DNA from: Catajapyx aquilonaris
Lineage: Eukaryota
Direction of reading: 5' to 3'
DNA length: 56,656 nucleotides
Assembly (NCBI GenBank): GCA_000934665.2
Contig: KZ538551.1
Location: forward strand, 186,001-242,656
Numbering within the stretch: the first letter of the stretch is position 1; every line of letters starts with the position of its first letter. Below, in pieces: positions 1-56,656 of this stretch. The notes beneath the pieces are model-generated. The model ran no database searches, was not told the origin of the DNA, and was given only the letters and a program-made list of their open reading frames with translations. A program made the position numbers and the translations under genes.

Positions 1-959
1 GTGCCCTATTTGTAAAGTACTCTGTAAGTAACCTTCTCACTCTGGGAGGGGGAGGATATGCAACAATATTAAATCTATTAATAACAGCCTGCATCCCTGC
101 CAATAATAAAACGGAATAATAAGGTCAAAGTGCAAGGAAAAACAACTTTAGAATAATGCAGATTAACAAGCTGAACACTCAAAATAGGCATAGTGTGACC
201 TCTCCAAGAAGGTCATTTATTAAAATAAGCATTGCACGATAAAGAAGATAACTCAACAAATCCCTCTATGTTTTTATGCAACGATCATGTTTGCAAAAAT
301 TGGAAAGCCTTTCGGTTACGTTCAAGGGCATACGCCATTGACAATTGTCATGCTTTTACTCGAATGTACGGAGATGCAACAAACGTTCCAATTCAACCCG
401 AATGACACCGGAACAGTTCTTGTTCCAGTCTGGTTCCCTCTCCGTGCCCATGTCCCCCCCGTGGGTCATCTATGCCCAACCCTTGCCCCAGCATCCCTGC
501 GGTACACATCAGGCCGGCCCCTTTGTGCCCAATTCTGATCGAGATAAGATTTCCCATAATTCGGGGGCGTCAACCACCACACTTAATATTATTATATACT
601 GACTGTGCAATCACACTTGTTCTGTCCCTGGGACCCAACTCTTCCGATCGGCGCAGGCTCCTCCGATGCCTCTGTCCAACTGTCCTTGACCCGCGGGCCG
701 CCCTTGGGGTCAGCGGTGAAAGGCTGGGGAGGAACGGAGAGGGCCCGAAGGAGCAATCTGGCAGGAAAAAAAGAACAGCGGATTCTACCAGAGAGAAAAT
801 ATGGCCGACGCTAGTTCCCAATATGACCGGGATTGCACCGATGGCGCTGCTGTCCACCAACGAATCACCAAATTATAAATTACAATGATTAAATTTTATA
901 ATTAAATTATAATTAAAGTGCGGGTTAATTAACGGGAAGTTAGCTGGTTGAGGCTGGCA

Positions 960-1075
960 CGTGACCTGTTCCGCTTGTTGTGATTGGTTGGATTGGAGGT
1001 GACGGCGGACATGTTGGAGCTCCGGGCGTAACTGGCGCGTTGTGATTGGTCAGGAGTTGCAAGATGGCGGCGCCC
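960..1075. promoter_or_regulatory. Candidate GC-rich bidirectional promoter of unidentified transcripts
   Basis: Three inverted CCAAT boxes (GATTGG near 982, 991 and 1044), E-box CACGTG at 958-963, YY1 consensus AAGATGGCGGC at 1061-1071 (+) and AACATGTCCGCC (-) near 1003-1014. Confidence 0.5.
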
Positions 1076-2783
1076 GTGGTTTAGTACGTGACAAAATAAT
1101 GCAGGCGAAATACCAGGAAAAATGAAGCGACGATGTCAAGTGAACGGAAAATATTGTGTAATCATCTCGTGACCAATTGTCATGAAGAATAAAATACGTT
1201 ATGAAAGCACATCGAGCAGTTCGTAACAGTGCAATAAAAAAGTGGGCAATGACTCTAAAGTGGGTGATGAATCATACGATGTGTCATTGCTCTGTACTGT
1301 ACAGTTATGCTGCTCTCGTTGCATTCCATACATTACTCTCTGCTGCTTATCGACCTTGCCTATTGTGGTTTCCTTCGCTCTCTTCAACTTCCTTGTAATA
1401 AATTCCAAGAATAGTAACAATAGCCAGGACAATAACAAATCGACAATTGGCTAAAGAATACATAATTATGGAAAGACATGAAAAATATTTTTGAGAGGTT
1501 GTTACATTATGTGTGAATGACACATTTGCAATTTATTTGTGCTTCTGTAGATTCTTATGAATGCGATGGAATAGAAAAGGATGCTAATACTTCGTCTTAT
1601 GGTTCAAAATGTCAAACAGTACTCTAGTCACGTAATGGTTGATGTGATCATTGTGAAATGGTCAGTTTTGTCTGGCGTACATCTAAAAAAAAAGGGCCAG
1701 TTGTGTCAAGAGTTGAAAAATGCCCTCCTTGGTATTCCCAGAACAAACTGTTGCCACCTTCTTACCGCGTTTTACATCTTCGAGATTCACGCCACACACA
1801 TTCTTTCACGGAATTTTGTGTCTGTTGCGGAAACTTTACAGCCACCCATTTGACGCACTTAAACCGATAGCAGCATCATTATTCAAAGGGTATGCCAGGA
1901 TGAAACAAAGTCAATTGTAACTCAGAAGGTCTCCTGTGATTAGTGCGAAGGTTGAGAGTGAACCTGGCTGTACCTTCTATTTTCATGGCTCACAGGAGAT
2001 AATGTGAAGCTTTTTTGATGTCCCTTATTTTTCTCTCAGCAGAAAGAAAAATCCATTTCCGCATTGGGCAAGTTCCGTAATATTCATCAAAAAATTCATG
2101 GTATGTCCTATGCACGCTTGTTCCCAGAAAAAATTCTGTAATGACTAGGTGTCCGCTACAGGCTCCTCAGGGTCCGTAATGGGCACGTTTCACTGCAGCT
2201 AGAGAAAATGCCCTTGTCGTGGCAACACATATTCTCCGAAGGTCGTCTGTGCTTGGCCTTATTCCAATGTGCATGATTAATCACCTGGATAAAAAACTAA
2301 TGATATCATAATATTCCTCCACACCTACTCATGCATATGTAACCTTCCCGGTTTCACAGCCTGCCATCTGATCACAATCGAATGGCAGCAAAATGCACAA
2401 AAACTAGTCGTAAACAATTAGGATAAAATTGTGCTCATGGCAACAATGCTATGGGCATTACAGATTTTTTTTTCTTGTAATGTGTCACTATTAAAGTAAT
2501 GAAAAATAAGTTGTTTGCTGCTTGCTTTATTACAACCTTTAAGCACCGGGACATTGCTCTCAGACCAACTACAATTTCAAATCAGTTCACAAAACCTCCT
2601 GGGTGGATTCTTAACGAGCCCTGAGAGTCACCCAGCTCAAAACGGAAAGCAAGACGGAAAATACTAGAAAACAGAAAAAATAGTGCAAACATCTTGAAAC
2701 CACAACCAAAGCGGTGAATAACAAAGTGAGATTAACATTCCTCCTTTTCTTTGGAAACATCAACCATTCCATTAATCTTTTTT

Positions 2784-5700
2784 TCACTGCGGATGTGGCA
2801 CCGTGCGAATGTAGTTTCTTCCTGAAGGCACCTCGTGGACCTTAACACCCTCGGGAAACAAAACCTTCGCCTCCTCATCGCTCACGGTTGGAAGAACCAT
2901 CACGTCGCAACCGGCCTGGAAAAGATTGTGTTAATTTTGTGCCTTTATTCGCTAGTGGCTACGAAAAAATACCTTCCAGTCAACAGGAGTTGCCACCTTC
3001 TTCGTGGCAGTCAGCTGAAGAGAATCGACAGCTCGGAGCAACTCACTGTAACGAGCAACACAGAGTGTGAACATGGGCATGTCTTAGCATCCATATTTTG
3101 ATGGAAACTCACTCAAAGTTTCTCCCGGTGGTCGCTGGGTAGAGGATTGACAGCTTGAGCTTCTTGTCCGGACCAATGACAAATACGGAGCGACAGGTCA
3201 TGGGTAATCCCTGCGCGTCTTTCTCCTCGGGGTCAAGCATGCCCAGCTTCACGGCAAGGTCACGGCTCTGGTCATCGATGATCGGGAAGGGAAACTCACC
3301 CTTCAAGCAGCCGAAGGCCTGGACATCCTGGAGAAATATGGAAAATTAGTGCAAATATCCTGACCATGCCCAAGTATAATAATGGTTCACCTCTCCGACC
3401 TTGAATTTGGTAGCCTCATTATGCAAAGACCCTTCAAGGATATTGGAAGCATTCCATAAGTACAAATTTTTTTGAATATTGTGCAATAGCAAAGTCACCT
3501 TTCCCCACTTCATATAGGTATTATTAGGGGCTTGTACCCTACAAAAATAGTTGGCAGCTTCAATGGCAAAATCGGCCACATCCTAATCAGCACGATCAAT
3601 TTAACAAGGTCAATTGAAGCGATAGAAGGGTTCTCTTATCGAAAAAAATAACTGCAACAGACTTTATCTATGTCGCCCACACTCTTTCTGATAAATGCTC
3701 GAATTATCAAGTCGCCATAAAGTACCTTAATCCAACCCTTATGGCAGTCAACATCATTGCACGACAGGGCGATGACTTTAACCCCTCGTTTCTCAAATTC
3801 CGGGGCCAGCTGGGCCATGCGGCTCAACTCGGTGGTGCAAACAGGGGTGTAGTCCGCCGGGTGAGAAAACAGCATGCCCCATCTGCGGAAAAAGAAACAT
3901 TTGTAATAGGCCTACATACGCCGTAAATAGTACAAACAAGTCCTTACGCAGTGAAATTGCAGCCGTCATTACAGGTCATAAACGCAATCACTTACTGAGA
4001 ACAATAGTTTACGACAATACGATGAGACTATTTTTAGCAACGGTGCATTGTACTTCCACATATGAGAATAAGGATGCAATTTGCACAGTACCAGGCTCTG
4101 CCATTGACTGTTTTTAGAAACTTCAGATAATGCAAAAGTTGTCCGCCGGTGGACTGGTTTTGGCGAATAACACATCAGACGTGCCTTGGTAAAATTCCTG
4201 TTTTCCATCTAACTCGGCTGATGATACCTTGCAAAGAGCCTGATGCAATGACAGCATACTGTACATATTTGATGTTGTACTGGCAACTTGCACATGAAAA
4301 TACAACCAGCTTTGCATGAAAATGCCTTGCTAATAATGCCTCCCAACAACCATCCTCGTAAAGCATCAGAAATGGACAGCTTTGCATTGCAAATGGGTCG
4401 TTATTCAGCCACTTGCATGCTTCATTATACTATAAGGAAACGCCACACATTTCCTCATCTGACTTGTCATTTTCCTTCCCTCTTAATCGCTCTTAATGAG
4501 TCCCACACATGTACTGTACACTCACTTTTCTCCGAGCCACGAATGAAACGAGATGTGTCCATCAGACGTGTCAGCTTCAAAGTCTGGGAAGGCATCTCCG
4601 AGCCTCATCTTCACGAAATATGCTCTCACCGAATGCAAGAAGCGAAATGCAAATGTGAAACCGCACCCGCCGCACAATTATTATAACCAGTCAAGTAGGT
4701 CAAGATTGAACTGCAATCACTTACTCCCTACGAGAGAAAGTTGACCTACATGACCAACCGGTTATTCAAAAAAAAATATGTGCAGCAAAATAATTATGAA
4801 TGAAACTTTCCGCCAACTTATCAAATTACTTGCATAATAACTTATCAATCGCAAATGCTGACCTTACAAATTAACTGCATCGGAAGCTGAGCGTCCGGTC
4901 AGAGTTTATCATCCTTAGCATTGAACTGTACAATGGCGATTGATATGTTGCACATTTTCCAAATTGCATAAAAATTAGCACATTTGTCTGCAGACAAAAA
5001 TTATCTGACCTGTCTCCAAGCCACTCGTGGTACTCGATATGGCCCTCGGAAGTGTCCGCCTCGAAATTAGGAAACGCGTCTCCCAGCCTCATGTTGTAAC
5101 AGCGTATCAAACGTTAACTCAGCAGCACCAGCAATAATATTGGCCTAACGTACCCTGCTACACACCCTTCTTATAAGGAAAGTCTTACGGAAGTGTTCAA
5201 ATGGGTCAAGTATGTCCTCTTAACATACGGAGGTCAATCGAGTCATACAGCCTTTCAATAATTACGAGGTGAAGCAGGATGATTTGTCAAGGGTAATAGC
5301 AAACAGGGCCATTGATTTCATAATTATATACGCAAGTGCCATTGAGAATATATCATATCGGTAGTCTAATTGCGCAACAAGCGCAGAGGATTGATGGGAA
5401 CAATTAACTTTTCTAATTTCCTATTGATTTAATTGAACAATTGTTGTACTACAATTAAAACACTTCCGATACACAAAAAGTACGTTCTTTAATTAATCCC
5501 CATTTTAATACAAAATTAAAATACGAGTGCATCGTACAAAATTGAAAGGAGCATATGTACGAAGCAATTATCTTTTATTTTTGCATCATCTTCTGGCTAA
5601 TTACTTCGAGGCACATTGCGCTTGTAATTATTATTTTTAAATTACATTACAGGCACACTATACAGAATATGAAACTTTTTTTTTTTTTTTGTCAACATGT

Positions 5701-6012
5701 CAGTATACGGTTGGCAACACTGTTAGAACCGAACCGGTTCTGGCCCCGGTTCGGTTCCCCAGCATGTGAACGGTCATCACCTGTCCCCCCCATTCAATGT
5801 GATGTATAACCACCTTTTTTTTTTTTTGTCACCATCTGTCAGTATAATATGCTCTTTCCGGTGGTTCTATGATTGTAAAGCCGAACCGGTTCTGGACCAG
5901 GTCCAGTTCGGGTGTGGGGTCCTCCTCACCTGTCCCCGAGCCACTCGTGGAACTTGATGTGTCCTCCCGAGGTGTCTGCCTCGAAGTTTGGGAATAAATC
6001 GCCGAGCTTCAT
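2784..6012 (-). CDS. Prdx6: 1-Cys peroxiredoxin (peroxiredoxin-6) with three alternative first coding exons
   Basis: Shared exons 3882-3726, 3327-3113, 3045-2973 and 2915-2784 (TGA), all GT-AG with consistent phases. They encode [18 protein letters not shown] (peroxidatic Cys), [21 protein letters not shown] and VATPVDWK. First exon is one of 6012-5930, 5092-5010 or 4608-4526. AATAAA on - strand near 2526-2531. Confidence 0.96.
4526..4608 (-). CDS. Prdx6: Prdx6 alternative first exon A ([28 protein letters not shown])
   Basis: 83 nt from ATG to phase-2 donor AA|GTGAGT; TATAA about 75 nt upstream (4680-4686). Not in the ORF track. Confidence 0.9.
5010..5092 (-). CDS. Prdx6: Prdx6 alternative first exon B ([28 protein letters not shown])
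   Basis: 83 nt from ATG to phase-2 donor AG|GTCAGA; TTATAA at 5171-5176. Confidence 0.9.
5930..6012 (-). CDS. Prdx6: Prdx6 alternative first exon C ([28 protein letters not shown])
   Basis: 83 nt from ATG to phase-2 donor AG|GTGAGG; TATAAAA on - strand at about 6086-6093. Confidence 0.9.
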
Positions 6013-6327
6013 CCTTATTGTTGCGACGTTGGTTCGACCGTGACAATCTTTCAGGACAAACAATCGAAAAGACGGGCCGGCGTGGTTTTTATACCCCCCG
6101 GAGAGTGCTGCCATCTGGCGGCAGAGGTGCGGAACCATATGCGACGCACCTGGAAACAAACGACGATCGGATATACGTATGCGGAGAAAAGGCACGCTGA
6201 TTTTGGCTTGGATGCGACGATTCCAGCCAATCTGAATGGTCACGTGACAGTGGATGCTCCGCCTGCTGCCAATTTCAGAGTGCCTTTTCAATGTCCGCGG
6301 CTTCAAACGTATGAAGGGAAAACAAAC
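6013..6327. promoter_or_regulatory. Bidirectional Prdx6-C / PTPA promoter
   Basis: 315 nt between divergent ATGs. Contains a TATA box (-), a CTCF-like GCCGCCAGATGGCAGCA (- strand, 6106-6122), CCAAT near 6227, the palindromic E-box GTCACGTGAC (6239-6248) and a YY1-like AACATGGC overlapping the PTPA ATG. Confidence 0.7.
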
Positions 6328-8562
6328 ATGGCCGCTTCTGGTGAGGAAACCTTTTTTTTTCTTGAGATTTTGTGGTCCTCGCAGCATCCCTGGGAATGGT
6401 TTTTATGGAGGCCGCGGGTTGGGCAGGGAGTGCGGGTTGGGCTGAACCCAAATCCGAAGTCGGTATGCCTGCAGGGGGCTGTACAATCCAGCTCGAACCA
6501 CCCAAGTCTGTCACTTTGAAAGGTTGCACTGTGAATAGTTGAAGAATATTATTAAGAACGCAATGAAAGCAGGATGCCGACCGAAAACATGAACCAGCCG
6601 ACTGGAAGCCAACCCGTATTAAATTGTCATGTCGTATGATTGAACTGTGGATGACAATTAAAACATGCTGCTGGTCACGCTTTATGCGAGTTGATTGTAA
6701 TTAATTATGGAATTTAATTTCAGGATTGTGCCCTTGTGGAGTGCGGGATGACCACAAGTACATCGTTCCGGTCAAGGAGGTCAAGTCCATGGGTGACCTT
6801 GAGAAATGGGAGAAGTCTGAAGCTTACCAGGTTCGGTATAGTTTGCCGTCATGCACATCGCAAAGTTGACATTAATTTTTTAAACCAGGAATATGTGGGG
6901 TTCATCCTGGCCATGAACGAGGCTGTGAGGAGCAAGCCCATCTCGTACCCTGCGACACACAGCGAGGGAATATCTGCTGTGTTGAGCGTATTGGACCAAC
7001 TAAGCGATTGGGTCGATGAAATACCGCCGATTGAGCAGCCGCAGCGGTTTGGAAACAAAGCCTTTCGCACCTGGTACGATCGCCTGGAAGACGTAAGTTG
7101 TGTCGGTTAATTCTGATCCAGCAGGCCGAATTAAATCGCATCATTTTCCAGGGTGCTGCTTCTCTATTGAAGAAGTCATTCCCGCCTACCTTGCATCAGT
7201 CCATCCAGGAAGTTTCGGTGTACTTGATCGAATCAATGGGCAATTCAACCCGGATTGACTATGGGACGGGCCATGAGATGAACTTCCTCATGTTCCTGGT
7301 CTGCCTCTTCAAGATAGGTCTTCTGAAGGAGGAGGACAAGGCCTCTGTTGTCACAAGGATCTTCCATAGGTACATGATTCTTGTCAGGAAGTTACAACTC
7401 ACATACCGGATGGAGCCTGCAGGCAGCCATGGAGTTTGGAGCCTCGATGACTACCAGTTCGTACCGTTCATCTGGGGAAGTTCGCAGCTAATCAGTACGT
7501 CTCACTCAATCTTCAATTAAGCATCGAAATGCCCAAATTTCTTATTCAAAATTACAAAGAGTAATGTGCTTAAGGCAATTTAATTGACAGTAATTGATAG
7601 TATACACCATGGCATCAGTGCAATTCGTATGTGTGCAGACTGTAAAATTTGAATGGCTTTCAGAAGTCTTTTTAAGAAACTTCTTATTGTCATGACTATT
7701 TTCAGTAGTTGCAACAATAAGGATTTTTTTTAACCGAAAAAGCACTGCCTACCCCATCCTTGGGACAATGCTGTAACGATTGTATTGTAATTATCAGCAC
7801 TAATTACACATTACTGACGGGTACCATGAAAACATTGCCACAGAGGTAAAACTCGTAAAAGGACTCAATTATTATTAATTGCAAAATTGTCAAATAGCAC
7901 CATGAAGTAGCCAGCAGCATATATAAATAAAATTATTACATCTTGGTAGGCTACATGTTAAAATTACTTGCAAATATCGTTTTAATACTCTTGTGCTTCA
8001 CTTTTATTGCAGCTCACCCTAGGATTGAACCCAAGTCTTTCTACCAAGAGAATGTGGTAAAAGAATTTGCACCGGAATATATGTTCCTTGGTTGCATTGA
8101 ATACATTCTAAAGGTTAGTTTGGCTATTCACATTCAAATAAAATGCAATTTTGAAACGTCATTGTTATAAATTGCGACAAATGGAGATTGATGTATGGGT
8201 CGAGCTGTTAATTGCGATTGATTGCATCTTGTGCAGGTGAAAAGTGGTCCATTCCATGAGCACTCGAATCAGCTGTGGAACATTAGTGGGCTCCCCACTT
8301 GGTCCAAAATCAACAACGGACTGATTAAGATGTACAAAGCTGAGGTCAGTTTTCTGCTCAGTTACATTGCTGTTACGACAATATCTAATGTGCAATTTTT
8401 TTAAACTTGCCGCAGGTCTTGGCGAAGCTTCCAGTGATCCAGCACACTTATTTTGGGTCCCTGCTGCCGTTCCGTCCTGGAATGAGGCAGCCGACATTCC
8501 AAGGGGGTCGTATGCCACCTCCGCCTTTCCCCACTGCCAACGCAGCCTCGCCTGCACACTAA
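6328..8562 (+). CDS. PTPA: Serine/threonine-protein phosphatase 2A activator (PTPA/PPP2R4)
   Basis: Exons 6328-6340, 6724-6830, 6889-7092, 7152-7494, 8013-8113, 8237-8344 and 8416-8562 (TAA), GT-AG and in phase. Hallmark motifs [50 protein letters not shown] and [15 protein letters not shown]. Confidence 0.96.
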
Positions 8563-10396
8563 GAAAAAAGAAAAGAAAGAAAATGGAGGTCCCCGATGTT
8601 TCTCAGCCCTCAAAAGATGTGTTGGAATTTTTTGTTTTAATATTAATCCCCCCCCTCGATTACTGTGTATAGTACTGTTCCCTTTCTTAGCTGACATGAA
8701 TACATGTTGTACTAATCATGGCTTCCTGTATTTCTTTGGTAAACCTTCAGAATTTTCAGACTTGTTTTCTGTTGTCCATTTCATCGTGGAAATTAATATA
8801 CTATATAGAGCGTCAGTGTTTAGTAACATTCGGTTTCATACCAGCGTGCGTACCACAACACTCACACACACTACGCTACACGACAACTGGTACTTGCAAG
8901 TTAGTGGTTTCCTGTTATTGCACAAGACGTTAAGAGTAGGACAACCGGCACGTGTTTGGATCATCTTGGGTCAACCCACAACATTCGCAAAGTGTAATGT
9001 GATGTAACTCAAAAGGATCTAGTTTACAATCACGAGAGTGTACCACATGTAAGAACACATGCGACAAATGGAGGACAGAGGATTCAATGCACCTGTCGTA
9101 AACTACCCCGCATGACAAGTGGAATAATATGAGACAAGCCAACCTCTCACACAGTACATTGAGAGGCAATTGGCACTCATTGCGGTGTGGTTGCTAGGGT
9201 GAACAATCCCGAATATTACCAGCCGAATTTTAACAGCATTTCCATTTCATTTTATTTTTTGGCCTTGCGTTTTTCCGCGAGCGAATGTCGTTGCGCAATA
9301 TTGTTGCGAAATCCTTGAGAAACGGCGGCGGTTTATCGTACGTTACGTGATGCACGCGCTTGACTCGTGCTGTATTGGAGATGAGGGTTTTTTTTTGTTT
9401 TTAAATACTCGTAGCACTTATTGCAAGGCGAAAGATCGCATCATGAAGCCAACGTTCGGTCTGTATTTCAACAATGCTGCTGACCCGCCCTGGCAAAAGA
9501 TCCTACCCTACGCCAATAACATTGTTGTTGTTATGGGAAAACGAGAAAGCAGCAGCAGGGCTTGTCTATATAGCTCGGGAGAAACTAAGCAATTCAAGAA
9601 CCCTGGATCGCCAGTCAAGCATTACCGTACACGACCCACTTTACGAAAAGCAGCGCACTTTCAACGTGCACCACACTTATTGCTGTATGTAGTACGACAC
9701 CACAACAATACGCTGCAAGCTTGATGTCGACGCATCTGAAATATTATTATTACGTAGTATTTGGTAGGCTACTTGTTGTCCCAGCTACTTTTGCTTTCTT
9801 GTAATGTATATGGATGGCACATAATGGCTGGAGACACTGAGCCCCATCATTCCAGACACACAAGTTGGCCCAATTTTAGCAAAAAAGTCGTATCTACACA
9901 GACACGGCAACGCCACAATAACGTCCGTTGGCCTTCTCCGTGCAACGAACGTTATTGTGGCTTTTGCAAGTCTCACGGAAAAAAGCCGTATCTGTGCAGA
10001 TGCGGCTGTTTTTCCTAATATATTGTAGATACGGCTTTTTTTCCTAAGAGAGACCCCCCCTTTGTTTATCACGTGATCCGCCTTATTTGTCAGGGTTGCC
10101 ATTCACTTTCACGCCGCGTATTGTTGACAAACACTGGGAAGATTTTCCGCTCGTGATGTGGGGTGTGGACAATGCCCAGCATCACGTAGGCTATACCCTC
10201 CTCCTCATGCAGGTAGAGAGTAGTATAGATATAGAGGAATGAAGGAAGCGAACAAGAGATGCGGAAGCGACTCTCCAGGTAAGGGCAAAGCTAACGAGGC
10301 GGCTAAAGTAACGGTGCTTTGACGTCACCTGTTGGCCCGAAGAACATTACAATGGTGGCGGGGGTGGTATAGTTTAGTCGCCAAGGGGGGGAAAAG

Positions 10397-10467
10397 GAAG
10401 AAGAAGAAGAAGAAGAAGAAGAAGAAGAAGAAGAAGAAGAAGAAGAAGAAGAAGAAGAAGAAGAAGA
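10397..10467. repeat. (GAA)n microsatellite
   Basis: Uninterrupted GAA run. Confidence 0.97.
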
Positions 10468-11574
10468 GACCTCGAAAGTATGTCCATGTGGTCAGTTGTG
10501 CCATGTCTGTACACAAGATAATGCAATTCCTGGACATTAATGGTGTCGTACTGGTGGCGCTACGAGTCGATTGCGGCAAAAGAGAGAATTGAAATATGCC
10601 CTCCTTCAATGCGCTCTTTTGCCGCCATCGGCTCTTGGCGTCACCAGCACATATATTAGACTTGGAGGGATGTACCACCCTGTGGTATGGATGGAAGGGC
10701 GTTTGTGTTGGAGGTGTCCCGGTTCACTTTTGACCTCGGGTGTGTTTCATGCAAGAGGAAGCACCAATAGTGAAGCTTCTCTTTTCCGCAGATTGCGCCA
10801 ACTTTTAATGTAAAAAAAAATAGGGGGTGTAATTTCCAGGTAGAAAAAAAATAAGGCAAAAGTGCGCTGGCCTTGTCAAGCCTGGAAGCTGTAGAGCCAT
10901 GGACCAAAGTTCGGAGGACATCTGATGCAATAATGCATTTGCACCAAGGATGAACGCTGTGTAGGCCTACTGTAATATTTGTGCACGATTTCAGTACATT
11001 ACAAAGAACGCGCGATATCAGCGAAAATGTCACACCCGGACGATAAGAGAGAGAAAAAAAAGATACTACTGATCAATCTGACGTCATTCTCGGTGCTGTA
11101 CTTAGCGTACATATATATAGGTTGAGGGTGGATTCTAACTCCAGCAAATTCTGGTGCTGCCAGTCGATTTCTATACTTAATAATGAATCGGCAGACAGTC
11201 TTGGAATAGAAAAGGTCTCATTACAGTCCAAGTGAAGCTGCTGGACGGAATGGAAAAAGTTTGAGGAGGAAGAGTCAGGAGGAGGGGAAAGGACATGATC
11301 AGCAAGCAGAGAAGTGGACTTGCGCAATTTGCATGGAGGACCTCGCAGAAGAGGAGCTCCCCTGTGCTATGAAGAAAGAAAAGAAAAAAAAGGAAAAGAG
11401 AACCTGCTGGATGTGGATATAGTGAACTGGCAAACGGCCTTGGAAGGTCTTTCGGCTGCTGAACATTCTCATGGTGCACATGCACAAAGAGGGCCCCGTC
11501 ATTAACCTCGAATTGTGCACACAGTACCACTTTCGAATCATCTTATTATCTCATATAGAATTATTGGCTAGGCG

Positions 11575-11740
11575 AAACCTGTCCACGGCGACTCATCACC
11601 AACGTGCATCTAGTACTACTTTCTCCCTGAGGGCGGCAGTAGTGTGCAGAGAGAGAGAGGATGCGCGCCATCTGCGAGTGGCATATCATACTACATCCAA
11701 AGTGGGGAGCGAGCCGGGCAGTGTTACTAAGTTTTGGCCT
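11575..11740. mobile_element. Dispersed repeat family C
   Basis: Core TTGGCAACACTGCCCGGCTCG..CTTGGACGTAGTA..ATGCCAC..CAGATGGCGC plus GACTCATCACCAACGTGCA. Copies at 14190-14250, 22098-22240, 26605-26680, 26945-27115 and 37050-37350. Confidence 0.75.
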
Positions 11741-14254
11741 GTGAGTCCAGACTTTAGTTTAGGGTCATCCTGTTTAAAAGGCAAAGTTCGTTCGTTCGTT
11801 TGGGTGTTCGTTCCTTCGTTCCTTCGTTTGTCCAGGTGGAGAGGACGAGAGAGGTGTACAGACAGAGTGAATAATCATGTCTTGTATATGCAACGTTGCT
11901 CATAAAAGTGCCCCCCCCCCCCCCAAAAAAAAAAAAACCTCTTACTGATGGTGTGCATAAAAATAATCTGGGGGTTATGTTATCTGGAAGCTGGTTGGTC
12001 CATGAGTGATCTGAAACTGACTACGTGCCCGATAAGGTAGTTGGGATGGCGTCAGACCCTCTGACAACATTATACAGGACTGAGAGGAAACCTTTTTGGT
12101 TGGCGCCCGTTCGGACAGAGGGCATGGAAGTTGAGGTTTTGAAGACTTCGTGGGAAGTTTTTCCCCCCTCTCAACCTCATATACAATACACACACACATA
12201 AAATATTTCCCCAGCCCGGGGTTTTACCACACAGCACGTATACAGGTTGCAACACTTCAAGGTGCATACCCTCCGACCCTGATGTTTGTCCTTGTTATTG
12301 CACTCTATGTATACTGTATGCGTCGTATGTAATGGGACGCAGTAATAAGAAAGCCAAAATGCATTTGGTTCATTGTTATTGTTGCCTGGCTGTCATTGCT
12401 TCAGTCAATGCCGAAAAGTCGCTAATTATTGCTTTTCCGCAGGTCTCTCAAGGACGGCGGCATTATTCGCCTGACAGACTCCTTTAATAATAGTTTATAT
12501 ACTCCGCCAGTGTTTCCTTTGATGCTGACCTACGCTGTATGTAAACAATTACACGGTAATACACAGTACAAATCGGACAACAACTGATAGAATTAATTGT
12601 TGACCACAGCAACTTCATCGGGCGTCTAGTTTGAGCAGTTGCACCCACGTGGATTCTGTGTGTGTTATGATGGGTTGTGTACATGAGCATCTTCTGGGCC
12701 CTCCTGACTCGCATGTATATATGCACCCCCCCCCCCTCCCCCCTGGTGAATCGATCAGAGGGAAAATCCATCTGGCAGTAAAGCGCAGAATCCGTACTCT
12801 GAACAAAAAAAAAAATGCTTTGGGAGGTCCCCCTCAAGCTCTCTCATCCCATGACTGAATCATGCAGTTTTTAGCTTTCAGCTCCAACACCTTTTTGAAC
12901 ACAAACACTGAATCTACTACGTGATTATCGTCAGATTAGATAATACTTGATGATGTAATTGATAAGATGCGTACACTTTTTTTTTAAAGAAAAAAGAAAA
13001 AAAGTCTGGCGCCCCTGGAATAATCCACGTGCTTGGCATCTACAGGGAGTGTCGCAAAATGATGTAATTGCCTTCAAAGCTTGCAGTTAACAGGTTCAAT
13101 GTACGCCGCATGACCCGTTAAAACAAATACACATTAGAGGCCGGATTCACTATCAAGTTTTGATGCAGCAGAGTTTAACTAACCTCTACATAGCCGACTA
13201 AGTAATTTATCATTGTTCCAGAGACAATTTGTCAATTAGGAGCAATTTATCTTATCAATTTACATACCTTATACGTATCGTATGATGAAATAGTATACGT
13301 TAATTATTTCGAAGCGATCAATAAATAATCATGGGCATCGTAGATAATTTACATGATGTACTGTACATATCGCTGAGTCAAATTCCAACATGACATTATG
13401 CGGGAAAAGGGGCTGCTCTATTAATACATAGCCCATGACATAGCCACACATAAGCGGATGCGATCGTACCAAGTACGATGTGGCTATAGCAGACGTCATC
13501 TTTTAGGAACTGTGAGTCGTCTCACTCCCTGGATAAAACCAGACGCGATACCGACGAAAAAAGGTACAGTCATACTTCAACCGCAAACACTTTTAGTGTA
13601 CCAACATTTTTGTAGTAAAGGCGCCCAAAGAGCTGCCAAACATTATCTGGAGATGCATGTTTCTTTCTTTTCTTTCTCATCATGCTGAGACTGGGGGATT
13701 TACTGTACACCCCTGCCCTTGGCAGACAATAGATTCGACCGGTTGCATCATGCGAAATGAGTCAGCAAGACACACTCACTGTACGGCACTTTGCAGCACC
13801 GTATACCCACACAGATTGACACTGTGGCTTATACGAGAATGGGTCCCATTCAATCAAGAAGGGACCAAATATTTGCAAAGAGCACAACATTTAAACACCT
13901 AAGGTCACACCCTATATATCTCAAAATGCTGATGATTGATCATGTCATATTGAAATATTAGGTTCATTACACTATTTTTTGCCCCGGCCGCCATCAGTTC
14001 AATATTGCGAAAATTGGGGGTGCTTCCAGCCTTATGATCAGCGTCAATTTGTGCGATAGCACGTGTTATGTGCCAATATATCATATTATGCGACTTCTGA
14101 ACTACAATCCTGCCGAATTTATTAGCGGAAGGTTCATTGTGCAGATGCAGGTCACTGTAACGCACACTGCTGCAACTAGAAGTGAACCTAAAATTTGGCA
14201 ACACTGCCCGGCCAGCTCTGCACTTGGACGTAGTACGATATGCCATCCACTATA

Positions 14255-14570
14255 GATGAATTTTTAAAACCGAGTGCGCACCCACATTCGCGCAGTTCCA
14301 CCAGTGTTATGACAACAACGTTGCGCAAGTTGCTTCCCATGGGGCCAATTAATTATTAGCGGATCATTGATACTAATTAGATTAATTAATTAAATAATTT
14401 GTTCCAGAGTCGCATACGTCGGTCATTTTCCTCCCTCCCCCAGGCGTAGGATTGGAAATAAGTGCAGCGCAGTACATTCACTATAGCTTAGGAGATATCA
14501 GTGGTAATGCCAACCGTGCACGCTGCGCAAACTGTGATGTGCACTCGGTTGCGCTTGTAAAAAAATTCAT
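14255..14570. mobile_element. MITE family B copy
   Basis: GATGAATTTTT..AACCGAGTGCGCACCCAC ... GTGCACTCGGTTGCGCTTGTAAAAAAATTCAT. Confidence 0.75.
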
Positions 14571-15346
14571 ACCAGTTGGCCGCACAGGCTGCACACTACT
14601 CCAACTACGGCAACTACATGCACCTAGGTCGTGAAGGGACAGAGTCACGCCTAGCCAATTCTAATATATATATATTAGCAGCAATAATGTTTTAACAGCT
14701 AAAGAATAAGCAGCTTAGTCCCTGAATCGGTTTGAAAAGACAACAGGTGGAAAGGCATCAAAAGCGAAATAGCCCATCACAATAATAGAGGCGCATTCCT
14801 GGAGATTTGCTTTTCTGGCCAGATCGATTGAACAGGTAGGTCGGGGGGTAAAAGGTGCGTGGGTGGGTGGAATTGGGGAGGGGGGGGGGCGAGGGAAAGG
14901 TTTGTAGCAGGCTGCAGGATAGTCCAATGGCCGCGTTGAAGGATAAGCCCCCGATGCCAGCAGTCCATAAGGTAAAAAAAAAGGGGGTGCCCATGGCAAC
15001 GACGATGGAAAAAGAAACAACAAATAACTCTAGACATGATGCCAACTAATATTGCTTTTTTTTCAATTCGGTTTTACTCACCCCCTTTTTTGACACCTAA
15101 TTGGCTTCGATCGTGGCCCACGAAGAAAAAAAAAACTTTCAGAGTAATTAATTCACAAAGTGCTGCTTTACACGGATTCTTTCCAAACACTGCGGCCGAT
15201 ATGGGGGCTATTACGAGACATTAAAAAAACAGTAGCAACAAGTTCAGCTAATCTCTCTGAAAGTGGGAGGATTCTATGTCCAACTATAGTGAACCCGTTG
15301 CCAAAATTTGGCAAATTCTATAATCAGTATAACAAATCTTCATTGC

Positions 15347-15483
15347 CGATTTACCACTTAGTACTATTCTTCACGCATAGATGTCGCATACTTCCTCTCC
15401 ACACTTCTGCCACTCTCAGATCGTGCGAGAGATAGCGGTACTATCAGGTCAAACATCCGACGGAGAGAATAAGCCTATTAGGA
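15347..15483 (+). repeat. Dispersed repeat shared with 22389-22473
   Basis: CCGATTTACCAC.TAGT.CTATTCTTCACGCATAGATG and AAACATCCGAC..GAGA...TTAGGA occur in both places. Confidence 0.65.
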
Positions 15484-17739
15484 AAAATATATTGAGGTGT
15501 GGTTAACACTTGGTTAGTGAACACAATTTAATGTATAATGTGTGCACACATTTTCGAGGCAGATGCGTGCCTTTAGGCAAATCAGAAATTGTCGTTGTTG
15601 TTGTTGTCTAACTTCCTATAACTCGATGCAAGGTGTAAGGGAGAAAAGGGGTTAGTTTGGTTTGTTCGGTTGAGGACAAAGAAAAGCAGGTGGGCCAAAC
15701 ATCAATTTTCAAGGCCCGGCTTTTTTTGGGCAGGTGCACAGCCTACAAAGGGCAGCTGTTGGTCAGAAGGAGGAAACTCTTAGGGGAATAAAAAAAATTC
15801 AAATCTGCTGAGTTCGGACTTCCTTGTAAGATTCACTCCAATCACATTTGATATAGTTGAGGAATAATCAAATCATCCTTTTGATACATGTCGCTTATCC
15901 AAAGGGTGACAACCGATAAATTTTTCAAGGTTTTTTTTTTACGATTGATGCATTGCCTTCTAAATGTCATCAAGTTAGTGACTACTACGCTGCAACTGGG
16001 TTATCAGTGTAAATAGAAGGATTGGAATGTCAGAATTTTCTAGTACTTATAGCCGTTTGTTTCCTTGTCCGGCAATCATCGCTTATATGCTAATGAAGTT
16101 TCCTCGTATCGGACACACCTACTTTTTTTCATTACGCAACACTCATAATATCTGGCCTGCAGCACTTTAAATGAAATGCAACGTTCAATTGACATTGGAA
16201 CGTCGAGAAATCTAAATTTTACGCTGTTTCCAAAAAAAATTGTTTTGTCTGTAATCCATGCAAATTAAGGAAAATATCATATTATTTATTATGATTATCA
16301 TGCAGAACATCATATTTGTGTTCATACAACCGGACGTACATTTCGTTCGTTCACAGCATAGTAAATGTATTAATAATTAATTTGTTATTAATAATCATAA
16401 TAATAAGGCTGCCCCAACGACAAAGTGAATAATATTCTTCCTCGTATAGGAGCCACAATAAAAATTATTATTAAACCATAACTTGGAACTGAATTTTACG
16501 TATAAAGCTTACAAGTTTATTATCAATATATTCACGGGTGATGAGACATTATCAACAGACATAATTCGCAAATTAAAGCTAAATTTATGACCTAACAGAG
16601 GGTTGCATCATTTAATACGGTGGATCTAGTACCCTTATATTTATTGTTGACAAAAGTTAAGAAGTAACCGATAAAATCTGTATATATGATAGTGTCGGAT
16701 AATCGCGAATATCCTTTCTCCTTAATTACCCATGCTAAACATGCCTCGAAATTAAATACAGTTTAAGAGCTGAGAACAATATTCACGTATGGTTTACACG
16801 TGAATCGATCGTGAATTTCCAATCTTCACTCGACCCTCTGTTAAGAGGAGGAGGGAGGGGGAGGGAGGGGCAGAGAGGGGGTGGAAATAGGGGTGGGGGT
16901 TGGGGGGGGGGACCACCATTGATTTTAGAGACTAGAAGCCTCTAGTATAAGTATTGCGCCAAGAACAGTACCGTAAGTTAAACTAAAGTGCGCCAATTTG
17001 CCACCGATTGTATCTAACATTTTATCGCCAACAATATATAGGAAATTAGGAGATGGCCCGGTGCCATAAATTGGTTTGCTCTCGCAAATAATTGTATTAA
17101 TTTGTGCTGGGTTCACACACGTCGTTGTCGTTGTCTTTTCACATTTGAGAGAAAAAAAGGTCATTGAATGGACTCGAGTTATTCAATCGTTCACACGCAT
17201 TTTGTCGATCATACAGCTAAGAAGAAATCACCACGGAATCGCAAAATCAACCAGGCATTACGTTTTTTAAGGTAGGTCATGAAGGTTATGGCCCGATAAT
17301 AATGCCTCCTTTAGCTTGTGAGGGGGCCTTTTTTGGACGTCACAATGTATAGTCGTGGGAAGTCCCGTACTGTGCGCATATACAGATGGAGTGGGCGGAT
17401 TAACCATGACGTCAATGCAACCTTCGGAAGGCCCCGAAGTAGTCGTATATACAGAAGAGAGAAGTGACGTTGCCGTCACGCAAAGACCATGTGATCACAT
17501 CCGCTCCAAGCTAGAGTTTTCTGACCTTATGATTTTCCACGAGCTTTTTGACCTTCTATATGCTCCACTGGCACCAGGGAAGGGACTCCAGAGGGCGAAA
17601 TATGTAAAAAAGAAGATAACAGCCAAACCGTGCGATGGCTTTAAATATTCAAATCTGATTTCCTAAAAGGAGCAACCCAGCCATTATTGAATTTCCTCGC
17701 GGGGAAATTACGACAGGGTCAAAATTACTCTCGAGTTAA

Positions 17740-17935
17740 GTACAAGTTCTGGACATTAATAGTGTCGTACTGGTGGCGCCATGATCCGTGGCTGCAAAAA
17801 AAAGCTAATCAAAATTTGCCTCCGTATGGCCACCTTCACTTAAATGAAATGAATACGGAGGGCAACTTTCGATTCGCTCTTTTGCCAGGCTCGTGGCGCC
17901 ACGAGTACGGCACCATTAAGGTTCAGCACTGTACC
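17740..17935. mobile_element. Fold-back MITE family D
   Basis: TTAATAGTGTCGTACTGGTGGCGCCA ... TGGCGCCACGAGTACGGCACCATTAA. Copies at 10530-10658 and 28290-28463; the element at 30808-30961 shares the inner CCACCTTCA/TGAAGGTGG palindrome. Confidence 0.75.
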
Positions 17936-19443
17936 TGTGACAATATTTAGGATAGAGATTAAAAACAAATGGGGAAGCAGCAGAAAAACGAGTCATGCAA
18001 GGTTCAACATTCTGATTCAAACCATTTTTGTTATGATAAGTTGCATAATTTATAAGGCTGGGCTGTGCACACACCCAGTTTACTATCAGGTAGGCAATAA
18101 ACTGTGGTGGGTATATACCCATCTTCTTGTTGCTTTACCACTTTCTTTATTTCGCAACATGCGCATTGAAAACGACGTGCTAATTGTTGAGCTGGCCGAT
18201 ATTAATTGCTCATCTCATGCGGAGGAGTCGTTAGACCCATTTATTTTCACTGTTTTTTTTCGGCCGTTTAAAAAAAAAAAATTGCGAGCACTCTGTCGTA
18301 ATAGCAGATCGCAGTGACTCTGCTTTTAACGACTGCTAGTACTAATGAGTTTTAAAAAGAGAAACGTGCAGCTCTTCTCCCTCTTTGTAATTAATCCTGC
18401 TGCGCAAAAGAAGCTGAGTAGAATAATGGTTCCGGAGGATAGATTTGTGAAAGAAGGGCAAATAGGCAGAGAGCTAAGGTAGCCACGTATAAGTAGCCCC
18501 ACTTTCACCAGAACCAGTTCGCATGTTCTCGGTTTTTGCCGACTTAAAACCCAGTGAAAGGTGCATGGCCCCGAGGCAACATAAACAAAACGTGTGTTGC
18601 TTCCTTCTCACAACATCATTTTTGCTCGAGTGTCCAAAAAGAATACAATTTCCGCACGTTGACACATCTTTATTTCCAACTATATTTTCACGTGGACTCC
18701 CATAAGCCATAACTGATATATTTCGATATATCGCCCAGAGAAACTATTTTTAATATGGACTAAAACGACTATTCAGTGCTTATACGAAAATGTTAAATCT
18801 CACGTCATCACCCAGGTTCGCTCCTATAATTTGCATGCAATTTATTTTCAGCGTTTGCAGTACAATCAAGGACTTGGTGTAACCAAATGTACATTCCGCA
18901 CGTGGCATTACCTTAAGATCCTCCAAAGCTGGAACACGGAAGACATATCCTTGCAACTAAAGCCTGAGGCCATCACGGTTTTTCCCAGCATCCAAGGGCT
19001 GGATTTTTACAGCAAACAAAATGCGCATCCACTCGGAAATAAAACAAAACGAGGCTGCCATCATTTGAACATTACACTAAGAGAGGATCTTATCTGGAGT
19101 ATGCTGAAATTAGCCTAGAGGCGCCACGACTCTCTCTGGAATTGGGATTAGAGGGAAAAAAATTGTGTCGTCACAAGAAAGACCTTGCCCTCGTTTCCAT
19201 CAGACGAGCAAAAATCAGCTTCGGCCTATCATATATGTTTTCAAGTGGCCAGCAGTAACTTAAAACAAACTGTCAAGACAGATGTGTTTGCAGGTCATTA
19301 CCACTTTGCGCAATGTTTATTCCGAGGGAATTCCCCCCGAAAAGAAGCAATGGCGACAATAATTGATCCTGTGTAAACATTATGTATATTAAATTACTAG
19401 AGCAAACTGCACCAAAATTATTGACCGTTACTGACCTACTGCG

Positions 19444-19761
19444 ACAGACTTAAATATTTCCTTATTTTGTTTTTGTTTTTATTTTATTTTATTAAATATT
19501 TAATTAAAATGCTCGGCTATTGCAGGATATTTTCACTCTTCCCATACGTTACTCTATTTTAAATTTTAATTGGAAGTAATTTTTATGTTATAGTTGTTAG
19601 TACATGGGCATGTTTTACTTTGCATTACAGACTTAAATATTTTTACTATTAATTTTTATTTAATTAATATTTTCACCCTTTACACGCGTTATTCAATTTT
19701 AAATTTTTAATCGAAGTAAAAAAATGTTATAGTTGTTAGCCCAATGGGCATGTTTTACTTT
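19444..19761. repeat. Diverged local tandem duplication (AT-rich)
   Basis: ACAGACTTAAATATTT ... ATGTTATAGTTGTTAG..ATGGGCATGTTTTACTTT at 19444-19621 and again at 19628-19761. Confidence 0.75.
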
Positions 19762-21111
19762 ACTGCACAATTTTTATAGCATGTCCTGCGTACGACCTTT
19801 GCGGCATATGTTGGCCGTAAAAAAAAAAAAAATCAAGAGCAACAAGTGCGACTGATCGACGTGTACACGGCCTCTAGTTTTGAAATAGTGTTCAGCATGC
19901 GGCCTTGAGAGTTGCTGCCAGGGGCTCGGGCATAGATTAGTTATCTATTCCCTTGAGTGCCGTCCTGCGGTTGTGGTACCACTCGTCACCATTTTCCATC
20001 AAAATTGTGTACACGCATGCACTATTCCCCTCGGTACACTTCATTGCAAACCCTCCACACAATTAATAAAGCCGATAACCCCATGTCAATCAGCGGTTGG
20101 CTCGTGTTGGCTCCAATAATAATATTTTAAAACTAACAGTTAATATAACCCTCGCAGGCTAATTATTCATCGATGCTTGAGCAAGGCTAATAAGTCTGTG
20201 TGCGAGCTTAGCGATTTCGAGAGGCACAGTATGCAAAAGGTATATATATAGTGAGAGGGGGGGTGATCCCCATGCAGAAAAGCCAATCAGCGGAGAGGTA
20301 ATTTCGCTGCTCTATCCAGTGGAGGCTTGGCAATCTGATTTTCATGTAATGTAGGAAAGGGGACCCCCAGAATGGATGGGGGAAGGGGGAATTCGCCCGG
20401 AATGGAAATTCAGAGAGTTGTGGGGGGAGATTTTCCACTCGGGAAAATTTTTGGGGGACAATCCAGCCGGAATCCAGCTTTTTCCAGAGAACCAAAAACA
20501 TGCTCTCAAAACTGTATAGTGATCAGGAAAATTTTATACGCCAATTTGGGATCAGCGAATATTTGCTAGTTGTCAAAGTGTGAACCGGAAGCTTAGTTGT
20601 AATGTACAAGCCGGAAATCTGTACGTGTTTGGACAGGAAAAAGGTTGAGATTCCAGGCCGACGTCCGGCAGATCAAGCTTGGTTATATTATACGAGAGGC
20701 GTTTATTTCCTCCTGCGAAGCTCACCAAAAGCTCAGGTAGCCTGTGCAAGCCCAGCCAATCAGGACAGCCCCTCTTGTGCTTCCATAGCCAGGTGAAGGG
20801 GGGGACCCTAATCCAGACTTGCCAGGTTTATCTTTTCCCACCTGGCGTGGGATCCCAGTTTCACAAACCAGAATTTTTATGGTACACTCTGTACGAATGA
20901 CATCATATGCAAAACAAATTCCTTAAAACAACCCATTGATCTGCAGATGATGTGTGTACAGACACTGCAAATAAAGATTGTGTGTGATGTGTATATATAC
21001 ACACACGATGAACCGGATTGTTCTTGAATAAAACATGGGCATGATTTACAGGGGCATTGAATTCACGTCCGCACACATTCCAAAAAATGCAAAATTTAGC
21101 GTAGTATCACT

Positions 21112-21210
21112 GGGTGGAATTTTCGTCCCACTGCTATATAGTTACTGCTAACTTAGAAGTACAAGTTAATGGCACTGCTAAGCTATAGCAGTGGGACGAA
21201 AATTCCACCC
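21112..21210. mobile_element. MITE family A (~100-115 bp fold-back)
   Basis: TIR GGGTGGAATTTTCGTCCCACTGCTA ... TAGCAGTGGGACGAAAATTCCACCC. Other copies at 25181-25297, 26221-26308 (partial), 34274-34387 and 47713-47822. Confidence 0.85.
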
Positions 21211-22240
21211 ATTGTTACTGGATTCGCAGAGGATGCTAGAAAAAATTATTGCGAATCCATCAGACACCTTCTAGTTGAAACGTACTGTTCACATCCATGA
21301 CAAGACGAGGTGACACGTGTTGACCGCAAATCCGGAGCAATTTCCCCGGAAAGTCCGGACAATCCCACCTGTTGCACTAGGTCCAGCCTCTTTGCATCTG
21401 ACCAGTGTCCAAAGTGATTTTGTGTATACATCTCGACAAAAAATGGCTGCTTTCACTTCCAGATATATCAAAACTCGGTGATTTAAAATACATACGCACA
21501 TACTGAATGTGCTAATAAATTGCTGTGTTTATTTTGCATCAATTCCGACACGAGGACGAATCGATGACCTCACCTTATAGATTTTTTGGTCTGCTGCTGT
21601 GTGTGTACATGTGACCGTGAAACACAGAGGGCGTGGGCGAGAAAGTGGGTGCATTATCCCTGAGGATCTTCACCCGCGCTCAGTGAACGTGTACGTCCTT
21701 CCCACCCCCTCCAAACCCTCCCCACCCCCTCCTCCAACCCACCTGCTACACCCCCCACCAACCCACGTAAAGTCTAGTGTACCTAGCGTAAAATGTAAGC
21801 CAAGCATGCGGGACCGACAGATAAAATGAAGGGAAAGGGGGGCCCCAGGTAAAAAGGTGCAACTTGGCAACGTCGCACCAGCCACCTGGACTGCCCAGGG
21901 GACAATGGCCCCCTTGGAATATAAAAAAAAAGGAGAGAAAAAACGTTTCTTCCCTATCCTCACCCTTACTCTCATGGTAGATTTTTACCTGGAGGACGCT
22001 CCACTATAACCGGATGCTAAGCAGAGGGTGATATTCAGATGAAACGCTAATGGTACGAAGTGGCAGCAACGGATCATCTATTTAATTGCGTAGTGCCAAA
22101 ATTTGGCAACACTGCCCAGCTCGGTTGGACGTAGTAGTGTATGCCACAACCAGATGGCGCGCATCCTCCCTCTCTGCACGCTACAGCCACCAAGCGGTAA
22201 AATATGATAACTAAATGCACTTAGGTGATGAGTCAACGCG

Positions 22241-22301
22241 TGTAGGGACAAACACAGCCAATTCTACATAATATGTAGAATTGGCTGTGTTTGTCCCTAC
22301 A
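22241..22301. repeat. Perfect palindrome (30-bp arms, 1-nt loop)
   Basis: TGTAGGGACAAACACAGCCAATTCTACATA-A-TATGTAGAATTGGCTGTGTTTGTCCCTACA. Confidence 0.95.
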
Positions 22302-24885
22302 TATATTATATGACTAGCGAACTAGCCAAAACTGGGCAAAACCTATACTGAATCAGTATATGACAGTGTAAACAATAAGATGGACCTCCGATTTACCACG
22401 TAGTTCTATTCTTCACGCATAGATGGCTTCATGAGGTCGGACAAACATCCGACTGGAGAGATCAGGCTGTTAGGAGTACGATTTTCTGATGGTTTATTTC
22501 CACATATTTGCGTTGTTCTCCTGTATGCCAGGGAGGGCATCCAACTTCCAACCTGATTCACGCCATCAAGGTCGCTTGGCACACGCAATAAGTGTCAGAC
22601 ACCCCTTGTCGAATCAATCGGAAGACTCGTTATTGGACGCGTCATTCACCCCCTCGGCATGCGTGAAATCCTACAATGCACTATTTGTTGTACGATATAA
22701 AAAAAAACAATGTGTTCGAAGCATGCCTACTGACACACTGAAAAGTGTTGTACTTTCACTGGTCCTCTTGTTGTTAAGAACCGAGTCGTGCCATAGTTGT
22801 CCAAGGACAAGGCCATTATTGGTCCTACGTGCGTGTACTGCACGTGTGTGTGTACGTCGATACATGCTTCAGGTGTGCTGACCTGACGTTGCATTTATTA
22901 ACGAACCATACATCACAAGGGCCTTTCAATTGTTGAGGTTCGCAGTTTTAAATTAAATTTGCAAATAAGGTACCTAAAAATGCAGCTTGCATACATACCG
23001 TTAGATGTACCGGTAATATTACTTGCAAAAACGACTGACGTAACATCAAGTTTATAGGACTGCAACATAAATATGGGCAGGACTTGCGGAAACTAGTTCG
23101 GAAGCGATTTTGCCATTGCCCTTTTACGAAAAACGGGCAATAATAGAGTAATGATTATGCCACGCCCGTAAAAACAATGCACTTTGGAGACTGGCCCAAC
23201 AGCTGACAGAAAGCGACAACAAAAACGGGACAGTTGCCGAACTTTCCAGTTCTCTGTCGCCCCCTTTTGTTTGTATCTGGTGTCCTGCGCAATACAATGC
23301 AGTCAGCAGGTCAGTATCGCATATCGAGTGGAAAGTCCGGCAGGGTCAGTGCAAGTTAACGAAACAGTTGACCATCGAAACTTTTGTGTGGACATCCTCA
23401 CACACACACAGTCCTAAAGAAGTTGCGGATTGTTTAAATAGCAAGGCATATGGCCGAAAATCTTATCGCCCTTAGTTTGGTTGTCCGGAGTGGGTGGCAT
23501 TCGCATTAAATCTAGGAGGATCTGTTAGTTTAACTGCGCAATAAATAACTATGCAATACAGCATACCTTTCCATCAAACGTGTCCAAATAAATTAAAATA
23601 AATCAGTGGAATAAATTAATAAGTAAATTGCAGAGGCAGGAACTCCATGGCTGTGCATTTAAGTAAGGGCGACGATTACAAGCAAATCTCATCGCAATTA
23701 GCGCGTGCCAAAATTATTATCGTAGCAACCACGGTGTAGCAAGTGCAGGCATATTGGCGTGTAATCCGCTATCATCTGATAATAATTACTGTAGGCCTAC
23801 ATATCGGAAAATTATGGCCGTCAATAATAATTAATGAAAATTCGCCCAGATTCATCAATAAAACACATTCGGAGCTCATTGTGTTCTAATAAGATGAGAG
23901 TTGAATTATTGTAGTGCAAATTTTTAAAATGCTGGCAAAATTTTGAGTCCACACAACTTGGCGTCAATGCCTAAAAATTAGGCACATCATGTACAGAGTG
24001 AATCTCTGTACTTATAAACGGTAAAGTTTGTGCATAATTATGTTTGTTCGGGCTACCTAAACCCATTTGAAATAACCTGCACTTTGTTTGTTTTTTTGGT
24101 CATTTTTCTTCAATAATGCTTCGAAGTGCTGAGAGCGGGGGGAAAAAATGTCTGTACGACCTGTCCCTGAAGTCTTTGCCTTTCTAGTTCCGGTTTTCCA
24201 TCTCCGCCTATATTGCCAGCCTGGGTCACACACAAGAAAACGTGGAGCTCAGACCACTGGCACGGCCCCGGACTACTTCTCGGGGTCGTCAGGAAGTGTG
24301 CCCCCATTTTTTATTCTCTCCTAGCTAAGCCTTTTGGTAGGGTTACCCTCTTTTTTTATTTTCATTATTTATTTTTCGCCTACGCCCACGCAGCCTAGGA
24401 TAATCGGCCTGAAATTTACTAATCAGCATCAAATTGAATGAGTCGACGACACATGCTGCATCAAGATAAGAGTGAATGGCACCTGGGATTCCTGTTTAGT
24501 GTGGGGTCTCCACTTGTGTACAAATTAGACGGGTCGTTCGGAGAGAGTAGTAGGCACCTCCAGGGCGCAATAACAAAGCGATTGCGGCAGACCCCCTAAA
24601 GCCCCTCAAAATCACCACGGAAATCAGGGGGTTAACCCTCAGGCTACAGCAGACACACCACACTTCGCCCAGAGTTCATGGTTGGAATTATCAATGACAG
24701 ATCTGGTATAATGGGTGCACGTATTTCCAACGCTACACTCGGGGGAGGGGACAATATGGCCGATGTTTGCAACGTTTCCAAGGCTATGAACCAAACATCC
24801 AAAGAGTTCTGCTATAATATGTGTATTATTACAGCAGAATAAATTGTATTAATCATTTAAAAAAAAACTAATACATAAACATTTA

Positions 24886-25112
24886 GGGCCGAATTCAGAG
24901 AGGTTGCTTAACGTAAACGCGCCCGATTAAATCCTTTAGTCAGCCTCGATTAGCAAATTTAATCAACCTGCTAATACAAAGAGTCGAAGACGGCGATTAG
25001 CGCTAAACGCCCCCTAATCGCACTTGCTAGCACTTTTAAATTTGCTAATCGAGGATGACTAAAGGATTTAATCGGGCGCGTTTACGTTAAGCAACCTCTC
25101 TGAATTCGGCCC
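24886..25112. mobile_element. Young MITE with ~75-bp near-perfect TIRs (PIF/Harbinger-like ends)
   Basis: GGGCCGAATTCAGAGAGGTTGCTTAACG ... CGTTAAGCAACCTCTCTGAATTCGGCCC with one mismatch in about 75 bp. Left flank TTA, right flank GTA. Confidence 0.8.
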
Positions 25113-25180
25113 GTACACTCTAGCAGAGTCTATGTGTATTATAGCAGAATAATACTACGTTAATATGTTTATGAACAATT

Positions 25181-25297
25181 GGTCGAATTTTCGTCACCAT
25201 TCGTCACACTGCTAGCTACAGCTAACTAGCAGTACCAGTAGCAACTCTAGTGCTGCTAAGTTTAGCAGTAACTAGCAGTGAGACGAAAATTCGACCC
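25181..25297. mobile_element. MITE family A copy
   Basis: GGTCGAATTTTCGTCA ... TGAGACGAAAATTCGACC with the shared internal TGCTAAGTT.AGCAGTAAC. Confidence 0.8.
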
Positions 25298-26220
25298 AAT
25301 ATTTATGTTACGCTGTTATTATTATTCATTTTAATGTGTTTCTTGGCGAACCTCAGAGCTACGAATGTAAATTTTTTGGCTCGTGGGTAGTAATTCTGGC
25401 AACATTGTGCAGCTGCGTGAGAGTGGGTGCGTACTCGTTTGCGCGTGTTTATGAAAAAAATCGTCAATAGTAGAAAATCTGGCAACTGTTCCTGATGCAA
25501 TCGAAAGGTCATGTTGCTACACCTGACTGTGAATATCGCTGAGATAAGGACTCGTGCCATCACCTGATGAGACCAAAGGTTAGCCTCAATCGCACAACTG
25601 CGCAAAAAATAAATTTGAAGTAATTATGATACATTTAATAATATGTAATATATCCGCAGATTTTTGATCCTGCAGCAGTGCTGTACCGGTTAATATTGAT
25701 TCAATGCGGGTTCTGCCTTATTGAGTGTAAGACGCCTGCACGATCCAAGAGTTTTCTGGCCCGCTAATTATTATTAACTCAGCATATACACTCGAAAAAA
25801 TATTCCTCAGCATTACAGGTCTCATAGTAAAATTTTTCTAATCCTTCGGGCGGGAAAGTGTAACGAACTTCCGGCGAGTCTGGCTGTTATTGTTCCCTCA
25901 GGACTAGGGGTTGGAAAAAGGGGGACATCTCTCACTCCCTCCCCCTCTCTCTTTTTTGTCTCTTTCTCCTTCTTTCTTTCTCTCTCTCTCTCTCTCCTTT
26001 TTTTCTCTCTCTTCTATTCCCCATCCCTCCACGCGTCTGGTCTACGTGCATTTTGTACGCGTGCGCGGCCCCAGCAGCTGAAGCCAGTCATATTTGGCAG
26101 GTGCAAGTTGGACCTATGAGTCACGATCCCATCTGGACTCACTGGATTGTTCATCCCAGCAACCAGAAAAGCAACAAGCAGTAAAATAAATGCACGCAAA
26201 ATTGTAAAAACTAGCGTACC

Positions 26221-27120
26221 TCACTGCTAACTTCGCAGTACCAGTGCAGTATAATGATGTACTGCTAAGTTAACAGTAACTAATAGCAGTGGGACGAAAA
26301 TTCCACCCAAATTTTTGTACGGGCGCAACCGAGTGCGCACCACAGTTTGCGCAGCTTGCAGGGTTGGCATTATCATTGATATCTGGTGAACTCTCTGTAT
26401 ACATACTTATTTCCAACGCTACGCTTGGGGGGAAGGGAATGAAAATGGCGACGTCTGCGACGTTGCCAATGCTCTGTAACGAACCTCAGATGGTATACTG
26501 CTGGGGAGTAACTCTTCTGACGACGTTGTCAGAACAGTGGAGCTGTGCGAGTGTGTGTGCTGACTCGGTTGCGCTCATAAAAAAATTAATCTATACCTAG
26601 TAGTTGTCAAAACTTGGCAACACTGCCCAGCCCGGTCCCCAACTTGGACGTAGTACGATGTGGCATAACCAGATGGGGCATAGGGACAAAGGCACTATAA
26701 GACGAACTTTTTACGAGCGCAACCGAGTGCGCACCCACACTCGCGCAAGTCCATTGTTCCTACAACGTTGCCACATTTACTCCTCAGGGGCCACATTCAC
26801 ATCGGTTCGTTCCGGAGCCTTGGCAACGTCGCAAAAGTCGGTCATAATGTTACCCATCAAGCGTAGTGTTGGAAATAATATGCGCGAACTGGGCTGCGCA
26901 CTCGGTTGCGCCCATTTAAAAAATCACATATTAGTAGTAAACCCGCTAGCAAAACTTGGCAACACTTGCTCGCCCCACTTGGACGTAGTGCAGTGCACTG
27001 ACAAAGTGCAGCCACAACCAGATGGCGCCAATATTTGGCAACACTGCCCGGCTCGCCCCCAACTTGGATGTAGTACAGTACAGCCGCAACCACATGGCGC
27101 ATCACGCCTAGCCAATTCTA
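26221..27120. mobile_element. Nested or stacked cluster of MITE families A, B and C
   Basis: In order: A half (26221-26308), B (26311-26591), C fragment (26605-26680), B (26701-26926), two C fragments (26945-27115). Confidence 0.75.
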
Positions 27121-30088
27121 TAGTATACGTGATGTACACAAAAATAAATCCGGCGTGTTGTGAACATTACGGAGGGAGACCGTATACTGTGTATGTGTGT
27201 ACGTGTTTTGTTGACCGGGCTCTTGTAATTGGTGTAAAACGAGAGCGGAATGAAGTACCGTGGGAACTTTTACGTGCACTGACGTCATGAATTGCGGTCT
27301 TTTTCTGCAAGGGGGAGCTCTGGCTGAGTTGTAGAAGAGAGCTAGAGAGAGAGAAGTCGGGATAACTTTCAGTCCAAGGACCCGAAGGACGACGGGGGGG
27401 CACTCTCAGCAACACGTTTCTGCTCACAGAACCGGATTCTCTCTCAACTATTTTTTTATTTATATGTGTATAGGGGCATGCACACGAGCACTTGTGGCAG
27501 ACGTTTGTACGTGGAGTATTTTTATCACTAGCGTAACTGTGTTGGCCATATTCAGCCGGGGGGAAAAATTAGAGTAAATCCAGCAGCAATATTCCTCCAG
27601 TTGTATATGACATGGTTGGAGCTTACAGGTCATCATCTTCTGTTGCGTGTAACCTGACACATCCGGTAATCTAGTGTACGTGTCGACACCTGTGCGGGTA
27701 CAAACCGTTACCAACTTTCAGAAGATTTCATGTAAAAAATGGGACGAATATACACCGAAATCTTGCCACTAACAAATATTTTTCTCACGCGGGTCGCTAT
27801 ATACTTTTTTTAAATGGCATAATCGTCACACCAGTTCAAGATAATCCTACTAAGGAACCATCAAGTGGGGGTACGTCTAGCCAAGAAGAAAATAGAATAT
27901 TCCGTTATTCGAGACAAAGGAAAACCCTCCCTCGAAGGTCAGTCACGAGGTGCCCCGATCCAGCGCGGACCAGTTTATTCTTTCGAAGGGAAAAATTCTT
28001 TTTGGAAGTCTTTTGAACCTCCTGATTCATTTGGGGAGGGTTGCAGCAGCACTTTCATCAAACACAATGGTCTGTTTTTTTTTATTTCAAATAATCTTAT
28101 TCCAAGTGCTTGTCTCTGTGGTGATGTCACACTTGCCCTTAGCAATATTTTATCAGTGGAGATTGCGTCCACTCCAAAGCATTCCAAGGATTGTGTGATG
28201 GGAAGATGAAGACCTTCCATTGTTGGCACGCGCTGGGATCAAAGAACCTAATAGGGCGCGATAAGCCGGGAAGATTTCTTGTTTACCAACAGTGCTGGAC
28301 AATTTAGTGGTGACCGCCACGAGCAATTGGCGGCAAAAGAGCGAATTGACATTACCGGATGACCACCTTCATTTCATCCTAAATGAAGGTGGTCATCCAG
28401 AGGCAACTTTCTATTCGCTCTTCTGCCGCCATAGGCTCGTGGCGCCCCAAGTACGACGCCATTCGTTACACTGTGTAATAATGTTAGATTTAGGCATATT
28501 ATGTGGAGGAACATGCTAGAGAGCACTACTCCTTTCCCCCCNCCCCCCGAAACCTTATGACGCTTCGGACCTAATTATAGGCGTCTATTTTGTGCGTCGG
28601 TCTAATTATAAACCCAACTTTTGGGAGGCTGCGGCTGTGGTGACTTTTTGGTTTTGGAAGAACTGTCTGAATAAGCTCCATGTGGACTTACATCATCTAA
28701 TCTAGAGCCTTATCAGCTTAAGTTATGTAACGCAATTTTTTTTCCGCCTCACACTGACCAAACGTGTATGGTTAACAGGCAGTGTGTTGGACCAACATGT
28801 GTCGTTTTAGAGCGACATATGTCCGTTACCTGTCCATAAATCAGCACGATTTTTACGATGTCCTGACCAGTGTTGGCTACCATATGGCACAATATCAGTA
28901 TGACTCATTCTGACGTCCAAGGAAAAGTCAGAGCCTCGGACACGTAAGTCGCAAATAATTTTTGCACATATGACGCGTGCAGTGTTGTTCAACCCAGCAA
29001 CCGGAGTGTAAGTACAGCAAGTGTACTACCCGACTGACATAGTTCACGGTCTTGGGCTTCACAGACAAATTCAGTTACGCGAATCCTTTTAACTGGAAAG
29101 GTAGATGACCCCTTCTGACTTTTGCATCGGGCTGGATTTTTCTATTATTCAGCTTCACAACCCTACGAGCCACACTGCAACCATCCAGGGTGACGTCAAC
29201 ATGTGACGTTTCCACACCGGTGTTGGCACACACTGCATTCCAAGCGCCCCTTTGAAGCCGCCTTGTGTTGTGTGTGTGTGTGTGTACATAAAACATACAC
29301 ACGAACAATACGCAGGTCGTGAGCATGGTGCACTGACTGCACTAACCTGATGCCCCACAGTACAGTAAAAGTACGCATCACGGTCATGAAACACTCATCA
29401 TGAAACAAAAGCATGAATGTTAGACGAATGTTATAGTCACAGAAAAATAGCCTCGTGTAAAGACACTGTACAGGCGAAAGTGCATTATTTTCAACAATGC
29501 ACCTAATTGGAACAAATGTATAAAAGTAAACCAGCAGTTTGTCACGAGTATGACCGGACCAATATTTATATCTGCATTGACCACATTTTTTGAACATTTA
29601 TTTTTCTGCGGAAAATTTACGGGGACTGTTCAGATCGCTTCATATTTCAATACCCTCTCATCGTATAACTTATTTTATTGGCACGCAACGGCTTAGCAGT
29701 AGTTATAAATTATTTCGAGCACTGCTCAAGTCGGCACAAATCCGATTGTTCGCCCGGCCATCCAACTCCCAATGAAATTATCTTTTAAATTCATTTTACA
29801 TTTACCTATTATAGCTCTGAGAGAGGTATAGGATAAGCATCATGGAAAAGCACTCTGATTCAACCTTGAATGAGTGACTTCCTGTCACCTCCAAGGCATC
29901 TAGGGGCGATAGTAGAGCCAAAGGAGGAAACGGCGTCAGACACACACATGCAGGTAAAGGCGGCTTCAGGCGAGCTCAGCAAAGGCGGAAGTGGTGAAGG
30001 ACAACCAGAGCTGCCCCGAGGTTGCTGCTGGCTAGCTTTGTGCTTATCAGCAATGGGTGCTCATTGCCTTTAAAAAAAATAGCAGCCA

Positions 30089-30296
30089 GATGAATTTTAT
30101 TTACGAGCGCAACCGAGTGCGCACCACAGTTCACGCAGCTTGCGCTGGACGTATTTCCAACGCTACGCTTGGGGAGAACAAGATGGCTGACGTTTGCGAC
30201 GTTGCCAAAAAGCCTGGAACGGGATTTGAATTTGGAAACGTTGCCACAACAGCTGCGCGAGTGTGGGTGCGCACTGAGCTTGTAAAAAAATTCATC
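30089..30296. mobile_element. MITE family B
   Basis: TIR GATGAATTTT..TACGAGCGCAACCGAGTGCGCAC ... GTGCGCACT..G.TTGTAAAAAAATTCATC. Related copies at 14255-14570, 26311-26591, 26701-26926 and 25398-25465 (partial); internal fragment at 24720-24782. Confidence 0.8.
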
Positions 30297-33200
30297 AATG
30301 GCTATACATATCGATGCGGGGGATTCCCCAAGAGGGATTCCACACCTGTTACGCCACTAGTTTCGACCGAGTGGCGGCGGGCCGACATTAAGCAAATATA
30401 ATTATGCCAGTTAGCACCCCCTGCAGACATCCGATCTGTCTTCAATCAAAATGGTGATACAAACGGGGGGGGGCTTTAGAGTTTAGATTCCCCAACGCCC
30501 CGATCCTGTTTTGATTATTCACAGTGCATCAGCACCCTACTACACCACAAGCTCATGTTATTCATTACTCAAGAACTGTACTCTCCAGCTGCTGGCAGCG
30601 CTCTTATCGGACTGGTTACGACGTCCCTTCCAAATCGCTGACAATGGCCCACCGCACGGGAGGGTTACTCAACCTCATCATCATAAATAATTATATCAGC
30701 ACGATGATACACACCCTAGGGTTTTCCCCCTATGGAAATTGACCTGTTTGCAGACAAGGATTGCTCACTCTAGCAACCCCCTGGCAGGTTGTACAGTCGT
30801 GGAAATGGTAGCAGACCTGAAGCTTCAAATTAGCCTCCAAGTAGAGAGGCCCTCCGGATGCCCACCTTCATCAATCAAAGAGTAAGGTAGCAGACCTGAA
30901 TCTCACTAAGTGAAGGTGGTCATACGAGGCAAATTTGAGCTTCAGGTCTGCTACCTTACTCATTTCCGCGCAGCTTCTAATGGACTGGGGCAGTATCGCA
31001 CCACATCCGTTTGTATCGTGCCTGAAGAGCTGACGCATCTCCGGTATGCGAAAATAAACATCTTCTGATGGTAAAGGTCACGTGTAGCAGCCTGACAAAA
31101 AGGAGGGGTCCTTGGAGTCCACCTTTCGCCAAAAATCCGCCCCGTAGGACAACTTGTCCCACTCCTTCCTCACTCTCCAAGAATGCAGGGACCCAAATCG
31201 GTCCTCTGAATGGACCCAAACGACGAGCCAAGAGGAGTCTCACGGGGCCATTCAAATAAACCACTGGGCCTTCCACAACACAACCTCTTGCTCTTCCAAC
31301 CGCATGTAGTTTGCGAAAGAAGGAAAGAAGAAAAAAAAAGAATTCGCAACCAGGGCGTGACAGTGACTTCCTTGGTCGCAAGGACAATGATCCCAGTGCT
31401 AAAAGTGGGTCTGTTGTCGACTGTCGCAGGGTCACACTCAAATCGATGGACAAAATTACTCTAATGATTCAGAATCACCAAATAAAAGGCTTCCCAATTC
31501 AATATTGTGTGTGGTTCGTAATGAACTGCGTGACACTTCTTGGTTGTCAAGGAGAACCAATCATGGCTCCAGCTTCCTGTTGGCACATCCGTTCAACCGA
31601 GATTATCATCCCCTATTGGGAGGTTTGACAGCGGATGTTATATGCGTGGATTATTATTGAATCTACGAGCCCCCTTCCTGCTCTTATTATTATTATTTTT
31701 TTTAATGCCCTGGGCAGGGTGGTCCACTGCCCAAGATTGTTCACTCCACAGCATTTTAATTTTAAAAACGCACATGGTCATAAACCATTGCATGAAAGTC
31801 CACCGAGTTTTATTTACTGTCCCACGAAAATTCATGCACTTATTAGGGAACAATGGGGACCTAAAGCATAATTATTCTGCAAACCCATGTAAAAAAATCG
31901 TCATTATTTTAAAATTAATTTTGATGTGTTTTTGTTTGAAGAAATATGCATTAGTTTTCGAGCTATGGTCGATCAAAGATCATATTAATTATACGGTATC
32001 GTATTGCCCTCTGACGTCACTGCGGCTAAACAGATCGGTGCAGAGGCAGGAACACACCCGAGCTGATTTGTTCCTTTGCTTTGTTTGCGCTTTGTTGGGG
32101 CCCCTAACAACAGAACCAAACGACCGCCAGTAAAGCAGGTGCACCGGTCTGTTTATGAAACGTATACCGGTACGTCACTTACTGTTGTAACTATCATCAG
32201 GCAGGAATCGCAATGCGCCCGTTAGACCACACCCTCTTTTCCCCCCGCCAATTTGAATGACTTTTAAATCCACGATCATTTATCGAGCATTTTAGTGCTG
32301 AAAAGTGGTGGAATACGTGTTTACAGGTAGTTTCCCAAATCCCAGACCAACGCAAGGACTCCCTTGTAACTTGTGACATGGTCTTCCCGACCACCCTGTG
32401 CTTCCCCCCTCTTCATGTATTATACGGCCATTAATTAATTAGCCGTGATGATTGGGGTACCTCATTTACTATACCTGCGTGCTCATTTTCTCTTATCGGC
32501 ACCCTCATGCAATTAGGTTTCATTAGCTCCTCATTATATCTGCACGGAACAATTTTTTCGCAAATATTTCGCCAACTATTTTTCAGTAAGCGCAAGATTT
32601 TTTAAAGGAACATCAGCTGATTGCGTGGGCGTACGTTGAAGGTTGGTACGTGGGTGTTGCGTAGGTCGAGCAACGGAGATTATGTGGGAGAGACTCTTCA
32701 AGCGGGATTTCCTGTCACCAGTTTGCAGTGTTGCGTTCTCGCAAAATAAAATTCCCCATAACACCTCCATTTATTTTGCATCCCGCAGTTTTCACTTAGG
32801 CAATCAGGATCTCAAATTTAAAAATAACATATTTACATCCTCTACACTTGGTTAGCACACATTATGTTGACATTGGATGACTTGCAAAATCTGATCAGGA
32901 TGACCGTAATAATTTTCCCCTCCTGCTCTCTCTGAATTGAGCATAATAGAATCGAGAAGCTAATGTGTCATCCAGGAGCAAGATAAGAGGTGGGGGGGAC
33001 ACAAGGGGACAGGGGTACACAGAGGGGGGTTTAAAGTACAAAAGATGAGTCATTGAGCAAGGGGAAAGATGGGGTCGTACTGATGGGGGAGGACACACAA
33101 GAGAGAAAAAAAGACGCGGATTTTCCCCTCGTCATATGCGTCACTGAGGATTCAGAGGGCGAATATTGTAGAGAAAAAGGGGGGGGGGGGATGGATTAAC

Positions 33201-33865
33201 CACCTCCATGACGTACTTTGGTTGTGCGGCCTGCATTAATCACTTACGTTAATTAAGTTTCCAGAAAAGAACCCATGTTCGCACCTCCTTTCCCTGTAGG
33301 GAATCATGTCTACTCCATTACTTTTAATTCTGGTGCCGGATTAGCACTACTTAGTCGCTCCTTCACTCGTGGTTTTGGTTCATTTGTCCAAAGATTTACT
33401 GTCAATTTGGGTGTTGATTTTAATAATGCAACTGTGTATAGGGTCCTAACAAAAATAAGGAAATATGGATCACCAATGCTAATTTAATCGCGGTTTGAAA
33501 CAGATTGAAAAATATCTGAATTTGTCTAAGTAAAAAAAAAACTGTTTTCGGCTACCTAATATGTAAATTTCAGGGGGATTGTTAAATTTTGCTAATGTCA
33601 ACAAAAGCTGAATAATGCATCTACCTACCGAATTTTCATTTTTGTTTCTATGAGAGTTTGGCAATAATTTTATGCCCGTTTTGGTGCCAATTTTTCATCG
33701 AACCCATCATCGCCTTGGATTTTACTAATTTAATTGCGGTTTGAAACTTGTTATCCACATATGAAAAGTTCCTTAATTTTTCTAAATGAAAAAAAGATAT
33801 ACGTATGTCATCAAAATATTGTCGCGTATTAAAAAAGTAAAAAAAAAAATTAATAAATTTATTTT

Positions 33866-34090
33866 GGGGCGACATAGTGGTCCCAAGTTCGAACCCCTGA
33901 TCGGACAGGGTAACTTCATATGTGGATAGAGTTTCGATGGGTTCTCTCCGTGTTCATGTGGGTTTTCTCGGGGTTCACTCCAATCACTCGTTTCCTCCCA
34001 ATATCAAAATCCATCACACCGCAGGCAGTGATTAAAGACGGTTTGACACGAAAAGATGATCCCCCTAAGAGGCCTATCACGGATTTATCA
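33866..34090 (+). mobile_element. Degenerate tRNA-derived SINE with V-SINE-like central domain
   Basis: B-box GTTCGAACCC near 33887, followed by GTGGGTTTTCTC.GGG...GTTTCCTCCCA. 3' part GAAAAGA...CCCCCT...GCCTATCACGGAT is shared with 42823-42862. Confidence 0.55.
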
Positions 34091-34273
34091 ACTGAACAGA
34101 AGTGACATCCATTACCTGTCAAATTTTAATTAAATATAATTACGTATGTATCGTATGAGTTTGACAATTTCATACCCGTTTTGTGACAAATTTTTTCATC
34201 GATCCCGCCACATCCTTGGAGCACAAAATGTCCCGCAAAAAAAAGGTCATGGGCCACCCCATCACGAGGCTAA

Positions 34274-34387
34274 GGGGTTGAATTTTCGTCTCACTGCTAG
34301 TTATACTTCTAACTTATAGAAGTACTGTTGCCAAAGCTGGTACTGCTAAGTTAGCAGTAACTAACAGTGGGACGAAAATTCCACCCC
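34274..34387. mobile_element. MITE family A copy
   Basis: GGGGTTGAATTTTCGTCTCACTGCTAG ... CAGTGGGACGAAAATTCCACCCC. Confidence 0.85.
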
Positions 34388-35713
34388 TGGCGTTTAGTGC
34401 CCATTTTGGTACCCATTATTTTCTGAAGTGCATCCCACTCTTGGCGCCCCTCAAAAATGCCCTGCTGGGCTCTGGAATAAACCCGACGACGGTCTCCCCG
34501 AGTAAATTTCTGGTGGGTGGGTGTGTGTGTACAAGTTTATCGATATCGATTGCGCGTGCGGCAGGAAATAGCGTGTAGGAGAAATAAAACTTGTCCATAC
34601 AGTGGGAGAGGAGAGGGGTTGGCGCGAAATGAGGTTTCGGCACTGAGAGGCTAGGAAGCTCCAATAGTGACGTAAATCCCCCGGACAATCTCTATAGAGG
34701 AGTAAACCGCGTGGGTGTTCACGCCTGGGTGTTTTGTGCGTGGGCGTACAGGCCCACCTACTCTTAATGTTTTTTTTTTTACAAAAAACTCCTATTTTAG
34801 GTGCGAAGATCGTGAGAATGAAGAGGCCGGATATTACCGACAAAAGGCCAGTTATAAGGCTAGTGACCCTCAGACTTATTGCACTACGTAGTAGACGATG
34901 ACGTACGAATCATAAATAGATTCGGATTCGATAAAAAGTACACAAAATATTGCACTGCTCGAACAAAGCAACAATATCATAATCTATTGAAAACATATAT
35001 CGCAAACAGCCATTAAATTTTTTTTTTAAAAACAAAACAGAACAAGAGAAATTTTATATTGAAACTGACCTCTCGAAAAATTGAAATTTGAAAGTATGAC
35101 ATACGTACAGGCGGTATAGATTTGTACTTTTAAAACATCGACTGCACGATAAAAATATCGCTCTCGTGTTCGATATGTCGGAATGCCGTCATGTTCTACA
35201 TATCGAAAATATCAATACCACGTTCGATATGCTGCAATGTTATGGTCCATATATCGATATCATGTTCGGTAAGTTGAAATATCGTGTTTTATGCATTGAA
35301 ATTCCTATGTCATGCTGCAATGTCATGTTTCTTATCTCGATATCCTGCAATGTCATGTTCCAGAAATCGACATAATGTTCGATAATATGTTGAAATATGC
35401 TCCATATCGATATCATGTTATATATTTCGAGAAATCATTTTTAAATATACAAAATATCGCTCTCATGTTCGATTAGCCGAAATATCATGTTCGAAATATC
35501 AATATCACGTTTGATATATACTGCAATGTCATGTTCAATATCTCAATGTAATGTTGGAAATGTTGAAATATATTTCATATGTCAATATATTCAATGTGTT
35601 GAAATATGCTCTACATCAACATGGATATCATGTTCGATATGGCCTAATGTCGCGTTTCACATACCTTATCGCTATCTAGTTAGATATGTTGAAGTATCCT
35701 CTATATCAATATC

Positions 35714-36025
35714 ATGTTCGACATATCGACAATAATTTTAACGATACGAAATATCGACCTGATGTTCGATATATCGACAATAATTTTACAGATACGAAAT
35801 ATCGACCTGATGTTCGATATATCGAAAATAATTTTAACGATACGAAATATCGACCTGCTGTTCGATATATCGAAAATAATTTTAACGATACGAAATATCG
35901 ACCTGCTGTTCGATATATCGAAAATAATTTTACAGATACGAAACATCGACCTGATGTTCGATATATCGAAAATAATTTTAACGATACGAAATATCGACCT
36001 GATATTCGATACATCGAAATATCGT
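35714..36025. repeat. 48-bp minisatellite, about 6 copies, preceded by a degenerate TCGATAT-rich tract (35130-35713)
   Basis: Unit GTTCGATATATCGAAAATAATTTTAACGATACGAAATATCGACCTGAT; explains the 16-aa periodic ORFs on both strands. Confidence 0.92.
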
Positions 36026-36139
36026 ACATAAGTGCCCGAGGAAGTGCCAGACGAAGAGGGTATAATACGATACAATGCCATCCAGTGGTGTACGTACCAT
36101 AGGAGGTCAGAATGACCTATGGTCCATCCCGTAGACTAC

Positions 36140-36410
36140 GAACCCCGCTACGTCATAAACCCTGGGCGTGCCCATGTTTTAAATATGAGTATGGCCCTGC
36201 CTATAAAGGTCATTGCACATCCTTGACGTCACGGTGCGGTGGGCGGGCGGGAAATGGCCCAGCTGTAAAAGCCCTGCTGCTGCAAGAGCGTGCTTTTGCC
36301 TGCGTCTCTCCCCATGAAAGGCAATCCCTCCCCAAACAGCAGTAGTACTCCAGCCATGCAAATGACGTGCTGCTTCCACGCATGACGCCTGCACATTACG
36401 TTACTTCCCG
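36140..36410. promoter_or_regulatory. Candidate SRF/CREB enhancer downstream of IER
   Basis: Perfect CArG CCTATAAAGG at 36200-36209, CRE at 36224-36231, half-CREs near 36149 and 36363, GC box GGGCGG near 36241. Confidence 0.55.
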
Positions 36411-37049
36411 CCACTCTCCTCCCTCCCCCCCTGCCCCATTCACGGATCCATGTCACAACCCACCCCTCCCTTTAACACACAGAGAGTTGTACTACGACTA
36501 CTACTGAGCGCTACTAAAGCCTGCCAGCCACCTGATCCTATCCGGTATTTGCTTATTTGGCAGCCGGCGGCAAGGCTCAGACGGCCCCTGTGTCAATTTT
36601 CAGACCCGTCATAACATGACCGTGAGAGAATTCGCTCTCTCTCTAACTTGTTGATGACTCCCGGTTTTTGCCAAGCGCAAGTGCACCACTGCGCTGTCCA
36701 TCAGTATATCCTTTGGCAACGGTGCCATTGTCGGCTTTTTTGCTTCTTTCTTCCCCCACCTTCCATCAAATGACTCGTCGATCAAATGATGTCATGGTGT
36801 TGGAGGGGGTTTGATATCCTGACTAGTTATTAGTCATTGCGACGAGTCATTAGGTTTTAAAATCATCCTACTAATCCGCTTATTCTCTCCGTCTGCTTAT
36901 TTTTATAGGCCCCGTGGACGCCCCAGGTAGTAGTATAGAGCTTTCACTTTCCCCGAAGTTCAACAATTAGAGGATATAATTATGTCGGTCAGTTAGGGTG
37001 GGACCCACTTCAATGGAGGCGAGACACGCGCTGGGTATAGCCAACCTGG

Positions 37050-37350
37050 TGGGCTTTGTCCACGCGGTGACTCATCACCAACGTGCATGTAGTACTACTG
37101 GCTCCCTGAGAGTGGCAGGAGTGTGGAGAGGTAGTAGACGCCACAGCTTTCACTTGTCCTCTAATTGTTGGACGGGGAAAGTATATCGCCCTGGTGGACT
37201 TTGCTTAGCGACTCATCACCAGTGTGCATGTAGTACTACTTTCACCCTGAGAGTGGCAGTAGTGTGCAGCCTGTGCGCCAACTGGTAGTGGCATATCGTA
37301 CTACGTCCCAAGTGGAGGGTGGGCCAGGCGGTGTTGCTAAAATTTGGCAA
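37050..37350. mobile_element. Family C copy with internal duplication
   Basis: GACTCATCACCA.GTGCATGTAGTACTACT..CCCTGAGAGTGGCAG occurs twice (about 37069 and 37210); matches 11590-11740. Confidence 0.75.
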
Positions 37351-39504
37351 CGAGTCCGCTACTATAGTACACTGTATAAAGAAAGGTACCTAGGGTGATG
37401 TGTCCCAACTCCAGCAACAATGCGTTGTGACATGGGAGGGAAAAGTCTTGATTATTTCGAGCAGGGCTGCCCGCTTTCTCCTCCTTGCGTTTCGAGGTGA
37501 TGAGAAGAGATTATTGGCCTCCATTGGCCTCCCTCTGAGCCCCCAGAAGGGAGAAAACTCTGTCTTGTCCCCTCCCCAACACCATCAGAAAGTGTCAGTC
37601 TGGCCTCCTAGAAACAAGAGGGAAAGTGTGGTGGGGCCCTCCAGAGAGAGTTTTCACCTGCAATTAGTGTGTAAAAGGTGGTCTCCTCATTATCCTTGCA
37701 CTTGGCCCTGCTTTTCACTCCCACACTGGGTGTGTGTGTGTGTGCACGATCCACATACCCAGCTAGGGTTGAAGAATAGATGAGGGGGGACCTATTTTTG
37801 GTGGGGGGAATAGTGGACAGGTGACGTCACCCCAAGGGCAAGGTCTATGCCCTATTTGGCTCCCCCTCACACGGGGAGGCTGCAGATTCCCACCATCTGG
37901 AGAGAGAGAGAGAGAGAGAGAGAAGCTGGGACTATTTTCTCTCCCCATCCCCTCCAGAGCTGGCTGGCACCCTCCAAGCAATGAATCACTGAGTGACTCA
38001 CAACACAGAAACACCCCCCAACTTTTATCGATCTACTAATAGTCATCCCCTTCCCACAGAAGCTCCATCATAATTCCATCAACAAATTGGACACTATTTG
38101 TTTCAAAAAACAAAATCAGCAACATATTTTTAACACATTTCTTTTTATTCATGATTCTCGTCTATCAGACCCCTGACTCTTAAAACAGAGCTCTTTACAT
38201 TCACGAGTAACACCTTCGCTGTACAATTGTGCTGAGATTACACACATTGGACACTTCATACATTATGTACATTTTTTTTTAAAGGTGTAGGTAAGTAATA
38301 CGGGTAAAGCCCGGTGTTGTACGGTCAATTTACTCGGGTCAAGACGAAGCATTTGGATGCTTATTGCGAAAATTTGGACATGTAAAATGTACAAATCACG
38401 TGTGGAAAAAGAAGGAAGCTGCAAAAAGGGGCGCTTTTGGGTCGCGCCATCTTTTCAAAGTTATGTCGCAGGGGAAGGGTGTTGACAACAGTTAATTGAC
38501 CGGGCTACAGGGCTTTAACTTAAAAAAAAAACCACTGATAATGACCCAATGAACACATGCTACAAAAATGTGGAAGAAAATAACTCTTGTTGAGCATTAC
38601 ACTTGTTCTCTGTTTAAGTTAAATCCTGATGTCTGCAGTACAATAGTTTATCACAACCTGCACGGCTTTTTTTTAAAACCCCCCCCAGAAACATAATGCA
38701 GATCTTGTATAGGAAAAAAAAATATTTAAAAAAACATGTTGGGCCAAAATCAAATAGGTTGCTGTTTCAGTGAAAAATACTTTTTGTGTTGGCAGGCAAG
38801 CGCCAAAATCCTCTAGGAACATTACTCATCCGATGGTGAAAACACTCTTCCTAACCCATGCAGCACTTGCCGCATTAAATAATCAGAACAAATCAAATGG
38901 TCCGCTGGAAGTCATACCAGGACACAAGCACACGAAATTTTGAGCCATGCACTCCAATCCTAACCAGCCGCAAATCCAAAAATCTTTCTATACATTACTT
39001 TTTTCCTCTCATCATGATCGCCAGTTACCTGGGATGGTTAAGCAACAGTGCACGAGATCACAAAAAAACTATATACCATTTCTTCTCTCTCTTTCGAATA
39101 AACAAATTAAAAATCAAACTCCACAGCCACTTTTTCAAAACAAGTACACGATTAATAACTTACTTCCCAAAAATAAAGGAAAAAAAAGGCATATCGTCCA
39201 GGCCACATGTTTTGCACCCTCTGTACATTTTGTACCACTGATCAACCAAAAAAAGAGGACATCCTGAGATTGTTTAAGGTGCTTATTTGTGGTACAGGGG
39301 GTTTTGTTTGCTGGACATGATCGGTTGGTCAATTTCTTTGTGCTGGGACGGTTGGGGGGATGTAGGTATGGGAGGGGGAAAAAACTTCCTATCCTGCACC
39401 TCTCTCTCACACACAATCCTCACGCACACATTATTTGGTACAATCCTCTTTTTTTAAAAAAAAGTTTAAACAAAACCTATTTACAGTCCAAGGGACCCTT
39501 GGGG

Positions 39505-40883
39505 TCACACCGTCATGGCAAGGTAGGGTCTCTGCACCACCCCCATGGCTGTACCGTCTTTTGCTTGAGACGAACACAAGTCTGGGGTCGACACCGACCT
39601 GGTCAGCTTCCCACCGCTCTGGTTCCCCAAGGAGCTACTTCCACTCTCGCAAACTAGCCCCCCGAAACTAAAGATGGACACCAGGCTGGTTATGTGGTCT
39701 ATCTCCATGGCAGAAGCACTGTTCTGGTCATCAGGCTCGGACATCCCGGAGCAGAGTTCGCTCAACTCATCCTGAAGCAGGTACGGCAACGGTATTGGAG
39801 AAGAAGGCTGGGTGGAATCCGGTGCCACCTGGTCGCCCCAGCACCGTCGCTGCCTCTTCGGAAGTATGGATGACACCGCCTCCTCCGTCTCCCAGTCTGG
39901 AACCATCGCACCTCGCCTACGCTTCAGGCACTTTTGGACAGACGGCGACGGTGGCGAGTTGCACTTTGAGTCGACCAGCACCTCGCGCGACTGCTCAGAT
40001 GTGTCGAGGTCCAAGTAAGTAACAGTGTTCTCCGCCAACGACCCACCGGACGGCGCGGAGTTCTCCTTGTCCGAATCAGACTCGTGCGAAGTGGGTAGGT
40101 CGACCACAGCCGCGGCCATCTGGTGGAACTCCTGGTCGCCATCGGTACTGCTACTGGGCACATCATGCGGCAGGCCATTGTACGCCGCATGGTGATCCTC
40201 CTCAACCGCCTCAGCCGATGGGCCCATCCCCATTGTTGAATAGTTAATCAGCTGCAAAAAAATGCACAACAATCAACGAAACATTCAACAACAATTGGCG
40301 CCCTAATTTAAAATAAAGTTGGCAACACTGTAAGATGCCAATAGTTTGGTGTAATTTTTTTTTAATTGCAAAAAAATGCACAACGTTCAACAACAGTTGG
40401 CACCATATTTTTTTTAAAAGTTGGCAACACTGCATATGCAAGGTGCCAACAGTGCCACAAGTTGCTAATGGTGGACAAATTGCTAAAAATTCGCAAAAAG
40501 CAGGTGGCACCCCCCGTTTGTCCATTGTTAAGGGTACGAACTTTGCAAAAAGAAATTCATTAAAAGTACCGCTAACGTGTGGGTGTGGCAACACCGCCAA
40601 CTCTCACCCCCCCCCCCACTAGTACATGGCAACACCGCAATTCTTGGTTTGAAGATTCAGCGCGCGCGTTTTTTTTTTTTTTTTTCGTTCTGAGAACGTT
40701 CCATATCTTTTGCAATGTGACGTGTCGTACCTGGTATGTTTCCTCCATGAAGACATATCTGGCCTTCTGCAGCACCGAGGCGACCAGCAGGTTCCGATGC
40801 AGGCTGAGCCCGCCCCGCTGGCTCCTGGAGAGCGCTATCTTGGACAGCGAGATGTTGATAAGTCTCTGCGCTTCCGTCGCCAT
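39505..40883 (-). CDS. Immediate early response (IER2/IER5/IER5L family) protein
   Basis: Exon 1 40883-40731 encodes MATEAQRLINISLSKIALSRSQRGGLSLHRNLLVASVLQKARYVFMEE (IER N-terminal domain). Donor CAG|GTACGA. Exon 2 40251-39505 has a basic NLS-like KRRR and the conserved C-terminal ITSLVSIF motif. AATAAA (-) at 38144-38149. Confidence 0.92.
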
Positions 40884-41069
40884 CACACCCACACACACCC
40901 AAGAAGACCCCACTGAATCCAACACCAGTACAAACACCGCGTTTCCCAAAAAAATGAGAAGATCCTTTGGAGGCCGAGGGGGGGGGACAATATTGGTGGG
41001 AGAGAGAGCGACACAGATCCTTCCCGTTCGAATTCCAGCTCCAAAATGACGGTTACTGGCCGAATCGGG

Positions 41070-41450
41070 GGGTTACTTATAGGCTCGGTCCCTATCTGAC
41101 GTCATACTCCACTTATCGACCAATCACGGACGCCGGCCTTCGAGTAGGGGAGGAGGTGGGGGGGNNNNNNNNNNNNNNNNNNNNNNNNNNNNNNNNNNNN
41201 NNNNNNNNNNNAAAAAAACGGCGGCAGGACACTGCTGCCATCTGTCGGCCGGAGATTGCGCGATGGATTCCGGCCGTTAGTGGCCACCCGGCATAAGGGC
41301 CAAAATGAAGCTTGGATGAACGGCCAGTTGGCCCCTATGGCCCGGTGGCACCAAGGGCGAAAGTCCCGTGACGTCACAGAGAGAGAGAGAGAGAGGGGCA
41401 GGGAGGGTGGGTAGAGGGAGAGCCTGCGTTCCGGATGACGTAACACATCC
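41070..41450 (-). promoter_or_regulatory. IER proximal promoter
   Basis: TATA-like CTATAAG (-) at 41076-41082, CRE TGACGTCA at 41097-41104 and 41369-41376, CCAAT near 41120, TGACGTAA near 41436, and a CTCF-like CCGACAGATGGCAGCAG (-) near 41232-41250. An N-gap at 41165-41211 interrupts it. Confidence 0.75.
41165..41211. other. Assembly gap (N run)
   Basis: Run of n between poly-G and poly-A tracts. Confidence 0.99.
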
Positions 41451-41829
41451 TCCGAGAAATGAAAGGCGGACTTGGAACGTTGCCAACACGCTACTCTTCG
41501 GATGGGGTTTAGGAAACTCTTCTTTAGGCCGGAGAATAATTATTTTAATTAAGATTACACCGGCTGGGACAGGGGGGAATACGCTCTCTAGTACATCGTT
41601 TTGTTTTTTTGGATGGATGGATTATCAAAATGTGGGCATGTTGGATCAGGACATGTGCCATGTACATGCTTCAGGCATGAGTCATACTGGTGCAATCTTG
41701 GGTGCAATGCTGGCTGGGCGCCTGCCTTGACACAGCATGACCCAATGTGGCCCTCGTAATCATTGCAATTGCAATTATTATAGTCATTATAGTAATTCTA
41801 CATATAATACTTCATAGCATTAGAAACTA

Positions 41830-42072
41830 GCAGTAATGAAAATGTTAGTAACTGGCAGTAATAATATTCATGTAGTATCTAGCAGTAATAATATTCCCAT
41901 TGTAACTGGCAGTAATAATATTCCTGTAGTATCTAGCAGTAATAATATTCCCATTGTAACTGGCAGTAATAATATTCGCATTGTAACTGGCAGTAGTAAT
42001 ATTCCCATCGTAACTGACAGTAATAATATTCCTGTAGTAACTGGCAGTAATAAAAATATTAGTAACTAGTAA
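41830..42072. repeat. 27-bp minisatellite, about 8 copies
   Basis: Unit TGTAACTGGCAGTAATAATATTCCCAT with variants; 9-aa periodicity in ORF 41836. Confidence 0.9.
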
Positions 42073-42405
42073 TAATGATCACATTTTCCATAAGAAGTAG
42101 TAGCCTCGTCATAGCTATAATAATAATAATCATCATCTTCACGGCGTTTCCCAACGGATATGGGGTTGCCAGCGAATAATAATAATAATATATACACTGC
42201 TGGTTTTGTAGAAAATTCTGAGCATAATGTTATCCGGCAGTGCTTAATTACTACACTAATAAATTGCAGTTACCGGATTAATAGCAGCATACTAAAATTA
42301 TGGATATTCCCTGACAGTGTACCTGGTATGTTGAGCAATCGCCTGCAGGTGCCTTACGAAAATTGAGGGAAATTGTAATTAATTGTAGTAATCTGGTGTA
42401 TGCAT

Positions 42406-42737
42406 AGGGGAGGCGGAGTGGCACTGCAGTAACATATCCGCCCACGGATGGAAGGGTCCCGGGTTTGATCCCAAGCCCGGCCATTCCCCCCTTCATCTCG
42501 TGCAGAGTTAGGTCGTCTCGGGTTTCATCTCAGGTGGGATTTCCGCGAGACTAACCACCCGGGGAGTTCACAAAATGACTGCAGCAACAACATTGCACTT
42601 GCACTTTACTCATGCCCTCCCACTCATCCCTGCCCGCGAACCCAGGCACTTTGTCGAGACAAAACTGTATATCCTTGATGAGGAAAAATGAAAGTCAGTG
42701 CAAAACCCTGGTGAGGGTATGCACTACAGACTACACC

Positions 42738-42809
<72 letters not shown>

Positions 42810-42875
42810 TATGATGTATGGTGAAAAGAAGAGTGGTTAACCCCCTCACAGCCTATCACGGATGGATCCTTATTA
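42406..42875 (+). mobile_element. tRNA-derived SINE-like element interrupted by (TTA)n
   Basis: GGGGAGGCGGAGTGGC A-box-like start and B-box-like GGGTTTGATCCC near 42461; tail shared with the 33866 element. Confidence 0.55.
42739..42807. repeat. (TTA)n microsatellite
   Basis: Uninterrupted run; further (TTA)n/(TAA)n at 45287-45346 and 45470-45525, and (ATG)n at 56271-56298. Confidence 0.95.
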
Positions 42876-43798
42876 CATGTAAATTAAATGGTTGGTTGCG
42901 AAAAGTGTTACCCTGTGTGAATTCTGGAGGAACAGGGCCTGGTCTGATATACATGGATATACACCACAGTGGAATAGTGGTTTGAGATTGAAATAAGTAT
43001 TAAAAAGTGGAAATATATACTGGCATGTATTTCAGATGCAATTATTGATGACTTGTTACATGGTGCAAAGTTCAATATGACTTGACACTTGAGCATAATA
43101 AAAATATGCAACCAACACAAAACTAGAATCATGCACTCTATTTACAATGCAGGCTTCGATTTATGAACATTTGCGTAACCAATCTACCAATAGTGCAATG
43201 TATGAATAAATTCAGCGACTGGTAGCAACTGCTAAACAATTTGAGTCTTATTCAGAAACATTTCCATACTCTGCACTTGTAAGCTGGGAATTGCAGTTAT
43301 CTAAGCGCATTGGTCATAATTTGTGTTTAGAATCACATTCGAAAGTAGTTCTCATTCGTCTTGGAGCAATGAGGCACTTTTTTAAATACAATTTTGCTGC
43401 ATGTACATATTCATTGCAACCCTCGTTGCTCGTATAATTTAACCTGATGTATAAAGATTATTCCGTTTTTTTCAATCTCCACACACACGCTGAACTATAA
43501 ATGATAAATACTGTTCCACAACACCCTTCATGCAACCCTTATAATTCGCAGATTAATAGCTGCAAATTTAATTGTATGCATCTTGCATTCATCTCTGCTT
43601 CGCATAATAAAATATGGTCCTAAAAATTGGCACTTATTTCTGCTAACTTTCAGGCTTTATGTGGTTTTTATACTTGATGGCCAGACATGTTTGAGACACG
43701 TTGTGATGATGTGTATGATTGACTCAGCCATAGTGGTGAGTCATGCTTTAATGTGAGTATGTCTCGAGCATATCTGGCTTTCGTGTAAACTTACTTGC

Positions 43799-45284
43799 TT
43801 AGAACTCATCATGTTTCACTTTAGAAGTTTTGTCTGGAAAACTGAAAAATGCGGATGGCAGTCCGCGAGTGTCTCTTTCCCTTTTCACAAAAGCAGTGAA
43901 TGACGAGACGCAGTTGCCAACGAAATAGTTGGCTCGGCCCAAGATGGCCAGATCTAAATGCGGGTCGCTGCCTTCCACCTTATGCACAGAAGCTTCCATA
44001 CGAGCCAGTGCTTTTGTCAGCACCGGGATCATGTGGTCATGATCTGAAGCAACGAAAACTGACTTGGCTTTAGCTGTCTTAACGGCCCATTTCACCTTTT
44101 TAATAATGTCCGCTTCGGACGGAAGGCACAACCTGTGCGTTACCTTTCCATACTCATTATTGTAACCCAAGCACTGCGGTGATGCCATCAGATTTGGACT
44201 GTGTTTGACATGTTCGCAGGCACGGACCCAGTCTGGTCCACTCCTAATGTGGATCCCAACGAAGGCACCTTTTGGCAAAACATCGCGCACATACTCCTGC
44301 GCACGTGTTTCAATGTCCCAACTCCACATCAAATACTGCTGGAGATGCCGGTTCTCTTCTTGTATTGGAAAGCTGGCTGGCGCACCAACGAAAGCCAGAA
44401 CAGGCCACTTCTCTGGTGGGTACTGTGAAATCCACTTGTATGTAATCTCCGGGTTTTGGGTGTCGTAGGTCAGCGGGCCGTAAAACTCGGACGACACAAA
44501 ATCGATGGAAAATGTGTCCCAGAATGGACCAAAAGGATTGCCCTCCTTGGCGTTGCAGTCATCCGAGTCCCCGCGAGACATGTAGCAAAATGCTGAAACA
44601 GTTACATTTATTATAATCAATATAAATATTCATACAGCATCACTACTCACAAACACGCTTCTCAGGAGGCCACACTAGAGGGGCCAGTTCGGACATGAAA
44701 TCCTCCATTGTAACCACATGATGATACTCCTGCAAAGCTTCCACCTCAAAATATTTTTTGAACGGCACTTGAATCTGCAATGTAAGCCATTTTTTTATTT
44801 AAAATGTAATGTATTATACGGCATGCGACTCACAGATTTTGGCTGTTGATATCTGTACTCAACCCATGGTGGTAGAATCAGCGTCCTGTTCAGTGCCTTT
44901 GCAAATGCCAACGTTCCCAGGAAATGGTCTGCCTGGTTGCCAAAACGCCCTGGAACAAGTAGGAAATTGAAGCAAATCTTGCAAGATATTAATTATTATC
45001 TATAATGTATACACTGACTACACTGCAATTGACAAAATGCCAATACCCTTTTTGCAGTGTAATTGTCCACATCGTGAACGCCTAGCTGTATGTAAAAAAA
45101 CACATTACACTTCACGTAGCGGAATCTCACTTTACATGTCTTACGGATTCAACTTGTACGCTCCTGTTAATTTCATAAATGCAACTACCTTCATAATAAT
45201 AACAACAACAATAATAATGCGAGGATAACAAGCTTTTCCTCGTTATCTGCTGGCACCTCCTTCTTTTGGGAAATACCAAGATGG

Positions 45285-45347
<63 letters not shown>

Positions 45348-45468
45348 GCTCTATGTAAGGATTACCACACACAGGTTAACCTAAGGAGAGGTACTAAAAT
45401 CAATGAACTTGCTTTAAAATTGTGCGCTTATTTGGCTTAACATTTGCAAAAAAGAAAGTTACAGTATC

Positions 45469-45526
<58 letters not shown>

Positions 45527-45817
45527 CTATGGAGATGCCCCCTCACAGGTTAGCATGAGAACAGGGTACATAATTTAATAAATATAACGTCTGCTTACAA
45601 ATAGTGCACATTTTTTTGCTAAATATTCCTTTAAAAAAAATCAGTTGCGTTTTTTTTCTACAACTATTTTTTTTCCACCAGTGTTTATACCCATGCAGGG
45701 GCAGAATGCGATGTATCCATTATCGTCCTGCTCCAGCCCCGCCAAGGCCAACCCAAGTAGGGGCAGAATAAGCACCAGGGCGGCCCTTGGACTGAATTCG
45801 AAGCCGACCGGAATCAT
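43799..45817 (-). CDS. POFUT1: GDP-fucose protein O-fucosyltransferase 1
   Basis: Exons 45817-45691, 44949-44834, 44774-44651 and 44592-43799. Signal peptide, [54 protein letters not shown] and C-terminal ER-retention signal HDEF. Confidence 0.96.
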
Positions 45818-46796
45818 TTTCACTCTTCCCCGACATTCGAAACCCAAAGGCCATTGACTCTGTTATGTTGTGTGTGACTCGTTTTATAGTTGTCTGACAG
45901 GCCGCAGATGGAGACACCAACCGGATACGTACCGTATATGCAGATGAACCGGACAACACGGTGGTGTTCGGCGTAATTACGTCAAAGCAAGACGCGCAAT
46001 TAGCACAGTACGACATTACAGCACAGTTGTATTACAGCACATTGACTACATTCAATTGCATTAGACTTGTCGGCCAGTTGGCGGCAATGTTCCAAATTGT
46101 CGCAACTCTTACATATCAGTGCCGTAGACGTTCATTCCATTAAATTAATGAGTCTCAATTCAACACGCCCGCTTTAAACCTCAGTAATTAATAAAAATTT
46201 GCACATTAATTAACAATTATGCTTCATGCGCGTCGTAAATGTGTGAGGGGGTGCTGCGGTGTTGCCAAATCCCGCTCGGTTACACACATGCCGTGACTCT
46301 ATCCCCCCCCCCGAATTAACTACTCAGCAACAATGCAGTATTATTAATAGAAATTGAAAACAACAATCGAAGCGGCCCTACGCGAGGAAGCAGCAACCCC
46401 GGCGGCGGACCCAGCATTACAGTAAATACCCCCCTTTTTAAATAGTTCCACTCAATTGTATAGAAAAGGAAAAGCGGTCATCACATCCTTTCCAATCAGT
46501 CGTCAATCGTTCTAAATCAGGACCGAGTGACCTTTAAGTCTATTTCCTATCCCACTTTTTTTTGTCCTCCCCCTCTCCTGACGACTCACTGCTCTAGTGT
46601 CTATCTCTATTCGGCTCAAAGTCCAGCCGCTTGCTTCATGGTCAGCCCGATGGAGAAAGGAGTTCACGACCTTGTTTTGAACTGTGGGTGAAAGTTTGTT
46701 GCTCAACTGATTTTATCCTTGTCCTTCTTTTTATAGAGCGTCATCTGAAGGGAAACAGCCGGTTTCCAGATGATTGGATTGGTCACCAGCTCCAGA

Positions 46797-49700
46797 ATGA
46801 GGGCCACCCTCATGGTGCGTATGGTCTTGTTGTTGTACAGTTCACTCCCAACACTTGTGTGTGCTGCACAGCTGCGGGGGAATAAGTGTTTCCATAGTTA
46901 ATCAGCTGTGGGAGTTACATCGACTGACACGTTAACGTCCGGTAGGAGGGGAATTCACCTTTGAACACGCCTCGTTCCCTAAAACTCCACTGTTAAATTT
47001 TATATATTGCTGACATACTGTCCGTAGAACAAGGCTCATTTGCAAATGTTGTTTAATTTAGTTCATATTTTAATGCTATTGTTAATTACTGTCCTTAGAG
47101 GCTTCATATCTCATTTGCAAAAAGCTCAATATAATACGTATTTATCATTGCCATTATTCACGATCCTTAGAACATGTTTCATTGGGGAAAAAATACTGTT
47201 ACATTTAATTGATATTTATTGTTGCTATTAAAATTACTCTCCTTAAACCATGGCTCATTTGCATAGATTTTTAATTTAATTCATAATTTACATTGCTATT
47301 ACTATCCTTAAACCATGGCTCAATTGCAAATATAGTTTAATTTAACATTTTAAGCTATTGCTAATTATTATCCGTAAGAACATGGATCATCTGCATTTAA
47401 TTAAAAATTTATTGCTGCTGTTCATTACTATCATTAGAAAATGGGTCATTTGCAATATTTTAACATTTAACTAGCAGCGAAACCTGTTGCCATGACATGG
47501 CAACAGGTTTCGCTGCTAGTTAAATGTTAAAATATTGCAATTGGTTTCCATCTGGCAATGGATTAGCACATTGTGCTAATCCATTGCCAGATGGAAACCA
47601 GACCTGGACAAACAAACAAACTTACTTCATTGAATACTCATTACATACCCACACATTGGACAAACAAACAATCGCTGCCTTTTATACTTATTATATTAAT
47701 TACTATTGATTTGGGGTGGAATTGTCGTCTCACTCCTAGTTACTGCTAACTTAGCAGTAACCGTTACCAACACTGGTACTGCTAAGTCAGCAGTAACTAG
47801 CAGTGGGACGAAAATTCCACCCATTGTTAATAATTACTGTACTAGACATAATTTAAGTGGCAAAACTGCCGAGAGCTGTAACCGGATCTAATAGTGGTTA
47901 TAAATGTACAACAAGTTTTTTTCAACTTGGCCAAATGTATTATGTTCGACTTGCAGGTGAACCAACTTGGCGGGATGGCCAACAAGTACCTTCGCTTCAT
48001 GGCGAGTTCATCCTCGGAGAAGTCCGGTCAGCAGAACCTGCTGAAGCTTCCTGTGCCTCCGCTTGACAAGACGCTGTCGAAGTATCTGAGGTAGAGATGT
48101 GCGATCCATACCGGTTGACAGTTTGTAAGGTGTGCTGTTGCGTTTCCAGGTCAGTGAGGCCGCTTCTAAACGAGACGGAGTACCAGAAGACGGAGAGTGT
48201 GGTGAAGAAGTTTGGAGCTCCCGGCGGCATCGGGGAGAAGCTTCAGAAGCTGCTGGAAATGAGGGCGGATCATACCGAGAACTGGGTAAGGGTTTTGCAG
48301 CCAGAAGTGCACAGGACGATTGTAATGACTGATGTCGATTGCAGCTGTCGGACTGGTGGCTTCAAGTGGCTTACCTGGACTTCAGGTGGCCCGTGGTGGT
48401 TCACTCGAGCCCTGGGCTTGTGTTTCCGCTTGCAACCTTCTCTTCTGGGCCAGATGGGCAGGTCCCAAACGCAGCCAAGGTCATTGCCGGTGCCCTCGAC
48501 TACAAAATGATGCTGGACCAGTATGTTTATTGCATTGTTGTCTCTAAGTACAGTGCTGTAAATTCACGATTTGCTCTTCGCAGGAAGAAACTTCCCCTGG
48601 AGAAGATGGGTGGTCAGCCGGTGGACATGTCCCAGTATTACATGGTCCTGGGAACCTGTCGGGTTCCTGGAGTCAAGAGAGACAGTATCGCCTTCTACAG
48701 CAACCTGCCCATGCCACCAAGGCACATCGCTGTTGCACGGAACAACAACGTGAGTGTCATAATGTGTACGTCACACAGTGTAGCCAGGGTATGATTGAGA
48801 TTCAAACAGTTCTGTGTCCGCTGCAGTTCTTCAAAGTGGTCGTGATTGGCGACGATGGCTTGCCGTTCACCTCCAATCAAATCGAAGAGCAACTAAAGGA
48901 GGTCATGTCCCTATCCGAAACGCCTGGAACCCCCATCGGTATCCTCAGCACTGACAACCGCAACAATTGGGGCAACTCGTACAAAAAACTGCTCAAAGGT
49001 AAGTGCCAACATTTATGATCACGCAGCATGTCGTGCCAAATGTCTAACACTGCACTTCTTTCGCTTTATTTCGTTAAACTCGAGGAAGGACGAAGTGAGT
49101 TGACGACTCGCTGAGCAATACTGGTGCCTTCACTGAAAAGTATGAGTCCGCAATTATCAAAATTGAGACAATAATATTTTGGATTTTGACATGTTCTGTG
49201 GAGGTACCAGTGTCAGTGTTATTGCGTGTCGTTCCGGGATAATTCAGCTTGCACGTTTTCCTTTAGATCGCAGCAACTTTGCATCGTTGGAAGCGATCCA
49301 GAGCTCCCTGTTTCTGATGTCTCTGGACAAGCCAAATCCTGAATCGAAGGAACTGAATCGAGCGACAATCATAGCCTTGCAGATGGTGCACGGCTGGGGA
49401 AGCGAGTACAACTCTGCCAATCGCTGGTTCGACAAGACTATCCAGGTGAGCCGTTCGACTTGGCTTGCAAAGAGCTGTCTCTCTTAATGCGATTTACCAT
49501 TTCGCAGTTCATTGTCGGCACAGCGGGAGAGGTCGGATTGACCTACGAGCACAGCCCGGCCGAGGGGCCTCCAGTTGCTTTCCTCATGGACCACATCATC
49601 AGATGCAAGTGAGGGCAGAGTTAATCTCATTTCCTCGCATTGGTGTACAGCACTATTGTAAATTTTCACAGCGATGGGAAGCAGATGTGCAAGAGCTTTT

Positions 49701-50592
49701 CTAGCTCGAAGGTCCCTCATCCGGAGCTCCTGAAATTCAACACGAGCGATGTGACTGCCGAAATCGAGACGGCCAAGGAGAACCTCGCCAGGCTCATTGG
49801 CGACCTGGAAATGTCTTGCTTCACTCTCGAAAACTACGGAAGCAGCTTCATAAAGTCGCAGAAGATGAGTCCGGACAGCTACATACAGATGGCGATCCAG
49901 CTGGCCTTCTACAGGTCAGGGCATGCTTCCTTTAAGCATTGTGGGAATCGGAGCTTAGGTATCATTTACTGTTAGGATTCACGGCGAGCCTGGAGCTCAT
50001 TACGAGTCGGCATCCCTGCGCTTGTTCAGCCAGGGTCGGACCGAGACGATCCGATCGTGCTCGGTTGAATCTATTGAGTTCGCAAAGGGCATGCTGGACT
50101 CGGGAAGGAGCGACTCGGAGAAGGAAGCGCTGATGAGGAAGGCCGTGGAAGGACACAAGGAGTACACAAAGGGGGTTTGTATTCGCATTTTTTAAAAGTG
50201 GCTTTTCCGGATCTACTGTAGCGGATAAATTCCAGGCGGTGATGGGGCAGGCAGTGGATCGCCACCTGTTTGGCCTGAAGCTGATCGCCCAGGAGAACGG
50301 CCAGTCCATCCCGCCCTTCTTCCAGGATCCGTCCTACACCCGCAGCACCTCCTTCCGCATCTCCACCAGCCAGGTGGCCTCCGCCTTCGAGTCCGCCTTC
50401 ATGTGCTACGGTGCGCTGGTGCCGGATGGCTACGGCTGCTGCTACAACCCACGCCCGAAAGAGATTGTGTTTGGCGTTTCCGCCTTCAACTCGCATCCTG
50501 AAACCAGCTCCGTCACGTTCATGGAGGCCCTGAAGCAGAGCTTCATCGACATGCAGGACGTGCTGGCCAAGACCCAGAAGGCGAAGCTGTAG
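46797..50592 (+). CDS. CRAT: Carnitine O-acetyltransferase
   Basis: Exons 46797-46814 (probable), 47957-48090, 48150-48285, 48345-48520, 48584-48749, 48827-48998, 49267-49445, 49508-49608, 49672-49914, 49976-50174 and 50236-50592. Motifs LPVPPL, NWLSDWW, NRWFDK, catalytic EHSPAEG, SPDSYIQMAIQLA, GRTETIR, ISTSQ and DGYG. C-terminal PTS1 AKL. Confidence 0.95.
47015..47455. repeat. Degenerate ~60-70 bp AT-rich tandem repeat in CRAT intron
   Basis: Recurring CATGGCTCATTTGCA ... TTTAATTTAA ... GCTATT ... ATTACT.TCCTTA. Confidence 0.7.
47450..47600. repeat. Two abutting perfect palindromes (45-bp and 29-bp arms, 1-nt loops)
   Basis: Arms 47450-47494 / 47496-47540 and 47542-47570 / 47572-47600 are exact reverse complements. 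Confidence 0.95.
47713..47822. mobile_element. MITE family A copy in CRAT intron
   Basis: GGGGTGGAATTGTCGTCTCACT ... CAGTGGGACGAAAATTCCACCC. Confidence 0.85.
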
Positions 50593-51283
50593 GGCTGCCG
50601 TTGCTGGGAGCCGATTGTTTTGGGAGGGAGCCTTAGGTGAACAAAGTATAGATGGTAGTATTACGAGAGAGAGGGGAGTGTTTGCAGTATTGCTGGTACA
50701 TGTATATAATAGTTCAGGTGTTGTGTATTTTACACAGTATTGAAAGTGGTATTTCTCTCGATTTGTAAACTAGGTGTCAAATATATGTTATTGTTTTCTT
50801 CACGCTGCATTTGTATTGTTTGCAATTGTTGACATCACACAATATATTATTTATAACAAGTGGAGCATCTCTGAATTTAGTTGAAGATATATTGTTAGGC
50901 TTCTTGTTGCCAACAGTGACTTAATTAATTATTATTCCCAATCTGACTCTGTGTATTAATTAACTGCCAATCTAATAATTTTCCATATCTAGACAAAGTT
51001 TACCCAGCAACATGAGCCATCTGATATAGAGGGTAGTATGAATGCAGTACATGCAAGTTAATTTTGTAAGTTTTTATTTAAATTATTTCAACTGTAAAAG
51101 AACTTTATTGTATGACTGTATATCTCCGTCATACCCCGCAACAATCTGCGTAGAAAAAATTCTGCACGGCGTATTGTTGGCAGCAATTTATAACCTGGAT
51201 ATTATTATTAAATTTACTGGACAAAAAAAATTGTGTGCATATAAATCTACCGGTAATTTTTTTTCGTATGGCACGGCTGGAAA

Positions 51284-51920
51284 TCAAACTCTCTTCCTGT
51301 CGGTGAGGACCCGCATGATGCTTCCGACCCCACCGACGGCGTACGCCTTTTCGTGCCAGACCAGGAGGTGCCCGCTGCTTCCCTCGGAGGGGAACTCGAA
51401 CCCTCGATAGATGTACTTCATCAGCACATCAACCAGGTCGTGCTCCAGGGCCGCAACCGCCTCTTCTATTTGGGGAGTCTTGATCGACATCATCACTCGC
51501 AGGGCCAGGTTCAGCGCAGAGTCCTATGATAGGAGTTTGTAATCAGTAATTACACTTAAATAATTTCAATCAGAAGCTTCACTTTCGATGACAGGACCCA
51601 CCTTGACCTGCTGGTTTCTGGACCCCAGTGGTGCGTTGCGCAAAAGCATTTTGAGCGCCTCTGCGTTCTTACCCGTGGCTGCGAGTCAAGGAACTAATAA
51701 TTATTCAGACAACATGTAAACCATGAAGTGGGCCTGGCCCACTTGTAGCACAAACTACAGTAGGAAAAAAAGGATATTGAGCGAGCATGTCGGCCACTTC
51801 GGCCTCGTTGGGTGCGATGGGCGAGGTGGGCTCCCCCTGGTCCTCTTCCATGTAGTTGTCCTCATTGTACTGGTCCACGTCGATCTTCCTGAACGCCGAG
51901 CTGGAGGTGTTCTTGGCCAT
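51284..51920 (-). CDS. ARPC5: Actin-related protein 2/3 complex subunit 5 (p16-Arc)
   Basis: Exons 51920-51778, 51674-51602 and 51523-51284. [18 protein letters not shown] ... [11 protein letters not shown] ... LLVWHEKA ... [15 protein letters not shown]. Confidence 0.96.
51675..51777 (-). other. U12-type (minor spliceosome) AT-AC intron in ARPC5
   Basis: 5' end ATATCCTTT, branch site TTCCTTGAC (51693-51685), 3' end CAC. Splicing gives in-frame CA|G (Gln). Confidence 0.93.
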
Positions 51921-52389
51921 GGCTGGAGGGCACACGCACCCAGGGGGGAATAATTGCGGATGGAAATAATAATAATAAATAATCAAAGGGAAAAGGAACT
52001 TGTTCTAATCAGAGCTCGACCGGCAGTGTTGGAATGTAGATTGTGCACTCAGCGGAATGACGTCATGGGCGGATCAGGGCAGCCATGTTTGATTTCCCTT
52101 GCCTGTGGTCGCTGGTGCTGCTGTCTGGCGGCGGGAATAAGGAAATATCCTTCGGCGCGGCTGGAATCAAACGAGTTTTTGCTGCAAACTTTCTGCTTGT
52201 GGCACTGCATTTCATACAGGCGTGTAAATTTCTGAGAACACATTCCACATGAAAGCGGTTTTAATTACAAGTGAACAGAATTTATGTGGATTTTCAAACG
52301 AAAGGGATTAGCAAATTTCCGAGAGCAAAATTCACATTCATGTGTTTTCATGCGATGCAGCGATGGTGAATTGAATTGATATGCTGATT

Positions 52390-52500
52390 CATGACACCCT
52401 TCTGTGAAAAGTGCTTACTGCAATGCCTGTACAAGTGTATGGCTTCTCTCCAGTGTGAGTTCTCTAATGCCGGGTCAACCAGGATGGATGTAAAGCCTTG
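52390..52500 (-). pseudogene. Degenerate C2H2 zinc-finger remnant
   Basis: Minus strand reads ...LTRH*RTHTGEKPYTC..., a canonical TGEKPY linker with an in-frame stop and a frameshifted downstream finger. Confidence 0.7.
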
Positions 52501-52630
52501 TGAGGTCAAAATTTGCACTGATACCAGCCGTCATCAGTGACAGGCGATCCATTCGTCACATTGTTCCTTTTTCCACCAGCCACAGCTTCATTTGTCACTG
52601 GTTTCCTCTGATGACTGAAGGCCCTCCTTA

Positions 52631-53640
52631 TCACTCTTTGAAATGTTCAGCTGCTTCAGTAGGAGCCAACGGTATTTCACTCTGGATGTCCAATTCCCTG
52701 ATTCCATGCCTAGATTTGAAACGCATAAGCCAGCCGGTAGTTGCTTTAAAATTAGCGTTACCCCCTAGCTTCTTGTTAATTTCAAGAGCTTTTTCACAAA
52801 TCACAGGGCCACTTATTGGTTGTCCTTGGCTACGTGCCTGCATGAACCACGTGTAAACTGCAGTGTCTAAATCCTTGTTCTTCGCCATTTTCATCGTTTT
52901 TCTGTGCAAGTTTCCATTTTCACTGTTAAGTACACTCGCAAATTTTGTAATGTCATCACTGTTCTTTTTAATGTCCGATATTGTTGCATTTCCAACTCCA
53001 TATTCCCGAGCTAAGCTTGTTCCACTAGCACCATTCTTCAACTGGTCTATTATTTTAAGTTTATCGGAAACATTGAGAACAACTCGTTTACGTTTAGTTG
53101 CCTTTGCGAACGGAGCAACAACTACAGCACGATCTGTCACAAGCGAAGGCTCACACGCCACTGATGCTGCAAGGTTGGTCACGTAGGCCGGTTGGCAGGG
53201 ACGGGGAAAGCGCTGCAGCCCCACAGCATTAGCGGCTGCTAGCGGAACTACATGGCCCGCAAATTTCCATCGACCGCTTTTGGTTAACCGATGTTTTGGT
53301 TGATCAGTATTCGGATAATCGATGCTCTACAATAATAAACAGATCAATGCAATATCAAACTAGTGCAGTCATCAGCTGTACAAGTAATGAATAGAATGAA
53401 TAGATCATATTGGATATAATTATTTTGAGAAAGCAGCAATATAACCCTGACAATTTAATGAGTTCGTTAATTCACTCACGTCTTTTTCCACAGCTACTTG
53501 TCCTTCACTTATTAGGTCTTCAAGTTGAAATTCATTTTCACTAGTTGCTTTAGGGGCCAATGGCTCCAGCAGTGGGTCTTCTTCTAATCGTAACTCTTCC
53601 TGCACAAGATGTGTACTTGAAGATTTACTTGCCGTGTTAT
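52631..53640 (-). CDS. Spliced module: acidic linker exon (53640-53480) plus Tigger/pogo-derived CENP-B HTH exon (53326-52631)
   Basis: KRKRVVLNVSDKLKII ... LAREYGVGNATISDIKK (HTH_psq/CENP-B_N-like) and LDTAVYTWFMQARSQGQPISGPVICEKA ... FKATTGWLMRFKSRHGI (HTH_Tnp_Tc5/CENP-B). No DDE domain. Acceptors TTTCAG (53641) and TTGTAG (53327) and donor GTGAGT (53479) keep the frame. Confidence 0.8.
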
Positions 53641-55079
53641 CTGAAACAAATAAGGTCATCAATAGCCAGAATAATTGTGGTCATTGTGAATGACCTAAAA
53701 GTGAAGTGTAATATGAGCAAAAAAAATTCCGAAGCAAGTTAAACAGCATTATGACAATTCTGCGATATCCTATCCATCATACATCTTCACACATGCAACT
53801 ATTGGCAATAATTTATGACGGAGTAGCTCACAAAAAGTTTTCTGCAATATTGAACCAACTGTCAACATGTTTTTATCTGCACTTATTCAAGTCAAAGTGT
53901 TCTCCTCCAGCACTGCAGCTGGTTCTACTGGAGAGTTATCTTCATTAGGTTCCGAATCCCTTAATGTTCGGGATAATCGATAGTGTAAGGTCGGATCTTG
54001 CTCACACTGGAATATTATGGAGATTAGGCATCAAATAAAGAGTAGCTGGTCTTGTCCCACATTACGTACCAAATAGAAGGTCAATTCACTTGTCGGTTTA
54101 TTTGAAGCAAGTGTACATTACCAAATTGCACTAATTACAAACATTGTTCAGAACATTCGAAACATCCCTATAGGCGATTGCATGTATTTAAAAAAAAAAA
54201 AACAACTTGTTATGGCTGCCATGTCGATGGCCATGTTGGATAGGCCAGTAGATAAATAACATGTCCTTGAATCCATTCGGGTCATGTAAGTACTATTAAT
54301 ATCAAGGATATGCCGACAACGATGAAAACCAAAATGACAAATTGATGATTTATCAAGTACATATTTTCATACCTCAAAATGAACTGGATTACACATTTTT
54401 ATCTGATTAGTAATTATCACTAGTTCCAAATATGTCACAAAAGGCTTTAGTTACTTGTCATAATTTCCACTGCAATTTTTGGTGCGTAGGTCTATGACAC
54501 CTTATTTTTTGGGACGCCTATGTTCACTAAAACGCATGTGTTCTTTTTCATGTTATTTGCATGTTTTTTTTTTTTTTTTTNTTTTTGGGGGGGGGGGGTT
54601 CTGTTTGAAGTTTCAAATGGTCACATTTCCTTCACTCTCTGGTGGCATTAAATTCACTCACATACTCTTAACTACGAAAATGGTATGTAATGAGTAAGCA
54701 ATGTGTTTGGCACAATTTTGCATCACTAAAAATGGATCGGTTTAAGAGTTGCTATTACCATTATTCCACTTAAAAATCCTCACACAAGATTCCAGCTCCA
54801 TGTATGCCAAGGTCATACTCTCGATATGACATAACAGAGTACAGCAAAGTGTTTTAAGCATTTTTAAACAAAGAGAGAAAAATAAACACTGTATGGCAGA
54901 AATGGTGTTTTCCACAGTGTAAATTAATGTGAAAATAAACGCAGTCCTGTTTGAATTATGCAAGTTCTGAATTATTATTGTATCTGATAAAAATAAGTAC
55001 GTTACGTACAACTCTTCAACCTACACACCTCAGGGTGTCACATCTTGTAGGGCCACATTCCTTCAGATTGTTGTGCTTG

Positions 55080-56480
55080 CTAAGTTATCTCTCCACATTT
55101 TGAGCGTGAGTTACGTGAACTTTTCTGGTGCACTGTGCGCTTGTGACGCTGCACACCATAGGAGCGTGAAAATTTATCACCACACCCGTCGCATGAGTAC
55201 AATCTCAAACTCAGGTGAACAGCAGATACATGACGGTTCAATGACCCACTTGCAGCAAACTTCTGGTAGCAATATTTACATTCATGTGGTTTCTTGCCGA
55301 GGTGAACTGAATTGACGTGAACAGTCAAGTGACTCTTCTGAGAAAAGTCCCTATTGCAGTGACTGCAAGTGAACTGCTTATCGACAGTGTGAATTCTCAA
55401 ATGCCTGGTCAAGTGATTCTTTTCTCGAGACTTGTATGAGCACAATGGGCACTTAAACCAGCGACCTTTACTTCTGTATGTCTTTTTTGTATCTTTGATC
55501 CATTCTTCACCAGCCGCAGATTCATTACCTGATTGCATTTTCTCATCTTGCACATTATCTACTTTCCATTGCCCATAATTTCCTCTCCTGCTAGTCTTGC
55601 CTATTCCATTGTTTGGCTTCTCCATGCTATCATTCGCAGCATCCAAAATGCTTTCCTTCCAGTTCTCCTTTGGATGTTTAAAAAAAGCACAAAAATGTCA
55701 AAATTAATCACTAATCGCATTGCTTGAAATGCGTCCACACGAGCTACCTGTGTCTCAAAGTATTGGTCCTCTTCTTCTTCATGAACGATGGTTGTCTTAG
55801 GGAGAGACGGTCTCCCATCTGACGAGATGTCTTTCACAGCATCCAAATCACATAGTTCTTCATCCGGTGTCTCTTCCTTTACTTCAGCATGAAAACCGTC
55901 ACTCCCGATGTCATAGCCTATGGAAAATGTGACAGATACATTCACTAGGTCAAATTTCCTTCCACTCACTACCGGCAGCTTCCCCTGCGCGGCATCCAGC
56001 AGTGTTGGAATATTCCTCTCCCAAATCTCCCTCATCCTGAAAGAACAATGTGACTTTACTTGCAAAACCTACGTAAGTTATTTGTTGAAATGAAGCCTTT
56101 CCGCACTTACTTGCTTCTCGTATGCATCACGTCGTACATAATTTCCACCACACGCAGCTGCCAATGTGTCCAGTGGTTGGGAGTCTTCTGATTCCAATAA
56201 TTCTTCCTTCACGATGAGAGTACTTGATGACTCGCACGCCGCTTCACCTGAAAGTAATGGCAGTTGCATTATGATGATGATGATGATGATGATGATGATT
56301 ATCCAACCAACCTCCCACTTCTCCTCCCGACGTGTCGATAGCATCAATCTTCATCTCAATTCTCTTCATATTTGATTCAACCTTCCCCATCCTTCCCTCC
56401 AGTCTCTCCAACACTTCTCTGCAGCCGACCACCTCTTCCATCACCCTCCTCATCATCTGCTCCAGACCTCTTGCCTCCAT
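55080..56480 (-). CDS. C2H2 zinc-finger protein with N-terminal coiled-coil-like segment
   Basis: Exons 56480-56312, 56247-56111, 56036-55970, 55917-55748 and 55667-55080, phases consistent. The last exon has four C2H2 fingers (CPLC, CSHC, CKYC, CDGC). YY1-like AACATGGCCGC (-) near 56570-56580 suggests the TSS. Confidence 0.85.
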
Positions 56481-56656
56481 CGCTTTCCAGAACTCAACAG
56501 CAAAAGTGAACAAACCGAGTTAAATCGAAGCACAGACCTTTTCAAGAAGAAGAAATTCATTCCGAAGAGGCGGCCATGTTGGATCACTCGTGGGTGCGTT
56601 CAGATAGTGGCACATTTGGCCACTAGAGGCGCTGCTGGAGCACCATGGGCCACTAT

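Follow-up and report, generated by a model that had tools for sequence, protein, structure and literature searches.

A probable variable-first-exon Prdx6 locus with three tandem first coding exons in Catajapyx aquilonaris

Introduction

Prdx6 is generally regarded as a single-promoter stress gene. UGT1A, the clustered protocadherins and GCNT2 are loci of tandem paralogous first exons (~9–50 members), each exon with its own donor and a promoter before it, that share one set of constant exons. A 56,656-nt stretch of the Catajapyx aquilonaris genome (contig KZ538551.1; hereafter the window) raises the question of whether a Prdx6 gene can be organized in the latter way. A preliminary description of the window reported three closely related first coding exons ahead of one Prdx6 gene body, and likened the arrangement to UGT1A and the protocadherins. 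Here, we ask whether the three exons are real, whether selection has preserved them as coding sequence, and whether each is likely to be served by a promoter of its own.

Results

Three first coding exons precede a single set of exons 2–5

The preliminary description had placed three 83-nt exons, each running from an ATG to a phase-2 GT donor, on the minus strand. We reproduced their coordinates, their strand and the three peptides quoted for them (Table 1, where the copies are named 1c, 1b and 1a from distal to proximal). Each copy is exactly 83 nt long, and any two are identical at 58–62 of 83 nt. A tblastn search of the 56.7-kb window, rather than of the genome, with the three spliced products (E up to 10, word size 2) recovered exon 1 three times and each of exons 2–5 once, as had been claimed. 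The acceptor of exon 2 is in phase with all three donors, and each join is open and yields a 219-aa protein. An AATAAA signal at position 2531 of the window lies 253 nt beyond exon 5, and none of the three N stretches in the window (28542, 41165–41211 and 54581) is close to the locus. The three-first-exon locus is thus a real feature of this DNA, and probably a functional one.

Table 1. Features of the Prdx6 locus and its neighbor (positions in the window)
Feature	Positions	Strand	Description
Exon copy 1c (distal first coding exon)	5930..6012	-	ATG, 27 codons + 2 nt; donor CAG|GTGAGG
Exon copy 1b (middle first coding exon)	5010..5092	-	ATG, 27 codons + 2 nt; donor CAG|GTCAGA
Exon copy 1a (proximal first coding exon)	4526..4608	-	ATG, 27 codons + 2 nt; donor AAA|GTGAGT
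Shared exon 2	3726..3882	-	157 nt; acceptor ttttccgcag|; encodes the active-site segment
Shared exon 3	3113..3327	-	215 nt
Shared exon 4	2973..3045	-	73 nt
Shared exon 5	2784..2915	-	132 nt, TGA stop included
TATAA box of 1c (full form TATAAAAA)	6089..6093	-	81 nt before the 1c ATG
TATAA box of 1b (TATAAG)	5171..5175	-	83 nt before the 1b ATG
TATAA box of 1a (TATAAT)	4681..4685	-	77 nt before the 1a ATG
PTPA gene (PP2A phosphatase activator), first recognizable exons	6718..7520	+	Divergent neighbor, head-to-head with the 1c promoter region

The gene encodes a Prdx6-type 1-Cys peroxiredoxin

The gene encodes a 1-Cys peroxiredoxin of the Prdx6 type and belongs to a pancrustacean-like arthropod. 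Exon 2 translates into a segment with the PVCTTE motif and its peroxidatic cysteine; taken alone, it matched PF00578 (AhpC/TSA) at 55.9 bits against a cut-off of 26, whereas exon 3 alone reached 22.6 bits, under the cut-off, against the C-terminal portion of that model. With the 43 aa of exon 5 alone there was no Pfam match; PF10417 (1-cysPrx_C) is carried by homologues up to 73% identical over exons 2–5, the best identity for this part among the compared proteins of 190–300 aa. The 27-aa exon-1 peptides gave no Pfam match either, as expected from their length. The top PDB matches of exon 2 were yeast PRX1 (5YKJ), human PRDX6 (5B6M and 1PRX), 7KUU, which bears the name alkyl hydroperoxide reductase C, and PRDX6 2V2G. 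The last was also the best peroxiredoxin match of exon 1c in the PDB, where multi-copy recA constructs scored as well via weak repeats. The exons align with canonical Prdx6 proteins (human PRDX6 1PRX/5B6M, Arenicola PRDX6 2V2G and shrimp PvPrx6) and have PVCTTE in common with them, and the predicted products are of the same length as the decapod Prx6 proteins recovered in our searches (219 aa). Among the matches listed for exons 2 and 3, the named ones were animal peroxiredoxin-6 or 1-Cys peroxiredoxin. The best identity was 85% for exon 2 (best 120 of 5836 matches among 5839 candidate proteins) and, for exon 3, 82% over 86–87% coverage or 79% at full coverage (best 120 of 4840 matches; 5095 candidates). 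No close relatives were present in the protein collection searched.

In an alignment with human PRDX6, residues 2–27 of exon 1 correspond to residues 6–31, and the first residue of exon 2 corresponds to W33. Copies 1a, 1b and 1c all retain the His that corresponds to human H26. The codon split between exons 1 and 2 (codon 28) falls on human Ser32, which we take to be the nucleophile of the GxSxG lipase motif; it encodes Lys with 1a and Arg with 1b and 1c, so that the products lack the serine of a PLA2-type enzyme. At the equivalent position of 119 distinct orthologue N-termini, Ser occurs 89 times and Lys 17 times. A role of Ser32 in PRDX6 is cited in PMC13116241, which also reports Lys at this place in Penaeus vannamei Prx6.

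The three copies have diverged under purifying selection

Next, we compared the copies with each other. They differ at 21–25 of 83 nt, with no stop and no indel in any of them. The differences fall mostly at third codon positions (first/second/third: 3/3/18 for 1a–1b, 4/5/12 for 1a–1c and 2/4/15 for 1b–1c), in agreement with the preliminary description. Nei–Gojobori estimates of pS/pN were 0.97/0.13 (1a–1b), 0.62/0.18 (1a–1c) and 0.95/0.10 (1b–1c), with Fisher p values for pS > pN of 4.3e-11, 8.4e-4 and 1.8e-10, respectively. When the same number of nucleotide differences was placed at random, the observed amino acid identity without a stop was obtained in 0, 1 and 0 of 20,000 trials. By contrast with the exons, the DNA around them, for which the preliminary description had noted little similarity, has lost all resemblance: 300-nt flanks upstream and downstream gave local alignment scores no higher than those of shuffled sequences (z −1.2 to 0.4), and in a sensitive blastn comparison similarity between cassettes was restricted to the exon and a few bases on either side. 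The decay of the flanks is complete, that is, neighboring neutral DNA has been wholly randomized. Saturated synonymous sites, conserved non-synonymous sites and randomized flanks together imply that the copies have been maintained as coding sequence over the greater part of the period that followed their duplication; the synonymous saturation also argues against recent gene conversion. The purifying selection that the preliminary description had supposed is therefore clear, and has acted on 1a, 1b and 1c over the long term, with pN of 0.10–0.18 against pS of 0.62–0.97.

Over the first 28 residues, the products of the three copies differ from each other at 5–8 positions (20–23 of 28 identical), and they resemble one another more than they resemble any of 197 orthologue N-termini, which they match at 21 of 28 residues at most; the 1c peptide is the nearest to the orthologues. 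We noted that protein differences of this size (5–8 of 28) offer no evident functional reason for having three variants. The differences coincide with sites that also vary among the 119 orthologue N-termini, over which mean column entropy was 1.87 at the varied sites (n = 9) and 1.07 at the unvaried ones (n = 18; Mann–Whitney p = 0.024).

One alternative is that the array is partly a relic, in which all three copies were once used, one or two are now transcribed and spliced, and the rest were silenced recently and are still undamaged. The pairwise tests reflect constraint over most of the post-duplication time; they do not date a recent loss of constraint, and are compatible with the recent death of one copy. 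Copy 1a carries the most lineage-specific replacements (4–6 of 28 by hand count, against 1–3 for 1b and 2–4 for 1c), 1a and 1b lack a strict TATAWA, and the 1b donor, with C at +3, is the least canonical of the three. C at this donor position is uncommon. However, the replacements in 1a (D/N at 9, S/E at 23, E/D at 27 and K at 28) fall at positions that vary among orthologues, and not a single defect was found in any copy: the ATG, the frame, the exact length, the GT donor, an A at −3 and an ATG-free leader are intact in all three. We therefore consider a partly relic array unlikely.

Start and splice signals suggest a separate promoter for each copy

The preliminary description had noted a TATA-like box about 75–80 nt before each ATG. 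We found TATAA at 77, 83 and 81 nt before the ATGs of 1a, 1b and 1c, in the canonical TATAWA form at 1c alone. In the window as a whole, TATAA occurs in the same position range, which was picked after the data were seen, before 23 of 1099 minus-strand ATGs (2.1%) and 13 of 1048 plus-strand ATGs (1.2%). All three ATGs have an A at −3, and the leaders between TATA box and start codon contain no ATG. The first-exon donors match CAG|GTAAGT at 6, 7 and 7 of 9 positions, and are thereby no worse than the three constitutive donors of the gene, which match at 6, 5 and 6. The surroundings of the start regions differ. The TATAA region of 1c has a G+C content of 53% over 300 nt and is common to the head-to-head PTPA gene. 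Within 400 nt before each ATG, a search for ARE, HSE, E-box, XRE, DRE and CCAAT found no stress motif common to all three. An E-box, two inverted CCAAT boxes and GCGTG/CACGC XRE-core matches were present at 1c alone, a CCAAT (at −51) at 1b alone, and one TTCnnGAA at 1a alone.

The same signals bear on a second alternative, namely that a single promoter upstream of 1c, in the PTPA-side region or before an unseen non-coding leader exon, serves the whole locus and that 1c, 1b and 1a are selected post-transcriptionally. Selection could operate at the 5′ splice sites, with the donor of 1c, 1b or 1a being used alternatively in the manner of sDscam 'type II' transcripts, or at weak acceptors that precede the copies. 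There is precedent for the first route, since PMC4835542 describes sDscam transcripts that start upstream and in which a downstream variable exon is joined to the constant exon. At the present locus, however, if transcription began at 1c and splicing used the donor of 1b or 1a, the 1c ATG would come first in the mRNA, and the unspliced 1c frame stops one codon after the donor (AGG TGA); the resulting 29-codon upstream ORF would be poor for translation. As for the second route, AG dinucleotides with a tract of at least 70% pyrimidines occur at −119 from the 1a ATG and at −137 and −102 from the 1c ATG, but no such candidate was found in the 150 nt before 1b. Moreover, these candidates are farther from the ATGs than the TATAA boxes are, so the matching distances from TATAA to ATG would have to be coincidence. 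Post-transcriptional choice from a single promoter is thus quite improbable in our view.

Lastly, an artefact or chance (three gene copies collapsed by the assembly, haplotypes left separate in it, or frames that are open by accident) is scarcely credible, and nothing positive speaks for it. The copies, divergent as they are, are spaced 484 and 920 nt apart in unique DNA that does not align from one copy to another, unlike a collapse or haplotype duplication. They find each other in the window by tblastn at E values of 1e-10 to 1e-13, and share a protein similarity that the random-placement trials put at a chance of no more than 5e-5 per pair.

Given TATAA boxes at matching distances, the context of the start codons, the absence of any convincing acceptor and the upstream ORF that a single promoter would entail, we assign a putative promoter to each copy. 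Transcription of the gene can probably begin in any of three distinct start regions. Hence, while the layout and the purifying selection put forward in the preliminary description are borne out, its three independently regulated promoters are a reasonable reading of these signals rather than a demonstration; from them we infer that the promoter of each cassette is active, that 1a, 1b and 1c are all in present use and that they are differently regulated.

A similar arrangement is annotated in an orb-weaving spider

We then looked for comparable variation in other Prdx6 genes. The peroxiredoxin-6-like protein of the spider Argiope bruennichi is annotated in RefSeq as two isoforms of one gene, X1 (XP_055940042.1) and X2 (XP_055940043.1), both 220 aa, which are identical from residue 30 on and have three differences in the first 28 residues. 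Variation in this member of the same enzyme family is thus confined to the segment equivalent to exon 1, as here; common exons 2–5 are deduced from the isoform naming and the identical sequence rather than from genomic DNA. Argiope has two variants with three differences, whereas the present locus has three copies with 5–8 differences. Since the Argiope variants are far more alike, their duplication is probably younger than, and independent of, the one described here. This signature occurred in one pair only, that of Argiope, among 204 full-length Prdx6-type proteins examined, so duplication of the first exon is no general feature of the family. We found no published Prdx6 gene with several first coding exons in the searchable literature. 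The statement of the preliminary description that the arrangement had not been described for Prdx6 therefore holds for that literature but not for public annotation, where Argiope X1 and X2 have the same design; going by these RefSeq isoforms, the design appears not to be unique to the present locus.

Other candidates were rejected. The sea-urchin model XP_011663577.1 (334 aa) contains the exon-2 segment three times and could have been another instance of exon duplication in Prdx6; however, its repeats do not differ from one another, so that an artefact of the assembly or of the gene model is indicated. 'Isoform' pairs from Macrosteles, Ornithodoros, Ischnura and Xenia have no homologous alternative first exons; they differ instead through a brief unrelated start, truncation at the end, or an internal or extended form.

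Discussion

On balance, we regard the locus as probably a small variable-first-exon locus with three promoters that arose by an old tandem duplication of a cassette. A promoter and first coding exon would have been duplicated twice in tandem, long ago, within the animal's own lineage. Each of the cassettes 1c, 1b and 1a would initiate its own transcript ~30 nt past its TATA-like box, and the sole donor of the initiating first exon would join the single acceptor of exon 2. Any cassette downstream of the active start, having no acceptor of its own, would be spliced out as part of intron 1. The products would be three 219-aa enzymes with the same catalytic body and variant N-termini. The distal start at 1c would be the G+C-richer one, in common with PTPA, and those at 1a and 1b would be A+T-richer and TATA-driven. 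Since the catalytic body is the same and only 5–8 of 28 residues change, the main gain is probably separate transcriptional control; fine-tuning of the N-terminal hairpin may be a secondary one.

The comparison with known variable-first-exon systems points in the same direction. In the vertebrate UGT1A, protocadherin and GCNT2 clusters, the variable exon supplies an entire substrate-binding or adhesion domain, hundreds of residues long, and protein diversity is the aim. The likeness suggested in the preliminary description thus extends to the layout, for protocadherins as summarized in PMC4835542, but not to the variable part, which here comprises just 27 residues of one fold with 5–8 substitutions instead of a whole domain; the present array has three members. 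With so short a segment and such conservative changes, regulatory diversity is the likelier aim. Among arthropods, chelicerate sDscam has tandemly duplicated 5′ cassettes in a layout like that of the Prdx6 locus, each cassette having its own promoter, with activity shown by reporters, and being joined to constant exons (2016, PMC4835542). It belongs to another gene family, with many cassettes of 2–4 exons that encode Ig domains, and its downstream cassettes are also spliced from upstream-started transcripts, a route that would be hampered at Prdx6 by the upstream ATG of 1c.

Tentatively, duplication of promoter and first exon may be a recurrent route to modular regulation in arthropod Prdx6, taken independently here and in orb-weaving spiders, and serving deployment by tissue or stress and the tuning of the hairpin, including the place of Ser32; we hold this broader proposal to be possible, if somewhat doubtful. 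If it is true, a deep-branching pancrustacean would have three old cassettes and orb-weavers two young ones. Annotation pipelines and protein clustering at 90% identity would merge isoforms of this class, which would hence be overlooked. The whole locus spans ~3.5 kb and is therefore easily tested. If the three promoters are real, the locus would be a compact case of regulatory subfunctionalization, achieved by duplicating ~0.5 kb (a promoter, a leader and 27 codons) rather than a whole gene, and one antioxidant gene would act as a small gene family while its catalytic body stays unduplicated.

Three copies of the first coding exon precede one Prdx6 gene body

The window contains one Prdx6-type gene, on the minus strand (2784–6012), in which the first coding exon is present in proximal (1a), middle (1b) and distal (1c) copies ahead of exons 2–5. 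The preliminary description had reported three 83-nt ATG-to-GT exons here; all were found at the claimed places, with 27-residue peptides exactly as it gave them. Joining exon 2 to 1a, 1b or 1c gave an open frame of 219 amino acids each time, hence the exon 2 acceptor is in phase with every copy. When the spliced products were searched by tblastn across all 56.7 kb of the window (E up to 10), the result was three copies of exon 1 and one copy each of exons 2, 3, 4 and 5, with no further Prdx6 exon match above noise, in keeping with the single gene body proposed within the window. Pairwise identity among the first exons was 58–62 of 83 nt and 20–22 of 27 residues. The many third-position differences that had been described were recovered (first/second/third codon positions: 3/3/18 for 1a-1b, 4/5/12 for 1a-1c and 2/4/15 for 1b-1c), with zero stops or indels in all three pairs. 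The initial observation is confirmed.

Features of the window (a cassette is a predicted promoter plus a first-exon copy)
Feature	Position in window	Strand	Remarks
First exon 1a	4608-4526	minus	83 nt, ATG start, GT directly after
First exon 1b	5092-5010	minus	83 nt, ATG start, GT directly after
First exon 1c	6012-5930	minus	83 nt, ATG start, GT directly after
Exon 2	3882-3726	minus	
Exon 3	3327-3113	minus	
Exon 4	3045-2973	minus	
Exon 5	2915-2784	minus	
Palindrome-bearing element, two copies	5724-5757, 5876-5909		between 1c and 1b; 34 nt, 82% identity, 152 nt apart
PTPA (PP2A phosphatase activator) gene	6718-7520	plus	head-to-head with cassette 1c
GDP-fucose protein O-fucosyltransferase 1 gene, large exon	43799-44629	minus	
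Carnitine/choline acyltransferase gene, several exons	48067-50592	plus	

First-exon choice sets the residue at the human Ser32 position

Exon 2, which encodes [14 protein letters not shown], by itself scored 55.9 bits against Pfam AhpC/TSA (cut-off 26), and its top solved-structure matches were yeast PRX1 (5YKJ), human PRDX6 (5B6M/1PRX), 7KUU and 2V2G. The best peroxiredoxin match of exon 1c among solved structures was PRDX6 2V2G, and the product of exons 2–5 reached a best identity of 73% among the proteins compared. Human residues 6–31 align with exon 1 residues 2–27 and human W33 with residue 1 of exon 2, hence residue 28, whose codon is interrupted by intron 1, occupies the position of human Ser32. 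Since this codon spans intron 1 (acceptor at 3882), the choice of first exon determines the residue there: in the spliced translations it is Lys via 1a and Arg via 1b or 1c. No isoform therefore keeps the serine of the mammalian GxSxG lipase motif; in human PRDX6 this serine, Ser32, is the phospholipase nucleophile. Among 119 orthologue N-termini the commonest residues at the position are S (89), K (17), G (6) and T (5), and Arg falls outside these four. For Penaeus vannamei Prx6, a 2026 article reports Lys at the Ser32 position in shrimp (PMC13116241).

The first-exon copies have been maintained as coding sequence

By Nei-Gojobori counts, with the start codon left out, pS/pN was 0.97/0.13 for 1a-1b (Fisher test for pS>pN, p = 4.3e-11), 0.62/0.18 for 1a-1c (p = 8.4e-4) and 0.95/0.10 for 1b-1c (p = 1.8e-10). 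Thus, the purifying selection proposed earlier is borne out in all three pairs (pN 0.10–0.18 vs pS 0.62–0.97), and dN/dS, where correction of dS was possible at all, was 0.15. When the observed number of changes was placed at random, stop-free sequences as alike in protein as the real copies arose in 0, 1 and 0 of 20,000 trials for the three pairs. The 300-nt flanks before and after the exons were, as had been claimed, no more similar than shuffled sequence (z –1.2 to 0.4), and between-copy blastn similarity under sensitive settings ended at the exon borders. The flank scores imply that neutral DNA has been randomised since the duplications, whereas each copy has retained its ATG, its 27 codons, its length and its donor. 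Because synonymous sites are saturated, recent gene conversion is argued against as the source of the similarity between copies.

Copy-specific replacements numbered 4–6 in 1a, 1–3 in 1b and 2–4 in 1c by hand count. Sites that differ among the copies are those that vary in orthologues (mean entropy 1.87 vs 1.07, Mann-Whitney p = 0.024; 119 distinct orthologue N-termini, four alignment positions being invariant by construction, as fixed by the filter). It is possible that one first-exon copy was silenced recently.

The array arose within its own lineage

With the split codon included, the copies share 20–23 of 28 N-terminal residues with one another, and the best of 197 orthologue N-termini share 18, 19 and 21 of 28 with the three copies. 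Two states that are rare elsewhere occur in all three: residue 18 is His, as in 1% of orthologues, and the N-terminus is one residue short of the usual length, as in 2%. This greater mutual closeness, together with the rare states held in common, points to duplications within the lineage itself. Neighbouring copies are spaced 484 and 920 nt apart, from which the duplicated unit may be put at roughly 0.5 kb; both copies of the 34-nt palindrome-bearing element lie in the larger gap. Each copy of this element is followed by an A-run, and it resembles a small repeat or mobile element that would have widened the 1c-1b interval.

Start and splice signals of the cassettes

TATAA lies at –77 (1a), –83 (1b) and –81 (1c) from the ATG, which agrees with the TATA-like box described before each first exon; the strict form TATAWA occurs at 1c only. 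The window background for TATAA within –86 to –74, a range set after the data were seen, is 23/1099 minus-strand and 13/1048 plus-strand ATGs. Each copy carries A at –3, the stretch from its TATA box to its start codon is free of ATG, and upstream G+C is 53% for 1c vs 39–41% for 1a and 1b. First-exon donors match CAG/GTAAGT at 6, 7 and 7 of 9 positions (that of 1b has C at +3), and the constitutive donors of the gene at 6, 5 and 6. The 150 nt ahead of 1b hold no candidate acceptor. Exon 1a has one at a distance of 119 nt and 1c has two, in each case farther upstream than the TATA box.

Because the copies are kept as coding, specify no more than 27 residues and lack another gene body to splice to, they must join exon 2. 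The simplest route would be one promoter per cassette, with each first-exon donor spliced to the single exon 2 acceptor. Sequence evolution gives good support to reading the gene as a small variable-first-exon locus on which purifying selection has acted; three active, separately regulated promoters are plausible. Were transcription to begin only upstream of 1c, with 1b or 1a picked by splicing, as upstream-started transcripts can do with downstream cassettes in chelicerate sDscam (PMC4835542), the 1c ATG would come first and its frame would stop one codon past the unused donor, and we rate this route low since the true start codon would then lie behind an upstream ORF.

Neighbourhood of the locus

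The 1c ATG (6012) lies ~0.7 kb from the first PTPA-like open frame, and the intergenic region contains one E-box plus a pair of inverted CCAAT boxes; Prdx6 and PTPA may share a bidirectional promoter region. Elsewhere in the window, the O-fucosyltransferase exon is closest to proteins of branchiopods, hemipterans and decapods, with best identities of 63–64%. With the 73% ceiling for Prdx6, this marks the source as an arthropod, probably a pancrustacean, whose lineage has no close relative among the proteins compared. The open frame at 52631-53326 (minus), with its CENP-B N-terminal and Tc5 transposase HTH domains, resembles the remnant, or a domesticated copy, of a pogo/Tc5-type transposase, and has a C2H2 zinc-finger exon as its neighbour (55080-55697, minus). 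There are two minisatellites, one of a 48-nt unit × 6.4 with 93% matches and several frames open on both strands (35714-36019), the other of 27/54-nt units with 84–90% matches (41846-42053), near an assembly gap (N run, 41165-41211).

Precedents for the gene organisation

In the UGT1A and clustered protocadherin genes, each variable first exon has its own promoter and its donor is spliced to one constant acceptor. The layout proposed for Prdx6 is the same. It likewise equals that of chelicerate sDscam, for which promoters before each cassette were shown by reporter assays (PMC4835542).

The preliminary description knew of no account of the arrangement for Prdx6. Among the matches listed from the open full-text literature, none described several first exons or alternative promoters for this gene, and an article on thioredoxin 1 after myocardial infarction showed no apparent link; to that extent the claim holds. 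Members of 20 protein clusters were compared in search of the same body with different N-termini. In a set of 204 full-length Prdx6-type proteins, 25 pairs had bodies at most two residues apart: 17 differed by one N-terminal residue, seven had N-termini of unequal length, and one, the Argiope bruennichi peroxiredoxin-6-like isoforms X1/X2, combined an identical body with three N-terminal differences at equal length. An old predicted peroxiredoxin-6 model from Strongylocentrotus purpuratus (XP_011663577.1, 334 aa) carries its exon-2 segment three times in identical copies, which most likely reflects an error of assembly or gene prediction and not a real exon triplication. The spider pair, known from annotated proteins, means that the same design has already been modelled in public annotation. 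The Prdx6 locus is a new case of a known gene organisation, and annotation of this enzyme family offers one parallel.

Follow-up and report, generated by a model that had tools for sequence, protein, structure and literature searches.

Does the ~31-kb stretch lacking detectable genes beside an IER5-like gene of Catajapyx aquilonaris serve as a signal-responsive control region? The window analysed here is a 56,656-nt stretch of contig KZ538551.1 from this pancrustacean arthropod. A first-pass annotation had listed ten perfect copies of the CRE palindrome TGACGTCA in the ~31-kb interval and an eleventh at 52058, and every coordinate proved exact. The claimed excess over random held against dinucleotide-preserving shuffles, with 11 copies in the whole window versus 0.59 expected (100 shuffles; largest count 4; 0/100 reached 11). 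Ten of the 11 copies fell within 10320-41376. We observed 10 copies in 10001-41700 versus 0.42 expected (300 shuffles; 0/300 reached 10), and the remaining ~25 kb of the window, which holds at least eight genes, contained one (0.33 expected from shuffles). That sole outside copy (52058-52065) lies just upstream of the first coding exon of ARPC5 (ORF 51708-52004, minus strand).

After repeat masking of the interval, TGACGTCA was the top 8-mer among 15,521 tested (10 versus 0.29, P ~1e-12). It also ranked first among all 256 palindromic 8-mers (P = 2.7e-12); the second-ranked palindrome (P = 2.6e-6) stems from a tandem array. The excess was restricted to the perfect palindrome: the interval contained 17 one-mismatch CRE variants (8.7-13.1 expected) and 10 perfect sites (0.33-0.74 expected), a ratio of 10 to 17 where the background model expects roughly 1 to 25. 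The ATF consensus GTGACGTMR gave nine matches versus 0.57 expected. Consistent with the earlier remark that the flanks of the sites differ, none of the 11 CREs overlapped self-BLAST repeats in the window (word size 9, E ≤ 0.01), and no 6- or 7-mer in the CRE flanks survived multiple testing; a shared co-motif was not found. GC and CpG content near the CREs varied from site to site.

We also assessed the identity of the neighbouring gene, which has two exons on the minus strand and 299 codons. The coding part of exon 1 spans 40731-40883 (51 codons, MATEAQRL...ETYQ; donor gt at 40730), and that of exon 2 spans 39505-40251 with the TGA stop included (248 codons). Exon 1 matched the IER domain of Pfam (PF05760) with 68.4 bits (cut-off 22.6, E = 1.7e-18), in agreement with the IER identity proposed at first pass. 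The N-terminus was identical at 50 of 52 residues to P0003, a protein that carries PF05760, and the exon 2 part showed 55% identity to P0003 over its whole length. The protein had 288 relatives at E ≤ 0.001; among the best 120 of these, the named ones were insect "immediate early response gene 5-like" or uncharacterised PF05760 proteins. These matches identify the gene as a genuine member of the IER family (PF05760), of which a snail homologue has been reported to be induced (PMC6584072). In five named insects, IER5-like and O-fucosyltransferase 1 (O-fut1) carry consecutive locus tags, a synteny that is compatible with a constrained regulatory block.

Given the minus-strand orientation of the IER5-like gene, the CREs at 41097 and 41369, which had been counted among the sites 3' of IER, are promoter sites; for the other eight the 3' placement was right. 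The proximal promoter CRE TGACGTCA (41097-41104) lies 221 nt upstream of the ATG. A TATA-like box, TATAAG (41076-41081, minus strand), has its first T 34 nt upstream of the A in an initiator-like TCATTT (41044-41049, minus strand), which predicts, from spacing only, a transcription start near 41047. A CCAAT box (41120-41124, plus strand; ATTGG on the gene strand) sits just upstream of the proximal CRE. About 270-340 bp farther upstream are a second perfect CRE, GTGACGTCAC (41369-41376, 493 nt upstream of the ATG), which adjoins a (CT)n tract (41379-41395), and a one-mismatch variant, TGACGTAA/TTACGTCA (41436-41443), followed by CCGGAA. An assembly gap of 47 N (41165-41211) separates the two perfect sites. 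Both full consensus CREs are proximal, within about 500 bp of a start site that is itself predicted, and TATAAG (41081-41076) stands 15 nt downstream of the nearer one, the arrangement of the CRE/TATA promoter class. An SRE/CArG was not found in this promoter. These features suggest that the IER5-like promoter is very probably an immediate-early promoter of the CREB/ATF type.

The interval is bounded on its left by the last ORF matching Pfam PTPA (8222-8401, plus strand; profile positions 235-275 of 293). PTPA is convergent with the IER5-like gene, with roughly 31 kb between it and the IER 3' end. Directly upstream of IER lies O-fut1, which shares its strand (large exon 43802-44629, minus strand). 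Only ~2.4 kb separate the IER promoter from O-fut1, and therefore the ~31-kb 3' stretch is the only large noncoding region that adjoins IER. The first-pass annotation had seen no evident coding gene here, and our Pfam search of the ORFs likewise returned no convincing family match. From the final PTPA exon (8401) to the stop codon of IER (39505), no Pfam family was detected in the ORFs of at least 50 aa that were searched. None of the 210 shorter stop-to-stop ORFs (50-83 aa; 9589 to 39634) had a match at E ≤ 0.001, and ORFs of at least 84 aa gave only low-complexity or sub-threshold matches within the interval (E ≤ 0.01). This last search took in 150 of 153 ORFs and left out 342-599(+), 35693-36028(+) and 35715-36116(-), the latter two being alternative frames of a tandem array. 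The only transposase-like ORF (52634-53326) lies outside the interval.

Eight perfect CREs lie 3' of the IER5-like gene, in unique, non-repeated sequence. The site GTGACGTCAC at 37822-37829, some 1.7 kb past the 3' end of the IER coding sequence, holds one of only three CpGs within the surrounding 308 bp (CpG o/e 0.13). The CRE at 36224-36231 has CCTATAAAGG (CArG/TATA-type, 36200-36209) 14 nt away; two GGGCGG boxes are also found near it, at +17 and +21. Further sites are at 32012-32019, at 29191-29198 with a half-site TGACG at 29204-29208, and at 27280-27287, preceded 21 bp upstream by a Su(H)-type CGTGGGAA (27259). The densest module (17327-17478) has the CRE at 17407-17414 at its core. Its left part contains a CArG CCTTTTTTGG (17327), a half-CRE (17338), CGTGGGAA/GGGAAGTCCC (17354-17366) and GGGCGG (17393), and its right part contains TATATA (17446) and two half-CREs (17465, 17474). 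In 11079-11119 (plus strand), the CRE (11079-11086) is followed by TATATATA at +33, a CRE/TATA arrangement, and a (GAA)23 microsatellite lies 70 bp away from the CRE at 10320-10327.

A TATA-like hexamer occurred 10-50 bp from the CRE at 4 of the 11 sites (11.4% by chance, p = 0.029), namely the IER5-like promoter and the distal sites 11079, 17407 and 36224. These three distal pairs could mean that the distal CREs are not IER enhancers and instead form CRE/TATA promoters of their own, from which unannotated noncoding RNAs or genes of very small size would be transcribed. The compact, promoter-like look of module 17327-17478 points the same way, as does ORF 11210-11419, which lies a short way downstream of the CRE/TATA pair at 11079 and has moderately coding-like codon usage (LLR 14.1 bits). 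We consider this explanation unlikely, given that TATA was missing near the other 7 of 11 CREs and that the ORF had no Pfam match and just one relative, of low complexity, when 1.84 billion representatives were searched (E = 2.7e-6). Among the 196 ORFs in the interval with at least 60 aa, only four scored above 10 bits for codon usage, the best being a (GAA)n microsatellite, and Rfam gave no known RNA at gathering thresholds. At E ≤ 1, Rfam gave six sub-threshold matches (five miRNA-type hairpins and one bacterial leader), and at least four of the five hairpins lay within or overlapped repeated inverted-repeat elements. Enhancers frequently start transcription themselves, and for this reason the explanation overlaps the reading of the distal CREs as candidate enhancer elements.

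We also assessed motifs of other signal-dependent factors. Nine AP-1 heptamers, TGA(G/C)TCA, were present in the interval (13374-41684; at 13374, 13758, 22229, 26117, 28901, 33046, 37068, 37994 and 41678). The eight coordinates listed at first pass were all exact; 26117 had been overlooked, and 43720 and 43737 lie just beyond the interval. AP-1 enrichment inside the interval was weak and nominal only (9 versus 3.61 expected; 3/300 shuffles reached 9), and over the whole window AP-1 was not enriched (11 versus 7.28; 13/100 shuffles reached 11). Of the CREB/ATF/AP-1 landscape that had been proposed, the CRE part rests on an excess that was genuine, specific to the palindrome and not due to within-window repeats, and the AP-1 part is weak. 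The EGR motif GCGTGGGCG occurred four times in the interval versus 0.15 expected (0/300 shuffles reached 4), at 21631-21639 (plus strand), 24383-24391 (minus strand), 32623-32631 (plus strand, with CGTGGGTGTT nearby) and 34738-34746 (plus strand, within a small cluster of GTGGGTG-like repeats). In the interval we did not observe enrichment of SRF/CArG (3 versus 3.39), the ETS core (4 versus 6.69), Su(H)-type sites (4 versus 2.49) or HSF motifs, and a CArG box lay within 80 bp of only 2 of the 11 CREs. AT-rich repeats raised the number of MEF2-like matches equally inside and outside the interval. The combination of CRE, SRF and MEF2 sites that marks an enhancer cluster of the c-fos/Arc type was not found.

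LTRs and viral early promoters often place a CRE ahead of TATA, and repeats made up more of the interval (16.6%) than of its flanks (3.8% and 11%). Several MITE-like families were present, and 2 of the 9 interval AP-1 sites (22229 and 37068) sat in a repeated element. Such features would fit CREs that are carried by mobile or viral DNA (solo LTRs, pieces of various transposon families or endogenous viral promoters), each single-copy in the window and repeated elsewhere in the genome, and an interval that is a transposon-accumulating gap instead of a regulatory landscape. We regard this as rather improbable, since no CRE lay in a within-window repeat, the flanks shared no significant k-mers and two of the CREs belong to a working-looking gene promoter. 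The Pfam search of ORFs found no domain of a reverse transcriptase, integrase or transposase in the interval, and no long direct repeats of the LTR type were seen. Decayed repeat copies are disfavoured because neutral decay predicts the opposite of the observed ratio of perfect to one-mismatch sites. Least probable in our assessment is a CRE excess that is genome-wide or general to noncoding DNA (a promoter or boundary motif, or compositional or mutational bias), which would leave the concentration beside IER without specific meaning: our counts cover one window, the interval differed only modestly from the remainder of the window (binomial p = 0.016-0.025 for at least 10 of 11 sites inside), the lone outside CRE is likewise at a promoter and palindromic 8-mers as a class were somewhat over-represented (217 versus 136.9), but the rest of the window held just that one site, the peroxiredoxin, PTPA, O-fut1, carnitine acyltransferase and zinc-finger genes had no CRE nearby, and TGACGTCA ranked far beyond the next palindrome.

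The preferred reading, a CRE-driven immediate-early promoter with candidate distal CRE elements, can be compared with known systems. The c-fos enhancers e1-e5 and the Arc SARE are distal CREB-binding elements several kb from immediate-early promoters, in which CREB sites occur alongside those for SRF and MEF2. Similar to these, the distal CREs here would lie several kb from an immediate-early promoter; unlike these, they are not accompanied by enriched CArG boxes. This likeness to distal enhancers is weakened because the CArG, ETS and MEF2 motifs of the usual CREB partners were not enriched. The resemblance to vertebrate immediate-early loci proposed at first pass is supported by the CRE/TATA layout of the promoter and not by SRF/CArG.

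Promoters induced by activity are described as being of the CRE/TATA type, and in mammals a consensus CRE near and upstream of TATA predicts rapid induction that depends on CRTC/CREB (PMC5740062, which also mentions the Arc SARE). The IER5-like promoter shares the CRE-upstream-of-TATA layout with c-fos, Nr4a1, Nr4a2 and Dusp1 (PMC5740062). The mammalian genes tabulated there lean mostly on half-sites (c-fos has six sites, all half-sites), whereas the IER5-like locus has ten full palindromes, a much higher density than at the tabulated genes (PMC5740062). For the neuronal immediate-early gene egr-B (stripe) of arthropods, the core promoters of insects and crustaceans are reported to contain a pair of conserved CREs along with an SRE, a CCAAT box and an initiator of the YCATT type; a GAGA-type motif is also reported, as are further stimulus-factor sites enriched in distal regions (PMC6140108). 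Similar to egr-B, the IER5-like promoter has two perfect CREs, CCAAT, TCATTT and a (CT)n tract; unlike egr-B as described there, it has TATAAG and no SRE/CArG was found in it (PMC6140108). The distal CREs here also lie 3' of the gene over about 30 kb, in contrast to the upstream 1.6-kb fragment of egr-B (PMC6140108). Human IER5, like the gene here a single small gene of the same family, is under the control of a "series of flanking enhancers", and one of these requires an AP-1 site (PMC7529455). The human IER5 enhancers characterised in that work are Notch-responsive via RBPJ sites, whereas at the locus studied here the CRE is dominant and the corresponding Su(H)-type sites are not enriched (PMC7529455).

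Overall, a CRE-driven immediate-early promoter with candidate distal CRE elements is the best reading of these data, and we hold it with about equal belief and doubt. It is plausible that the ~31-kb stretch lacking detectable genes beside the IER5-like gene is a signal-responsive control region. The sequence shows the CRE excess, its restriction to the perfect palindrome, the gene model, the layout of the promoter and the absence of detectable coding sequence; from these we infer factor binding, inducibility, enhancer activity and IER as the target. CREB/ATF-class bZIP dimers would occupy the CRE palindromes, kinase or calcium signalling would recruit the coactivators CBP and CRTC, and the promoter CRE/TATA pair would supply rapid induction. 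The distal CREs would be signal-responsive enhancers, or enhancer-like start sites, acting on the IER promoter. That the distal sites feed this promoter as enhancers is a possibility we place a little below an even chance; alternatively they could act on PTPA, on a noncoding transcript or on a gene beyond the window. A more far-reaching and doubtful proposal is that the interval is a dedicated CREB/ATF-responsive landscape driving an IER5-like PP2A regulator in an ancient pancrustacean O-fut1/IER microsynteny block. If it were true, distal homotypic CRE enhancers would be an old, separable layer of immediate-early gene control, one that works without the SRF/MEF2 partners that vertebrates use.

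The perfect palindromic cAMP-response element (CRE), TGACGTCA, occurred 11 times in the window, at 10320, 11079, 17407, 27280, 29191, 32012, 36224, 37822, 41097, 41369 and 52058, compared to 0.59 copies expected (dinucleotide-preserving shuffles; largest count 4, 0 of 100 reaching 11). All 11 coordinates reported in the first-pass annotation were exact, and the excess that it had claimed was real. We observed 10 copies against 0.42 expected (300 shuffles) in the interval (tested as 10001–41700, which takes in the noncoding stretch beyond PTPA, the IER5-like gene and its promoter), and one copy against 0.33 expected in the remaining window. After removal of all repeats detected by self-BLAST or Tandem Repeats Finder, TGACGTCA ranked first for over-representation among 15,521 8-mers of the interval (10 vs 0.29, order-2 model, P ~1e-12), and its extension TGACGTCAC was the top 9-mer. 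Among the 256 palindromic 8-mers it again came first (P = 2.7e-12); the runner-up (P = 2.6e-6) came from a tandem array. The CRE excess is restricted to the perfect palindrome: the twelve classes of one-mismatch variants totaled 17 copies against 8.7–13.1 expected, and the perfect CRE reached 10 against 0.33–0.74. Neutral decay of old repeats whose flanks had become unrecognizable would leave far more damaged than intact copies; the observed ratio therefore argues for CREs that are maintained or of recent independent origin.

The whole genome may be rich in the TGACGTCA palindrome, and the concentration of CREs in the interval relative to the remaining window reached only p = 0.016–0.025 in this single-window comparison. 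If CRE density is ordinary genome-wide, the finding shrinks to a single well-formed CRE/TATA promoter. The CREs may instead be carried by pieces of mobile or viral DNA that occur once in this window and repeatedly elsewhere in the genome. None of the 11 CREs overlapped a within-window repeat, though repeats make up 16.6% of the interval (self-BLAST). The within-window evidence leans against both explanations. The flanks had been described as differing, and this was borne out, with no flank 6-mer or 7-mer passing multiple testing; a common co-motif around the CREs was accordingly rejected. A CpG-island setting was also rejected (local GC 0.40–0.59, CpG observed/expected 0.13–1.20, without a common pattern).

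The IER5-like gene lies on the minus strand (39505–40883). The coding part of exon 1 spans 40883 (ATG) to 40731 (51 codons), followed by an intron with gt...ag ends (40730–40252) and exon 2 (40251–39505, including the TGA stop). Residues 1–52 were 96% identical to P0003, a database relative carrying Pfam PF05760, and the remainder of the protein, taken along its entire length, was 55% identical to it; the named relatives were insect IER5-like proteins (38–48% identity). With this orientation, the CREs at 41097 and 41369 fall upstream of the gene; the earlier placement of the sites 3' of IER holds for the eight distal CREs and fails for these two. Read on the gene strand from far to near the ATG, the promoter contains a one-mismatch variant, TTACGTCA (41443–41436), then CCGGAA, a (CT)n tract, the distal promoter CRE GTGACGTCAC (41376–41369), a 47-N assembly gap (41165–41211), an inverted CCAAT (41124–41120), the proximal CRE TGACGTCA (41104–41097), a 15-nt spacer, TATAAG (41081–41076) and TCATTT (41049–41044; 164 nt before the ATG). 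Transcription is predicted to start near 41047. We looked for a CArG box in this promoter and found none. These data make a strong case for an IER5-like gene with a predicted CREB/ATF-type immediate-early promoter. A tandem array of 27-bp units (41846–42053; 7.7 copies; TAGTAACTGGCAGTAATAATATTCCCA) lies between IER and O-fut1, ~450 bp upstream of the distal promoter CRE.

Immediate-early gene control is known chiefly from a few vertebrate loci, and to our knowledge only a handful of arthropod immediate-early promoters, such as that of egr-B, have been dissected. In insects and crustaceans, egr-B has a conserved core promoter in which two CREs are combined with an SRE, CCAAT and a YCATTC initiator (PMC6140108). 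The IER promoter closely resembles it in its two CREs, CCAAT and TCATTT, and differs in having no detected CArG where egr-B has an SRE. It also has the CRE/TATA layout that, according to PMC5740062, sets apart activity-inducible CREB targets in mammalian neurons.

The eight distal CREs are spread from 1.7 to 29 kb past the end of the IER coding sequence, and neighboring sites are 0.76 to 9.9 kb apart. We favor their assignment to the IER5-like gene for three reasons. The 3' interval is the sole large noncoding space adjoining IER, since O-fut1 ends ~2.4 kb upstream of its promoter; IER is the only flanking gene with promoter CREs; and synteny suggests that IER5-like and O-fut1 form a constrained block. 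The two genes are tandem minus-strand neighbors (39505–44629), and their consecutive locus tags in Gryllus longicercus, Lamprigera yunnana, Hypothenemus hampei, Henosepilachna vigintioctopunctata and Exocentrus adspersus suggest an old microsynteny. A conserved PTPA-IER linkage was rejected and is not counted as support, the genes being unlinked in Gryllus and Diploptera; in Cryptotermes both are on one scaffold, and in Gonioctena 7 locus tags separate PTPA and O-fut1. Both genes flanking the interval concern PP2A: PTPA is its activator, and IER5 proteins are reported to regulate PP2A/B55. O-fut1 modifies Notch. Human IER5 is described as a direct Notch target controlled by several flanking enhancers (PMC7529455), and a snail Ier5l homologue as behaving like a neuronal immediate-early gene (PMC6584072).

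The contexts of the distal CREs differed from site to site. A dense module at 17327–17478 contained a CArG, half-CREs, CGTGGGAA/GGGAAGTCCC, GGGCGG, the CRE, TATATA and two further half-CREs. CRE 11079 had TATATATA at +33, CRE 36224 had CCTATAAAGG at 14 nt plus two GC boxes, and CRE 29191 had an adjoining half-site. The Su(H)/RBPJ-type CGTGGGAA occurred at 17354–17366, where it overlaps the NF-kB-like GGGAAGTCCC, and at 27259–27266; these sites are 53 bp from CRE 17407 and 21 bp from CRE 27280, respectively. Control by Notch was rejected: although these two adjoin CREs, Su(H) sites were not enriched overall (4 vs 2.49). The 308 bp around CRE 37822 (37672–37979; GC 0.55) held three CpGs (37747, 37825 and 37872; observed/expected 0.13), and 37825 is the CpG within the CRE itself. 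This single case fits protection of that CpG.

Four of the 11 CREs had a TATA-like hexamer at a distance of 10–50 bp, compared to 11.4% of random positions (p = 0.029). Such pairs at the distal sites may be promoters in their own right, driving transcripts that lack annotation. The within-window evidence leans against this explanation as well. The protein P0243, predicted from the ORF at 11210–11419 downstream of a CRE/TATA pair, was rejected as a candidate (one low-complexity relative among 1.84 billion representatives). Pfam scans found no family at E ≤ 0.001 in 210 interval ORFs of 50–83 aa, and interval ORFs of at least 84 aa gave nothing at E ≤ 0.01 beyond low-complexity or sub-threshold matches (150 of 153 ORFs of that size scanned; 342–599(+) was left out, as were 35693–36028(+) and 35715–36116(−), two alternative frames of a tandem array). 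The largest interval ORFs were rejected as genes, with translations that were not protein-like and unconvincing codon scores. Codon usage trained on the flanking genes scored above 10 bits in 4 of 196 interval ORFs, the best being a (GAA)23 microsatellite. Searches found no tRNAs and no Rfam families at gathering score. The "gene desert" of the first-pass annotation therefore stands as a stretch (8401–39505) without detected coding sequence (Pfam, codon scoring), tRNA or Rfam family; it may hold lineage-specific small genes or noncoding RNAs.

Stop-to-stop ORFs with Pfam matches placed the genes of the window: peroxiredoxin (about 3.6–3.9 kb, minus), PTPA (6718–8401, plus; last matching ORF 8222–8401), the IER-family gene, O-fucosyltransferase 1 (O-fut1, POFUT1; 43802–44629, minus), a carnitine/choline acyltransferase (48.1–50.6 kb, plus) and ARPC5 (about 51.7–52.0 kb, minus). 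O-fut1 and PTPA were about 55–72% identical to branchiopod, decapod, insect and other arthropod proteins. Together with the IER5-like relatives, these matches mark the source as a pancrustacean with no close named relative in the database. A 231-aa ORF (52634–53326, minus), with a C2H2 zinc-finger ORF on its other side from ARPC5, has Tc5 transposase and CENP-B N-terminal DNA-binding domains, and so is a putative pogo/Tigger-like transposase remnant or domesticated gene.

Relaxing Rfam to E ≤ 1 added six matches, all sub-threshold: a bacterial leader and five weak hairpins of miRNA type, of which at least four were within or overlapping repeated inverted-repeat elements. A let-7 or other miRNA cluster was rejected (let-7 28.8 bits vs a cut-off of 53.5, E = 0.06), and the mature let-7 21-mer was absent even allowing 3 mismatches. 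The sub-threshold let-7 match came from a near-perfect hairpin at 30877–30964 (arms GAGTAAGGTAGCAGACCTGAA / TTCAGGTCTGCTACCTTACTC), with a related arm again at 30807–30837.

AP-1 heptamers were not enriched in the whole window (11 vs 7.28; 13 of 100 shuffles reached 11) and only nominally in the interval (9 vs 3.61; 3 of 300 shuffles), where two of the nine lay within a repeated element. Those listed earlier (13374, 13758, 22229, 28901, 33046, 37068, 37994 and 41678) were exact in position, and a site at 26117 had been missed. A pair 10 bp apart (TGACTCAGCC ... TGAGTCATGC, 43720–43743) lies 3' of the O-fut1 large exon, its first member having the ARE/MARE-like extension TGACTCAGC. The EGR-type GCGTGGGCG reached 4 copies in the interval where 0.15 were expected, a count attained by none of 300 shuffles, and ranked third in an unbiased 9-mer scan (P = 3.3e-6 over 21,342 tests; borderline once corrected). 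Shuffle counts gave no convincing enrichment of CArG, ETS core, CCAAT, NF-kB-like or three-unit HSF motifs in the interval. Vertebrate IER5 is linked to HSF1. Control by heat shock was rejected: GAAnnTTC was raised (22 vs 10.66), but many copies lie in a palindromic MITE family; a search of the interval found no perfect three-unit HSF element.

That palindromic MITE-like element (~110 bp, at least five copies: 21103–21219, 25169–25308, 26223–26309, 34272–34388 and 47711–47833) accounts for the GAAnnTTC excess and for a weak miRNA-like Rfam match at 21113–21209. The other strongly enriched 8-mer, TTGGCAAC (16 vs 1.9), was rejected as coming from dispersed short repeats unassociated with CREs. 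Its excess is accounted for by the CAGTGTTGCCAA (TTGGCAACACTG) family, probably MITE ends, with copies at 14190–14246, 22090–22160, 26603–26684, 27027–27100, 11679–11738 and 37289–37351, and two within the IER intron (40319 and 40421). Another family (21864, 26462, 26820 and 30201) shares TTGGCAACGTCGCA(A/G)ACGTC.GCCAT; its half-CRE-like ACGTC cores, with GCCAT, raise the ACGT/TGACG background and not the perfect CREs. A tandem array of 48-bp units (35152–36023, core 35714–36019; 6.4 copies, 93% matches) lies ~200 bp from CRE 36224 and abounds in TTCGATATATCGAA, CGATA and TATCGA. Interval counts exceeded expectation for TATCGA (38 vs 11.1) and for TATCGATA (3 vs 0.33); we take motifs of the TATCGA/TTCGATATATCGAA/TATCGATA type to resemble DRE/BEAF-type sites.

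The motif excess is statistically striking and the promoter has a clean layout; the regulatory function is putative. Beyond the statistics and the gene anatomy, we infer a likely mechanism for the IER5-like gene. CREB/ATF dimers would bind the CREs, constitutively or with signal enhancement, and a signal would then recruit CBP and CRTC. The CRE/TATA promoter would give rapid IER induction, and the distal CREs may contribute gain or stimulus range.

CREs are already familiar from immediate-early promoters and enhancers; the interval is a new, unusually dense arthropod example with predicted function. IER-family regulation outside vertebrates is essentially undescribed, with no account found in open-access full text. 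In the crustacean, Daphnia, arthropod, springtail and copepod literature, no paper containing TGACGTCA was among the 15 matches listed of 20,888, which is weak evidence of absence. Should the CREs prove to be occupied and required, this compact locus, defined at the sequence level, would allow one to ask what number of CREs a signal-responsive gene requires and whether distal full palindromes function without SRF or MEF2; it could also provide an activity-reporter promoter for a non-model arthropod. In that case, cAMP or calcium signaling would be linked, beyond vertebrates, to an IER protein that regulates PP2A.
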